DNA of 64,000 nucleotides, taken from Pseudogymnoascus verrucosus (taxonomy: Eukaryota). The translations under genes and the position numbers were made by a program. This document shows, piece after piece, positions 1 through 64,000 of the stretch. The stretch lies in assembly GCA_001662655.1 (NCBI GenBank), contig KV460211.1; one strand, written 5' to 3'. The notes under the pieces are model-generated. The model was not told where the DNA came from, made no database searches, and saw nothing but the letters and a program-made list of their open reading frames with translations. Positions within the stretch are counted from its first letter, which is position 1. Each line of letters begins with the position of its first letter.

Positions 1-1698
1 GGAACACGTGCCAGCGCGGCGAGTAGTCGCGGGCGTAGTAAGGTGCGTAGGCGAGAGGTGGCTGGACGGGCTTGCTGGCCTCGGCGCCGGACTTGGAGTC
101 CTTCTTGTCGCGACCGAGAATGGCCTCGAGGTCGCCCTCATCGGGGTCGATGTCCTCGAGGTCGAGCTCGTTGACGGCGGGAACGCCGGCGCTGCCGGGG
201 GGTACGAAGCGGCCCTTAACGACGAGAGAGACGAGGGAGCCGGGTGTGATGTGCTTCTCGCCGACGACCTTGAAGAAGGCCTTGGAGACTTGGAGATGCG
301 GGAGTTGCAGGGCGACGTCCATGGCGGTCTTGAACTGGGCGTCTGAGAGGAGGCCGGCGCCGACGGTGAGTTTCGAGCGCTTGTTTTCGGGCATGGCCAT
401 GAATTGCTGGAGCGAGGTGTGGACTTTGGAGTCGCCGTCGATGGCCTTGACGACCTCGGGGGTGAAGTGTGGGAGTTGCAGAAGAGGCGATGCCTTTGGT
501 GGCAGAGCCTGGATAAGGCTTTGTGTAACGGCGTATGATTGGAGGATGGGGAGCGTTGCGCCAAATGCGAGAGAAATTGCTGTGAAGCTCTGGTTAAGGG
601 CGTGTGCGATTGGTGCAACCTCGAATTTCAGTTCGTCCAGGGCGTTATCATCCAGTTCGATGCGGCCAAGGTATGCCCAGATGAGAGCGAGTGTCTTTCT
701 CCTAACTCCACCCTCGAGATCTTCCAACTTCGTGCGGTCTTTAACAGTCAATCCAGCAGCAAAAGGTCCAAATTCTCCGTCGGCCAGGATTCTCGACTCG
801 AGTCTGCCGAGGCTGACTTCTGCCTTGTTACCCTTCAGTACTTTATTGAACTCGACTCCAGAGCTAAGAGCGTAGACGACGTCGCCCTCGGCCATATCCT
901 CCTCGTATTCCTTGAAAAGATTGTTTGCGCTCTCGATTAAAACCTTCTCTTTCGACAGAGCTTGGGTTCCGTACCACCACTTTCCAACGAGATATGGTAA
1001 TAAGACGCCCAAGAGGCCAGCGTAGATTATCAGGACGTATTTTCCATTGCCATCAGTAATAATAAATTGGGGTAGCGCAATGCCGATGCTAAAGCTTTGC
1101 TTTCCATCGGGATGGCCGAATTGTTGGTAGTTGTTGCGGATATCCTCGTCAGTGAGTGCCTTGTAAGCCTTTGTGAGGTCTACGAAGAAGTCATTGAGCA
1201 TCTCAATAGTCTCGTTCTTTGCTGGGTCTGGCTTGACCTTGTCGGGATGGTATTTAAGAGACATGCGCTTGTAATGTGACCTGATCTCCTTCTCGGTGGC
1301 GGATTCCGAGACGCCTAAAATATCATATGGATTCCAGATCTTTGTAATCGTCCTGGCGGTGACATGGATAAGGTATGCCATAAACCCAATCATTGCCCAT
1401 CCCAGAATAACGGTAACAATACGCTTCAGCTTCCTCTCTCGCCGTCTCTGCTTCTTGCGCTGTGCTTGTATGAGGTCGGCATGTTCGGGCTTGAAGTCGG
1501 ACAGGATTCGAGGGGCAGTGGCGCCAGGGTCAGAGCTGGGCTTAAGAACTGAATAAGTCAAGGGGATAGTGACTATTGCCGTGACGGTGAGGACAAAGAA
1601 GGGGAAGAATTGCCCCTACAAAATGTTAGCATAATTCAGGCGACGTCGCGCGAGAAGTGGCATACCTGTTCATCGTAACTATAATCTGTCCCCGACAT
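1..1698 (-). CDS. SEC63: Sec63 translocon J-domain subunit (3' end runs off window); exons 1698-1666, 1615-<1
   Basis: Manual translation: MSGTDYSYDEQ|GQFFPFFVLT…, J-domain with HPDK (YKRMSLKYHPDKVK), NYQQFGHPDGKQSFSIGIALP. Intron 1616-1665 GTATG..TAG. Not in the ORF track because it leaves the window. Confidence 0.95.
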
Positions 1699-2399
1699 TT
1701 TGTCTGGGCGTCTGGCAGAGCGCCGTCAATGTGTTGGTCTTGCGCGCAACCGTATACAGCTTATAGAAAGACAAATCAAACTCTTATAAGCTATTCTGAG
1801 AGCTTGGTGTCTAAGAGTTATTCGTTCTTTGCAAAAGGAGTGTTGGGGAATATGGAAGGCGAAAGTAGAAAGATCCCCCCCAGTTAACTGTTTTCTACCT
1901 TAATCGTCACACTTCAACCGTGTTCTGATCGATTTGACAAGGGGCTAAACATAACGCCACTAGTACATATATGGACTAGTGGCATGGCTTGTGGCCAACC
2001 GACCCGAAGTTTAAAAGTCTCAGCCTCGTCCGCAAGGTTGTATCGAGTCAGACAGGCACGATCAGGTCTTCAATTTCACCCGAACCGCGATAAAGTGAGA
2101 TATACGCGTTTTAAACCACCATTGCTTCATTTAAATAGCAAGCATAATTCAAATATGAAGTTCATCTGAAGTTCATATGAAGTTTCACGCGTTGTACTTG
2201 AGAACTGGGCGAAACAAGACAAGGCTGAAGAGTCCAACCAAACGCGGGCTGTCTATGCATGACTAATCAAGATCTCCTCCCCCAAACTTACTCGTACCTT
2301 GCCATCCAACAAGCGCTTAACAAACAGAGGTAAAGTCCGTAGTAAGGACGACAACACCACAACAGCACTCACGGAACACTTGATCGACGTGTTCACAAC
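1699..2399. promoter_or_regulatory. Divergent promoter shared by SEC63 and PAP1
   Basis: 700 bp between head-to-head ATGs. Contains ACGCGT (MCB-like) at ~2105 and ~2187, a 28-bp near-palindrome at 1956-1983 and tandem TGAAGTTCA units at ~2155-2187. Confidence 0.6.
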
Positions 2400-4543
<2,144 letters not shown>

Positions 4544-5879
4544 TCGTGAACGCCTCTCTCGATCACACAACCTATACGTTCGGGCGAAACAGCCTACACC
4601 AACCAACCCACTACTTTGTACACGGTGAACCGCCGACCTGATAACCCCAATCCCAGCAAGCGCGCCTTCCACAGCCCTAACCACGTCGAGCACCATCCCA
4701 TCCAAATCCAGCGCAGATTCACATATTCACAAAGGGCCAGATTTATTCGGCCACATCCAAATAATTATACTAACACCAGGAACTGACCTATCCACCCAGC
4801 GCTCCGCAAAACCACCCTCCTTGCTCCTCCCCCCGTTCATCTCGTAAGCGAAGTTCTCTTTCTTCGGGCGATGGTTGTTTGTGGGGCGGGCCGTACTGTA
4901 ATTGCGCAAGTCGCGTGCGGGGATGTACGAGCGGGCGGACACGAATAGATGGAGTAGGATAATGGGCGCAGATATGGGCAATGATGATGCCCTTTGCTGC
5001 CTGCGCGGGGGGTATGATGGCGCGGAGCAAGGAGATAGCCTGTATGTAGCTATAATACAATCTAATTTAGGGACCACGGGTCTCGATCCATCCATGTTCG
5101 TTCTATATATATGCGTGTCTTCTCACCCCTCTTCTATATACGGCTTGGGAGGGCGTGTAAATCCTCTGGGTACCTTTAGTAATGTTGCAACTCTTGCAAA
5201 CTCCTGCTGTTCAAAAGCTATGAACTGGCACTGACTAACTAGCAAACACAACAGTAGAGGAAAATTAAAGTAAATATATTTAACGTCCTCCCAAGTGTAG
5301 CGAAGAAGAAAGCATGGTAGGGTTCTCGCGACCTAGGATGGACGTATATACAAAGCAGTTGTCGTCCGTTATAAACTTTGGGATGATTGATTGGTGGAAA
5401 GTTCCGGATGGTATTGAGAAACGATGTAATCGTTGTTATACCTTGAGCAAAGCGAGAAGATGGATACAACGATTATATTGTTTGTCTATATTGTAGCTCT
5501 CTAAAATTATGGTGAAGTTATACCGAGGTCATGTGACCGTGTCTGTAAGCTTTTGCGCCCAAAATGACCAAAATGAAAATCACTTTTCCGGGGGGAACTG
5601 TCTGGCTCCCCGGTTGGTCAGAATAGTGGACTAGGTTACAGCCCAACGTCTCACTTTTAGCTAGGGCTGAAGAAGCCCAACTCTTCGGGGTTTTAGGGTT
5701 TCCCCTAGGTCTACAAATAGCGTACGTAGATTAGGTAGTAATTCACTTGATTATATTATTCTATTTACTGTATTCTACTGTTGAAGCCTCTGTCTCGCTG
5801 TCCATAGGAGCTTATTACGAGAACCGGAGATTATCACACGATTTTGTGTGTGTTTCCCCACATCCCGCAATTACTCTCA

Positions 5880-5928
5880 ACATACAACAGTTGGCTTGTT
5901 GGAATTGACTTAACTACCTATTCTACGG
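5880..5928 (-). pseudogene. Possible degenerate 3' half of a 5S rRNA gene
   Basis: Minus strand reads ccgtagaataggtagttaagt…ccaactgttgtatgt, resembling the recalled ascomycete 5S 3' half (cggtggattagtagttgggt…cactgttgtatgt) with G>A changes and a deletion. Preceded by TTACA. Confidence 0.35.
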
Positions 5929-6183
5929 TGTAAGAAAGCCCCTATTTGAACTACAATACTCGGGTAATCACTTAGCAATCCCACCATAGGTTTCGGGCTG
6001 TGGCGCCGTTCTCATATTTCCCAACATAGCTATACAAACAGATGACTATGCAAACAGATGACTAGCCTTGCACTGTCCCAATATATCTGCCTTGCGTTGT
6101 TTATGTTCAGCTACTACTATGGCTAGTTGAAGGCGACTTCCTCATGAGTTTCTCCTTCATCACCCCTCTTACATTATTCTCCG

Positions 6184-9100
6184 ATGGCCGAAGCTCTTGC
6201 CATCATTGGCGTTGTCTCCAGCATAGTCCAACTCCTCGACTTTGGTACAACAGTCTTGCATCGTCTCAAAGAGTACCAGGTCAGCCTGGGGGAAGTTCCG
6301 AAGTCATTTCGTCAAATTAGCAAGGAGCTACCACTGTTACTCCATACTCTCGAACAGATCCAAAAAGCGATAGATGCTGGTTCTGTTGGGACCGAGACGA
6401 AGAAGGCTCTCCTACCCGTTATTAAGGGCTCCCAGGAACAACTTGAACTACTCCAAAGTATCCTTGATAAAACGCTACCAAAAGCGGATGACTCGTCTCT
6501 TGAAAAGGGCAAGAAGGCGATATCGAGCTTGAGACAAGACGGAAAAGTCGACCGCATATTGAAGAATCTCCGAGGTTTTATCAGCTCTCTGACGTTTTAC
6601 TACTCCGCTGCGTCATCGACGTTGCAGCCGCTAAATGGTATCATTGTTTTAAAATTATGTGTAAATACTTTCATATTACTAACTTTTGAATTCAGAGGCG
6701 AAGCTCATAAAAATTCGTCAATGGCTATCTCCACCAGATCCATCCGTGATCTATCATAAATCGTGTAAACAACGAGAAGAGGACACCGGACTATGGTTTC
6801 TTAATGGCGAAGAATATACCAAATGGAAAACGGATGCCGCATCTATCATTTGGCTATATGGTATTGCTGGCTGCGGTAAAACCATTCTGAGCTCTACTAT
6901 CATCCAGGATGTGCTCCAGCACTGTGTCGGTGACCCTGGTAAGGTGGTTGCGTACTTCTACTTCGACTTTAACGACCCAAAAAAGCAATCCCCGGGGCTA
7001 ATGGTCCGATCACTCATTTGCCAACTTTCACAGAATTGTGCGAGGATACCTGCATGCCTCGACCTACTATTCTCCTCGTGCGACAATGGAAACCAAAACC
7101 CGTCATTAGATTCTCAATTAGATGCGCTACAGCAAATGATCCAGGAGTACCCACAATGCTACATTATCCTCGATGCCCTTGACGAGTGTGAAGATCGAGC
7201 TGAGTTGATGGATATCATCAATCAAATAACTGGTTGGCAGCTCGACAACCTCCACGTCTTGGTTACGAGTCGAGAGGAACGAGAAATTCAGAGCTCGCTA
7301 GAGAGTCTTGCACAGGAGCAAAACATCATTTGTCTTGAAAGCAGGCTAGTTGACGGTGATATACAGAAATACGTTCGTACGAGGCTACTGAATGATGCGG
7401 ATCTGAGAAAATGGCAAAAATCTTCAGATGTTCAGCATGAGATTAAGACAGCATTGATGAATGGGCCCCGTGGGATGTAAGCTTAATACCACCGCATCCC
7501 TACTGTCTGATATTGATTATTGCAACAGGTTTCGATGGGCTGCTTGTCAGTTAGATGCACTGGGAAAGTGTCGCAACCGCTTAGCGTTACGGAACTCTCT
7601 CAAGACCCTTCCACCAACGCTTGATGCGACATACGATCGGATCCTCTGCGCTATTAACGAGGAGGACTCTGAATACGCTGTTCGTATCTTGCGCTGGTTG
7701 GCATTCTCTTCAAGGCCACTTTTGCTAGAAGAGGTGTCTGAAGTCGTCGCTATTGATACTAACCGCGATCCAATGTTCAACCAGGATGAGGTGCTTGAGG
7801 ATCCATCAGATGTGTTGGATATATGTTCCAGCCTCATTACTATAACCACAACCACAACTGACAACATCAACCAAGATTTTCCCCGAGCTTCGAACTTCGG
7901 TTATGTGCCAAGTGGGAAGGTGGTTGGATTGGCCCATTATTCAGTAAAGGAATATCTGGTCTCTGATCGTAGCCGTCCACACCGAGCAGAAAAGTATCGC
8001 ATACAAGATGTTAGTTGCAACGCAATTCTTGCAATAAGCTGCCTTGGGTATCTTTTCCAATTTGATGAGTGTAATTTGTTCTCTTGTAAGGACGTCGAAG
8101 GCTCGAAGTTGGCTCAGTACGCTGCGGAGTTCTGGGTCACACATGTGCAAGCAGCAGGAGAAAGAGGGGTGGATTTAAACAGTAAGATTATGAGCTTATT
8201 TTCAAGGAAAAACGTTGCCTATCTCAATTCGGTTAAAATGTTCGATATAGAGTGCCCTCGCGCCGGGTCAGACTTTACAAGGGTGATAGAGGATGTTCAA
8301 ACTCCGCTATACATAGCATCATTATTTGGCTGGGTCGATATTGTCGAGCAGCTGCTTGGTGAAGGCGCCAACATTCACGCGCGGGGCGGATCCTACGGCA
8401 ACGCGCTCCAGGCGGCATCGTACAATGGCCATGAGAAGACTGTAAGGCTGTTACTCACTGCTGGTGCTGACGTTAACGAGCAAGGCGGATTATACGGCAA
8501 TGCGCTCGAGGCAGCATCATGTAGTGGCCATGAGGAGATCGTGTGCTTATTACTCACTGCAGGCGCTGACGTCAATGCACAAAGTGGACGCGATGACTAT
8601 GGCAACGCACTCCAGGCAGCATCATGTGGCGGCCATGAGAAGATTGTAGGGCTGCTACTCACTGCTGGTGCTGACGTTAACAAGCAAGCCGGATCCTACG
8701 GCAACGCACTCCAGGCAGCATCACATAACGGCCATGAAAAGACTGTACGGCTGCTACTCACTGCTGGTGCTAACGTTAACGAGCAAGGCGGATTCTGCGG
8801 TAACGCGCTCGAGGCAGCATCAGATAGAGGCCACGAGGAGATCGTACGCTTGCTACTCACTGCAGGCGCTGAGATCAATGCACAAAGTGGAGAATGCGAT
8901 AACTGTGGTAGCGCACTCCAGGCAGCATCATTTAATGGCCACAACGATGTTGTTAAGGTACTTCTAAGCAAGGGTGCTGATGTTAACGCTCAATGCGGAG
9001 ACTATAGCAGCGCACGCTATAGTACTGCACTCCAGGCAGCAACAAGTGAAGGCCATGATAATACTGTTAGACTGCTACTCACTGGAGGTGCTGATGTTAA

Positions 9101-9443
9101 CGCTGAAGGTAGATACTATAGTAATGCGCTCCAGCTAGCATCAGTTAGAGGCTATAGCAAGATCGCTGAGATGCTGCTAAGTAAGGATGCTAATGTTAAC
9201 GCACAAGGTGGATACCATGGCAACGCACTTCAGGCGGCATCATCTCATGGCCATTTGGAAATCGTCAAGATGCTGCTAAGCAATGGCGCTGACGTCAATG
9301 CGCAAGGCGCTCGAGACGGATACTTCAAGGCTGACGGTGCTCAAGGCGGACGCTACAAGAACGCACTCCAGGCCGCGTTGGATATAGGCCACCACGAGAT
9401 TGCTGAGCTTCTGCTATGCAACGGTGCTAGACAAGATATATAA
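6184..9443 (+). CDS. Fungal NLR-like STAND protein: SesA-like N-terminus, NACHT-type NTPase, ~11 ankyrin repeats; exons 6184-6637, 6696-7476, 7529-9443
   Basis: N-terminus MAEALAIIGVVSSIVQLLDFG, Walker A WLYGIAGCGKT, Walker B YIILDALDEC, GMFRWAACQL and AHYSVKEYL motifs, repeated GNALQAASxxGHxxIVxLLLxAGADVN. Both introns splice in frame. Confidence 0.92.
8300..9425 (+). repeat. Ankyrin repeat array with high DNA-level identity
   Basis: Recurrent ggcaacgcactccaggcagcatca and ctactcactgctggtgctgacgttaac units. GGATCCTACGGCAACGC occurs at 8388 and 8691. Confidence 0.9.
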
Positions 9444-10027
9444 TGTCAATTATACCATAAACCCGACCGGCCGCCTTCCTTCAAGTATTGCTCCATCGTG
9501 GGCATCACTGGGTATGGTAGTTTCCATCAAACTTGTCAAGTGCGGTAATCGGTGGAACCAGCATCGCGGATTCCGAAAGTTAAGAAATGGTCAGAAAATG
9601 GGTATCAGCAAGAGCCAGCATCAATGAATTGGATATTGACGCTCAGTTCAGGGGCTACTTACTACGATGGGGTGGATGTTATAGTCTCGCTATTCTTTTG
9701 GAATATTTCAAATATATTTCAAATCCTTCAAAAATAGGGGTAATTTCTTACTAAAAATATTAAAACAATATCTTCATAATGCGTATATATTTGACACCAC
9801 ATGATCATATTCCATATGAACATCTTATACATACATACATACATACAAAATCCCCCCCCCCTCTCATCATGTCAAATACAATAATCCGTCCCTCCCAAAC
9901 CCCAAAAATTGTTACAAATTCCCCCCTGCCTTCCCAAACACCCCCACCCCATCATCATCCATGCCATCGCCCCCAAAAAATGCTACCATCCAAAAATTGC
10001 ATCTCTCCACTCCCACCCTCAACCCCA

Positions 10028-13000
10028 TTACACCCCCCCATTATCAAACCCACCCATCCCCATCTCCCCCATCATCCCCCCCTCAAACCCTGTCCCACTT
10101 CCCCCCTCCAACCCCGTCCCTCCTCCATTCCCATTCCCATTTCCCCCTAGCCCCAATCCCAGTCCCAGAAACGCCTCCTCCCCTCCCCCCCCAACATCCG
10201 GGGGCGCCATGTTAAAAGGCATAAACCACGCGCTGGTCTGCTGATGCGCCATCCAGCCCTGCTGTCCTCCCATCCCCCCTCCCATTCCCTGACCACCACC
10301 ACCGCCGCCACCGACTTGACCGCCCTGACTCTGTTGGCCAGGAGTGGTCATCCCAGGATCCAACCCCTCCATCCCGACGGGCGACCACATCCCGGCGCCG
10401 GGGGAGGGCGATGGACCGCCTCGTTGTGCGGGGGCGTTGTAGGCGCTGAAGACGAGGTGGGCGTCGAGGTTGGGCATTATGTCGGGGGGGAACGGGGAGG
10501 GGTAGAAGGGGGTTGGGTTGTGGTTGAAGGCGGGGGAGGGGGTGTGTGGGTAGTTTTGCTGTTGTTGGGGGTGCGGTTGTGGTTGTTGGGGGTGGTGTTG
10601 TTGTTGCTGTTGCTGGGGATGTTGGGGTTGGTGATGTTGAGAGTGTGGAAGGAGGTGGGGGGAGTGGGAGAGGGCGTGGGGGGACATCGTTTGTTGTTGT
10701 TGTTGCTGGGCGAGTGCGGCGTGTTGTTGCGGGATGTGGAGGGGGTGTGGTTGTTGGCGGTGCGTAGGTAGTGGGCCTTGGTGGTGGGGATGTGATGAGA
10801 TTTGCTGCTGAGGTTGTTGTTGCGGCTGTGACGTCGCGGGTGGAGGTTGTTGTTGCTGCTGTTGCTGCTGCTGCGGCGTAGGCTTCTTCTTCCGTTTACT
10901 TTGTTTCGGCCCCTCCTGCACCGGCGTCGCAGCAGTCGGCGGAATACTATGCACGAACTCCTCCACCGTCCTCAACCCACCACCCTTGGGCTCTAACACC
11001 GCATCCTCCCCACTCTCCCCACTCGGCCTAGCCGCCTCCTCGAAATCCCCCTGCGACACACCGTGCGGGTACCGATCAAACCAATCGCCATACTGAGTAA
11101 CGACGTTCGCCTCACCCGCGACCCCCCCGCGCTTAGCCGCAAACGCACACGCCTTGAAGTGCTTCTTAAGCTGTTCCGAAGTCCAGTGAAAGACGCCCCA
11201 CCCGCGCTTCATCTTAGTGAGATAACGCACATTAGTAGCGAGATTCCGTTTCGCGAGACTGGCAACAGCTTCGTCCTTCGAAAACGCGAGAGGCATCTGC
11301 GCGGTACTAGAGAGGAACGCGCAGTACCCCGCGAACGGAGCGGTAAGCGGGTACGCCTCCGCGACGCGTAGGAGGGCGGAGATGCGCTGCGCAGCGCCCG
11401 TGGCGGCCGCGGCGGTGGATTCGATGAACTCCGCCGGTGGTGCGGGACGGGGCGGACCGGGGACGGAGCAGTGGACAGCGTTGTGTGCGAGGAGGAGGAT
11501 GGTTTGTTGGATTGTGATGTGGAGGAAGAGAAATTGATTGCCGAGGCCCTGTGTCTCGTGCGCGCTGAGGTTGGCGGGGGTGTATTGGAGGGGGTCGGGG
11601 AGAGAGCGCTCGAAGGCTTCGGATTGGATGCGGAGGTCGGCGAATTCGGAGTCCGAGGCCCAGATAGGGGCGGGGTCGCGGTCGCGGCCGCCTTGGAAGT
11701 AGTAGATTATTATGCGGCCCCAGAGCGCGATGGAGCGGATGGTGAAGGCGGCGACGCCCATGTTTTCGCGGGCGTTGGAGAGTTCGCCGTCGCCTCCGGC
11801 TGATGGGAAGGGTACATCGCCCTTCATATCCTCGGTCGGTCCTTCGATGTCCAGTTGGAACAAATCCTCCTTGATCGGTAACTGCACCATGATGGTCTCC
11901 TCCTTGATAAACATTGGCCTGTCCGTGCCGGACGAGTTAAACCGATCCATCAGGAAGCACGCCCACATCGTGCGGCGCCTGATCTCTCGATCAATGAAGC
12001 TCAGTCGCACGCGCGAATGCGGCTTGCACGGGTCATACTCTAGGTCGCGGTGCAGCTGCAGCGCATACGCCATGCGTATCGCCATCCCACCCAGCGCCCA
12101 GCTGCGGCCTCCGTAACAAGTCCCGAACTCGTGGAGCCCGAGGAGCAGGAGACACGTCAGGATTGTGATATTAGGCCACTCGTAGCGCTTTAGGACTATG
12201 TTGCGCGCTTCAGCCGCCCAGGATTCGCCTCGCAGGAATGCAGGGTGAGAATTGACTTTTGGATGTGTCGAGAATCTGGCCGAGACGGCGCAGACGGCCA
12301 GGATTAGGACTGGAGGGAGAGTGTTGGCTCTGTTTTTGTAAGAATCCGACCTGGATATGGGAGTTTGGGTAAAACTTACTTGAGCTTGCGCATATAGCTC
12401 GGTTTATGAAGAACATGATACGCCTGTCCATACAGATTATCAAAGAACACCTCCGCCAAATGCTCCTGTACCTCCTTCTCCGGCAGCGCCTCCGCGCCCT
12501 CCACCAACAACTTCGTCTCCTCCGCCTCATGCGCCGCCAGCGACGCCGGCAGCACCTCGGTCCCCGTCCCCTTTGCCGACGTAGCCCAAGCCTGCAACTC
12601 GGACCCAAACGCCTCCTCCGCGGGCCTCTTCTTCGAACTCGCCGGCTTCGCCTGCGCCGTCCCAGGAATGGCGGGCTTGACCTGTGCCCGCACGACTGAC
12701 GCGCACTCGTTCTCGTCTTTGGGTATAATCCGGATGATCCGCTCCTCCATGCGCTTCAGCCGCTTGTCCAGCATGGCCATGTAATCTGTGCGCGGCGCCG
12801 CCTTGCGCGTTGTGACTTTGTAGACGCAGGGGATGCGGCTGCGGAGACAGTGCTTGCATGCTGGCTTCTCGCCGGAGCACCGGATCTTCTTGCGTCGACA
12901 GGCTATACACGCCAGCGGTAGCCGTTTGCGCTCTTTCCCTGCCTTGGTCTTCAGCTCCGTCCACGCGGGCGTCTCGTTCTTATCTTCTTTGGGCTTGCCC

Positions 13001-13431
13001 AGGTCGGTGCCATCTCCGGCTCCCGTATCGTTGAGCCCGAACTCGTCGTAGGTGTCTGGCGCCGAGGTACCGCGCGCGCGGCTGCCCTCAGGGCTCTCGC
13101 CACCTGACATATCTTGACTGCCATTGTGGTCTGCCGATTCCTCCATCTTGGGAGTGGTATCCTCGTTATCGCGTGCCTCTTGTATTATTTCGTCTGTGCC
13201 GCTTCGTAGCGACGCTTGCATATCTTCGTCATCTTCCATCTTTGCCCCCACTGGCCCGTTGGTATCGAAGCCCGGTAGGTCGTGAAATGGATATGTCACA
13301 TCCATAAAGGGCCCGGTCCCCATCCCATTCATCTGTGGCTGCCCGTTCTCCATGGCTGCGGCGCTGCCAGCATTGGGCGTCGGCCGTCGAGAATTCTCGA
13401 GTCGAGACGGTGGCCCTGTTGGGGCGCACAT
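10028..13431 (-). CDS. Zn(II)2Cys6 transcription factor with fungal-specific TF domain and Gln/Pro/Gly-rich tail; exons 13431(or ~13353)-12380, 12329-10028
   Basis: RKRLPLACIACRRKKIRCSGEKPACKHCLRSRIPC zinc cluster and REIRRRTMWACFLMDR. Intron 12330-12379 GTAAGT..CAG joins in frame (RKLKANTLPP). Start codon uncertain. Confidence 0.92.
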
Positions 13432-14326
13432 AAACCCCGCGGTTATGGCTTTCGAAGTGTAGCTCGTTGTGGTGAGAATGTGTATATTTGTCGGGTGGCC
13501 GGCAGGTCGATTCCTGGTGGGGCGGCACTCGGTGCGGAACTATTCCAGCTTGATGACGCTCTGATGCCGTCGCGCTGTGTCTGGATCATGATAAATTTCG
13601 AAAAGTCATCGCCCAGGCATTGGCGCAGTCAAGGTCTTCTTGTCGAGGCGTCTGCAGTCGTCGCAATGGCTTGCGTTTGCCACTGGGGAATTGTTGGGAT
13701 TGGAAGGCGGGTTCGGATCAGAGCAAACGGTAGTGGAGAACAAACGACGTCGTTATGTACAGGGCGGCGCAACGATTGATTTCTCTCGCCCTTTCGCTCT
13801 CTGGGTCTCCCTGGGTATCTGGGTCTGTGGCTTTATCTCTTCGTCCCGTCGTCTCTCTTCTCTATCTCCCTATGTGGACACACAAGTCAGTCCTGGGTCA
13901 ACTTCCTACGCCGAAAAGCGATAGAGATCGGTCATCAATTGTTTAGCTTTGCATGGGCCGAGATCTTATAAATTGGGCAGTGGATAAATCGGGCGGGATG
14001 AATGGTTTTGCAAGGATATCCCCTCTCTCTCCTTCTAACCCCCCCGTTCGATAGGTGCGGGTCATACATACCGGCGGTAGCAGCGTAGAATAGGGCCGTA
14101 GGGGACAGGCCTGTACGGATCTGGTAACAGACCCGTGGCGGTGCGGTGGTTTTAGTGGTTTTAGTGGGTTGGAGTAAGTACTTTAAATACTGTACCGGGT
14201 ATAGGGTATATGTATGTATACGTAAGTGTGTACAAGGCCGAATGGGAATGAAGCTGGAGTTGAAATTGGAGATAAAGAAGAAGAAGGAGGAGGTAGATTT
14301 GTATAATATATGTTCGGAATATACCG

Positions 14327-14425
14327 TGTAGTAGTAGTAGTAGTAGTAGTAGTTGGCTACTTACTATAGTAATAGTAGTAATAGTAGTAGTAGAGTAATA
14401 TAGTAGGAGAGTAGGTGGTAGTAGA
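14327..14425. repeat. (TAG)n/(CTA)n microsatellite cluster
   Basis: gtagtagtagtagtagtagtagtagt followed by degenerate tagtaa/tagtag runs. Confidence 0.85.
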
Positions 14426-16817
14426 GTAATAAAGTGTAATATTAGTAAAACCGTAAATTAAGTAAATTGAGAGATAACGGGCGGGGGTAAATGCTGATGG
14501 GGGCTGATGGGGGCGGGACAGAGTGCGTGGTGTAGTACGTGGTAGGGTAGTAGTACGTGCGGTAAGGGCACTTAGTGCAGTTGCAGTTAGTGTAGTCCCA
14601 ACCCGCCGCTGTGATGGCGGAAGTTGCCGTAACTCTACTAGACCACTACTACCCACTACTAACTCCTACTAGAAGTATGCACCTACACCCTTCTGTGCCG
14701 TTACGTACACTAGGGATCTGGTTGGAGCCGTTACAGACCATTCAGACCGTTACCAGCCTACCATTTAATACCATCTAATACCATTTAACAAGTTTTCCCC
14801 ATGTCCAAGCCCCATGCTAATGTCCATCATCATCCCGTCTTCCCTTACTCTTGAGGTTATTTTGATGGGGATCGTCAACACATGCTGAGGTCTAGAGCAA
14901 CATTGGCGTCGAGCAGGAGTATACACAAATCACCGCCGGCCTCATTTCATACAATATACCCCCCCGTAAAGTCGTTGAAACAACTGTGCCTCGGTTTCTC
15001 TTGCTCCTTCCTCTTTCGCCTTTCTGACATGACTGACACACCGCGTAGACTTACCAACTGACCAGTCCCTGGGACGGCAATATCCATTCGTTCGGTGAAT
15101 ACGATCGTATAGCAACCAGTGCGCAAGGCGCCAGCGTCATCAGAGCACACTCGTCCCCATCCCCATCCCACGTTCTTTTCCACACGTTGACCCCTGCTGG
15201 GGCCGGTGGAGGTTAATATACAGCCTGGAAGGGAGAAAAGCTTGGAAGGTGCAGGGGAGGGAGGGCTATTCAGTCCTTACAAATCACTGGGTGTGCTATA
15301 TCCGTGCAGATGCATATCAGTGTGGAGCTGGGGCGTTTCAATGTTGAGTTCAGCGTTGTTGAATCCAGCGTTCCGCGTTGACCTGATAGGACCCCAGGAG
15401 GAGCATATCATATCCTACCATTCCATCCATTATCATCCCACGATGTGTACACCTGTACAGTCAGAGACATCCTCGCCCGTCGTGGCTTCCACGCACATTA
15501 CATGACTTGATATTCGCTTCATATGCCTTTAGCAGGAGCGATCGTCAAGAGGCTGTCCTAATTCGCGCCTTCCTGTTCTCCACACCGGAGGAGGCTGCTC
15601 CAGCGTGCATCCACATGGGTGGATTCCACTGTTAGGGAATCCACTAGATGACAATTTCCAGAACTCTTTAAGCACAGACAATGCTACTAAAAGTTACGCT
15701 CCAGGGCATGCAGAACAGCATTGTACTGCGCTGGTACAGTACAATTCTGTACGTAAAGAGCTTCTGGAAATTGTTCTGGTGGCACTTCCCTCCACTTTCC
15801 CCCACTATAACGGGATGCTCATAACCCATCCCAGCCCATCCCAGCCGTCTCAACCGCCTTCAGCGCCACCCCAACCATCCCATCCAAAGCAAATCCCGAC
15901 GACGGCGAATCACCCAGGGCGCCCGGAAGGCTATCTCCTTTCGTCGCTGACATGCCACGGGAGCCAGGCAAGACCAGGCAGGTCCCAAGGAAGAACCAAG
16001 GCAGCGAGGATCGCCGTGGTGTCTGAGCTTGTTTACTAATTGCTGACAGATTGAGAAGATTAGTATTCAAAGCAAGCAAATCACCAGCAATTAGAACGGC
16101 GAAAACAACGAGAGATACCTGGTAATTCGACGGAAGTAACGAGCTACTCACGGATGAGTTCGCGGATATACCGTAGCTCCGTCCTATTACTGTTAATGCA
16201 CATGTACGCACATACTAACGCATGTACCCCATCTGCAGTGCCTGCACTGCCTCAGCTTCACCGCACTTCCGCGCCTCCGATCGTCATTTAGAGAGCTTCT
16301 AGTATAGTTTCTAGTACAGTTTCTAGTGCTGGGTAATACTGGGTAATGCTGGTTAACTCCTTGTTTCCGCGCTTACGCTGCTCCAGAAAAAACCGCCCCC
16401 CCACACTTCCAAATTGAGAGTCGAGAAGCACGTGATTGATCCCGTTACCTGTCAAGCCACAACCAAACCCAACCCAACAACACTAGCCACAATCACATAT
16501 CATCAGCCACACTTCTAACATTCTAGAAGTACCTTTGTACCCTGAGAGTTTCAGTTCAGCCACATGGGACCTGAGTGACTGAGGCTCGGGAGCTTTGACC
16601 ATGTTTGTATGACGACCTCAGACTCGAAGGAGGCTGACCAGAATGCCGAACTATACGCGTATTCATATACGGATTTGAACAAAAAGAGCACACTGGGTGC
16701 GTCTATACAAGCGCCCTACCAGTCTGTAAACAATATTCCCACCTAGAATCATGCGGGCAGAGAGTACATAAACCGACAACACCGCTTGTTCAAACCACCA
16801 CCGCCAACCCATCCGCC

Positions 16818-19800
16818 ATGTCCGAAGTCGTGGCGGCTCTGCAGCCGCCTGCCCTCGAGAAGACCGGAATCCCGCTGACACTCCTCCCCGTCGGCCTCAA
16901 GGAAGCTGCGCTCGACTCGCCCACCTTCCGCGCCACAGCCGTTCACTTCTCCGACCAAGTCGAGCTGGTGGAGCGCTGGCTCGATGCGTATGTGAAGTCG
17001 ACGACCAGGTTGATCCACGATGTTGGCGCCCTTGAGGAAACTATCAATACCTTCCTCAGCCGCTCGATGCCACCTATCAATGTCTCCGAAGCCGTTTTCG
17101 ATCATGACTATACACTCCTCGCTATGCAGCGCTTCGGCGAGGGATCGCGAGACTGGTGGTCACAGTTCGTGGGCGGGGCGAAGCGGATGGAGACTATGAT
17201 GGTGGATCCCCTCAAGGCCTTCATGAGCGGCGAGCTGCGGAATTTCAAGGATGCACGGAGATACCTGGAGCAGTCACAGCGGGTGTTTGATACGACACTC
17301 GCGCGATACATGGGACAGTCGAAAACAAAGGAACCGTCGTCGCTGCGGGAGGACGCATTCCAAGTCCACGAGACGCGCAAGGCATACCTGAAAGCCTCGC
17401 TAGACTTCTGCCTCCTCGCGCCACAGGTGCGATTCACCCTCGACAAGCTCCTCGTCAAAGTATCAACAGAGCAATGGAAGGATATGAAGAAGTCACGCGA
17501 GCTAGCCGGCGTGAACGCCACACGCTGGAACGCTGAGATGGAGCGTATAAAAGGGTGGAGTCGCGAAATGGATTCTGGCGAGCACGTGTTCCGCCGTGAG
17601 CTGCAGGCGGCTCGGAAGGAGATCGCGCAGACGGCTAGTGTGGCAGCGCAGCCGTCGCGGGAGCTGGAGGACTATAATCTGTCTACTGTGCCGTATATTG
17701 GGGCCAAGGGACCGTCGCTGCTGAATCTGCAGGCGAGCTCGATGTCGGAGAAGCAGGGGTGGTTGTGTCTGCGCGTGATTTCGGGGAAGCCGGCGAGGAC
17801 GACGTGGGTGAGGAGGTGGTTTTATGTGAAGAATGGGATTTTTGGGTGGTTGGTGCAGGGGTCGCAGAGTGGTGGGGTGGAGGAGAGTGAGAAGATTGGG
17901 GTGCTGCTTTGTAATGTGAAGCCTGCCGTTAGTGGTAAGTTGGAGTTTATTTACTTGACGTTGTATCGATGCTGACTAGTGTTTAGAGGATAGAAGGTTC
18001 TGCTTCGAGGTCAAGACCAAAAACGCAACGATCCTGCTACAGGCCGAAACCCAAGGCGAGCTGATGGAGTGGCTCGAGGGCTTCGAGATCGCCAAGAACA
18101 ACGCCATCAAAGCAAGCGCTGATGTATACTACTCATCCACCGGCCTCGACCCAGCATTCTCCATCACACCTCCGTCAGTTCCCGAATTCGCCGCCAAGAC
18201 AGAAGGCCAAATGTCCACCACCGAAGAGTTCACCGCAGCCCCCCTAGACCGTGGAAACACTCTCCCCATCCCCAGCTTTGAGCTCAGCAACGCCCCCCGC
18301 CCTAGCGTCGACGCCTCGACTGCGCGCCGCGGGGGCCGTGAGGAAGGCGAGAGCGGCCGCGATCACGCTGCGCGAATTATTCAGAAACTCGACTTGCACC
18401 GTCGCGCGACGGCTAATGGACAGGATGCCGTGGCACCTCCGACGCCGAATCCATCGTTTGGCGCGATTGGTGGCATTGGGAGTCTCATCTCGGCTAGCCA
18501 TAATATCTTGCCTGTGTATGCGCCGCCTGTGCTCACGCAGTCGGGGACGCTGAAGTCACTGCCCGCACCGAGCGAGTTCCACACAAACACTCTCGCGCCG
18601 TCCACGCTGGCGAATCCACCGGCGCCGACGAATCTGAGTAAGACGGCCGTGGTGGTTAGTGGAGAGCGAGGCATTGGGCTGGGCAAGAGCGACGCGAGTG
18701 GGAGCATGCCGAATGGTATCCTTGCCAATCTCTGGGGAAGCAGTAATTGGGGCTACAACAACCGACTCGGAGCTGATCTTTCGGAACCGCGGAACGTGAC
18801 GAGGACGCCGTCGCCGAAGCCGCCGGGCGAGGAGGAGGGCAAGACGGTTGAGAAGATGCTTGTTGCACCGGGGACGGGGACAGCGGTGAGCACCAATATC
18901 GAGACGGGGGTGAAGGCGCAGCCGCCGTCGCCGCAGCATCGGAAGGCGTTCAGTGTTGATACGATTTCGTCGGCCTCGCAGATTTCGAAGTCTGCGCAGG
19001 CGGGGGGTCCTCAGGCTTTGGTTGTGAGGGGGGAGGAGTATCCGAGCAACTATCCGATTGAATTGAAGGCGCAAGAAGCGCAGTTTAGGACGCTGTTTGC
19101 GGATGTGCCGAGGGAGGATAAGGTGGTTCTTGTCTTTCGTGCGACTTGGAATCCGAATGATCAGCAGGAGTTCCCGGGACGTGTTTATGTTACCCAGAAG
19201 GACATGTATTTCTACAGTCACCACCTCGGCCTCGTCCTGATCACCAGCGCCTCACTAGACACCATCGACGAAGTAACAGCCGCCCCAGGCAAAGACTGCG
19301 ATTTCCTATTCCTCCACCTCAAAGAAAGCGCCATAACATCCGACTTCACACGCATCACCATCAAGACTTTCCTCGAGCCCCTCCGCCTCCTCCAATCGCG
19401 CCTAAACTACCTCATCGAGTCCCACCAACAACAATCTCCCAAATCCCTCGAGGAAATCATGACCGACCTCGTCAAGCTCGAGACAGACGCCCAACCCCCC
19501 AGCTCCAGCAACTCAAGCTGGGAAGACCTCTCCCTCCCGACGCTCAACGAACGCCGCGCCAACCGCCGTGATCGCGATCTTAAACGCGCTATTCACGTCT
19601 CGCGCGGCGCTACGCTTGAGGCTCCAAGGCCGCCGAAGTTTCAGCTTCCTGCTCATCCTGTTATCTATGAGCCGCCGGATATGCCGCATAAGTCGGTTGA
19701 GCGCATCTTCGAGACGAGTCCGAAATCCCTCTTTCACGTACTGTTCGGCGATAAGTCTGCGGTATTCCAACTCCTCTACCATGAGAGACGCGCACAGCGT

Positions 19801-21155
19801 ATCGCCCAGGGACCGTGGACGCCGCTCGAGCGCCAGGGCGACGCGCAAGGGCACATGCAGCGGGATTTCTCGTTTCAGATCGATTATACGGATCTTTTCC
19901 GGCGGCAGCGACAGGCTAATGTTGTTGATTCCCAGGTCATCGATGTGTTGAACGATCACGTCTGCTATGTCGTCTCGGACTACAAGACACCCTGGCACTT
20001 ACCGCATCACGCGGATTTCAAGCTTGTGAAAAAGATTGTTATTACTCATGTCGCGAAGTCAAGGTGTAAACTAGCTATTTTCACTGCAGTGCAGTGGTCG
20101 CATGCACCGGCTTTCTCGAAGGGGTTGGTGGAGCGACAGGCTACGGATGATTTGGATCTTGATGCACTTGACCTCGCGGATCTCGTGGCGGATCAGGTTC
20201 GGAAACTGGGACCTTCGGCACGAACGAGGAAGGCTGTGCAGATCTTTGGACATGTCGGACAGCAGACGTCTGTATCCCTCTTCTCCTCAGCTGATGGCGC
20301 GTTGCCTGCCAGACACGCTATAAAGCAACGAACTCTCGGAACGATAGTATGGGAGCGCACGTCTTCTTTCCTCGAGACGGCAGTGAGTGTGATAATGATG
20401 TGGACCTTTGCGCTACTCAAGAAGGCATGGAGTATCGCGAGCGCGAACTCGATATTATTGTCTCTCTTGGCACTGAGTGTGTTGGCGAATGTCTTCATGT
20501 CAGGCAAGGACGCTAGTGAGTGGTGGACGGAGAGGGGTGCGGCGAAGTATATGGCAAGGTTGGGGGTTGGACCTAACACGATGATGAGTAAGGCGGTGTT
20601 TATTGCGGATCTGGATGATGCGGTTCGGGTTGGTGGGGAGAGGCGGGAGGAGAGTCCTTGGTATGTTCTCATTTTTATTCTTCTATCCTTAAAGTCACCC
20701 CTAGTTTGTACGCACAGCTAACACACCCAAGCTACTTAACATTCCTATCCTTAACAAACACAACCGATCTCGACGCCCCCTTCTCCGCCTCTCACTCCCC
20801 CTCCCACTCCTCCTCCTCCTACCCCCCCCACTCCTTGCTAATCACGCGCTCCAAATCCTCCACTGCCTCTGCGCGTCGCCTATTAACAGCCCGTCAGTCA
20901 TTGGCCACGCAGAGATTTGATCTACTGGTTGCGCTGAGGGTGGTGAATAGAGTCGAGCGCGCGGTGGTGCAGGCGGAATGGGAGGAGTGGGTTAGGGGGG
21001 AAGGGGGGAGGTGTGAGGCGCTTAGACGGAGGGTGGGTGGGGGGAAGGATGCGGAGGTGGGGAAAGAGGCGCTGGAGTGGATGTTTGGGGGGGAGGGCGG
21101 GGGGTATTGTGGGAGTTGTTGGAGGGAGGAGGAGGGGTTGGGGGGGTATGTGTAG
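16818..21155 (+). CDS. SIP3: Sip3/Lam1-family membrane contact site lipid-transfer protein (BAR-PH-GRAM-VASt-TM); exons 16818-17934, 17987-20660, 20732-21155
   Basis: LKEAALDSPTFRA BAR start, EKQGWL…WVRRWFYVKNGIFGWL PH domain, FPGRVYVT GRAM-like, KSLFHVLFGD…KTPWHLP VASt, C-terminal hydrophobic helix and DLLVALRVVN motif. Confidence 0.9.
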
Positions 21156-21334
21156 ATGTTTCTTGGGTGGGATGTGAATAGCGTGGCGTTGTTTGAGCGG
21201 CTTGGATATCATGGGGAGGTGTATTTTAGTGTAGGATGGATGCATGTATGGGGTTATCTAGGTGCAGTATAGGTATTGCGGAAATGAGTCTTACCACTTA
21301 TCACTATATATTTATCTACACTTGTAGAACAGTC

Positions 21335-21395
21335 ACAGATGACCATAGACTCAAGAGAATTGGGCATCCCGTCCGCTCTGCCATACACAAGCTTG
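21335..21395 (+). pseudogene. 5S rRNA gene 5' half (nt 1-61), truncated
   Basis: acagatgaccatagactcaagagaattgggcatcccgtccgctctgccatacacaagcttg matches the recalled ascomycete 5S 5' region. TATATA about 30 nt upstream (21305). Similarity ends at CGTAACA. Confidence 0.85.
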
Positions 21396-21518
21396 CGTAA
21401 CATCAGATTAATGGTCTCAATCGTGCCAATAGGCATAGCGCGGAATCACGGCCCCTTGCCGCCTGAAGGGTGAGGCGAGGGGTGAGCAGGGTGAGTAGGG
21501 TGAGTAGGGTGAGTGAGG
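21396..21518 (+). mobile_element. Putative element terminus abutting the truncated 5S gene, ending in (AGGGTGAGT)-type tandem repeats
   Basis: 21429-21474 matches 57810-57855 at 39/46 nt by manual alignment. Followed by agggtgag units x~5. Confidence 0.55.
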
Positions 21519-21753
21519 CGAAGCAACATTTTCGTGTCAGTTTGGCGTCAATTTGTGTTGTAATAGTTACATGATCTCATGTGATCTCCGTACAGAATAT
21601 TAGTAAATTCTAGGAGTAGATTACATAGTTAGTAATACATTAATTTCTTACTTAATAGGACTGACTCTACGGGCGTTTCAGCAGGATAATCCCTATAAAA
21701 TGATGAAAAGTATTAACTTACAAGAACTACTCAATTTCAGAAGCCCTCTACTT

Positions 21754-23390
21754 TCACGCGACAGCCTTAATCTTACTCTCATCAATATGCCACATCCCCA
21801 TCAACAACTTTTTCGCCAACCCCACCTCCACCGTCGCAATCCTCTCCTGCACCTCCTCCCGACTCGTTGCCAACTTCTCCGCAACCGCCTCCCATCCCAA
21901 TCTCTCCCCTCCCTCAAGCTCTACAGCTACCAGCTTCCCATCTTTCTTCCTCACCACCCCATCCACAATCACCGTCTCCACATCTCTCACACTACTATGC
22001 CCTAACACCGCCACCACAGGATCCCACTCCGCAACCCCCGACATCGCAGGCGACCTCCCATCCACCACCACCAAATCCGCCAAATACCCTACTCTCACCC
22101 TCCCAATCTTCCCCTCCATCCCCAGTGCTCTCGCCCCTCCCACAGTAGCAAGATTAAACGCATCCCTCGCCCTTGCCACCAATCGCTGTGGAAACTCTCC
22201 CCTCTCTAACAGCTTGAGGTTCCCCTCCTGCCGCGCCAAGAGCAACAACGTCCGCGCTTCAGATAGGATGCTCGACTCGCAGAAGGCGTGGCTATCGACA
22301 CCGAGTGAGCCATGTACCCCGCTGTGTAGGGCAACGGGCCAGCCTAACCCCATTTGCGCTTCGGAGGTGGGTGTGCTGGAGACGTTGGCACCTGCGGAGT
22401 AGAGGAGGGCGTGTTCATCTGGTGTGAGACCTGTGGCGTGGGATAGGACGATGTCTGGGCCTAGGAGGCCGTATTCGTGGAGCAGCGTGACTATTGAGCC
22501 GGTGCCTGAGGTTGTGTTAGTCGCTGTTGAAGCTGCGCGGGGGAGATAGAGGTAAGTGATAAGTACGGACCACAAACAGCGTTCTTCGAAACGTGACATG
22601 TAATAACTTTAACCCCCGCCTTGCGGAATCGGTTGAATATCCCTATTATTATCTCGCGAGGGAGGAAAAAGAAGTCGAAGCCCAGTCCGATGGTGACGCG
22701 GCCATTGCCGAAAGGCTGGGAGGTCGCTAGGGCTTCGAGTTGGTCGAGAGACCATGCGGGAAGGATGTCGGATGAAAGCATGATGGAGTCTTTGGTCCAG
22801 GAGGTGAGGGGGATGCTGACGGCTGAGTAGGCGTAGATCAAGCGAAGGCCAGAGGCGGAACTTGCGGCCAGGCATTGGGTTGCTGGGGTATGTTAGGGGT
22901 CGCAGGCTGGACGAGTGAGAGGCAGAAACGACATACCGTGTTCTGCTGTATATATACTGTGCGAATGGTCGAGAACGAACGTGGTCCCCGCGTCAATGGC
23001 CTCGAGGCATCCTCCTAGCTGGCCCCAGAACATATCCTCCGGCGTGTAGTTAAAACTCTGCGGATTCCCTGCACATACTAATTAGCACTCCTCTCATTAT
23101 CTAGGAAACATCACCTTACCTGATGCCATATACTCCAGCAGCGTCTCATCCATATGACGCCCTTTTAACTGGGTCTGCCACATATGGTGATGCGTGTCGA
23201 TGAATCCGGGGGAGATGATTTTGCCGTGGCAATCGATCACTGTCGTGCCAGGAGGCACGTTGATATTCTTGCCGATCTCCGTTATCAGATTTCCTGTGAC
23301 GAGGACGTCGGTATCCTTTAAGGCAGTCACGTTGTCGGCATCGTCGTGGTAGAGGACTGTGCCGCCTTTGAGGATGATAGTTGACGTCAT
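21754..23390 (-). CDS. Metal-dependent amidohydrolase (AtzA/MTA-SAH deaminase-like); exons 23390-23120, 23068-22937, 22882-22571, 22505-21754
   Basis: PGFIDTHHHMWQT HxH motif, AGTTFVLDHSH, ITCHV, LSHA, SLGVDSH, ATVGGARALG…GYLADLVV. Three canonical introns. Confidence 0.9.
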
Positions 23391-24293
23391 CTTGCGATTT
23401 ATCCCAACAATTTATGAGAGTGCGTGGTGCAGAGTCAAAAGCTTAATGAACTTCTCAAAATATTTTACAGCTAGAACATGATGTTTAGAGTCACTTCTTT
23501 ATATGCTATAGATATGCTAACTTATAGATATTTGCTTATCATAGTTAACAAGTGATGATTTCGCCGACTGGGTGGGGTATTCTCCCATTCTTCCACACTT
23601 TCTTCAACGATCGAATGCCAAACTTCGCCGGCAGTTGGGAGCTACAGTAGAATACCATGACTCACTTCTAGTTATCAGTTAAGTTAGCAGAATTCAAGTA
23701 GTCTTTAATCAGCATGCTCCGTCGTAAGCCCGAAAGGCCGAGTATTGGGTAAGCAGGGCGGGTTTACTGCTGCTAGAGTCCCGAATTCCGATATCGCAAC
23801 ACCGAGTATTTTTTATTTCCGTATTGCCAAGTACGTTTCTGATAGCAAACGTTTGACATTCGCGTCTGATAGAGCCGGAACGCCGGATAGTAGTCCTGTA
23901 GACGGTAACGTTGTAAATGCAAAATCATGATGCAAAATCAATAATAGTCGTAGGGGATCTGATATTTGGATTCTAATCGTCGAATCCGCCTGTTACGCGA
24001 AGCCAACAACGCCTAAATATAACTTAAAAATACTGCCCATGCGTTTACCCAAGCACTTATTTTTTGAACTACTCGCATCATGCCAGGATTCATAAGGAAG
24101 CAAGAATAATTCTTTACCACATTTGTATGCTATTCAAAGCAAGCCTACGGCCCAGCAGATATATCGCACCCCACTTATCGCAAAACCTCAAGAGCAATCT
24201 ACCACGCCTATAAAATCACTTTAACTGTTCGAGTGGAAGGTATTTAGGATCTCTGAATCAACACAACGACCAGATTCATCCCAAGTCGTGAAA

Positions 24294-25723
24294 ATGGCTA
24301 TCGATTCCCAGCAAGCCAACGGCTCCTCAGAGTGGTCCGACAGTGCCTTCACCCCAACGATGCGCCTTAGCTCCGCTGGGCAGCCCGAAGTCAAGAAGGC
24401 CGTTGGCTTAGACGGACCCGTTACATTTGCTCCTACGCCGGCGCCGTCCCATAACAGTGGCCAACCGAACGGCGGATTGTGGGCATGGCTGCAAGTCGCC
24501 GCCGGGTTCTGCATCTTCTTCAATACATGGGGGGTGCTCAACACCTTCGGCATCTTCCAGACGTACTACGAGACGGGCGTGCTATTCAACGAGTCGTCGT
24601 CTAACATCTCATGGATCGGCTCCATTCAGGCGTACTGCGTCATGGTTGTCGGCCTGATATCGGGGCCGGTCTATGATAGGGGCTATCTCCGCGCGCTGCT
24701 GCTATCGGGGTCGTTTATGATCGTGTTTGGATTTATGATGTTGAGCATTTGCAGGAATTTCTGGGAGGTGTTGCTTGCGCAGGGTTTCTGCATTGGCATT
24801 GGGGCGGGACTGATCTTCGTGCCATCGTTGGCGATCCTGCCAACGTACTTTAGCACGAAGATCGGGTTGGCCATGGGCTTGGCGGCGTCGGGATCTTCGT
24901 TAGGAGGAGTCATCTACCCTATTGTATTCTACAAGTTGATTGACCAAATCGGCTTTGGCTGGTCCGTTAGGGTCATTGGCTTCATAACCCTGGGTACACT
25001 ACTTCTCCCAATCTGCTTCATGAGGATGCGAGTCAAACCGGCTAAGCCGAGGGCTATCCTTGACTGGTCAGCCTTTACAGACTGGCCGTTAGTGTTCTTC
25101 ACGCTGAGTACTATGATCGGATTCATCGGACTCTATACGATGTTGTTCTATATCTCATACTTCGCCGCTGCAGCCAATATCACTACTGCCGAAATGTCTT
25201 TCTACGTGGTCCCGATTCTGAACGCTGCATCGATATTTGGCCGAACAATTCCAAACGCCATTTCTGATAAGACTGGCCCATTGAACTGTAAGATGAACAT
25301 AGCCATTTTGTTGATCCTCGGTTAGTTACTAATATGTTAATAGTATTCGGTCCTGCCGGCATCGTCTGTGGTGTCTTAACTTTCTGCATACTCTCCGTAA
25401 AAAATCTGGGTGGTATCGTTCCCATCGCAATTCTCTATGGATTCTTTTCCGGCGTCTTCATTGCCCTCCCAGGAGTTTGCTTTGTGAAGTTGACAGCGGA
25501 TAAGTCTAAGATTGGCACGCGCATTGGAATGGGCTTTGCAGCGTTTAGTTTCGGCGTCCTAGCAGGCGGACCAGGGGGTGGTAGTGTCATTGGCAGCAAT
25601 GCTGTAGACCTTCACTGGCAACACTTATGGATCTACGGTGGTTGCACGATGATGGCTTCCGGTGTCTTGCTATTTGCTCAGAGGTTCTGGTTGTCTAAGG
25701 GTAAGGTATTTATCAAGATATAA
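24294..25723 (+). CDS. MFS transporter, monocarboxylate porter (MCH/Mch5-like); exons 24294-25287, 25344-25723
   Basis: PNGGLWAWLQV, NTWGVLNTFGIFQTYY, SNISWIGSIQ, GLAASGSSLGGVIYPI, ILNAASIFGR, IGTRIGMG. About 12 hydrophobic segments. Confidence 0.92.
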
Positions 25724-26205
25724 CTAGAGTCCTTGTTCTCGCTCTTATAAAGGCAGCTTATATAATAGGTGTTAAGGGGAACGCCTTGAGGTTGTCGCGA
25801 TAGCCAAGCAAGTCGAGAAAAGCTATGGCATAACTCGGTCCAACGCGTCAACGCCTGTATTTTTATAGGGACTTCTATTCTATTCCTGACCCACGAGCGC
25901 ACCACGAATAAAAGTCACCTAATCTTGGCCGCCATTGCCTAACATTGTCAGCTTGGTACGAAAGCAGTCCACTAACACTAAACTGGGTGATTGCAATGAG
26001 TGGAAATGGATGGACAACTAATGAGAGAGTTCTAGATTAGATTCAGCATTTCAAGAAATATACAAACGCTTGTACAAAGGGCATATATCGCCTCTTAATC
26101 CTCAGTGGCCATCAGAGCCACCACTCGACTGAGTTTAAGCTTTACTGTAAAGATAATAAGATCATTACACTTTGTATGCCTCCCCATTCATCGCACATCG
26201 TCCAA

Positions 26206-26223
26206 CCCACTGTTGTATGTTTT
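26206..26223 (+). pseudogene. Possible extreme 3' end of a 5S rRNA gene plus T-run terminator
   Basis: cccactgttgtatgt followed by T-run. TTGTATGT can pair with the 5S 5' end ACATACGA (helix I, one G-U). Only ~15 nt. Confidence 0.4.
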
Positions 26224-26508
26224 GGTCGTTTTATTTATTTGTAGATTTACTTTGTCCTTGGTGTCCACACCTTATTTAACCGGCAGGTTTATGGCTTCTT
26301 CATCTGTTGCGTATCACGTATAATATCATGTTCATTCAACACGGAGGAGCTGCATTGAGTGTATTCCTCTAGAAGGGTGTCCTAGTATTTACACCTACAA
26401 CAAGTTAGCGAAGCGGGCAGTCGGATCTGACGATTACTTGCAGAATGAAGACAGAAGGCAAAGGTTACGGGGGGTCTCGGAACGGATAATGTCACAGGGA
26501 CCAGTTGT

Positions 26509-27579
26509 TCACGATATATCTTTTTCGTCTCGAAGTCTAATTTCGTGCACCATCTCCACGTGATTCTTAAAATGGATAATGTTGTTGAGAAGTAGCCCTT
26601 CGGCCTTGCAAATTAGATACTGTAGTAGCATTCATACTTTCCTGCTGTCCTCTTTTCTAAATTCCTCTCAACATAGTCTATCATCTTGTTGGGTTTTGAG
26701 AATTTGCGCATCTGCCTATTGTAACTCTAGCGATCGTCGCTAATGTAGAATATACAGTGAGTTTTCTCGCAGATTAGGGGGAAAGTATTAGGAACAGGCG
26801 ATTCTTCCTTTACTATAGGGAACTCTCTAAGAGAAGATGCCTAGGACGATTTGCTTAACTACGACTTATAACACTAGACTTCTTAGCGACGAGATAGTTC
26901 GACTATTGTGTTGATAGCACAAATCCGTTACATGACGATGTCATGTGGATTAAGATCCTTAGAGAGGTCGCATATGATTTCTTAAAGCTAGGTCCGTTCC
27001 AGCAGCTAGTGCTTAACGACAGGCTTAACATATGTTAGTGCCATGACTATGATCTTCTTAATGATCTTCTTAAGTTCTTCTTTGTAGATATAATAGAAGT
27101 AGTCCTGCTGGTACTCCCTCTTGAGCTCTTGCTCAAGCATCTTCGTTACCGTAGTAATCTGTCTATTTAATTGATGATATTCTTCACTAGCTTCTGTTCT
27201 AATCGAACCCTGAACAAATGCGTCTCCATACAAACGCTTAAGCTCCAAGCAAAGCTCTTGCTGCTCAAGCTTAAGCTGCACCAGCTCTGGATCGGGCGGC
27301 ACTGCCTGAGGCGCGCGGGGATCACAAGTGAGGCTCATGTGCGTGAAGGCCCGGAGAAAGCCAGAATTGCTAGGCTAGTCTAGCACTGCATCTTGAACGA
27401 TAAACCTGACTTTTTTATTATTTTGTATGATCTGCAAAAGGCGCCAGTCTAGAGATTGTGTCTTAGTATCTGGTCGCGAACTGCTATCGTCGCAGCCCCT
27501 ACGCACTCGTTAGTTAAAGCAAACTATGATCAATGAGGAGTTTACCGTCAACAGTGTTTCCTGTGCCTCTACGAAAACA
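26509..27579 (-). pseudogene. DUF3435 tyrosine recombinase (Starship captain) relic, 5'-truncated and RIP-like mutated
   Basis: Manual translation: CFRRGTGNTVD|G(intron 27499-27545)AATIAVRDQILRHNL*TGAFCRSY…VRFIVQDAVLD*PSNSGFLRAFTHMSLTCDPRAP…H*LLERT*L*EIICDLSKDL…FPLICEKTHCIFYISDDR…HFKNHVEMVHEIRLR. About ten TAG/TAA stops and one frameshift near 27415. Confidence 0.85.
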
Positions 27580-27829
27580 GGGTTAACGCTACGGAAATGT
27601 AGGGGAACCCAGTAACTTTGCGAACATGGCCGAGCATACGATAATGGCGGCATCTGCACGTTTCCAGTAATTCCTACCGTAGTTTCTCATGATGGTGGTT
27701 TCCATGCTGGACTAACCCCAAAGCGCAACTATCGCTAATGCAAAGTAACCAAGCGCGAATGAATCTTCAACGAATAAAACCTAATCGTAGGTGGAAGCGA
27801 GTGCGCGCATCCAGGGCCAAATTTCCAGG

Positions 27830-28070
27830 TATCTTTATGTAGTAAATTATATGTAAATGTACAAAAGGTTAATAAATTGTGATAATTACTATGCTATTTC
27901 TAACATAAAGGTACATATAAATAATAACAAACGTTCTAAATAACTTTATTAAAAGACAAATAATAATACATTAATATACTCTATTACCTATACTAGAATA
28001 TCTAAAACTTAATAGTTATATAAAAGTGTTAATTAATAAAAATGTTATATACCTATACGAACGGGAATAA
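27830..28070. other. Very AT-rich, TpA-rich tract (RIP-like degraded DNA)
   Basis: For example taataatacattaatatactctattacctatactagaatatctaaaacttaatagttatataaaag, close to the captain relic. Confidence 0.6.
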
Positions 28071-28109
28071 AATTCGCAGCAAGCGGAAGCTGTTGAAGAT
28101 AGATATGCC

Positions 28110-29299
28110 TTAAGGGCCATTGTCAAGCTCATATGTATTAAATGGATACGATGAGCCCTTCTCGAGGAGAACAAACGGATGGTGATAAATGCCTGACTGA
28201 GTTGCAACACTCCAAACTTGACCCTGATTCTGTGCCTTCTCCCAAAAAAGGGCCATGTTGTAGAGCTCCTCAGATCGTACAGCATAAAACCAGGTGAATA
28301 ATGTGTACAAACTAACCCTTAATCGTCCTTCATAATGCTCTGTCCCAGATGCTGATACAGGTGGAGGCGTAGCCGAAGGGATAAACTTCGCGTCATACGC
28401 CCATATCCACGGTGTAGAAGTGTTAATGCACGCATCCACAACTTCGGGAGTGACGAGTAGAAATGTGTTGCTTGGAACGCGAGGATTTAGGACAGCCTCT
28501 TCCGCCAGTCGCTGCTGGAAAATGCTAGAATGGGTGTCAGTTAAGAGAAATTTCAGGATAACGGCACGAAATGAACAAACCTGCGTAGAATTTCAGGGTT
28601 ATTCTCGGACACAGGCTCGTCTGCTAAAATAAACTCTTTCGTTAGTATAATGGCTGTGCCACCGACCATCTGTCTGAGACTTTCATCTACACAACTATCC
28701 ATGACAGACAGAAACCTATCCCAAGAATCACTGTTACTGTCGCAGTCTATGGCACTATCTCGAAAGATAACAAAGCCCCAACGTCCAGTCTGTTCGCTCC
28801 ATGACATTGATGGGTTAATAAGATTTCGTACCCATTTGCAGGGTCGGTTCATGTCGTCAGCGTATTTCTTCATTGATGCCTGGATTTCTTTCCTTTTAGC
28901 CGCTGCAAAGACGTTTGATCTAACACTAGCAGCTAACAACACAGCATTATCTCGAGAAGTTGCAATTGCGTGACGGGCTTTGATGTGAGCCATAAGGTCC
29001 TCGTGACCCCAACGAAGTATGCTGTTTGCAGTCGCCTCTTGTGGACTCCAAATGTGATACCTATCCAGGACTAAACGGCATTCTTCAGAAGTCATCGACT
29101 CAGGACTTGTGAGGGCTTTGTTCTGCAATTGTTCTAGTGTGAGTCCACTGACTTTGAGACTATTAGCAACCTGTGTGGCGAGGTCTGGTTGCCGCAAAAT
29201 AACAAGTCTTTCGGCTTCTGTTATTTGGTCCGGAGTTTGGAGAACCTTGACCCATAGCTCTCTCTCTAGAGGAGTTGGAGGAATATCTGGACAGTCCAT
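28110..29299 (-). CDS. Hypothetical protein (WGFVIFR motif); exons 29299-28581, 28524-28110
   Basis: Two ORFs (248 and 109 aa) are joined in frame by a GTTTGT..CTGAC..TAG intron at 28525-28580. Confidence 0.7.
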
Positions 29300-30265
29300 C
29301 TTGATGTTTTGCGAGACTGGTGATTTCGACGCGATTTACGTTCCCAGTAGTCTTACTGAGAAATTTTGTCTCGCACATGCGCGCGTCTATCGGACAAATA
29401 GCGCCCGATGATGACCAACCATCGTCAACTGCCAACCCCACACGCACGCATTCGTATTAAGAATTCGCAACGATGCTAGTAAGTAACGTCTCCGATTATA
29501 ACATTCGTAGAAAGGAATGCTACCCAGCTCTGCTGCTCCGTTCTTTTTCACTACTATGGCACCGTACTCCCTACTTGGGCTCGTGGCTGACCTCTCTCTC
29601 CCAAGCCTACAACTCCATCTTCAACTCCGAGCTCTCCCCTCGACTAATTGGCCAACTTCCCGTCCTCCCTCTCGTTGAAAATTTGAATAATGGTGTCCTA
29701 AGCTTGGTGTCTAGCACTAGCGGATTAAATTGTGGATCTGAACATCCATTTATCCACCATGCCACCCTAGGTGCCACACCCGATGGTCTCGATGGTTGTC
29801 ACCACCCGATGGTCTCGATGATCCCTCACCAGTTACCACTGACTTATTATTCAAATCAACTCCATCTTTGGATAGGTAGGGAGTGAATCACCGGTAAGGG
29901 GGTGAGTCACGTGATAAATCAACGTTTCGAGGTGAATGATGTGATTATAGCTCGGGTGACCTCTCTTTGCTCTAAATCGGGAGGGTCTCTGGCCCAAATA
30001 ACCACGCAGAATCAGACACCAACATCTTGAAACCCCGTGATGTATTACAGTAGTTTCGTATTGTTGGGAAAAGAGGACGGGCACCGTTTTAGCTTACGTA
30101 CCTTGTTCAGGTGTCTTGCTCTTATTTTATATAACAAATACTAGACAAGAATAGCAACTTAGTTTAGAATTGGGGAGGTTTAGAATGGGGGAAGTTCAGC
30201 ATGGGGGAGTGTCAGCAAGAGAATGAAAAGAGTGTGGAAAAGGCATAAGTGGAAGCCAGAAGTCT

Positions 30266-30960
30266 TTATCTAACATGTTTCGATTCAAATGTCTCTAGGA
30301 CTTTGTCATAAAAGCCTAATTTCCCAGGGTCAAGGTAGACCCTCACGGCGTATGCTAAATTCTGGACGTCATGATTATTAAGAGTTGTCGACAGCATGTT
30401 ATCAATCTGTTTAGAAGCTTCAACACTTGCCACCTTCTCCACATATTCCTTCCGCTCTTGCCACCTTCGTCTTGTGTCCTCATCTAAGGGTTGACCATTC
30501 TCATCGTAATTCCAAGGTGCGTCCATAGAGAAAGGTACCGTTTCTAAGAAAAGCGGAAATTCCACCAACTCCCAAGGTATAGTACACGCACCTTCCCAGT
30601 TGATGACACCAAGTACCTTGTAGCTCAGTTGAAGCCGTGCGATCGATCGAGACTGATTGTCGAATTCAAGCAGGCGAACTAGGTGAAATTCTCCATTGGT
30701 GATATTTGGGAGTATTCTGCATTTGATAGAATTGTTGAGAGTTGAGGCGTAGAGACATAACTCGTCCCAATTGGTTTCTTTATGCGATCATCCAACAAGC
30801 GACGGCGGGAAGAGCCGTCGGCGTAGAAATCAGTACCCTTCCAATTCTGCCCGGAAAAAAAGAAGTCTGGTAAAGCCATTTGGGAGGAGGCTGACTTCAG
30901 AGTGAAGTGTGAAAGGCGAAAAGCGAAATGCTTCTCTTCACTACGTAAATAAGGCGGCAT
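30266..30960 (-). pseudogene. APH/kinase-like phosphotransferase pseudogene (frameshift plus internal deletion)
   Basis: After a frameshift near 30775: NWDELCLYASTLNNSIKCRILPNITNGEFHLVRLLEFDNQSRSIARLQL runs directly into YKVLGVINWEGACTIPWELVEFP…WNYDENGQP. The central catalytic region is missing. Confidence 0.65.
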
Positions 30961-31493
30961 TCTCAGGGCGCACGGCTAGAAGGTGGTGAACCCCTGTTCG
31001 ACCCCAACAACCACCATCGAAGCACACATCGCAGTTCCCAACCAACCGTTGCCCACTCCAAGAAGGTTGCGGTGAGTATCATACTCTGCACCATCTCCAC
31101 GGGGCTGTCTCTGAGATTTTCTACCCGTTTATACTGTATTGCTCAGCCGCTCTCTTACGAAGTTATCCCTATTTACGGACACGTCGTCCGAACGCGCAAG
31201 ATTGACCCAAGGCGCGGATATAGCGACACGCTATTGTAGTATAATGGAACTGTAAACAAACCTCAACAATCAAATCCTATCCCCGGTACTCCGATATGAT
31301 GGATACCATTTGGTGCTTAGTTCATGTTGAAGGAATGCGTTCCGGTTCCCCGAAAAAGGAGCTAACATACCCCAAGCTTTTTCTAACTTAGCCGGTAGTG
31401 GGTTGCTGTAGAGATGCTACGCTAGTTTAGGCACCCATTGCACATTTTAATGATTAGTGTTAATACCTGCCAAATTATCAACGACCAAAAACA

Positions 31494-32327
31494 ATGCCCG
31501 CAGCTCTGTCAAAGTTCATTCAGTTGGTTCGGCGCATGATATTGGGATCCCCAGCCCAGCGCACGCCAACCGGCAGTCAGACTATCTTTGGTCTCAACCA
31601 TCCTGACCCTGTTGCCTTTGACTTCTCCGCATCCTCGACTACCGTCGATATCACTATTCCACCCTACAGTGCCTGGATAACTCAACATCACTGGCATGAA
31701 ACCGCTTAAGCCTGCGAGACAATCGAGCCGCAAGAAGGTTCCTACATGATCAGCCTCTCTACTGTGGCTACGAGGGGTACCAGCCTTCATGTAGGTGATG
31801 GGAAAGGTTTCGTGCTGCCCTTACGCCCAGGCACGATAGTTCAGTGGAAGCGAAATCCGCACTAGGTTGGCGCAGAAAATGAGGCTACAGTGTTTCGTTT
31901 AAAAGGCCCCGTAGAGATGCTCGATTTTTATTGACAAGTTTGTAGCGTCAATCAGGATGCCGAGGTGTACTTTCAGTTACCATCAACACCTTTGTGGTTG
32001 CGCGGCCTCTATGCGTTCTGGGCTGGGATACCATACTTTGGTACGCGACTGAGAGCATGGTTAACGAGTCAGCTCCTGTGGGTTCAGCTGCAAGTTATCT
32101 ATTACAAGAACGATTACTTTACTCGTGAGGGTTCGATACCATTTACAAGGCCATGGTGGGATCTGCCAGGTGCGAGAAGACCTCCAGAGAAATGGATGAA
32201 TCGTGAGTTGCGGAGTCGTGTGATAATTTCAAAGCTTCTACAGACATGGTGTTACTACATTGGGACAACGCTGTTGGGAATGAGAAGCTGGTACGAAGAA
32301 TATAAGACGCTAAGGTCTAAAAATTAA
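31494..32327 (+). pseudogene. Single-frame 278-codon gene (cupin-like HWHE motif) with three nonsense codons
   Basis: ORFs 31494-31709 and 31965-32327 are in the same frame. Read-through passes TAA (31707), TAG (~31863) and TGA (~31932), each one C>T from CAA/CAG/CGA. Confidence 0.65.
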
Positions 32328-32865
32328 GCAAAGGGGAACGAGGTACAGGCGAAGGTGAAAGAGGGACAGAGGCGAAAGATTACTGACATGTTGGAACGAA
32401 GAGGAGTGTGGGACTGTCCCAAGTCAATTCAACTTATCCTTCGCGGACAACGCAGATGATAAAGTCTCGCTCATCCCTTTTTGTCCGCAGAATCAGAATT
32501 ATTGTTTCGCAGTCAGCTCTCGGAAAAGATGGCACGAAAGATTCAGTCAACTATAAGCTTGAACTTAGATGTCAGCTTGCTTTTGTCTTCATAATCAGAA
32601 TCGTTCTTTCGTAGTCAGCTCTGCTCAAAAATGTTGTAGGCAGCCGGTGCAACGGTGAAATGTGGTGCCGGCCTCCGATCTGAGACCTGCATGCAGCTTG
32701 GGCTGGGCTACAGCTTGTGATTTAGTTGGAGCCCCGAAGCTGTCTACATATAGTACGTAGGCCCCGTATATAGTATTAGTTATCTCCATCTTCCTTCAAA
32801 CCCATAATACCAAACCTAGCTTCTAATAACTCGCATTCCCAATTATCCTTTCGAGCGCTATCATC

Positions 32866-34080
32866 ATGGCGGGGGAGATCCTAGCATTAGTGAAGGGTAT
32901 GGACGCAGTCCACGAGGCTGGAGCATCTCACTGACAGGCAACAGAGACAACCACCTCTATCTTGTCAGACAACTCAACAAACCAGGTGGCATGGCAAACC
33001 GAATTCCTCGGCCTCGTCCCCCTCGCTTTAAACGCCATGACCCAGCCTTCCAGCCTCGACATCAACCGCCCTGAATCCAGCCTGCTCTTCATGGCTCGCA
33101 GCTCGCCATTTATATGCGTCGCAGATACCCTGGAAGTTCTCATTGCGCTCTGCCTCTACACTTATCAGGAAGGGAGCATATCCGAGGCTGCACGACTTGT
33201 GAACCGGAGAATAGCGAGGTCGAGACTTGGGAGCGGAGAGTCTGAATTAGAAGCAAGCGCTGTCGAGAAGCACCCGTGGACTTTTACTATCTTGTTTCTT
33301 GCGGCGCTGGTACCAGCGATTAAATTCCTCGGATTGCAAGGCTTATTCTGGACAAGAGTCTGGGCGGGTATTTATCTATGTCCGTACATCGTGCTCGCTA
33401 TTGTTCGCGCCCTGGCTTCTAAGGGTTGGCGCGACCGGCCCCCGGTTGCCTCTCTAGCAAAAGTGCCCTCGTTTCACGAGAAGTTGCTAGGAATTGTTAG
33501 AACTGTGCTATTGGTGGTGGCTGGCGCAGTGCATGCTTCTGTTAGCTACTGGGCTCTTATTTGCGTGCAACGTAAATATGAAGAGGTATATATAAGACCA
33601 TCGGATCTGATGGAAGGTCTTAAATTAGGGCTGCATTTTCTACCTCCGTTGTTGATAAGTGCCTCTCTCTTCCTGCTGTATTTTTATTTCATAGGGGTTG
33701 ATCTCACTTGGAGATCTATTAAAGCCGCAACGATGGTTCATCATAAATTCGACTGGGTGCCCACAGCGGCGGCTATATTGCTTTTTTCAATTCATGTTTC
33801 TCTAATGATAGGATTCGGTTATCCAAACGCATATTTGGACATTGTTAGCGGAGTTTGGCCTATACCTCTGTGCTTTGGTCTACTATTCCTGCTTTTCACT
33901 ATCTTGTCAGTTCTCTCTAATAAGGTGCCCTTTTTAAACTTTTTAGAGATCGACGATGGCGATTACAAGGCCCTTCTTGTTTTTCCATTTTTGAATTTCA
34001 TACTAGCACTTTTATATTACCTGGTTGTATATGATCCTACTGGGACAGCGAAGCCTTCGTGGACTGAGGAACTTGGGTAG
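32866..34080 (+). CDS. Multi-pass membrane protein of unknown function; exons 32866-32896, 32945-34080
   Basis: 372-aa ORF with ~8-9 hydrophobic stretches, LALNAMTQPS, RSSPFICVAD and C-terminal YDPTGTAKPSWTEELG. A short ATG exon splices in frame. Confidence 0.75.
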
Positions 34081-34342
34081 ATAGCTTTTAAATGGAGAAA
34101 TATCTATATCCATAATATACTACTGACCGGGAAGCACACGTATCGGGTAACTGGTGGCTCAAATGATGAGCGACGACTACCTGCGTCAAGTTGCGTTTAT
34201 AGAGATAATCAAAGAACCTGTTTTTCTTGTTGCTGTCTTCGAGCTGATGCAGAACGTTGACTTCTCTGTCTGGCGCAACTTGGTATGTGATATCATCGCG
34301 AGGAAGACGATAAGGACTTGTATATAGTCATTGTGAGCTGAG

Positions 34343-34398
34343 TTGTAGGAATATGACCGTCGCCTAATAATCGACGTAATATTCTCATATTCCTACAA
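34343..34398. repeat. Perfect 14-bp inverted repeat (hairpin)
   Basis: ttgtaggaatatga (34343-34356) and tcatattcctacaa (34385-34398), with inner cgtcg/cgacg. Confidence 0.8.
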
Positions 34399-34926
34399 AA
34401 TCACGTATCACATCACACATATCACATCAAATCAGACCAAAACTTATGTTCTCAAAATATCATTAATAATTAAACTCAAAACTACAAAAGCAGGTAGGTA
34501 AGCAAGAAGGGTATTATCCCAACCCCCCTGCCCCGCCTCCATCGACCAGCGACATCAATACAGCCATCATACACACCACCCAACCCAGCACAGGCAGCGA
34601 GCTCAGTGTCCACGAGCACACAACTACCTTCCATATCGCAGGCACCATTTTTTAATTTTCCACACTCGTACTTCGAGCATGCCTCCTCCTCCCTAAAAAC
34701 CAAGATAAAACTCGTACTTCAAGCTATATCACCCCCTTTGATTTCTCTCTCTCTCTCTTTGATGTGTGTGCTGGGTCATGTTGGGCTTATCGGCCACCAG
34801 GGCCATCCAGAAATTGCTGGATTAAGGACATAGTACTCATCTCCCGAAGACAACCACTGGGATCTAGAATCACGAGGACCAGCCCTAGCGCCCCATCCGC
34901 GGATGGGAGCAACGTCACGGGGCCTG

Positions 34927-35541
34927 CTACGAGTCGTCGTCTAGGAGGACCCAGTCTGGGTCTTGGGGGATGAAGGTCCATGATGGGTCGGCGAGTTTGG
35001 TGGTGGTGATGAGTGTTGCTGTGGGTTTGTCTGTGCCGTCTGTCGCTCCGGGGGTATGGAGGGGGACGGGGAATTGCGTGGGGAACGACGCGTGTGTTGT
35101 TGGTAAGGACTGGTGTTGGAGTGTCTGTGTCTCCTTCTCCGCTGGCTCCTGGGGGGATTGCAAAGTGGTGAGGCGCAGGATCTCGGAGTCGTCCATGAGG
35201 TAGGAGGACAGGAGGGGGGGCGTGGGGATTGTCAGGGGTGAACGCCGGGAGTTGTGCCGTCTCATTGTTTTTGAGAGTTTTGCGGGTTTGGAGAGGACGT
35301 TGTAGAGGCGGTAGGGGAGAGGGGGAAAGTTAACATCCTTGTCCTTGGCCTCGTCCTTGTCTCCGTCCTTGGTATCCTCGTTGTTGACGCCTGCGGTGAA
35401 CACTCCAGACTCCAGTGTGGGTGCCTCGCTCTTCTTCTCGCCGTCGTCGCGGATGGAATCGTATAGGATGCCAAGAGCGCGCAACGCCTGTGCTTGTATA
35501 AGCTCGTCTCCTTTGTCTTGAGTCCCTATTGAAACTGACAT
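34927..35541 (-). CDS. Hypothetical low-complexity protein (204 aa)
   Basis: Intronless ATG ORF with host-like codon bias. No recognisable domain. Confidence 0.45.
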   Translation of the reverse strand: MSVSIGTQDKGDELIQAQALRALGILYDSIRDDGEKKSEAPTLESGVFTAGVNNEDTKDGDKDEAKDKDVNFPPLPYRLYNVLSKPAKLSKTMRRHNSRRSPLTIPTPPLLSSYLMDDSEILRLTTLQSPQEPAEKETQTLQHQSLPTTHASFPTQFPVPLHTPGATDGTDKPTATLITTTKLADPSWTFIPQDPDWVLLDDDS

Positions 35542-35676
35542 GGTGGTGGAGTGGAGATAGGTGTGAGATGGTGGATAGAGAGGTGAGGTGGTGTAGTGGA
35601 GTGAGTGGGTTGATGAGTGGTGAAAGACTGAGAGAAGATGGGTGTAGACGTGTGCATGTATCTGCAGTATGCAGAA

Positions 35677-36042
35677 CTAGGGATCGGTATAATCGATGTC
35701 CCCCCACAGGGCATACACGACGCCGAGCATACTGGCACAGAGACTTACGTCATCGTCTGCATCACCCCCGAAGAGGCGGCACTGCTCATCCTCCTCCTCG
35801 CGCCGCACCTCGTGCGCCATCCATGCCAGCCAGCTACGTTCGAGCGACTGTGGCTGTGCGCCGCCTGGGAAGGGACCCGAAAGGGGTAGGAACGCCGTGT
35901 CGTGTGCCAAGAAGGCGCCCTCGAGGTACTCGTCGCGCGGATCAACTTTGCGGGAGAGGGCGTGGCGTTTGCGTGCTCCGCGACGCATGCGGCGACGGTT
36001 TTTGGGGAAGGAGGGGACCGGTGTGACACCTGGTATGACCAT
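35677..36042 (-). CDS. Small hypothetical protein (~121 aa)
   Basis: ATG at 36042 (MVIPGVTP…). Basic patch RRRMRRGARKR and acidic C-terminus EQCRLFGGDADDDVSLCASMLGVVYALWGDIDYTDP, reminiscent of small conserved ascomycete proteins. Confidence 0.5.
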   Translation of the reverse strand: MVIPGVTPVPSFPKNRRRMRRGARKRHALSRKVDPRDEYLEGAFLAHDTAFLPLSGPFPGGAQPQSLERSWLAWMAHEVRREEEDEQCRLFGGDADDDVSLCASMLGVVYALWGDIDYTDP

Positions 36043-36489
36043 GTTTGCGAGAAGCGGAAATCGAGATTTATAGGAAATAGAAATGATTCTTCTTTCAATC
36101 CAGGAGATGGGCAAAATTGGACGGGGATTAACCCCGAGAAAAGGGAAAACTATCACTTCGCCAGTGGCAAGAGTAGAAAGTGTAGAGGAGAAGTGAGTAG
36201 ATAGAATATGAAGCCAAGGAGATGTAGCAAACCTTTATAGATATGACGATGACTCCCTCCCGTTCCTCCCGAGGAGTAACCTTCCAGGCTTCCAGGGCTT
36301 CCCGAATGCCCAGACTGTCCCCGCTAGAGTCACGAGTACTTACAACTTTATGGTGTATGAAGGTGTGAGTCGGTGATGCTATCAGGCGGCGCGGTAAATC
36401 GAGGGATTGTTGAGGTATAGTGGAGGATGATGAGATGTGTGTGGGATGAGGCGTGATTGGTATAAATTTTGGTGGGATGTGGTTGGTGT

Positions 36490-36526
36490 GGGTGTAACTG
36501 GGTGTAACTGGGTGTAACTGGGTGTA
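36490..36526. repeat. 10-bp tandem repeat (GGGTGTAACT) x3.7
   Basis: gggtgtaactgggtgtaactgggtgtaactgggtgta read directly. Confidence 0.85.
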
Positions 36527-37188
36527 GGTGGTTGGCAGGTTTGACTCACATGGAGAGAGAGGTTGGTAGTCATACGGAGTTATCATCCAGTGACACAGCC
36601 ACACGACAAGGCAGAGAAACAGGATTAATCCCAATGCGGCCTGGGAAATGCAGGGTTTAGATAGTATTTAAGGCTTTTTGCACATGATTACTTGGATTTT
36701 TAGTGATTTTTAGAGCATTTGAGAGTATTTTATTCTTTTTTCTGAAACTTTTTATAGAGTGTGACTTCATAAGTGAGGCGGTCCTGCAGGTGTCAAAATC
36801 TCAGAATAGTACGTACCTACGTAATTGTGGTGTAATCTTTATCGGGCTTTATCGGAGAGTCTCCGATGCACGTGACACCCCACCAAAAATAAATCATGAT
36901 AAAAAATTGATGACTAAGACAGGGACGGACCCCGGATCACGTGATTGCAAATACAACCCCACAAAAGAAAGTCTGTGCTCTAACCTAACAGAATCGATTA
37001 CGCTAGACCCTGTTGGTATAGGCGGTCACTGCCGGCAATTCGAGATAGCACCCCCAAAAAAGTTTTGGTGATACTGAGAAAGAACTACTGCGAAAGAAGT
37101 CCTAAGTTCTATTCCTGCCCCAACGACGGTGTGATGCCCGCCATTCAACAATCTTAGAGGCCTCCACGGGCGCGATTCAAATACCACC

Positions 37189-40100
37189 ATGGCGACCTCC
37201 CTTGCGGCCCAGCTGTCGCAGATAGCTGCCACCTCCACCAAGTCGCTCGACCTCAAAGCGCAAAAGGCCGCCCACTCCAAGTCTCTGATCTTCGAGCCGC
37301 GCATCGCCGCCTCCCAGAGCTTCGATTCGCTGTACACACTATGCCATGAGGGCTTCCAGGAGCTGTGTCTGCTCGATGGCAGGTTTATGGATTTCCAGCG
37401 CAGCATCTTTGGCGAGCAGAGCCTGCAGCAGGACAGGACGCAGATGACCGCCGCTGAGAATGCGGAGCTGGATAAGAGGCTGGAGGCATTCCTCGGCTTG
37501 GTCGGAGCGAGGTTACGATTAAATCCAGCTATAAAAGCCGTTGAGTGGCTTGTTCGAAGATTTAGGTATGGGATTTCTGAAAAGAGTAATTGCAAAATGG
37601 AGCAGAGGTGCTGACCGCGTCTAATAGGATACACGAGTACAATACTGCATTTTTACTTACGACGTTCTTACCGTACCATACCCTACCAGCATTTACAACA
37701 CTTCTATCAATCCTACCGCAAAATCTGCCTGCGCAATACAGATTCCTACATCCTTACGTTCGATCGTTAACTCACCCACCGCGCCACGCGATCGTATTCG
37801 CAGCGACTAATGACCCCACCCTCTCAACACTGCTAAACTCCTACGTCGTGAGGATATGCAATGCCCGCCAGAACTACCCTGCCCTCATCTCCTTCTGGGC
37901 GGGAGTTATGACCGAGGCTGTGAGTGGAATGCTGGACAAGGCGCGCTCTGGCCGAGAGGCCGTGCAGGCCCAAAACCAGGAGGAGATCATCCTTCGTCTT
38001 GGCCCAACTCTGAATGAGGGATTGGCTATGAAGAACGTCCCTGAATTGAGGATTGGATGCTACATGCTCCTGTCTATAATGGCGTCAAAGGGCGGCTTGA
38101 ATGACAAGCTCCTGACCGCCATGATGGAGGCCGTTGTCCTCGGATGGACCACCGAAACCTTTATTCCTGGGCTCGTATGCCTATCGATTCTAGCGCAGCA
38201 GAGAGGAGCGAAGCAAATGACCAAGCGTGTCACCAAGGAGCTTCTGAAAGTGGACGGCCTTCCCGAGCTGCTCCTCGAGATATCCAAGTCCCGCCGGATC
38301 GACAAACTCGCCAACGGCATTGTCCTTGCACTGGTCGATAGGCTGGGCAAGTCCGGAGACGCCACTGTGCTTCCATTGATCGGACATATCGTTCAGAATG
38401 AGCTATTGAGCGAGGCTCAGGGAACCGTGGTCGTTAAGTCTTTGCTATTGGTTGCCTACAGGATCGATGAGGATATCGACCCCAAGGGACATGTTCGCCA
38501 GGATCTCGCAAGAGCTCTGACTACATTAGCAGAGTACCCCGGTCAGCCGGGAGTCATCGCGAGGAAAGCTATGGATGATGCCAGCGTTGATATTGACGAA
38601 TTGGAACTAAAGCTTCAAGCGTCCATTCGCCCAAAGCTTATCCAATCGGCACCAGATGGAGACGTTGAGATGGGAGACGCGGATGAGACCAGCGAGGTTC
38701 AATCCGAAGACTTCCATGCTCTCCTTAAACAACTCCCAGATGATGACAACTCATTCCTGTCACGCTCGGAAGCGCCGCCATTCCACAAGTTTTTCGATTT
38801 ATTCGTGGCTGCATTAGCGACGAAAGAGAACCTGGACGAGTTTGATCAGGCATTAAAAACAGAAAAGAACCACGCAATTAGGTACTTCAGCTTCTATAGT
38901 ACCGTTTGGTCCGGTCCATACCCTGTTCTGGCGCGCACGGCTGCACTGGAGCGTGCTACCCAGAGCGTCAACGATGCTGCGAACGAGTCGCTCGACCTAC
39001 AGGGACTCATTCCATATGTCATCATTGCTCTCGGCGATCAAGCACTGAAGGTCAGGGGAGCAGCGTCAGCGTTAGCTCTTGGATTAGCCCAAAGATACCC
39101 AGCAGATGAAGAGTTGAAGAAGACGAAGGGTCTTAAGGTTTGGGCCGAAAAATCTATTTATGGAAGAGGAAAGAATGCCGCGAGTGTTTCGTGGATGACG
39201 GTTGAGAATGCAGCGCGTCTTCTCCGGGATATCATTTGCCCCGGCCTGGAGGAATGCGCTATCGACAAGAAGCACATTGTGTCAATCATCGAGAAGAGCC
39301 TGAATGGTCCAAAGGAGTCGACAGATTCACCAAAGAAGCAGCCCGCAAAACTCTCGCAGGCTCTGCGTCTGGCGGTCTTAACTAATTTGGCCAGCCATGT
39401 CGTCTACACGCCGCTGTATGCCGCCAAGTATAAGTTGCTCCTTGCGTTGAACGAGGTCCGCGGAGTTACTACCACCACCAGGACTAAGCTTCTACTACCA
39501 GTGCTACAAAATTTAGCCTCGATATCTTTCCAGGCCGCCAAGGAGAACTGCGACGCTGAGCACATTGATGTATCCGCGTACAATGATGAGGCCGTTGCAG
39601 TGGTTATCCCCAACGATGAAGAGGGATTCCAGGTCTTGGCCTCAATTGCCCAGGGCGAGATCGCTCCTGGAGGGGAGGCACTGTGTGCCGCCGTCTTCAG
39701 AAGAATTCGCAACATGTGGCCATCGCTGAAGGGAGACTCGAGACTCAACACCGCTCAGCTTCTCATGGACCTATCGCAGCCACCATCTGACGATGCGAGA
39801 CACAGCGAGTTTGCACAGGCTGAAGCTATGGAGCTTCTTAGAAGCGTTAACCTCACCACGGACATTCTCCTCTCGTTCCTGAATCAATTGCCAACGGCCG
39901 CACAGCTTGCAGACATGCCTCCGGCCACGAAGCGTCGCCGTGTTAGCCATGGAGAGATTGCAAAGACTCCTGTTCAGGATATGAAGTCGCTCACTGGAGC
40001 TGTTCACAAGGTGTCTTTCGTTCTCCAGATGGTTGATAACTCGAACCCCGAGAAGCACGTGGCGCTGCTGCCAGGATTGTTTAATGCCTTGTCTGAACTG

Positions 40101-42691
40101 CAGCACTTCAAGTCTCAAGTTGGATCTGAGTTGGGATACCTCCAAGGTCTCGTACTAAGCAGCTTACTGTCAATTATGAAGGCGCACAAGGCCGACCCCC
40201 GTCTCAAGTTGGACCGCTCCGCCGTCAGGGCTGACTTGCTCGTGGACTGCGTGCAGAAGACTGCCAGCCCACAAGTCCAGAACGCAGCTCTCCTTCTGAT
40301 TGCTAACCTTGCGAGCACTGCGCCCGAACTGGTCCTGCACAGCGTTATGCCTATCTTCACGTTCATGGGCAGCTCAGTCCTTCGCCAGAACGACGAGTAC
40401 TCTGCTCATGTCATCAAGCAGACTATCGCAGAGGTTATCCCGCCACTCATCGCTTCGCTGCGCAAGGAGAAGGGGGGACCTGTCACTGGTGCTGCTGAGC
40501 TCCTCCTGAGCTTCATCGCTGCTTACGAGCACGTCCCTGCTCACAGGAGAAAGGGGCTTTACACTTCGCTTGTGCAGACTCTGGGGCCCGAGGACTTCTT
40601 GTTCGCTGTCCTGGGTATGCTTGCTGATAAGTATGGCGCTACTGAGAGCATCAAGGCCTTCAGCGTCGATCTTGCCTCCTCGTTCAGCGTGGATGTGCAA
40701 CTCCAGACTGCCGTCAAGTACCTTGATCTCGCTGCCGACCTTCTGAAGCCAAGACCAACAATCTCGGCCGTGCTTCTGGGCTCATCTGAGTCGAGCACTA
40801 CGGATGGAAGCCGCTCGGCGCTCACGCAACTTACACTGCTTCCTCACCTTCTTTCCGAGAAGAAGTTGATTGATCAAACCGCCAGACTTCTTCAGCGTGA
40901 CGACATGGATGCATCCAGGGTTCGTGAGCTCTACTCGACACTGTTGGAGAACCTTCTCTCCCTTGCCGACCAAGTCAAGTCTGACAAGAAGCTACACAAT
41001 GCATGTGGCAACGTCCTCGAGCGCGTCCTTGGCCTACTCTCGACCAGCGAATTCGTCAAGTCGGTTGAGAGCCTCCTCGACAGGCCCAATGAGGAACTGC
41101 GCCGCAAGATCCTGCGCTCCCTCGAGGTACGCGTCGACCAGGAGAAGCAATCCAATGTTGCAGCGAGACAAGCCATGCTTGCCTTCCTACCCCAGCTCAC
41201 GGCTATCATCCGCGAGTCGGGCGATATTCTGTACAAGCACATTGCTGTCTCTTGCGTGGACAAGATCGCTGAGAAGTATGGTAAGAAGGACTTGGACGCT
41301 GTTACAGTTGCCGCGGAGACTATTGCGGGTGAGAAGTGCCTTGGACAGGATGATGAGCGCCTTCAGGTTATGTCGCTGCTGTGCTTGGCGTCGCTTGTGG
41401 ATATCCTCAAGGAAGGCATCGTTTCGGTGCTTCCTATCGCTATCCCGGCTGCTCTGAAGTACATGGCGAAGACGGTGGAGGAGGGTGGACAAAACGATAA
41501 GTTGCACAATGCTGGCTACGCATTTATTAATGCGCTTGTTGAGCATCTGCCTTACATGATCTCGGGATCGTATCTCGATACTCTCCTGGTTATTTCTAAT
41601 AAATCCGCTGAGGCGGATCTCGAGGCTGAGGCTGATGAGAGCCGGATTGCTTGCCTTGACTTGGCTGCGAAGCAGATTGATGCTAAGAACATGTTCACTG
41701 CCCTGCAGAAGAACTGGTCGATTGCTACAGAATGCGGTACTATTGTAAGTTGTGTGCTACTCTTATTCTGAATCCTAACTAACACCCACAGGCACTCCGC
41801 GAGTACCTCGACATTCTGAGTACCGCAATCGACAAGCACACCAAGGCCACCGTGACCAAGCACTCTCCCATCCTCTCCACCATCTTCCTCTCCGCTTTCG
41901 ACCTGCGCCGCCAATGGACCGTATCGAACGCAGATATCTCCGAGGACGAAATCACCGAGATCGAGAACCTCGTCAACTCCGTCGCCATCAAGATGATCTA
42001 CAAATTCAACGACTCGACCTTCCGACCCATCTTCTCCAACCTCCTCGAGTGGGCCTCTACGGGTCTCCCAAAGAAGGACACCGAAGGCCGCCTCCTCCGC
42101 CTCCGCTCTATCTTCACCTTCACTACTCTCTTCTTCACACACCTCAAGTCCATCGTCACTTCCTACACCACTTACCTCCTCCCCTCCGCGCTGTCGGCGC
42201 TTGAATCTGTCGATCCATCCAACCCGGCCTCCCGCGCGCTTTGGTCCCACGCCCTGAACACCCTCGCTGCGGCCGCTGCGCACGACCAGGACGACTTCTT
42301 CCAGGCCCCTTCGCACTTCGACGTCCTCGCTCCAGCTCTGACATCGCAGCTCGCGCACGCCGCCACGCTACCCCTGTCAGATGACCTCGTGCCCGCGCTC
42401 GTCGAGCTCGCTGCCGTCGCGGACTCAGCGGACCACCACAAGGCGCTCAATGCGGCGATTATGAAGTCCCTGCGCGACACTTCGCCAGCTGTTCGACTTG
42501 CGGCTGTGAAGGCGGAGGAGGCGCTTACGGAGAGGCTGGGTGAAGAGTGGTTGGCGCTGCTGCCGGAGATGTTGCCGTTTATTAGTGAGTTACAGGAGGA
42601 CGAGGATGAGGAGGTTGAGAGGGAGACGCATAGGTGGATTGTGAAGATTGAGGGGGTGTTGGGGGAGAGTTTGGATGCGATGTTGCAGTAG
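37189..42691 (+). CDS. UTP10: U3 snoRNA-associated protein 10 (HEATR1/BAP28); exons 37189-37565, 37628-41744, 41792-42691
   Basis: MATSLAAQLSQIA, KAVEWLVRRFRIHEYN, PELVLHSVMPIFTFMG, BP28CT KFNDSTFRPIF and C-terminal LLPEMLPFISELQEDEDEEVE. Confidence 0.97.
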
Positions 42692-43525
42692 AAAACATGT
42701 GGGGTTGGATAGGGAGCGCATTGAGGGCGTTGGGTGTGTATGTGAGGCGTTTTGATTGGGAAGTGTGTGTTTGGGTTGTTGGGGTGTATATATTTTGCAA
42801 TGAGAAGATTTTGTGCGAAAGTTTAATAGCTGTGTTCCATTGCATTGTTTCATGTGAATAGGTGATTTTACTTCTGGTGTTCTCACCTACGGAGTGTTCA
42901 AAGACAATAATGTTTGGATAGTAGTAGAATTATAGAAGCTATCATGGAGTTCACTTGTGAAAACGGCATCTCACTCTCACATGGAAAAAGGCGCCAGACA
43001 CGAACGAATGCGTGGAACGACAGCTAATACTTTGAACAATAGGATAGCTTATAGCATATAGCGAGAATCTTATAAATAAACTTAACTTAACTTAGTACCT
43101 TTGGGCTCGCCCGCGCTCTGATGTCTTCTTGTTGCCAAGCTGTGGCCAAGACGTATCACTGAGCCACAATCAATAAAGACCAAAGTTATTGATTGCGGCT
43201 TCTAATTTTGCCCCAAACACGGCCAATGCCGATGTCTTCCAAGAAGCCCATTTGCTCGGCTTCTAAGAGGCGCACATTTAGTCCCAGACTTTTGTCTTTT
43301 GTCTCCCTAAACCAAATATTAGAGCCTTACGTACGATGTGACCAAAGCCACATTACAGTTCGTAACAAGGCATCCAATGGTAAGGGTTGTAGACTCATCA
43401 AGTGTGCATTATGAACGCGCTGGCAGTGGGTGTATACCCATATATAAAGAACAGCTCTTCCTCCCATATTCTGTACGTTTAAGCCTGTTTATATTTGGTC
43501 AAAATCTCGCTGTACCCCCTTCACA

Positions 43526-44312
43526 ATGGCCCGCCTCTTCATTGTACAAATCTTTCTCGCCCTCACTGTTATTGTGACCGCAAGCTCCCTTTCGCCTCGA
43601 CAATCCTGTGGAACCTCATATTACTACTGCTCATCCACCAGCGGCGGCTCTTCTGGGTCTGGCGGTGGCTCTTCTGGATCTGGGGGAGCCTCAGCGGCAG
43701 ACTGGATCGCTAACGGTGCTATCATTGATGGTTTTATCAACGCTGGAAGTTACATTAAACGCTCCCTCCATTTGCGACAGGAGGATGGGGCGTTGTGTTG
43801 TCGAAGTGGAACGGAATGCGGCGTCCTAGGCGACGACAACATCCCACTCTGCTATGTAAAGCTTCCCCTCATCAATATCCAGATGTCCATATCATAGGAT
43901 GGAACCGCAAACAGTGTATTGATCTATTCTCATGCAGGACTCGCAAACAACAAAGTTTACATTCGCTGACGGTTCATACGGTTATACCAGCACGAGTAAC
44001 TACTACGATACTGAAGGCAACGTAATCAATTTTGAGACTGGAGATTACACCCTCGCCGATGGCACACTTGGGAACGTGTTCGTTGATAATGGGGAGGCGC
44101 CACCGGCAACAGCTACGAATACAGGGGTTGTCGACAGCGTGTCTATTCCTTCTGCGACGAATACGGTGAAAACAAACGACGGGCCATTCGCTACCGGAAC
44201 GGTGAATCAACAGACGAAGCCTAGTGAGGGTTCTGGTGCTAGTTTTAGGAGGGGATATGGAGATGCAATGATAGGGATAGTTGGGGGGTTAGCATTGGGG
44301 ATTGTGCTTTAA
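43526..44312 (+). CDS. Small secreted, Cys-containing, probably GPI-anchored protein; exons 43526-43855, 43938-44312
   Basis: Signal peptide MARLFIVQIFLALTVIVTA, Kex2-like KR, CC…C…C, Thr-rich stalk and hydrophobic C-terminus AMIGIVGGLALGIVL. Confidence 0.8.
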
Positions 44313-44718
44313 AGCACGCACATTTGGAATAGTAATTAGTAGAATACCCAGTTGGAGTTGGGTGTGCACATTTGGAGATCTCTGTACAGCGTTATATGAG
44401 CTAGTAGGTCAATGGCAGGTATACGCAGTAGTCATAATAGATAGTAAACGGAAGCTTTACCCTGAGACCATCTCTTACCCTCTGAATTTAAGCTACCTCG
44501 TCGCTGTGTTTGCACCTACCAATAGAATATGTAGATAAAGTAGTAATTATGTTCTTTGGTTGGTAATAATCCCCAAGGCAATCCGGACCTTGCAATACCA
44601 TGAGGAGAGGGTTACGGGGCAAGGAGGCCAGAGCACAATGGCACAGTATGACAAGTTGTTGAAAATTTGTATCGAAGAAGAGCCTTCACCAGCCTCCGGA
44701 TATCAGCATATTGTTACA

Positions 44719-44779
44719 CAAGCTTGTGTATAGCAGAGCGGACGGGATGCACAATTCTCTTAAGTCTATAGTCGTATGT
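44719..44779 (-). pseudogene. 5S rRNA gene 5' half (nt 1-61), truncated, with C>T changes
   Basis: Minus strand: acatacgactatagacttaagagaattgtgcatcccgtccgctctgctatacacaagcttg then TGTAACA. TATATATA lies 23-31 nt upstream (44802-44810). Confidence 0.88.
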
Positions 44780-44886
44780 AGCAATTATAGTCGTATAGGA
44801 GTATATATATAGAATATCGAGTTGGGATTACCCCTCAACCCACCAAGCCAGTTTACTAATACACCATACTCCCCTTTCCTTCCCCC

Positions 44887-45826
44887 CTAAATCATAGCAC
44901 TAAACTTCCCATCTACCTTCTCCACCTTCGCAATCGACTTCTTATACCCCTCCTCCTCTTCCAACATATCCACGTACTTCCTCAACAGCGGGTACTTCTC
45001 CTCCGGAATTAAGCCTCCCCGTCCCTTCGCCGCGATCAGGGGGAAGCTAATCAGGATATCCGCAGCCGTCAAGTGCGAGCCGCAGAGGTACTTTCCGCCC
45101 CCTGGAGACGTCTTGAGTTGGTCTTCCAGATACGAGAAGTGGGTGGCAAAGTTGGGGTCCAGGTAGTTCGTCCTGATCCCGCCGGCGACACGTGTGGTGA
45201 TGGGACGGATGAAGAATGGGACGGGGGCGTTTTTGATGTCTATTTCCTCTATTAGCCTTGCATTCTCTCCCACTTATCATTTTCGCTCGGTGGGGGTAAT
45301 AACTTACTCATAGAAACCAACAAAACATTAAGCAAAGGCATCAAGCTCCCCTCACAATAATGCAACAGGTACTTATACCTCATCCACGCCTCCGTCTCCC
45401 CTCCCACCACCCCCTCCCTCCCTTCCTGCCACCTTTCCGGCGCCATCGTCGTCCCCGCTCCAAAATGCTCAGTCAGGTACTCGGCGATGAGTCCGCTCTC
45501 CGCGAGGACCACGTCTGGGCCGCCGTGGGGAGGCTTGATGGAGATCACGGGGGACTTGCCAAGGGGGTGGATGGCTTTTAACTCGGGGGGGGCGAAATAG
45601 GTTTTAGGGTCCCGGTGGAAGACGGTTAGCTTGTAGGGGAGGGAGAGCTCGGTGAGGAGCCAGAGGATGCGTTGGGAGCGGGATTGCTCGAGCCTGGGGG
45701 GTGTTAGTGGGGACGTCAAGGATGGGGGCCAAGAGGGGGAGGGGGGTACCAGTAGAGGGTTATTTCTGGGGTGGTGGAGGAGGAGGGTTGCGCCGTGATG
45801 GCGGGTGCGGTGGATTCGTCGGCCAT
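44887..45826 (-). CDS. Glutathione S-transferase (Gtt1-like); exons 45826-45750, 45693-45308, 45239-44887
   Basis: LYWLEQSRSQRILWLL, LKAIHPLGKSPVI, LAESGLI, YLCGSHLTAADILISFPL. Confidence 0.92.
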
Positions 45827-46461
45827 GATAGACGCTGGGGGTATATGGGATGTTTGAAGGGAAAGGTTGGGTATCTCAGGTTTGATGGGCGCAGGGTGGT
45901 TACAGTTGTTTGGGAGGGGGGTATATATGGGGAGATATCAAAGGGTCTAGATGCGACTTGAATTACTAAGTCTTGCGGCCGTTAATAAATCACCTCGGTG
46001 AAATGTCTTTGGCCGCGCCTGGTGCGTGGTCCTCTTCACAAGCTAAGTCAGTCGGGATCGTATCGTTCCGGCGATGACGTACTAGCCCTATGAGTTGAGG
46101 ATCGCTGGTATATTTGTGTTCTAGAAGTGGAAGATGACAAAGATTATATATTGCCAATAACTTACGCGCGCTCGATTCTCTCGCCTTGATAATCAAATAC
46201 CTGTTTCTTCACCAAAAAACTTACACCGGCCTCAAATCTGACTGTAAATAAAATTCCCATGATAAGATTATAGTTTTGCCTCGGGACCCTTTTAGGACTA
46301 GCGTTTATCCACCGGCCCTATAGTAATTCCGGTAAGGCACTTTAAACATCACGTGACAGATTAGCTTCAACGAGCCGCATCGCAACATCAACGACTTCAA
46401 GCACTGTCAATCGAAACATCCCACCATAAACAAGTCCCGGCCAGCGCCAACAACCTTCAAA

Positions 46462-46993
46462 ATGGCAGGCCCTCATGGTTCGTCCCTCCCTTCGCCCCCT
46501 TACCAGCTCGTCCCCCCCATTTCGGCGACCAATTGCTAACACTGCCCCAGCGTCCATCGACCCGGCGTACATCAAGTACAACAGTGCGTCCCCCCACAAC
46601 TCTCCCCCCCGACTGCGACGCCTCGGGTCCTACGATTGCATACCGTCGATATAATACTGGGTGTGAGCAGGATGATTGAGTGGTGCTAACCCCCGCAGAC
46701 ATGATTGTGAACCGGCACAAGTACTTCCGCTGGACGAAGCGCACCGCATTCCTCTCGTTCGCGTACGTGGTTGCCTTCCCGGCATTTGTTGGATACTGGG
46801 CTTTCGTGACGGATGTGAGTTTTCCCCTTCCTCCTTTGCCCTCTCGATTTGCGCGGGCGCTTTTGCCACGGGCGGCTTGCGGGTCGTTGGGGACGCGGGT
46901 GCGGATATAATGGTAGTGATGGAGCTGACTGGTTCGTAGGGAAAGTTGGAATTCAGGGGGAAGAGGAAGGGAGATACGATTGTTGAGTTTTAG
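46462..46993 (+). CDS. NDUFB4: NADH:ubiquinone oxidoreductase subunit B15/NDUFB4; exons 46462-46477, 46551-46583, 46699-46814, 46940-46993
   Basis: Spliced product MAGPHASIDPAYIKYNNMIVNRHKYFRWTKRTAFLSFAYVVAFPAFVGYWAFVTDGKLEFRGKRKGDTIVEF. Confidence 0.85.
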
Positions 46994-47531
46994 GGAGATA
47001 GAAAGGTGGGGAGAGGGAGTGTATATATCAGCGGAATTGAAATGGAGATATTTTCAAGATCTGTTGGCTGTGATCGGGCTTGTTGGGTGAATACTGACTT
47101 CCTCCGCGGATCTAACACTGGGAGCAGGGAATATGACGGTCGCGCATGTTGACGCCGTTTGCGAAGTGGCGCTTTGAAAGGGTTTGGCTAGGCCAAAGTT
47201 ACCGATTCCGAACAAGGAAAACCCGGGCCTGAGAATAAGCCAGAGGAGATATTTGGAGAACAAAGAATAATTACAATGCGTTACATTCTCAAGACGGGGC
47301 GTTTTCGCTCAAATCGTCGTACGTGTTACATTATCAAAGACCTTTCTCGAACTCTTTAGCATCTAAAACGTCCCATTCCGGACGAACGCATCAAAGAAAC
47401 ATGATATTTATCTCAATAAAACAGTCTTGACGGCCCCATATATTCACACCTGTCTTTCACATAAGAAATAAACTTCAAATCACTTTAATACAAACCTATT
47501 TCATCTCTCAAACAATTGCAGCTTCATCGTC

Positions 47532-49125
47532 ATGGAAGGCAGAGTTCATAAGCCAGGGGCGTGCCATTCCCACTTCGAAATCCTCAGCACTTCGCAAGGA
47601 GATCAAGCAGCCAATGTTGATAGTAACAGTGCAGGTATGCAAACCAACAAAATCTTCGTTTTGTAAAGCCGTGAGATATACTAACTCGTCGGGACCAGGT
47701 CTTCCAACCGACTATAGAGACCGCTCTTCTGTAGAACGACATTCCGTAGAAGGCACCACACCGTCGCAAGCAAGAAAGAGGCAACTCGAAGCAGCATCCA
47801 CAGGAGACATGATACCTGCGAAGAGAACACGTTTAGCAGAACAAATATCGCCAGCTATACTACTCTGGCAACGACATTTCAATAGTGACGAGAACCTCAA
47901 AGTGGAGGCTAACACCGACGCAAATGATAACACCAACAAAATCGAACATGATCAAGCGCAGTTAACACGGAGAAATTTAGTCTTGTTCAACAAAATAACG
48001 GCGGAAGATGGGACAGGGGATGCATTGAAATCTGCGCTACTAGGATCTACAGACCAAACTTCGACAACGGAGATGGAGTCTACCTCGACAACTAGGTCCG
48101 GATTTGCTATTGCAGTCTACCACAACGGTGTTCTGCTTTCCTATCACTCTAAACCACCAACGAACCTCAACGAGATACATAAACAGGCTTCAAGTTCTCG
48201 GGGAACGGCTTCGCCTACAGTGTCTGAGTATGAAAGATACTTTAGAACTCTCCCAATGGCATTTAACGAGCTAGCTAGAGGCAATAAGGTTAGCAGGAAG
48301 CTCCAAAAGGATTATGACGACGATGAAGGCTACCACCCAGCCTTCAAGCAGGCATTTACAGGGTTTCCAAAGAATGTCGGGTTGAACGATGGCCTGTCGC
48401 CGCCTCAGCCTGACTTTATCGAAGGTCTTGGGATGTCGGAATTTCAACCGTTTCCTATCGAGCGCGTCAGCGGAGCAGTTCTCTACGAGGATAATCCCTT
48501 TTCCACAGTACTGCCACATATAGCCGGCGAGTATAAGGGTCCCATGGGATGCATGGAAAACGCGAGACTTCAATGTTCTTATGATGGGGCGGCGCTTGTC
48601 TACGCCCGGAACAAAGCCCTTGCACTCATTGGGAAGCCTGATCCTCAAGGTCATGCCAAAATCACAACTTTCGCTACAGATGGCGAGATCATTGAGTTCT
48701 TCGCACACTACGCAGCCCGAGGAGATGATAGCAAGCTCAAATATCACCAATATCCCATTGGATCGTTCTTTTTGACAGGCTCTCATTATGGATTTAAAGA
48801 TGGTTGGAGACAGCTTCGGAATCAACAAGACTACGCAAGAGAGCAATCTTATGCTCTAAGAGATCAGCTTGTTAACTATTGGGTGGAAAGGGAGGGCATT
48901 GCGTCGTCAACTCCTAGATCATTCTGCATCGAGGATCTCAACGAGACTCGGCTTGAGTTTTGGGATAAAACACAGACTGAGATAGAGGAGAGAGCGCGAG
49001 AACATCTCAGAGGGATAGAGATAGGAAATATCAGTCGGCCCGTAAGAAGTATTGTTTGTTTTGGGGTTTGTGTATTTGTTGGGGCTACAGTAGCTTGCTC
49101 GAATGTGTGGCATGGGAGTTGGTAG
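47532..49125 (+). CDS. Uncharacterised accessory protein, possibly PD-(D/E)xK nuclease-like fold; exons 47532-47634, 47699-49125 (3' structure uncertain)
   Basis: PQPDFIEGL…LPHIAGEYKG…ARLQCSYDGAALVYARN…TTFATDG…FFAHY motif series. The first intron splices in frame. Confidence 0.65.
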
Positions 49126-49987
49126 GGTTTGCTGATAGAGCTGGAAGCCAGGCTCCCGAAAATCCCAATCAAGAGCTACCATACGCCATTAGCTCACCTA
49201 GCAAACAGCAGAAACATGCAGTCATGCCATATTTGCTTGTCACGCAAGTACGCAACAACACATCATCTCTATATTACACGAAGAGCTGTTGCTCTAGTTG
49301 GCATTACAGGGGATATTTTGGGCCTGGCAGATGTGGAGTGTTTGGTGTCATGTACACAGTTTCAGCATGCCTCGGCCTCTCTTTTAAATGTATACTCTTA
49401 CACTTTTATCGTATGCTTTGCTCTCACTCTCATCCTCTCAACCAAATTTCCGAATTTCCGACATCGACAGCCACCGGCCTTTCATCAACGGGGGGGATCA
49501 CCAGTGCCTGGGAAAACAGCGAATTGATATGGACGGAAATGGTGGAATATATAAGCTTCTGGACGCGCGTTTTTCAATAACATCACTATTTTAGCACTGT
49601 CTATCAAAACTGTACTGGCTTTATCCGCGGGGAGTTTGACAATCTTCATTTGGTGTGTAATCTTATGTATTGATAATAGGTTTGGATGTCGTTGGGGGAC
49701 CATCGCCGTCGTTCGCCGAGACTAACTTAACTAGGATTGCCGGCACACCAATACCAACTTAATTGGGGTTGCCGTCACACCATACCACAGGCATCTGACA
49801 GATTATATCTAGTGCATCCGAGAATCGCCGGCACAGTATAATAATTACGAGGATGAAGCTCTTAAATCGGTGCCTTTCCTCATCTAGTTATACTACTCCA
49901 TAGCTCTCAACTGCTTGCTGAAGGGATTTATCACCTATATCATTTCACAACATATTTCCGATACATAACTTACATAAATCCTACATC

Positions 49988-50938
49988 ATGAGTGATGAGC
50001 AATGTCCCATGGAGCAATGTTTATCACCGTCGCAGACGCCTCCTGCTTCTCCAGACGAACGGGCAAGACCTTCCAAGTCTAAAACCCCCAAATCTAATGG
50101 CCGGAGAAGAGCAACAATGGCCTGCCGCGGCTGTAGATCGAGGAAAGTGAGGTGCGATGTGGCAGAGCATGGCATTCCTTGTTGCAATTGCAAACTTGAC
50201 AAGAAAGAGTGTGTGGTTCCCGAGCGTCGAAAGAAGCGCTACGACGTCAATCCTCTTTATCATCCACTTACGCCGATTGATTCTATTTCTGGCGACTGGC
50301 TGCCCTCGTTAGAACGCCTCGGAGCAAACCATCCTTTGCAATTTATTCGGAATCAGTACCTAAATTCACAGTCTCAAATCGATGGCCAGACTCAACTTTC
50401 GGCGACCAGGAATGCGGGTCATAATGGAGACTGTTATCCGGGATCATTCCCAGCGCAAAAGCCGAGCTTTCCAACGCCCGAAGATCCAGAGCTTTCACGA
50501 TGGTTAAATATGATGCCCCCTCACATTGTTGAAAAGTTCCGGCTATACTTCCAAAATGCGGAGGAGGGCGGAAGAGGCAAGGAACGAAGTACCTGGGAAC
50601 CGGAGCCCACAACGTTGAGTAGAGTTCAACAGGCAATGGACATCTTGCAGGATGTAATGAACACTTCCAAATCTACACATTCGGGCGAGGAATTACTTTC
50701 TCCGCCGCCAGACAGTATGTTTAAGCCGAGAACGGGTAGTGAGATGGACGATAATTTGTCACTTGGTACCCCGGGTTTCAAAATTGCTACTTCGTATCCT
50801 CCTTCGGATATTTCAACTACGGAGAATGACAATGATGACTGGAATGACGAACTGATGGCAGAACTGTTCTGCACGCATATGGGCCAGGAGCCTGTCTCGG
50901 GAGTTGCGAGTTTAGAAGGATATGTAAATAATGAATAA
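49988..50938 (+). CDS. Short Zn(II)2Cys6 protein without an evident fungal-TF middle domain
   Basis: RRRATMACRGCRSRKVRCDVAEHGIPCCNCKLDKKEC, followed by ~230 aa of largely low-complexity sequence and an acidic tail. Confidence 0.75.
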   Translation: MSDEQCPMEQCLSPSQTPPASPDERARPSKSKTPKSNGRRRATMACRGCRSRKVRCDVAEHGIPCCNCKLDKKECVVPERRKKRYDVNPLYHPLTPIDSISGDWLPSLERLGANHPLQFIRNQYLNSQSQIDGQTQLSATRNAGHNGDCYPGSFPAQKPSFPTPEDPELSRWLNMMPPHIVEKFRLYFQNAEEGGRGKERSTWEPEPTTLSRVQQAMDILQDVMNTSKSTHSGEELLSPPPDSMFKPRTGSEMDDNLSLGTPGFKIATSYPPSDISTTENDNDDWNDELMAELFCTHMGQEPVSGVASLEGYVNNE

Positions 50939-51081
50939 ATTTTAATAATATTCGTCGGTTCTCAGGATATCGCGAGGCAATGCACGATGTATCGTCTTGA
51001 GGTAGATCGTATATGGCGCCTAATTCTGGAATTATGCCTCGTGAATGCTCCTAATGACGACGAGCTGCGTGGTCAGATGCC

Positions 51082-53335
51082 TTAATGATGAAAATCATCC
51101 AGTAGCCAAGAGCCAAGTGGATCTGCCGACCCCCAGAAGCTTTCTAGTTGCTGGTATTCATACCCTCCGTCGGCAAACATGGGAAATGCAGAGGGCGACG
51201 CCTCAAATAAATTTTCGGAGGTTTCCCCCAGCATCCCTATCGCTGGCAGCTGTCCTGCCTGTATCCCAAGCTGCTCGCGCTGTTGGAGGCTTGACACAAC
51301 CGGCCCCATATCAGCAGTCGCAAATTGGTCTCCTCCAACATTCTCTGCCCCATAATCTGGGATCGTTGTATTCGTGTCACACAGATGCCCCATGTTGCAG
51401 CGACTTGCATCGAAGTCGCTAAAAAGCAAGAGAGAGTTTGTCGGAATGCATGCCGGAGGCTCACTATACAGTGGCAATCGTAAGACAGCTTTTCTAGCCT
51501 CGGGGAGAGCTCGTAGGGCCCCGTTCGCTGACCCCCACCTCTTAGAGAGTAGCTCAAGCGACATCCGGATGGTCTTGAAGTTTTCCTCTGCTGCATTACC
51601 TAGTGACCTGTATCTGTATCCGGAAAGCTGTGAGAGTCCAGCGGCAAGAGCATAAAATGCAAATACTGGTCCAAGATGGCGAATTTCATCCCTTGCAATA
51701 AACTCCTCGTATATGCTCGCAACAAACGATGAAGCAACAAGAGACACTGTGGATGGGACGCTTCCGGCAACAGGCCCGCGATTGAGGATAACTAAGATGA
51801 CGAAGTATGGCACAAGGATTTGTCGTGCCTCAAAATTATATGAGCTCGGGTCTTTTCGGCCTTTGTGGAGTACGTGAAATTCTGAGGGAAGCTCTTTGAC
51901 CCATCGATACAACGCGTTTTCGAGATCCTGTCGGCGTGATGGCGTGAGGCGTTTTCGCCGATAGCACTGCGCCACATCTCCGAGTAGTTGACAAATCGAG
52001 ACAAAAGCAACAAATAACCGGGCTTTGGAGTCTTGTACGGGGAAATCCTCGACGGAGGGGAGGCGGACATCACTGTCTTCTAGATTAATAGTTCGAGGTC
52101 GCCCCACACCAACAGATATGATATTATCTCGGCACTATAAAAGAGTTTCAGAATTCAGCCTGTATAATTGGGAAAGCAGGTAAACTTACCACAAGACTCC
52201 ACCATAGTCTTCGCCTGCCCATCTGATCTTTTTTGTTCGCCGCGGACGGCTCCCGGTGTAGTCCAACTTGGTATGCCATCCCAACTGCAATGCGCACCCA
52301 GAACCCGCTCGTATCAGTCGATATCTCCTCTGGCCCTGTTGGATTCCACCACTGAAGCAGGCAAAGAGACATGATCGAGAACATTATATTCTTCTCGTAG
52401 CCAGAAAAGAACAGTGCCCGAGCCCTCCGATAGAACTCCTGGGACGATGCATACACAAGGGTATTAGATGTTACCCGGCTGCCTGCGAGTAATACTGCCT
52501 GTAGTAGTAAGAGTGAAGGTTGAGAGCCATCTGTCTCTTCCAGCCAACTGCGCTCGATGATAGGTGTCCATGGCGAGCATAACTCCATATACTTATCAAT
52601 GAGGCCTTCTCGAGTGGCCCGTGGAGGAAGATCAAACGCTTTCTGTAGATGTAGTATTTGAAGGTCAACTTCCGATAGCCCAATATTTCTAGCTGGATTG
52701 GCTTCTATTGCCATACTTTCATTGAATGGTATATTACCTCCGAGGTATTCGCTACGACCAACGTAGCTTTCCCCACTGGGAGTCGGACGTGCATTATCTA
52801 TTTCTTGAGGCGGTTGACCTGAAATGATCGTATGCACGCTTCTTTCTGATCGCGTTACTGGGGTGAGTACTCGAGCTGGCGTTTCTCGGGTACAGGACTG
52901 TCTCGAAACAGACGGGGTTCCAGGCCTCCACGTATCATTTTGAGGCCCGGGATGGATATCCCCATGTCCCTGCGTCTCTAGGATAGATTGAGGAAATTCA
53001 CGCGCCTGAGAAGCCGTGGGGGGCGGCGGGGAAGGACTTATAGAATAGTGTTTGCGTTTCCGTTGGTGCGGCCTACGATTTTAACAATGGGTTGCGTAAT
53101 TTAGAGTCATCATTCTACTTACCTGCATCTAAGATCCCCTAACTCGCAGTTTGTACATGGCTGCTTCCCTGACGCAAGATCGCATTTAACCTAAGAAGCA
53201 TTAATTGCCACTCCCCGTTCCCGTCTGAGGCCATGTGCCCTGACGTTCGGTGCAGAGAGAGGTTATGGTAACGGGAGATACCTTTTTTTTATGGCATAGA
53301 ATGCAGGCGCGCGATGATCTACCCAACTGGGACAT
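51082..53335 (-). CDS. Zn(II)2Cys6 transcription factor with fungal-specific TF domain; exons 53335-53282, 53190-53123, 53072-52190, 52134-51082
   Basis: RACILCHKKK|VKCDLASGKQPCTNCELGDLRC, LLLQAVLLAGSR, GLHRE…RRRLWWSLV|CRD…GRPRTINLEDSDV. Confidence 0.88.
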
Positions 53336-53784
53336 TTTTGTTGTGGTGGTGGATGTCGGCGAATCGATACCGTCTGTGAAGCTGTGGTGTTTTGTTGATG
53401 TTTCTCCCTGCACTCGGCTATAATCCGGAGATGGGCGGCTCGTTTCGGCCACGTGCAGATCTTCCTTCGCGGGGCGTGAAATCCGGGGTATGGGGTATGG
53501 GGTATGGGGAAATCCCTAAGCCTGCTTTGGCTGGCGATAATAACTATAAAGATGTCAGATTGCTCTGTTTTCCTGGCCGGGTATCCGGTTCTATCTTTGT
53601 GGCTCTGCAGACCCTCTGCAAAAAAAAAACTGAAGATGTTGAAATTCCGAGTGAAAGCTGATGCATTGGAGCGAGAAGGGGTATATATTGGAGATTGGGG
53701 GGGTCGAAATGTCCTTAGACCTTCTAAAAACAAAGAAGGTCAATATGGTAAGTTTCTCTTGGTTATTCACAAAGATTTCAATTA

Positions 53785-55806
53785 ATGGCCATGGTAGATA
53801 CATCCGAGGATCGTATTGAGCGGCTCAATACCATGGAGCCAGATTGGGAAGCCAAAGAAGAGAGAGCTCTTGTCCGAAAATTAGACCTCCGAGTGCTATT
53901 TCCTTGCGGTAAGCATCCATTGAATATTACTTCCCTATACTTTTGCTAATTACATGGCTAGTTGTGATCTATGTGCTGGCATACCTTGATCGGTCCAATC
54001 TTGGAAATGTCAAGATTCTCCAGAAGGGAGGTCCCGACTCTCTGGAAACCAGTTTGAATCTTAAAAATGGCGACTTTAATTGGGTGGGTTATTCCTCGTT
54101 CCGTATCCTGGATAATGACTGATTGGCAGGCCGTATCCATTGCATACTTCACCGTCACCGCGATGCTGATTCCAGCCACCCTCTTGCTGAAAAAGTTATC
54201 CGCTAAGATATTTTTCCCTATTTGCATGGTTCTATGTGAGAGGCTTTCCATATCCTATTCTTAAGGATAGTTCAGCTAATCTATACCAGGGGGGGCAATC
54301 GTTATGAGTATGGGCGCCTGCAGCAATTCAGGGGGATTGTTTGCAGCTCGGTTCTTTCTCGGAGTTCCAGAAGCAGGAGTGATAACCTGCGGGATAATGT
54401 TCTTCAGTTTCTGGGTACATATTTTCAACTATGGATCTGTCATAGAAGTTTTGCTGACTCGATTAAGTATAAACCAAGTGAGCGTGCCATTCGAATAGGC
54501 ATATTTTACAGCTCGAATTCAATTGCTCAAGCAATTTCCGGATTTCTTGCAGTCGGAATTGATCATGTAAGTAAATATACTACAACAAGAAAGAAGATAA
54601 TGCTAATATTTGATAGTTAAACGGCCATGGAGGTCTGAAATCATGGCAATGGGTCTTTATAATCGAAGGCGCCATGTCAATATTCTGCGCTATACCTATA
54701 TATTTCATACTGTTAACATTTCCTGAGGATTCAACTGCTTTATCTGATAGAGGTATGTCAATTTCTGCCTCCATTATTACAAAATGACTTACTTGAGTAG
54801 AACGATACATTGCCATTAATAGATTTGGACGTGGAAGCACCCGTAAAACTGACGTTTCTTGGGATACGATGGCATTTATTAGGTACCTTTCAACCAAGAC
54901 ACGAATTTAATGTTGATTTTTGCTAAACTTATAATATAGGATTATGACTCGCCCGTCAACTTATGCTTTCTTTCTGAGTTATATATGCATTGCGATTGCG
55001 GCAGTTGCACAAGCAACCTTCCTCCCAACAATCCTTAAATCAGTGAGCTTCAGTTTCCCTGACTTTACATACACTAGCTGACCCTGACAGTTGATGAAAT
55101 TCGATACCACGAAAGCAAATATCTATACCGCCATTGTGAATATTGTGGCAGTTCCACTATATTGGACCTATCCTCTTCACTCGGACTGGACGAGAGAACG
55201 AATGTGGCATTTTATTGTTCCAGTGGCAGCTTCTGTTCCATGTTACGCGGTGTGGACTTATGCTGGTTCACACCCTAATGAGCATACCATTAGCTATATT
55301 TCTATGTACGGAATGGCCTTTCTTGGACAGCTGTTACTTGTTGCACAGCCGGTATTGCTATCGTATCGCAGCTCCACGCTATACGGTGCAGCTGAGCAAG
55401 CTGTGGGGACTTCTACAGCTGTTGCATCCCTGTCCATTGCAAGTATAATTGCCCCACAGGTACGCTTCGATTTTTATATCATTCGCAATATTGTTTCCTT
55501 CACCTACTAACAATTAGACAGATGTATCCTAATAGCGATGCGCCATACTATCTTCAGGGATTTACCGCCACTGTTTCCCTACTGGCAGCTAGCATTGTTA
55601 TCTATGCTACCATCCCGTTTTTCCTCCAACTCGAAGCAAGCCAACGCAAGAAAAAGACAGGTCATGCATTGCCATTACAGTCTTTGGAGGACTCAGAGAA
55701 CAGCCAAGTATCCGCAGCTGCAATGGCAGAGTTGCACCAGCTGAATCAACTTGGCGATGGTGAGAATTCTTTGAAACCAAAAGCTGTCCATGAGGAAACT
55801 GTTTAG
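53785..55806 (+). CDS. MFS transporter, anion:cation symporter (Dal5/Tna1-like), many short introns
   Basis: LVRKLDLRVLF, LAYLDRSNLGN, ARFFLGVPEAG, YKPSERAIRIGIF, GLKSWQWVFIIEG, SIIAPQMY…DAPYY. Exon boundaries are approximate. Confidence 0.88.
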
Positions 55807-56137
55807 GAATATTTCATTTTGATGGAACATATTAAAATGGCGATTTCCAATATAGCTGCAGCTACAGCATATTTCAACCTGTATGTCCTATTGTCAGGTG
55901 TAACGGACTCGTAACTCTCGATCCTAGGGATCTACCATAAATACATTTATTGCAACGAAATACAGGAATCTGGCTTTTTATTCACATAAAATTATTACGA
56001 CGCAAGAATTAAATGCTATGGTCACTTGGAGAAACGCTAGCGCGAGTATGCAGTTTCGTCTATGATATTAACACTCCCTCCGACGAAGGAACATGCATGT
56101 GTATATAATCAAATAAGGTTTCCATACCCTAAATATT

Positions 56138-57568
56138 TCAAGGCTCAAACTGCCAGGCGCAAACGGCCATACTCGGCTCATCATCTAACATCGCAGCACT
56201 CGCACTGGCACCATTAATCTTCCCATTAACTGTATAGACATCCATAGCACTAAGTTTTCCCCCCTGATGCCCGTTAAAGGTTGCAACGCCATCAAGAGTC
56301 CAAGTTTCAGAGCCCCGGTCATCCGCAAATGCTCTTTCTAGCTTCAACATGCTAAGTCCCGAACTAGCTTCGCCAGCGAGAACGAAGTACTCGTTTTGTA
56401 GTGGCTCTGTCTCTGGTATGTCCATCGGAACTCCAGGTCCACCATCGGGATCCACGTAGTTAGGGTCTGTGCTTGGATCGTAGTCTTGCTCGTCTTCTGT
56501 ACCAGAAATATAATCTTCATCGTCTGATTCGTGACCTTCAGGTATCAAACTCGCAGGGTCGAAAGTCTCGAGGGAATCCCTTTCCGATGGAATATAATGT
56601 TCCCTTACAAGTTTTGGTCCTATTAATTGATATGATGCCCCTGTCCCAATTGAAGTTTCGACACATGTTTTGCGGTCCTCGTCCAAGTCAAAACTTAGCA
56701 GATTTGAGATTTTGAGCTTCCCATCCCTTCCAGCTGTGATCACCACATCGCGGCTCGGTGTTGAGTTTGAAGGGATGACTGCCACCCCAGTGACTCCCCC
56801 CTCAGAATGGAAGCGTATTGGGTCTTCGGTAGTCATCTCATTAGGGTCTGTTACATCTTCAAGGAGCGTCCAGTAAGACGTAAGAAGATTTCCATCATCT
56901 CCCACACTGTAAATGCCGGAGCTTACTTCCGCAGGCTCTGAAGGTGCGGAACCAGGCTCTGGAGTCCAGGATAAATTCCAGGCTGGCGATGGCGAATGAG
57001 ATGCTAGTGTCCATAATATCTTCGGCTCATCACCTTGAAGACCATGCCCTGGGATACGGACGACATATACAGAGCCTGAATAGAGCGTGCATGCCAAAAC
57101 GCCGGGATGGAGGGGATGAAAGCGGATTGATGTGATAGCAGCTTTCTCCGAGAATGGTGTGAATGTTTTTGACGGCGTAAGACGGGGTGGAGAGCCACCA
57201 GCTGTAAACGTCCGAATCGAGCCGTCTGATGACCCAACAGCTACAGCAGTAGGCTTGCTAGGGGATACATGAAGTGCCGTGACCGCAACTGGAATATCAA
57301 TGGTTTGGGCGATATCACTACCGTCGAGATCAGCCTAGGGGGTTAACCAGGTGAATGTGGGATTTTTCACTCACATATTGTCTGTCGAAATCTGGAACAG
57401 GCGCAATGATCCGGGACTAGAATCACCCTGCGAGTAAGGCAGATCTGTATTCGCAGTTGATGTTCGAGTTCCAACGATGAAATGATCAAGAGCACTGGGA
57501 AGGTAACCAAGGCATGTTGGCACCTGGTGTGGAATCTGTGCCGATGCGCGAAGAATAAATCGAGACAT
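56138..57568 (-). CDS. WD40-like beta-propeller protein, divergent Dph7/Rrt2-like; exons 57568-57375, 57334-56138
   Basis: N-terminus PTCLGYLPSALDHFIVGT resembles the Dph7 start. Also SPAWNLSW, IYSVGDDG, VITAGRDGKLKI, AVCAWQF. 40-nt intron. Confidence 0.55.
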
Positions 57569-57742
57569 GGTAAGTAATTAATAACCCCTTACAACAAATG
57601 TGCTGGTGGAGGTTTGCTAGAAATCTTCTTCCCAGATCCTCAGGAGCTACTCAGTGCAGTAAAAGCAGCATTGGTCCTAGAACGGGAATAGGGAAGTGGA
57701 AGGCTGACAACAAGGGGCAGTTTTGGTGGGGGGTCTTGGCGT

Positions 57743-57803
57743 TAGAGCGACCATAGCTCACAGAAAATTAAGCATCCCATCCGCAGTGCCATACACAAGC
57801 TTG
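57743..57803 (+). pseudogene. 5S rRNA gene 5' half (nt 1-61), truncated, more degenerate
   Basis: …cgaccatagctcacagaaaattaagcatcccatccgcagtgccatacacaagcttg then CGTATCA. Same length as the copies at 21335 and 44779. Confidence 0.8.
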
Positions 57804-57856
57804 CGTATCATAGGCATAGCGTGGAATCGGGGCCTTTTTCCGCCTAAAGGGTGAGT
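57804..57856 (+). mobile_element. Second copy of the putative element terminus
   Basis: ataggcatagcgtggaatcggggcctttttccgcctaaagggtgag matches 21429-21474 at 39/46 nt. Confidence 0.55.
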
Positions 57857-58681
57857 ATTGATAGTCAACTCTTTATTCATTTACATAGTACTCAGTCCTT
57901 TTTAGTTGTTCTTCACACCTCTCTTTTTGTCCACTGTTCCCGAGGTTTTTTGATGTCTTGGCACTAAATACAGACCCCGCATATAGATAAGTGTGTAGGT
58001 TGGCCATTGTATCCGTCGGCCAAAAGGAGAATATAAAACGAAAATGGAAAATAATATGGAAATAATATATGCAATTATTCATGTACATGGTTTGCAAATT
58101 ACTGTTCTATGACATGAAAAATCGGAACATATATCAGTAATTCTACAGATGGGAAATCGGAATTCCGTACCACATCTAACTGGGCATAGTGCGCGGGGTT
58201 GGAGATCGATCTGTATCGGCCCTACCTAATCGCCGAAACAGCAGAACACCTTACTTAAGTACTTACCTTATACAATTGCGTGCTTCGTACATAAGAACTT
58301 TATAAGTGTAGCCACTCAATTCAATCTAACAACGTACTTGTAGATAGAGAGAGCCTCCCTCTGTAAATCAACAAAAATGAGGAGCAAAAAGGAGTCGATT
58401 GAGATAGATTCGGTGAGTATCGATCATATACTACTGAAGTAGCGATACTGTGGGTCTCACCGCTACACTGGCTTATCAATCATTCTGGTTACAAATATGT
58501 AGCTACATCGTCAGTCCATTCCTGGTGCATCTATCTCCTCGGGTTATAAAAGCGTCACTCCTCCCTTCCTGGTGTACATCTCACTCTGTTCATCTTGCTC
58601 GAAATACTCTGGCAAACTCTGACCTATATCCTCTATCCTTTTAAACAAATATTCCCAACCTTATAGTCACCTTATTCCAAT

Positions 58682-59294
58682 ATGTCTGTCTCACTTTACC
58701 AAGTCAGCGTCGCGCCCTTCATCGCCGAGTTGAAGATCGTCTCCAAGCTCCTCACAAAGGGTCTGGAGCATGTTAAGGGCGACGAGTCCGCCCTCATCGA
58801 TGCCCGCATCATTGAAGACATGCAGCCGCTTACCTACCAAGTAAGTTACCCCGCAATTGCCAGGCCAAACTTGAGAGTCAAATCAGGACTGACATCAAAA
58901 TAAGATCCAACGCATCAGTGACACAGCCAAGGGACTTGCTGTCCGCATGGGCAAGGTTGAGCCTGTCGCCATGGCCGACGAGGAGAAGACCTTCCCTGAG
59001 CTCCAGGAGCGCATCGCCAAGACCATTGCTGTCTTAGAAAGTGTTGACCCAAAATCATTCGAGGGTAGTAAGTTTGGCCATCACTTCCTACGCTTGGATA
59101 AAGATTGACGTTTTATAGTTGAGGACAAGGAGGTTATCTTAGTTACTCGCGGCGGCGAGCAAAAGTTCACTGGCCTATCTTATGTGAACACCTTCGCTAT
59201 TCCCAACTTCTACTTCCACATGTGCATGGTCTATGCCATCTTGAGGAAGGAGGGTGTACCAGTCGGCAAGATGGACTACCTCGGAAAGAACTAG
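58682..59294 (+). CDS. DUF1993 family protein; exons 58682-58840, 58905-59067, 59119-59294
   Basis: MSVSLYQVSV, ARIIEDMQPLTYQ|IQRISD, TFPELQERIAKT, AIPNFYFHMCMVYAILRKEGVPVGKMDYL. Confidence 0.9.
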
Positions 59295-59738
59295 AGCATC
59301 GCAGTGCTGAGGGTGTTATACTAGGTCTTTACGTGCTTGGATGATATTAGCTATGGCCTTACTTCCGCTGGATTGCTGAAGTTATAGATTTTGTTCTCAG
59401 CTGGCGGAAAATAAAAAATATCGTATCATTACGTTAATTCAGCTTCCACTGAAGATATCAAACTATTTTACTTCATAGCAGTCGCTTAAAGCTGTTGCAC
59501 CCGGAGATTACCGTAAAAACTACACACTACAGCCCCAATTTAACATTTCGTGTCCCATCTGCGAAGAAGAAACGCCAAAGCTTCGGTAATAAACAGCTGA
59601 GGGTGTTCAGGGATAACAATTTGGAGTCACGTCGATCCTTGTATATAGTTCCCTCGAGTAGGTAGATCTGGTTCACGGCACCAGTATTTTTATTCTCTAT
59701 GGGCGATTGGAACATCCTTGCCATCCACGTTGGTATTT

Positions 59739-60152
59739 CTACATCATCGTCGCCGCCGCCGAGACCACAAGACTCAGAATCACCAACCCCTCCCAACTAC
59801 TAGTCCTCCTTAGCATCGTCGCGCTCGAAACCGTAGTTTCGCACCCCAAGGACGCAAAAAGGTAATCAGGGCGCTTCTGTGTGTAGTTCCCCAAACACCA
59901 ATCAACCTCAAGTGCCTGCTCTAAACCTGTGGTCTTGCAGTTGGAGTAACAGATGCCGTAGAGCTCAGGATGAACCTGCGTAACGGGCGATTTACAGCAG
60001 GCCTTTAGCGCGTCCATGGTAGCCTGGCCGTTTTGGTTGGCGGCGGTATATTTGGGGCTGGTAATGTTGTGGTCATAGGGTCCCGTCGTGCCAGTGCAGG
60101 AAAAGTCATTTAGCCCGGGCAAAGAGGAATAGGGGCTGCAAGGGCTATCCAT
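59739..60152 (-). CDS. Small Cys-rich protein with hydrophobic C-terminus
   Basis: 137 aa, 8 Cys (C..C..CC..C..C..C..C), C-terminal GLVILSLVVSAAATMM. No obvious N-terminal signal peptide. Confidence 0.6.
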   Translation of the reverse strand: MDSPCSPYSSLPGLNDFSCTGTTGPYDHNITSPKYTAANQNGQATMDALKACCKSPVTQVHPELYGICYSNCKTTGLEQALEVDWCLGNYTQKRPDYLFASLGCETTVSSATMLRRTSSWEGLVILSLVVSAAATMM

Positions 60153-60656
60153 TTTTGCGGGATTAGGCGAGAGGAGTATGAGTTGTAGGTGAGGGCATGA
60201 GTTGCAGAGGAGGTATGAATTGTAGAAAAGAGATTTTTAAATGGTCTCACTGCTTAATGTATATGCGTTCACGATTGTATAGTAGAGCCAGGATGCTTCT
60301 TGGCGAAGTCCTACGACTAACATTATCCAAATCTTTTCAGGGGATAATATTATATTATCCGCCTTGATCGCTAATGTTGGCTCATAATTTGAGGTTTCAG
60401 CCTTCTTGGCAATTTATAAACTATAAATGGTGTATAGTATGTGTTATAGCGTGGGGGCTGAATTGGGGAATTTTGTAGTTTTCAGCTTTCAGTGATCCGG
60501 AAAAGAACAGAATACCCTGAAGTTACCCCTGTAAAGAATTTCTATATTCACTAGCGCAAAGTTTGACATTATCAGGCCAAGAACTAAGGGCAAAGAGGTA
60601 TGATTGAAAATATGTACATGTTTGATGGACTATGGCTTCTCGAGGGCATAAGTAGT

Positions 60657-62686
60657 CTATAATTTAGACAATTTTGCGTCAGTACGATACCCAACTGCTG
60701 CATCCTTTGGGAGATCAGTGCCCCAGACTAGCCTACAATCCCAGTTACTTCGCTCTGCCTCATCTTGAACATCGGTTGGCAGATTGCCATACACGATGTC
60801 CGAAAAGACATACTCTGCTAGCCCACCTTCTCCGTGGAGGATCCACCTCCTTGCTATCTCTGTAGCGGAAGCATCCCCATCACGCTGTGCGTCGACAGCA
60901 AGTAACGTGCCACTGACAATCCATGCCAGCGTAAACATGCTCTGCCGTCCTTCAGCCAATGCCAAGGATAACTTATTCTTCTTGGCCAGAAGCCTCTGGC
61001 GAAGCGCATTCCAGGCCGAATTGAGGACCTGCTTAAACCTGTTGTCCCGTACTGATCCAATGGCACGCTCGATCCAAGCGCCAAAAATATCCAGGTGATT
61101 TTTGTTAAGTAAATGTCGGACAACTTCGCTACTCAAGACGTTCGTTGTTCCTTCCCAGGTCATGTTGGCAGCGGTGTCTCGCAACAGACGAGAGACATTG
61201 AGTTCCGGCTCGTCGGGCTCGTCCATATATCCCACGCCTCCCATTGCTTCTTGACACTCCTGAAGGCACACAGTTGATACCTTGCAGATGACAGCCTTTG
61301 CGGTTGCAGTAAAAGTCCGCAGTACAACCTGCATCTGCTCGCCTGCATCTGGGAGTGGGGCATATGATGCTGGTAGATTCTCCGGAGTCTTGTCGTCGGC
61401 GAAGCCTAGTAGAGCGGTGGTAAAGAAGGCGAATTGTAGAAGGCCCCTATGCTTCACTTCCATTGAAGACAGTAATCTTAGATGCATTGGGAACGTTGCT
61501 AGAGGTTGGTTTATAGTTGTTCGGGTTTTCGCAAATGACTTGGCAATCGCCATTCCGCGGCGCCAGCAAGAGAGTGCGGTGATAAAGTTGTGAGTCCTAG
61601 TTACGTTCAAAAGTTGGGCAATAGTCGCGATTCCACGATCAGCAGGGCCCACACGCCATGCGCGGACATCTTTTAGTTCGAGCTCGGCCGTGGGAAGTTG
61701 CTTTGTCCCCATCTTAACTTTAAGCCTATGGATTCTCACTCCGTTCGTAACCTCTATCTCCTTGCCATTGGAGTCGAGAATGGTTTTCCGGGTTGGTGCC
61801 ACAAACAGACTCAACTGGCCCGATTCAGTTTTGGCAAGCATCAATGCAATATTGCAGTCTGTTGCCGACGAGAAGAATTTAAAACCGGAGACAAGCCAAT
61901 CGCCTTCATCGACTCTTCCACATTTCCCAGTCTTTCGAGGGAGAGGCGAGTAAACGGCAACCGTCTCCGAGTTTTGCACGTCACTGCCTCCAGGCCGTTC
62001 AGTCATCCACTGACTCGAAACCCAATGGTTCTCTCTTGCTGTAAGACGGTCGAAAATTTCGTGAAATGGGTGTTCTAATGGTAATCCAGGAAGTTGCTTA
62101 GCCATAAGACGTGCTGCACCGCTGGTCATTGAAGTTGGACAAGAATAGACCGCAGAAGAAGCTGAGTATGTATAGTTGCTAAGTAAACAATAGGTTAGAA
62201 AACGCTGATTAAATGTAAGGTGTTTATCTTACAATGCGTGTTGCACGATTCTAGAATAATGCCCATAAGTTCCCTCGTACGCCAATGACATGACTCTATT
62301 TAGTTAGATTAGAGATGTATGTAACAGTTCGGACTCTGATATTGCACGCACCCATTTCTTGCTCCCCATTTCCCAATCTCTTTCCAACCATGGCTCGTTA
62401 TCAGTCGATCGTATGGATACCGCTTTCCCCAGACGTCGTGCGTCTTCACATACGGCTGCTCTTTTTCGGCGTTGGCCACCCACTGGTGGATCTGCTCAGA
62501 TATGGCTTCTTCGCCAAACTGGCTGAGCTTAGGCCGCACTGTATTCAAAACAGACAGTGGAAGATACCACTCAAGAACACGCTGATAAGAATCATCGGAA
62601 GTATATGGGTTCTCTAACTGTGGGACAGAGAGCATGAATCCAGTATCAATAGTAGATGGGGCAGCGAGCCTAGACGGCGGAGCCAT
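60657..62686 (-). CDS. Acyl-CoA dehydrogenase, AidB-like, with PTS1 (-SKL); exons 62686-62352, 62295-62233, 62178-60657
   Basis: SCPTSMTSGAA, SQWMTERPGGSDV, GFKFFSSATD, RLKVKMGTKQLPTAELEL, EAMGGVGY, TWEGTTNVL, ends KLSKL. Confidence 0.92.
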
Positions 62687-63085
62687 AGTGATAAAAGTAA
62701 AAAGTTGGTATGCTGTGTCCTATTTCGCCAATGTTCTTTTGGACTTTGATGTTCTTGGGAATGTGAGCCTCGCCATTTTGTATTTATTGCTTTCCATACC
62801 ACTTCTCATCACCACAGGGCATTGTCGTTGTGTTGCAGATCGCCGAAAGTCGCCGACAAACTCCCCACAGTTTTACCCCGCCATCTACCCCGCGAATTTA
62901 CCCCACAGGTATCCAATTATTACCGAAATACGCCGCCGGTAATCCGTATTGGTATGTGAACCTCTAACATACTTGATCATTATACCTCCCTGTTCCGTCC
63001 GATCCAGAGACGTGTATATATTTTAAACTGAGAGTGATATTCTGCCTGCATACACTTTCATACTTTCTTGTCGTTTCCCCTCAAC

Positions 63086-64000
63086 ATGGCTTCAATCGCA
63101 CCTTCTCAGAACGGAGCAGCCACACCAGCTGTACCAGTGCCAGTTTGGCGCCCTCAACAGCAACCGTCAAAAATTCCAATAAACAAATACCGAGCTCATA
63201 TCAATAACAAATTTAACACGCAGCTCCGCGATTCCCATGAGCTACAAAAATGGAGTGTTACGCAGCCGCATGATTTCTGGATTGACCTCTGGTCCTATGT
63301 CGGCCTAGTACCTGATCTCCCTCCCGGAACATCGCGAGCGTACAATCCAGAGATTTCTATGACAGATGTTCCACCGTTTTTCGAGAATGCAACTATTAAC
63401 TACGCTGAAAATGTTCTCACCCAGCCAGATGTCAAGCCGGAGTCCATTGCTCTTATTGGGCTTCGCGAAGGAAATAGCCTCGACGGAGAGAAATGGTCAT
63501 GGGCGACACTGAGAGAAAATGTGCGAAAGGTTAGGAGTGGCTTGCTACGAAGCGGGATCAAGGAGGGCGACAGAGTGGCGGCTTTGATATCCACGTCTAC
63601 TTGGTCGATTGTTGTGTTCCTAGCTGCTGCCAGCATAGGGGCCGTCTTCACGTCGATAGCCCCAGACTTAGGAGTCGAGGTAAATCTCACACTGGAATTT
63701 GGCCGCTTTTGAAAAGCTCGTATTAATCGTACATAGGGCTGCATATCCAGACTGCGACAAGTGACCCCATCCATCTTGTTTGCAGATAGCCACGTCACAT
63801 ATAAAGGCAAGCAAAAATCTAATGGTGCCAAAATCTCGAATATCGTGGACAAACTCGCAATTAAGACAGAAGTCGTTCTCATTCCTACCGCAAGGGTCGA
63901 GCAGACCAATTTTTCAACACTGGACCATTTTCTCTCTCGGTCAAAATTGTCCGACAAGCTTCAATTCGCCCGAGTCTCATTTTCGGCTCCTCTCTACATC
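63086..64000 (+). CDS. Acetoacetyl-CoA synthetase (acetoacetate-CoA ligase), 5' part; exons 63086-63679, 63737->64000
   Basis: PVWRP, LQKWSV…FWIDLW, FFENATINYAENVL, GIKEGDRVA, AASIGAVFTSIAPDLGVE|GCISRLRQVTP. Confidence 0.88.

Follow-up and report, generated by a model that had tools for sequence, protein, structure and literature searches.

Three truncated 5S rRNA genes with a common break and tail in Pseudogymnoascus verrucosus, possible decayed junctions of a 5S-targeting element

The window, the whole 64-kb stretch of DNA that was analysed, contains three 61-nt 5S rRNA 5' halves with a single cut point. Direct reading of the sequence shows that all of them end in ...CAAGCTTG and then continue as YGTAWCA. 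With a probability of about 0.5, the three loci are old and decayed junctions between a dispersed functional 5S gene and the end of a 5S-targeting tyrosine-recombinase element family. The loci have a common cut, a shared tail, a multi-copy state and unique promoter-bearing flanks, and the cut coincides with a published target site. The junctions would have been made by a tyrosine recombinase, and the elements would formerly have borne a captain and cargo. The family occurs across the genus in multiple copies. The genes now beside the breaks are not taken as its cargo, and the variable block at site 1 is read as a second, later insertion.

The 5S halves and their break point

The three halves are as follows.

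21335..21395, plus strand: site 1, 5S positions 1-61; TATATAT at roughly 21305-21311, some 30 nt upstream
44719..44779, minus strand: site 2, 5S positions 1-61; TATATATATA about 30 nt upstream
57743..57803, plus strand: site 3, 5S 5' half; first ~19 nt diverged, without a TATA box

The first-pass annotation had reported these three halves with one cut and YGTAWCA next, and direct reading bore it out, the ends ...CACAAGCTTG continuing as CGTAACA at site 1, TGTAACA at site 2 and CGTATCA at site 3. By blastn, site 1 matched the intact 5S of locus L002 at 98% over positions 7-61 (nhmmer E 1.2e-17), site 2 matched intact 5S at 92% over positions 1-61 (E 9e-16) and site 3 at 88% over positions 20-61 (E 4.4e-9). 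The Rfam model RF00001, which the annotation had proposed to run, did not call the three halves in the window, with no match at the gathering score, none at E<=10 and none in a local scan, since half a gene is too short for the model. No intact 5S gene was found in the 64-kb window.

Intact references were taken from a metagenome scan with six 5S loci, five of them uninterrupted, in which L001 leaves the contig end after model position 106. All three loci submitted to Rfam were confirmed (L002, 74.6 bits; L004, 71.5; L001, 50.1; gathering score 38). After CTTG, the intact 5S genes of close relatives read AGATCGGTGG, with AGATCGG at the break point where the three sites have YGTAWCA, and the break is therefore real. 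The contrary case considered in the first pass, that intact 5S genes read the junction sequence, fails, since CTTGCGTAAC is not what intact relatives have there.

The break lies at the edge of the 8-bp palindrome CAAGCTTG, 5S positions 54-61. A 15-nt junction pattern, CAAGCTTGYGTAWCA, searched with up to 2 mismatches, gave 7 matches versus 0.30 expected from shuffles, three of them being the exact junctions. The pattern matches both strands at each site, as an 8-bp palindrome between partly inverted arms, an arrangement that may be likened to a recombinase core site. At site 2, the 5S side and the tail stub together read as a perfect palindrome of 16 nt, TACACAAGCTTGTGTA. The additional arm measures no more than 3-5 nt and was spotted post hoc.

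Sites 1 and 2 have TATATAT at about -30 to -24 and site 3 lacks it, as claimed before for two of the three halves. The intact gene L001 has the canonical -30 TATA as well, and so does the consensus built from contig ends that lie upstream of 5S genes. The earlier view of the three halves as genuine former 5S loci is supported by the box at the canonical distance at sites 1 and 2 and by the TATA-to-gene spacers, which are unrelated between copies from -24 to -1. The upstream flank is unique to each copy, and the 5S parts of four copies share no derived substitutions. With spacers unrelated yet TATA kept at -30, separate real 5S genes were hit and the unit was not simply copied.

The tail and the block that splits it

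Beyond the break, the 5S half is joined to a non-5S tail, of which the window holds the following parts.

21396..21568, plus strand: site 1 tail, proximal; CGTAACA start, conserved core (TCTCAATCGTGCCAATAGGCATAGCG...), GGGTGAG-type short tandem repeats and CGTGTCA-type repeats
30084..30133, plus strand: tail unit, distal block; matches L003 288-338, and inter-copy homology stops here
44709..44718, minus strand: site 2 tail stub (TGTAACA...), 7-10 nt alignable to the family
57804..57857, plus strand: site 3 tail remnant; CGTATCA, core with ~27-37 nt fewer than at site 1; stops after a single GGGTGAG

The 5S half with its conserved tail of ~0.3-0.35 kb forms a multi-copy family in four related genome runs and in one metagenome contig, L003, which carries the same 5S/tail junction. 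Exactly after 21395, 7, 12, 7 and 14 contigs leave the window sequence in runs X2, X3, X6 and X7, the majority continuing as the tail type, and there are roughly ten copies per genome (~7-13). The claim of one common joined sequence is thus upheld, and random truncation looks unlikely from these 7-14 contigs per run at the one truncation point examined. The depth of the bin with the site 1 proximal tail is 40-60x single-copy in all four runs, and at 30105 it is 436/141/448/343 versus a single-copy depth of about 54/17-21/35/39.

The site 1 proximal tail aligns with L003 92-276 (tail HMM E 2.9e-54, site 1 being a training row) and includes a TRF array at 21480-21514; the distal block, also part of a training row, scored E 3.7e-12. 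In total, about 235 + 50 nt are conserved between site 1 and L003, at 88-89%. The site 3 tail, of ~53 nt, contains a 46-nt block at 85% to 21429-21474 of site 1 (tail HMM E 2e-8). The homology extends far beyond the 7 nt noticed in the first pass, both between sites 1 and 3 (46 nt) and between site 1 and L003 (~235 nt). Derivation of the tail from 5S was rejected, since the 5S 3' half and the reverse-complement 5' half align to it no better than shuffles (p 0.11-1.0, 16 tests).

Two X2 contigs show a different configuration, an apparent 5S 3' end with TTTT, 33-38 nt and then the tail core from 21415/21416; it is weakly documented, the pieces on the 5S 3' end being only about 19 nt each. The final ~18 nt of the spacer resemble the first ~18 nt of the truncated-copy tail. 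These contigs suggest that the tail may also sit downstream of a complete 5S gene.

At site 1, the tail is split by a block of 8.5 kb.

21569..30083, no strand assigned: block splitting the site 1 tail; amidohydrolase (minus strand), MFS transporter (plus strand), DDE_1 and DUF3435 remnants, 5S last 16 nt, orphan ORF
26041..26241, plus strand: pogo/Tc1-like DDE transposase remnant; Pfam PF03184 DDE_1, E 2.3e-9, profile 65-118 of 177; abuts the 5S 3' end fragment
26205..26220, plus strand: 5S last 16 nt (positions 104-119) + TTTT; site 1 strand, 4.8 kb downstream; borderline significance
26512..27579, minus strand: DUF3435 tyrosine recombinase pseudogene, Starship-captain type; residues 438-783 of 783 aa, several frames
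28556-29335, minus strand: genus-restricted orphan ORF

L003 links 21568 to 30084 with only 12 nt between, and an X2 contig links 21550 to 30084 with 36 letters between. Since the amidohydrolase/MFS block splits the tail, relative to L003 and other genomic copies, it is a later, separate insertion. The earlier proposal that this island was delivered by the site 1 integration is not supported, the tail being interrupted between 21568 and 30084.

The DUF3435 pseudogene (Pfam PF11917, E 1.7e-8) is the only significant match of a custom HMM in the window (E 1e-99) and lies 5 kb from site 1. By tblastn it is ~74% to the Pseudogymnoascus proteins P0002 and P0004, and Pseudogymnoascus genomes have 11-33 DUF3435 genes among the four entries listed. 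It is ~290 nt from the 5S 16-mer, which has 16/16 identity, with E 6e-4 by blastn versus E 1.8 by nhmmer. In related organism C, the block shows 46 differences in 4175 nt versus 126 in 2746 nt for the left flank. In organism D, it has diverged 5-8% versus 6% for the flanks and is therefore not recent there. In organism E, whose contig reaches 21357, the 5S start of site 1 is also present.

Comparison with Starship insertion sites

The agent would most likely be a Starship-type element with a DUF3435 tyrosine recombinase. Recombination would take place at the palindrome, where the Osiris Starships of the Enterprise family have their direct repeats; one recombinase half-site would come from the 5S side and the other from the first bases of the tail, YGTAWCA, which partly repeat the 5S arm in inverted orientation. 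The 5S 3' halves would then have been lost to later deletions that spared between 7 and about 300 nt of the terminus.

Insertion into 5S has already been described for giant fungal Starship transposons. The Osiris navis elements of Aspergillus fumigatus 'specifically insert in 5S rDNA', fragmenting the 5S, with the direct repeats ttaagccac, aagcc and aagccacacg, and AnidSP260548_Starship1 of A. nidulans has AAGCC. The conserved loop motif UAAGC, present in the Osiris repeats, corresponds to ACAAGC here in the Rfam alignment, and the break follows 3 nt later. Both sets of repeats fall where the break of the window does, on the UAAGC loop and the first part of the helix II 3' strand, in agreement with the 5S-targeting Starship link drawn in the first pass. 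A palindromic target was reported as needed for the original Enterprise element, and the break here is at a palindromic site. In addition, a 5S-rich region is a published Starship insertion hotspot, to which the several 5S relics in one 64-kb window are comparable. That Starships land in dispersed 5S genes, which act as hotspots, is thus a published idea; this part of the first-pass proposal has precedent, while the seeding of adjacent islands is unsupported.

Unlike for Osiris, the host here belongs to another class, the Leotiomycetes, judging by protein names, and the tail terminus does not clearly resemble the inverted repeat of Osiris, gaacgcggtcaataccc. Also unlike Osiris, the loci lack a captain, a second direct repeat and an inverted terminus, and of the element end only 7 to about 300 nt are left. 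The Osiris direct repeat is in the 5S sense with a captain-first layout, and a captain is therefore predicted right after the 5S 5' part. Against the decayed-junction reading, none follows any of the three tails, and the sole DUF3435 remnant is on the other strand, without the N-terminal 437 residues, inside the tail-splitting block. Roughly ten copies per genome, more than reported for Starships, with ~0.3 kb conserved, are also many and short for such elements, and a simple integration at position 61 leaves the two X2 contigs unexplained.

Profile searches of the window found no DUF3435 or other recombinase gene adjoining any of the three junctions. By blastn and nhmmer, neither a 5S 3' half beside the sites nor an element end joined to 5S 62-119 was found in the window. 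No inverted copy of the tail terminus was found there, and no intact 5S gene marking an empty site was seen. The claim of three independent integrations seeding islands is not supported by these results, with only 7-10 nt of tail retained at site 2 and ~53 nt at site 3.

Voyager, Starship-2_Aten and Starship-1_Anig also insert within the 5S gene and have long direct repeats (Voyager 20 bp from the 5S 5' end), but the break here is at another 5S position. The direct repeat of Anig_Starship1 presumably corresponds to the final 15 nt of 5S on the opposite strand. Similarly, the window has the 16-nt 5S end with TTTT close to the DUF3435 remnant, although their orientation misfits the canonical captain-first, inward-reading Starship layout. 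Starship papers liken these elements to bacterial elements whose attachment sites are tRNA genes; by analogy, a tyrosine recombinase, a small RNA gene as landing site and islands accumulating there would be shared features. Unlike bacterial integrative elements, which usually restore the tRNA gene, the 5S here stays truncated.

Alternative explanations and a further 5S relic

Rooney and Ward (2005) reportedly found the 5S genes of filamentous ascomycetes dispersed, with many copies truncated, and treated them as pseudogenes without a mechanism. Bartnik and co-workers are said to have described, in the 1980s, 5' half pseudogenes in A. nidulans whose 3' flank is conserved, again without a mechanism; as at the present sites, a 5' half is followed by a common sequence.

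A dispersed chimeric 5S pseudogene family, with the tail as the natural 3' flank of one 5S subfamily, is a less likely alternative. One ~80-nt deletion from 5S position 62 into the spacer would have fused the 5' half to the flank, and the product would have spread by DNA-level duplication or gene conversion among flank-sharing 5S loci, in a birth-and-death process with no integrase. The two X2 contigs fit such an origin in both their order and the resemblance of the spacer end to the tail start, but their 5S 3' end pieces measure only about 19 nt. The short conserved unit (~0.35 kb, roughly 7-13 copies per genome) and the failure to find a captain, direct-repeat partner or inverted terminus are also in its favor, as are truncated 5S pseudogenes being common in filamentous ascomycetes, at 18-83% of copies as cited in PMC5555474. 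However, homology begins at the 5S gene, and differing spacers with the TATA distance kept argue against a copied unit. Conversion requires the tail to lie already downstream of many independent 5S loci, and therefore a 5S-targeting sequence is needed again. The exact match to the Osiris target would be chance.

Three separate and fairly recent cargo integrations, with the amidohydrolase/MFS genes, a secreted Ser/Gly-rich protein and DUF1993/ACAD as cargo, are improbable. The junction common to the three sites, the history of the site 1 block in organism C, different from that of its left flank, and the DUF3435 and pogo remnants inside this block are consistent with them. Nevertheless, 173 nt of tail precede the block and the remaining tail comes after it, and the block therefore entered an existing tail instead of arriving with one. 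The 2 kb beyond the stub at site 2 end at the essential UTP10 gene, and no captain is near the tail remnant at site 3; the block as diverged as its flanks in organism D and the 5S start at site 1 in organism E also speak against recent arrival.

An antisense site-specific non-LTR retrotransposon (like R1/R2 or the 5S-specific Mutsu elements in fish), with its constant 3' end abutting the 5S 5' half, would account through variable 5' truncation for tails of unequal length (7-10, about 53 and >220 nt) that all begin at one junction, and it would fit the short tandem repeats near the junction and the 5S-specific LINEs of animals (PMC5340908), but it is highly improbable, since a truncated insertion should run straight into 5S 62-119, seen in 0 of 4 copies, and the ORFs scanned gave no reverse transcriptase or endonuclease match.

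One more candidate relic is located away from the three sites.

5880..5927, minus strand: probable RIP-degraded 5S 3' part, positions 67-119; uncertain; fourth or fifth 5S relic

A G>A/C>T-tolerant alignment ranks it first among the tiles of the window, with a score of 43 versus a shuffle mean of 24.4 (sd 4.1, maximum 40, n=300), while its nhmmer E is only 1.8. Together with the 16-mer at 26205-26220, the 64 kb thus hold two weaker 3' relics besides the three firm 5' halves; both, as well as the DUF3435 remnant, had been overlooked in the first pass.

Truncated 5S rRNA genes

Three 61-nt sequences in the window were read directly as 5' halves of 5S rRNA genes, each joined at 5S position 61 to a conserved non-5S sequence (called the tail here) that starts with YGTAWCA.

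21335-21395 (+): site 1, 5S 5' half of 61 nt, ending ...CACAAGCTTG, then CGTAACA
44779-44719 (-): site 2, 5S 5' half of 61 nt, ending ...CACAAGCTTG, then TGTAACA
57743-57803 (+): site 3, 5S 5' half of 61 nt, ending ...CACAAGCTTG, then CGTATCA

No match to RF00001 was obtained in the window at the gathering score (38 bits), at E ≤ 10 or in a local scan, and the three loci are 5S gene fragments, not genes. For reference 5S genes, metagenome contigs were scanned with the 23-nt stretch ending at the break, which gave six loci. Five of them are uninterrupted 5S genes, reading AGATCGGTGGATTAGTAG... after the break to ...CTGTTGTATGT and then a T run (the contig of one, L001, ends after model position 106), and the three submitted to Rfam exceeded the gathering score of 38, with 74.6, 71.5 and 50.1 bits. 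Identity to intact 5S is 98% for site 1 over positions 7-61 (nhmmer E 1.2e-17), 92% for site 2 over positions 1-61 (E 9e-16) and 88% for site 3 over positions 20-61 (E 4.4e-9). Since the sequences match intact 5S genes to this degree and continue differently, they are true 5S 5' halves with a real cut at all three sites. Direct reading and the comparison with intact genes thus confirmed the first-pass annotation in its claim of three 61-nt 5S halves cut at one nucleotide; the alternative it had considered, that intact 5S genes themselves read CTTGCGTAAC here, fails, as the intact metagenome genes continue with AGATCGGTGGATTAGTAG.

Searches of the window for conserved motifs of the 5S 3' half gave chance-level matches only. 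The match at 14347 is false and sits in a TAG microsatellite; the tract at 14300-14460 is long, microsatellite-like (TAG/TAGTAG) and extreme in its RIP-like dinucleotide indices (TpA/ApT 1.77). Two weaker relics were recorded by other means.

5880-5927 (-): probable RIP-degraded 5S 3' part, positions 67-119, between a poly(A) polymerase gene and a NACHT gene
26205-26220 (+): last 16 nt of 5S followed by TTTT (blastn E 6e-4; nhmmer E 1.8)

With G>A and C>T changes tolerated, 5880-5927 was the top-scoring tile of the window, with a score of 43 against a best of 40 among 300 shuffles. Counting the two weak 5S relics with the three firm ones, the 64-kb window contains as many as five; an intact 5S gene is absent.

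The tail repeat family

L003, the sixth of the metagenome loci, opens a 19.7-kb contig with a truncated 5S copy. The 5S half of this copy, together with ~185 nt that follow, aligns to window 21335-21568, and the 50 nt after that to 30084-30133; relative to this locus and to other genomic copies, the tail of site 1 is interrupted by 8.5 kb (21568-30084). Sites 1 and 3 have a 46-nt block past the break in common, with 85% identity, and the site 2 tail has only 7-10 nt in common with the family. The tail comprises three parts, namely a conserved core, GGGTGAG-type short tandem repeats and CGTGTCA-type repeats. Aligned as a diverged 5S 3' half or as an inverted copy of the 5S 5' half, it gave scores no better than shuffles. 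The tail core matched eight loci in prokaryote genome contigs over 19-21 nt only, which was taken as chance, and had no match in the viral contigs scanned. In L003, an ATG-initiated ORF (339-491, +) starts directly at the end of the conserved tail unit; it showed no detectable relatives and no similarity to DUF3435 proteins.

Logan contigs of four related genome runs (X2, X3, X6 and X7) were mapped on window 18501-38500. The bin with the 5S half and tail reached 40-60 times single-copy depth in all four runs, and depth at 30105 was ~7-13 times single copy. Contigs departing from the window sequence exactly after 21395 numbered 7 in X2, 12 in X3, 7 in X6 and 14 in X7, counts that include intact 5S contigs as well, and their majority continuation resembles the L003-type tail. 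The tail is joined directly to 30084 in contigs of X2, X3 and X6, and to 30087 in X2, X3 and X7. A further deleted copy with the ...CTGTATCA junction occurs in both X2 and X7, so that at least part of the family is older than these two lineages. The conserved unit is only ~0.35 kb long, after which the copies diverge, with about ten copies per genome, and protein names point to Pseudogymnoascus. Two X2 contigs seem to read the 5S 3' end and TTTT, then 33-38 nt and then the tail core, with an anchoring piece of only ~19 nt, which hints that the tail may also be located behind a complete 5S gene.

Cut position and origin of the junctions

DUF3435 tyrosine recombinases move the giant elements known as Starships, which often insert into 5S rDNA; this target accounts for 23% of 222 curated Starship sites, at five or more different positions and with direct repeats of 6-16 bp (PMC11162782). 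The Voyager insertion point is 20 bp from the 5S 5' end. In A. fumigatus, the Enterprise-family navis Osiris inserts 'specifically' in 5S rDNA, a 5S-rich region is a Starship hotspot, and the Osiris direct repeats are ttaagccac, aagcc and aagccacacg (Table S3 of the A. fumigatus paper). For an A. nidulans element the starfish paper (Table S1) reports AAGCC, and for an A. niger element ACATACAACAGAAGG ('targets 5S'); among the rows listed, that survey delimited only one element in the Leotiomycete genus concerned here.

In the window, the break falls after AAGCTTG, 3 nt past ACAAGC of the local 5S. The universally conserved UAAGC loop motif, contained in the Osiris repeats, corresponds to this ACAAGC in the Rfam alignment, and by this motif mapping the break lies at the UAAGC loop/helix II 3' strand, as in insertions of the Osiris type. 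Since the break is 3 nt past the equivalent of UAAGC, the cut coincides with a published Starship target. At the break, CAAGCTTG forms a perfect 8-bp palindrome. At each site, both strands matched the junction pattern (7 matches, with 0.30 expected), because YGTAW partly mirrors the 5S arm ATACA, and at site 2 the mirrored arms give a perfect 16-nt palindrome. Judged from sequence, the arrangement is that of a putative recombinase core site to which host and element contribute one arm each; the arm extension is short and was noticed post hoc.

The best reading of the three loci, with a probability of about 0.5, is that an element family targeting 5S genes, probably a Starship-type one, left these junctions, which have since decayed; the family is old, multi-copy and genus-wide. 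Apparently the same 5S position is cut here as by Osiris. Unlike Osiris, whose repeats are listed in the 5S sense for captain-first elements and thus predict a captain beside the 5S 5' part, the window has none there: no DUF3435 match, as the first gene at the 5' end reading inward, was found beside the three junctions. No second junction with 5S 62-119 follows any copy in the window, which contains only the 16-nt end at 26205 and the degraded part at 5880, and a search for terminal inverted repeats yielded no reverse complement of the tail start in the window, including 20500-45500. Points that do not fit a simple Starship reading are the missing captain, far junction and inverted terminus, the short unit, the copy number (some ten per genome, a lot for Starships) and the X2 hint of an intact 5S followed by the tail.

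The main rival, clearly less probable than decayed element junctions, is a chimeric 5S pseudogene or a 5S-flank repeat spread by duplication or conversion, with which the short unit and the X2 contigs would be compatible. Upstream sequences are unrelated among the copies, except that sites 1 and 2 both have a TATA element near -30. Its distance from the gene equals that in the intact gene L001 and in the contig-end consensus upstream of 5S genes. The 24 nt separating the TATA box from the gene differ from copy to copy, and the 5S parts carry private substitutions only. The unrelated upstream sequences, canonical TATA distance and private substitutions argue that separate 5S genes were hit, and the copies look like independent, once-functional 5S loci, unlike a copied block. 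Over the left flank of site 1, contigs stop at the repeat (X3 at 21310, X6 at 21123, X7 at 21357) and none bridges the locus.

A more doubtful proposal is that the ~0.3-0.35-kb tail is itself mobile, as a small module bound to 5S genes: a non-autonomous tyrosine-recombinase partner, or a module travelling with 5S. It would be fused to position 61 or follow a complete 5S at a distance of a few dozen nt, at about ten loci per genome and genus-wide. If so, a defined sequence would be tied to the unexplained 5S dispersal and birth-and-death in filamentous ascomycetes, and the classic '5' half' pseudogenes of Aspergillus might be explained in retrospect.

5S-landing Starships and 5S-rich hotspots were already described in 2022-2025, and the principle is not new. 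On the reading as decayed element junctions, what would be new is an apparently undescribed family in a Leotiomycete genus, its use of what seems to be the 5S position that Osiris occupies in Aspergillus, and the look of long-decayed sites, where half a 5S gene is left together with anything from a few to a few hundred bases of terminus. Such 5S/tail scars could mark past integration sites and help to re-read 'truncated 5S pseudogenes' in fungal genomes.

The block at site 1 and neighbouring genes

The block interrupting the tail of site 1 (21569-30083) contains the following features besides the 5S 16-mer.

within the block (-): amidohydrolase, domain match
within the block (+): MFS transporter, domain match
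within the block: pogo-like DDE_1 remnant, domain match
27579-26512 (-): DUF3435 pseudogene, residues 438-783 of a 783-aa protein, the only DUF3435 remnant in the window
28556-29335 (-): orphan ORF of 260 aa, named matches all in Pseudogymnoascus at 52-98% identity

Since the tail is interrupted, this 'island' is a later insertion into it, or a nest of several events, and not cargo of the 5S-cutting event. The first-pass annotation had claimed three independent 5S-targeted integrations seeding accessory islands, the amidohydrolase/MFS island among them. The kind of event it proposed, junctions of 5S-targeted elements, is retained here, but its detail was overstated, and in its strict version the claim is improbable, as the 5S-cutting event did not deliver the block. 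Delivery of neighbouring metabolic genes by 5S-cutting events does not follow from the finding. A site-specific non-LTR retrotransposon is very improbable, given that the ORFs scanned have no reverse transcriptase or endonuclease Pfam match and no 5S 3' half stands directly after the tails, which speaks against a 5'-truncated copy.

The DUF3435 pseudogene is truncated and lies 5 kb from site 1, inside the block. The 5S 16-mer at 26205-26220 is ~290 nt from its stop, tail to tail, an orientation that does not fit the canonical captain-first layout. Contigs of the four runs end at about 26204-26214, which suggests that this adjacency is multi-copy. Either 21335-21395 and 26205-26220 may be two parts of one split 5S gene, or the 16-mer may be part of the inserted block. 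The direct repeat of the A. niger Starship is presumably the same 5S 3' end as the 16-mer. A TTAC-type (Hephaestus-like) target was considered for the block borders and rejected, no consistent direct repeat being found. From 26 to 28.5 kb the sequence is AT-rich, with RIP-like indices in part, and relatives of the orphan ORF range from 146 to 382 aa, with a Pfam domain in none.

Between the window and X3 (organism C), 46 of 4175 nt differ in the block (21506-25725) and 126 of 2746 nt in the left flank (18501-21310). Divergence is 0.5-1.6% in the block and 4-5% in the flank, with the shift located at the 5S/tail site. The contrast fits the exchange of small fragments between lineages (PMC4438637). 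In X6 (organism D), block and flanks are alike, about 5-8% diverged. In X7 (organism E), most of 21836-25837 is without a contig, which says nothing on absence of the block there.

Beyond the tail stub of site 2 comes the 3' region of a gene for a small secreted Ser/Gly-rich protein, with the UTP10 end 2 kb on. At site 3, ~53 nt of tail precede a DUF1993 gene, an unknown ORF, an acyl-CoA dehydrogenase and an AMP-binding enzyme. Nothing marks these neighbours as cargo. Elsewhere in the window, 6148-9440 (+) is an NLR-type gene with a SesA N-terminal domain, a NACHT/NPHP3_N NTPase and many ankyrin repeats; genes of this type are often near or on Starships. In the region 35000-37000, GC skew is strong (0.25) and the minus strand has several long ORFs that overlap and lack Pfam matches; three tandem copies of TGGGTGTAAC lie at 36489-36528, just upstream of UTP10.

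Follow-up and report, generated by a model that had tools for sequence, protein, structure and literature searches.

The DUF3435 family supplies the "captain" of the Starship giant transposons. In duplicated DNA, repeat-induced point mutation (RIP) or a related cytosine deamination introduces C-to-T type transitions. The captain is described as the first gene of its element, one that points inward and starts at most 7 kb (usually 2 kb) from the upstream boundary (PMC11162782, PMC10104507). Captains have been sorted into 11 families (PMC11162782), and the catalytic pentad of tyrosine recombinases is given as R-K-H-R-Y (PMC10104507). A literature search found Pseudogymnoascus and Starship together only in a DNA-repair review, in which the two are treated separately.

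The window analysed here is a whole stretch of 64,000 nucleotides from Pseudogymnoascus verrucosus. At 26509..27579 on the minus strand it contains a Starship-type (DUF3435) tyrosine-recombinase gene remnant, recognized with Pfam PF11917, with tblastn using P0001 and other proteins, and through a census of stops and mutations. P0001 is an intact protein of Pseudogymnoascus destructans of 783 amino acids, and tblastn with the intact relatives, running from 27579 to 26512, aligns the remnant to its residues 438-783, the last 44%, with 261 of 337 aligned codons identical (77%). The list of open reading frames (ORFs) holds a single 110-amino acid ORF at this locus (27006-27338, minus strand), where the preliminary description had read about 340 codons through the stops. 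The profile search suggested there, run here with the stops read as X, matches PF11917 in one of the three minus-strand frames (E 9.9e-10; profile positions 239-353 of 418) at 38.3 bits, above the gathering threshold of 25.8 bits; intact relatives reach 219-225 bits over positions 2-418. All seven database proteins matching the remnant in BLASTP carry PF11917, the best at 74% identity, and 119 of 156 family proteins match it in tblastn. The motifs CFRRG, LRHN...SY, MSLTCDPRAP, FPLICEKTHCIF and HFKNHVEMVH are present, including all those that had been quoted, and the hidden recombinase that had been claimed from the letters is indeed there. Very probably it is an inactivated piece of a recombinase gene of the DUF3435 family, truncated and damaged mostly by G:C to A:T transitions. 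No searchable paper contained the relatives' locus tags.

The surviving part consists of 12 codons of one exon, an intron and the last exon, which ends in the natural stop, TGA, at 26509-26511. The intron is a predicted spliceosomal intron of 47 nt (27499..27545, minus strand; GTAAAC...ACTAAC...TAG) in phase 1 that splits Gly449. Its excision yields CFRRGTGNTVDGAATIAV..., which is colinear with P0001. What had been read as a change of frame from FRRG...VDG to AATIAV is this intron, running from 27545 to 27499, and not damage. Among the best 150 family representatives, 19 are short proteins that start at query residues 445-462, just past the intron.

The fold was examined for P0001, an intact relative, rather than for the remnant itself. 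The DUF3435 domain of P0001 occupies residues 170-657, and its AlphaFold model has a pLDDT of 85.1 with an alignment of 70 sequences and 37.3 with six. Foldseek places this model closest to the Cre/Tre recombinase (E 1.2e-5, probability 1.00, target TM-score 0.68), followed by IntI, Tn1549 Int, lambda Int and XerA among 27 matches at E<=1e-3. The predicted fold of P0001 is thus Cre/integrase-like. A sequence profile search of the PDB gave no recombinase and only chance matches to EsxB. The modelled fold is common to Cre and the prokaryotic tyrosine recombinases, with an identity of about 12-13%, but the fungal proteins are extended by a long stretch at the N-terminus and have, in addition, a coiled-coil region and a Cys/His tail.

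In P0001 numbering, the remnant retains the RRG motif (R440/441), H462 and Y473. Conservation of R440, R441 and Y473 across 70 family members is 90% or more, and all three are kept. The conserved Arg of TGxRP (R209) and the Lys of KG (K320) are missing, which leaves the catalytic pentad incomplete. With catalytic roles assigned by motif position alone, the surviving part would include FRRG with the second catalytic Arg, LRHN with the His, the region of the Tyr nucleophile (RSY) and the C-terminal Cys/His-rich tail. The remnant cannot carry out recombination today. It resembles the Starship captains of Hephaestus, Pegasus and Voyager in its PF11917 membership, its Pezizomycotina host and its direction towards possible cargo, and its intact relative shares with them the predicted Cre-like fold and the conserved R...K...RRG...H...Y. 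It differs from them in its 3′-terminal extent, its many stops and a surrounding region in which no boundary, terminal repeat or empty site was found.

The break at the 5′ side is sharp. In tblastn with 156 family proteins, 21 high-scoring segment pairs (HSPs) stop exactly at 27579, and the sequence past 27579/27580 is another repeat. No N-terminal half was found in the 64-kb window by tblastn, whether the queries were three N-terminal halves (E<=10) or the intact relatives (E<=1e-3). In a six-frame search of the whole window, the family profile of residues 438-657 matches at E 7.6e-45, whereas the profiles of residues 170-437 and 330-437 reach a best E of 0.45. Upstream six-frame Pfam scans and the 156 family proteins likewise gave no N-terminal recombinase domain, and the claim that the 5′ part is absent beyond 27579 therefore stands. 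An HSP of the remote representative P0154 that reaches 27857 was considered as possible upstream coding sequence and rejected, its upstream part not being significant.

The sequence standing in place of the N-terminal half lies at 27580..28340 (no strand assigned; Pfam and profile searches empty). It is very AT-rich at 27840-28080 and repeated in related genomes, with a summed contig depth of about 1-7 times single copy in the bin 27671-28337. The first 437 codons are thus lost, with unrelated repeated DNA in their place; the Lys and the first of the catalytic Arg residues would have been among them.

On the side to which the remnant points lie an amidohydrolase gene in two ORF pieces (21754..22841, minus strand; Pfam Amidohydro_1, E 9.3e-18) and an MFS transporter gene, also in two ORF pieces (24288..25723, plus strand; Pfam MFS_1, E 5.3e-20). 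Relatives of the latter are labelled monocarboxylate transporter by their sources. One organism-named relative, from a Pseudogymnoascus species, is close (93%), two further matches stand at 96% and 88%, and the others are at most 76% identical. Behind the remnant, a 248-amino acid ORF at 28553..29299 (minus strand) matches no Pfam family. It has 13 matches, with all four organism-named ones from Pseudogymnoascus, and no usable match in the Protein Atlas. The ORF at 32962-34080 matched only ascomycete clusters in the Protein Atlas.

The amidohydrolase/MFS block diverges from related genomes to a different degree than its flanks: 0.37% against 0.05% in run X2, 1.10% against 3.28% in run X3, and 6.17% against 3.99% in run X6. 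This discordance implies that the history of the block differs from that of its flanks, and it is one hint of mobility of the two genes. Against one relative the block is about 3-fold less diverged than the flanks, and against another about 8-fold more. That the remnant moved the adjacent pair cannot be shown.

A "5S junction" had been reported at 21395. The feature in question is a 5S-rRNA-like 5′ half at 21335..21402 (plus strand; RF00001 positions 1-66, 10.2 bits, E 8.5). This match is seen only in the cut-out 21320-21400, and its 3′-truncated label is a product of the cut at 21400. No 5S is reported in the whole window at the Rfam gathering score, or at E<=10 in 19500-36500 (cmscan), 21300-21600 or 21320-21419. 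A second 5S-like 5′ half at 44712..44779 (minus strand) is identical to the first in 61 of 68 nt (score 101, reached by none of 300 shuffles) and ends at the same base (...GTAACA). Its neighbours are a GST gene and a small ORF rich in Ser and Gly; both sides hold ordinary genes, with no recombinase next to it. In 19500-36500, cmscan at E<=10 gave no 3′ half of 5S. A 13-nt motif of the 5S 3′ end has two matches in the window (14346 and 59791), which is chance level, and none in 19500-36500. 3′-truncated 5S pseudogenes are common in Aspergillus. The first half belongs to a unit of about 230 nt (21326-21554) found at 40-70 times single-copy depth in related genomes.

The likeness to the 5S-targeting Starships (Voyager, and many of the Enterprise and Arwing families) is partial. 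Some 5 kb downstream, in the direction in which the remnant points, a 5S-like sequence likewise ends abruptly. Voyager is reported to insert 20 bp from the 5S start (PMC9156397), whereas the break here is near position 66. In those elements the 5S halves flank the element, whereas here the 5′ half is below threshold, no 3′ half was found and a twin stands alone at 44.7 kb. Over 19000-38999 no empty site is bridged by contigs of four related runs, the assemblies breaking at repeats; the parts of run X7 without cover (21668-23001 and 24336-25669) were left out of the evidence. Neither contigs nor repeat alignments located an upstream boundary, although the orientation of the remnant is compatible with the captain position. 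No direct or inverted terminal repeats were found between 21330-21650 and any of 34100-34600, 28000-28450 and 29900-30200, all scores falling within those of 300 shuffles.

The remnant copy would once have been part of a Starship-like element; how it came to its present place admits several readings. The one that survives best, at close to an even chance, is that of an orphan fragment. A piece of a repeat family of about 2.1 kb (~26240-28340), carrying only the 3′ half of the recombinase gene, would have landed here or been left by rearrangement and would have no functional tie to its neighbours. Raised depth in related genomes is limited to about 26.3-28.3 kb, the amidohydrolase and MFS genes being single copy, and in the near-identical run X2 contig breaks fall at 26387-26633 and 27987-28387. 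The sharp break at 27579/27580, followed by another repeat, suits such a fragment, and starfish lists short "tyr" pieces in P. destructans (3/10 among the listed Table S3 rows under 1 kb; PMC11162782). The discordant history of the adjoining block is left unexplained by this reading, as is the correct captain-to-cargo orientation, though chance gives the latter even odds.

A second reading is a smaller, derelict Starship-like block. It would extend from the tail of the 5S-like unit, at about 21555, to a point within 28.3-30.08 kb, with the amidohydrolase and MFS genes as cargo and the remnant as the decayed captain, and it is possible but unlikely. In related genomes, contigs connect 21401-21550 with 30084-30087, which suggests that these sides, 8.6 kb apart here, are adjacent in other copies of the repeat; the sides of the joints, however, measure only 25-48 nt and lie in repeats. 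The discordance in X2, X3 and X6 points the same way, but introgression or recombination without a transposon also fits it, and the block contigs of X3 and X6 are unlinked to flanks, leaving their locus unplaced. The few close relatives of the MFS gene suggest an accessory gene, the orientation fits, and the expected start is about 1.2 kb from 30084. Against this, 21380-21700 and 29900-30200 share no terminal repeats, with scores equal to the shuffle mean, and a length of 8.5 kb falls well short of the 27-393 kb given for described Starships in PMC9156397. A more specific version has a decayed Starship-like element of miniature size, about 8.5 kb long (21.55-30.08 kb), inserted in a 5S-derived high-copy unit, whose cargo was recently exchanged between Pseudogymnoascus lineages and whose scars or targets are the truncated 5S-like halves. 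It is rather improbable.

The weakest reading of the origin is that of the preliminary description, in which the remnant is the captain of a 13-kb Starship at 21.4-34.4 kb, inserted in a gene for 5S rRNA and carrying the amidohydrolase/MFS pair as its cargo; this is very unlikely. Its argument from orientation is sound in itself, since a captain points into its element (PMC11162782) and the remnant points to 21.4 kb; 34.4 kb is about 5.5 kb from the expected start, inside the 7 kb limit, and 5S rDNA makes up 23% of curated Starship insertion sites (both PMC11162782). The 5S-like 5′ half ending near 21400 and the discordant divergence of the block would also agree with it. However, the 5S match is under every Rfam threshold and lacks its 3′ half, a similarly truncated half at 44.7 kb adjoins no element, and the 40-70-fold depth of the 5S-like unit makes its presence beside the block unspecific. 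At 34.4 kb no sign of a boundary was found, 92 and 113 of 300 shuffles scored at least as high as the direct and inverted alignments of 21330-21650 with 34100-34600, and 30178-34122 is present in X6 at an ordinary divergence of 3.5%. A six-frame scan of 27580-37600 gave no Pfam family and therefore no known Starship accessory domain, and an empty site was not seen in the contigs of the four related runs. The proposed Starship island is thus not upheld.

The decay of the remnant has a distinct mutational signature. Eleven premature stops interrupt it (8 TAG, 3 TAA and no TGA), so that the earlier statement that nearly all are TAG or TAA holds for every one of them. At these codons both relatives have Gln in eight cases, Arg in two and Ser in one. 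The change census, in which the direction of change is taken from protein relatives and not from an alignment of DNA copies, covers 303 positions at which two intact relatives, P0001 and P0002, agree, and the remnant is identical at 241. The 54 single-base changes comprise 26 G>A, 19 C>T, one A>G, one T>C and seven transversions. G:C to A:T transitions thus outnumber the reverse by 45 to 2 (binomial p = 1.6e-11), which also exceeds a 3:1 bias (p = 1.8e-4). The changes are most frequent at CpA, where 26 were seen and 122 sites are left (17.6% changed; odds ratio 3.7 against other contexts, p = 4.8e-5), followed by CpG (15/87, 14.7%), CpC (3/70, 4.1%) and CpT (1/176, 0.6%).

The DNA of the remnant is repeated in relatives. 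Over 26337-27670 the depth is 2-7 times single copy in all four related runs, a crude measure of copy number summed from assembly contigs. A homologue of Rid is reported to exist in P. destructans (PMC6709928). Against the classical RIP cut-offs of TA/AT > 0.89, (CA+TG)/(AC+GT) < 1.03 and CRI > 0, the remnant (26509-27579) gives 1.09, 1.13 and -0.04, so that one of the three passes. The values are 1.10, 1.02 and +0.08 over 26400-28100, the range for which the indices had been proposed as a check, and 1.15, 0.86 and +0.29 over 27580-28100. The earlier claim of RIP is thus supported by the transition bias at CpA and CpG in multi-copy DNA and only in part by the indices of the remnant itself. The transitions at CpA and CpG turned Gln codons into TAG or TAA and altered conserved Cys/His residues, and the agent would be RIP or a closely related cytosine-deamination process; RIP proper we infer from the sequence.

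Fifteen of the 45 G:C to A:T changes are at CpG, where they are also expected from plain 5-methylcytosine deamination. Ordinary pseudogene erosion, by AT-biased mutation and 5-methylcytosine deamination with RIP not involved, could draw on this share, on the negative composite index over the remnant and on its indels and truncation, but it is highly unlikely given a bias beyond 3:1, the heaviest damage at CpA with CpT nearly intact, and the repetition of this DNA in relatives. The two frameshifting insertions (near 27420-27424 and 26614-26623), an in-frame deletion of 24 nt and the truncation are not products of RIP, and other decay has therefore contributed.

The state of the remnant resembles that of RIP-degraded or orphan recombinase copies, such as Pegasus and the starfish "tyr" fragments, in its repeated copy, its C-to-T inactivation and its fragment size. 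Pegasus is described as mutating in crosses (PMC10104507), a change observed directly, whereas RIP of the remnant would follow from polarity at the protein level, with the classical indices only half in agreement. As a relic, the remnant is unexceptional and its kind is known. Degraded copies of DUF3435 genes occur commonly across the Pezizomycotina, and recombinase fragments in Pseudogymnoascus are already catalogued by starfish, so the importance of the remnant in itself is small. For annotation, the locus is to be treated as a pseudogene and not as a gene.

The remnant nonetheless marks the mobile-element history of the interval. If the element of about 8.5 kb were real, its family would have left the 5S-like halves, all truncated alike, as scars or have used them as targets. 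Pseudogymnoascus includes the bat white-nose pathogen, and the genealogy of the amidohydrolase/MFS block could document gene exchange among isolates of this genus.

The minus-strand sequence at 27579->26509 is well supported as the remnant of a DUF3435 (PF11917) recombinase gene. The only ORF placed here by the ORF list of 25-29.5 kb is 110 aa long (27006-27338, minus strand), as the preliminary description had reported, and the motifs quoted there are present across the three minus-strand frames of 26509-27802, scattered over the frames and interrupted by stops. When X was substituted for the stops, a single frame of the three matched PF11917 at E 9.9e-10 and 38.3 bits (cut-off 25.8 bits) over profile positions 239-353 of 418, which confirms the proposed family; the other two gave no Pfam match. 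A search of a large protein collection with this frame, limited to longer proteins, returned 7 matches among 1087 candidates, all seven with PF11917. The closest, P0001, is a hypothetical protein of 783 aa from Pseudogymnoascus destructans (74% identity, 80% of the query covered). The other six belong to Pseudogymnoascus sp. 05NY08, P. destructans again, Rutstroemia, Sclerotinia (two) and Monilinia. By tblastn of the matched proteins against the window, 27579->26512 corresponds to P0001 residues 438-783, and nothing was found in the window outside the remnant.

The DUF3435 domain of P0001 extends over residues 170-657. As the remnant starts at residue 438, it lacks the first 268 of the 488 domain residues and the entire N-terminal extension, all sequence 5′ of codon 438 having been lost. 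The break is abrupt, with 21 HSPs stopping exactly at 27579 when 156 family proteins were searched by tblastn. No N-terminal half was found in the window by tblastn with three N-terminal halves (E<=10), and Pfam scans in six frames found none in 27580-37600 or 27570-27860. Two unfiltered family profiles, built from 60 sequences for residues 170-437 and from 67 for residues 330-437, reached a best E of 0.45 over all six frames of the window, where the profile of residues 438-657 gave E 7.6e-45. The 5′ part is thus missing beyond 27579, as had been described. In its place, 27580 to about 28340 is partly very AT-rich, is repeated in relatives and gives no protein signal.

A 47-nt intron of canonical fungal type is kept inside the pseudogene at 27545->27499 (minus strand), opening with GTAAAC, carrying ACTAAC towards its end and closing with TAG. 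Its removal yields CFRRGTGNTVDGAATIAVRDQILRHNL*TGAFCRSY, colinear with CFRRGTGNAVDGAATTAVRDQILRHNPQTGVFCGSY of P0001. The frame change ...GNTVDG / AATIAV... was considered as damage and rejected, since the intron accounts for it. Consistent with the intron, a start at query residues 445-462 is seen in 19 short proteins among the 150 best family representatives. Many ORF-called family "proteins" start just past the intron, at P0001 residue 460, and are probably second exons, not truncated genes.

A profile search of PDB sequences returned no recombinase, and a structure model of P0001 from 6 sequences was unusable (pLDDT 37.3). A library-wide search gave 1909 relatives of P0001 (representatives, E<=1e-3). 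In a 70-sequence alignment, G429, R440, R441 and Y473 are conserved at 90% or more, and the model built from it reached pLDDT 85.1. In Foldseek this model comes closest to Cre/Tre recombinase (E 1.2e-5, probability 1.00, target TM-score 0.68); integron, Tn1549, lambda and Xer recombinases come next, and 27 matches reach E<=1e-3. DUF3435 proteins are described in PMC10104507 as the first gene of Starships, with an RKHRY pentad. Of the pentad as given there, the RRG, H and Y positions survive in the remnant, whereas the upstream Arg and Lys are gone; the remnant is therefore incapable of activity. The C-terminal tail (26512-26800, minus strand) carries two family-conserved Cys/His motifs, QCxxC...HxExxH and CxHPxC...FKxHxxxxH, which resemble zinc fingers and are covered by no Pfam model. 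In the remnant, transitions have turned several Cys and His of these motifs into Tyr.

RIP-like decay of the remnant is also well supported. It is interrupted by 11 premature stops, of which 8 are TAG, 3 are TAA and none TGA. Eight lie where the relatives have Gln, as in the proposed origin from CAG/CAA by C>T changes; two lie at Arg, each needing two transitions, and one at Ser, needing a transversion. Further lesions are one in-frame 24-nt deletion and two small frameshifting insertions, near 27420-27424 and near 26614-26623; the 3+2 letters of the latter are absent from paralogous contigs in three of four related sequencing runs. Remnant codons were compared with P0001 and P0002, a second intact relative, at the 303 positions where both agree: 241 were identical, 54 had one inferable base change, 5 more than one, and 3 were ambiguous. 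The single changes comprise 26 G>A, 19 C>T, 1 A>G, 1 T>C and 7 transversions, a transition polarity of 45 vs 2 (binomial p = 1.6e-11; p = 1.8e-4 against an assumed 3:1 bias). Counted over both strands as changes seen versus sites left, CpA has 26 changes with 122 sites left (17.6% changed), CpG 15 with 87 (14.7%), CpC 3 with 70 (4.1%) and CpT 1 with 176 (0.6%); for CpA against all other contexts the odds ratio is 3.7 (p = 4.8e-5).

The classical RIP indices give a weaker signal than this census. TA/AT, (CA+TG)/(AC+GT) and CRI are 1.09, 1.13 and -0.04 over 26509-27579, 1.10, 1.02 and +0.08 over 26400-28100, and 1.15, 0.86 and +0.29 over 27580-28100. Duplication is a precondition of RIP. Copy number was taken as the summed depth of assembly contigs from the four related runs on 19000-38999, with single-copy levels of about 54/21/36/38. 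Depth is 205/152/159/184 over 26337-27003 and 106/88/76/93 over 27004-27670, so that the stretch is multi-copy in all four runs, as RIP requires. Polarity, CpA preference and depth together uphold the RIP-like mutation first described, and the damage is read as ordinary decay on top of light RIP or a similar process. A Rid homologue exists in P. destructans (PMC6709928). Elsewhere in the window, the 1-kb bins 14001-15000, 5001-6000 and 44001-45000 are positive on all three classical RIP criteria (CRI +1.11, +0.28 and +0.16), and a GTA/TAG-type microsatellite lies within AT-rich DNA at 14.3-14.4 kb.

The far end of an element led by this putative captain, the recombinase gene of Starship transposons, had been placed at a 5S junction at 21395. 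A 5S-like 5′ half lies at 21335-21402 (plus strand); its core, GCATCCCGTCCGCTCTGCCATACACAAGC, resembles fungal 5S sequences by eye. Rfam gave no 5S gene at gathering score in the whole window, and none at E<=10 in 19500-36500, 21300-21600 or 21320-21419. RF00001 aligned only when the input was cut at 21400 (model positions 1-66, 10.2 bits, E 8.5). No 3′ half was found over 19500-36500 by Rfam at E<=10 or with a 13-nt 5S motif. A second copy at 44779->44712 (minus strand) has 61 of 68 nt in common with the first (alignment score 101, reached by 0 of 300 shuffles) and several additional C-to-T differences. The two share a TATA-rich stretch upstream and diverge after the same ...GTAACA. The second has a small Ser/Gly-rich ORF on one side and a GST gene on the other, and no recombinase lies nearby. 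The bin holding 21326-21554 has a depth of 1451-2431, or 40-70 times single copy, in the four related runs, and many of their contigs depart from the window sequence at 21326-21341, 21395 and 21554. The stretch therefore belongs to a 5S-related repeat of very high abundance, and some related contigs, joining 21467 back to 21354, suggest tandem copies of the unit. 5S rDNA makes up 23% of the curated Starship insertion sites in PMC11162782, which gives the distance from captain start to upstream boundary as at most 7 kb, usually at most 2 kb. In Voyager the insertion lies 20 bp from where 5S starts (PMC9156397). A 5S-like repeat close to the remnant is weak evidence of an insertion junction, and the proposed far end is not supported. 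Just upstream of the unit, 20600-21160 is a C-rich then G-rich low-complexity stretch with imperfect inverted repeats (e.g., 20794-20816 with 21125-21147, 83% complementary).

A smaller derelict element, carrying the amidohydrolase (21754..22841, minus strand) and MFS (24288..25723, plus strand) genes as cargo, is rather unlikely, and two observations keep it under consideration. The first is a set of contig joints: three of the four runs have single contigs in which 30084-30087 is joined to 21401, 21446 or 21504, and in one X2 contig 36 letters separate 21550 from 30084. This suggests that the tail of the 5S-like unit and the 30084 side are adjacent in other repeat copies, and hints that a repeat unit encloses about 8.6 kb at this locus, but the sides matched are only 25-48 nt long. 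A short piece near 30105 has about 7-12 times single-copy depth. The second is the discordant divergence of the two-gene block, measured over 21506-26387: 0.37% against 0.05% in the flanks in run X2 (p 1.4e-6), 1.10% against 3.28% in X3 (p 2e-14) and 6.17% against 3.99% in X6 (p 8.5e-7). Block/flank ratios of 8, 0.33 and 1.5 are impossible under a single relative rate, so the history of the block is distinct from that of its flanks. Such a separate genealogy fits mobile-element transfer, and equally introgression or recombination; block contigs have no physical link to the flanks in these assemblies. Among MFS relatives with an organism name, called monocarboxylate transporters by their sources, only that of Pseudogymnoascus sp. 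VKM F-4519 is close (93%). Two further matches, outside that named set, stand at 96% and 88%; the rest, from other classes, are at 76% or below. An intact 248-aa ORF (28553-29299, minus strand), with no Pfam family and 13 relatives, separates the remnant from the repeat piece at 30.08 kb. All four relatives with an organism name are Pseudogymnoascus (59-84% identity, 248-382 aa), and one further match is at 98%. Taken with the recombinase and MFS matches, these relatives assign the host of the window to Pseudogymnoascus or its immediate vicinity.

The larger island of 21.4-34.4 kb, of which the remnant had been proposed as the integrase, is not supported: its GC of 0.47 shows no clear contrast with the sequence on its left (0.53) or right (0.49), 21330-21650 shares neither direct nor inverted repeats with 34100-34600, 28000-28450 or 29900-30200, no contig of the four runs bridges an empty site in 19000-38999, and in X6 30178-34122 is present at a flank-like divergence (3.5%; right flank 3.2%). 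The flanks are ordinary: on the left, BAR-domain and VASt/GRAM genes extend to 20.7 kb, and on the right UTP10/HEATR1 occupies the sequence from 37.6 kb. The remaining window is ordinary fungal chromosome, with poly(A) polymerase, a NACHT-ankyrin gene, Zn-cluster factors, GST and acyl-CoA dehydrogenase. At 6686-9443 (plus strand), a NACHT/NPHP3_N ORF followed by an ORF of many ankyrin repeats resembles an NLR-type gene of fungi that an intron or frameshift may divide.

A literature search found no paper on Starships of Pseudogymnoascus. The tool starfish has been applied to Pseudogymnoascus genomes, and the supplement of PMC11162782 lists "tyr" neighbourhoods of P. destructans, of which at least three span less than 1 kb (3 of 10 among the rows listed). 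Judging by these short rows, fragments like the remnant form a class already catalogued there. The remnant is an ordinary relic of a kind already known.
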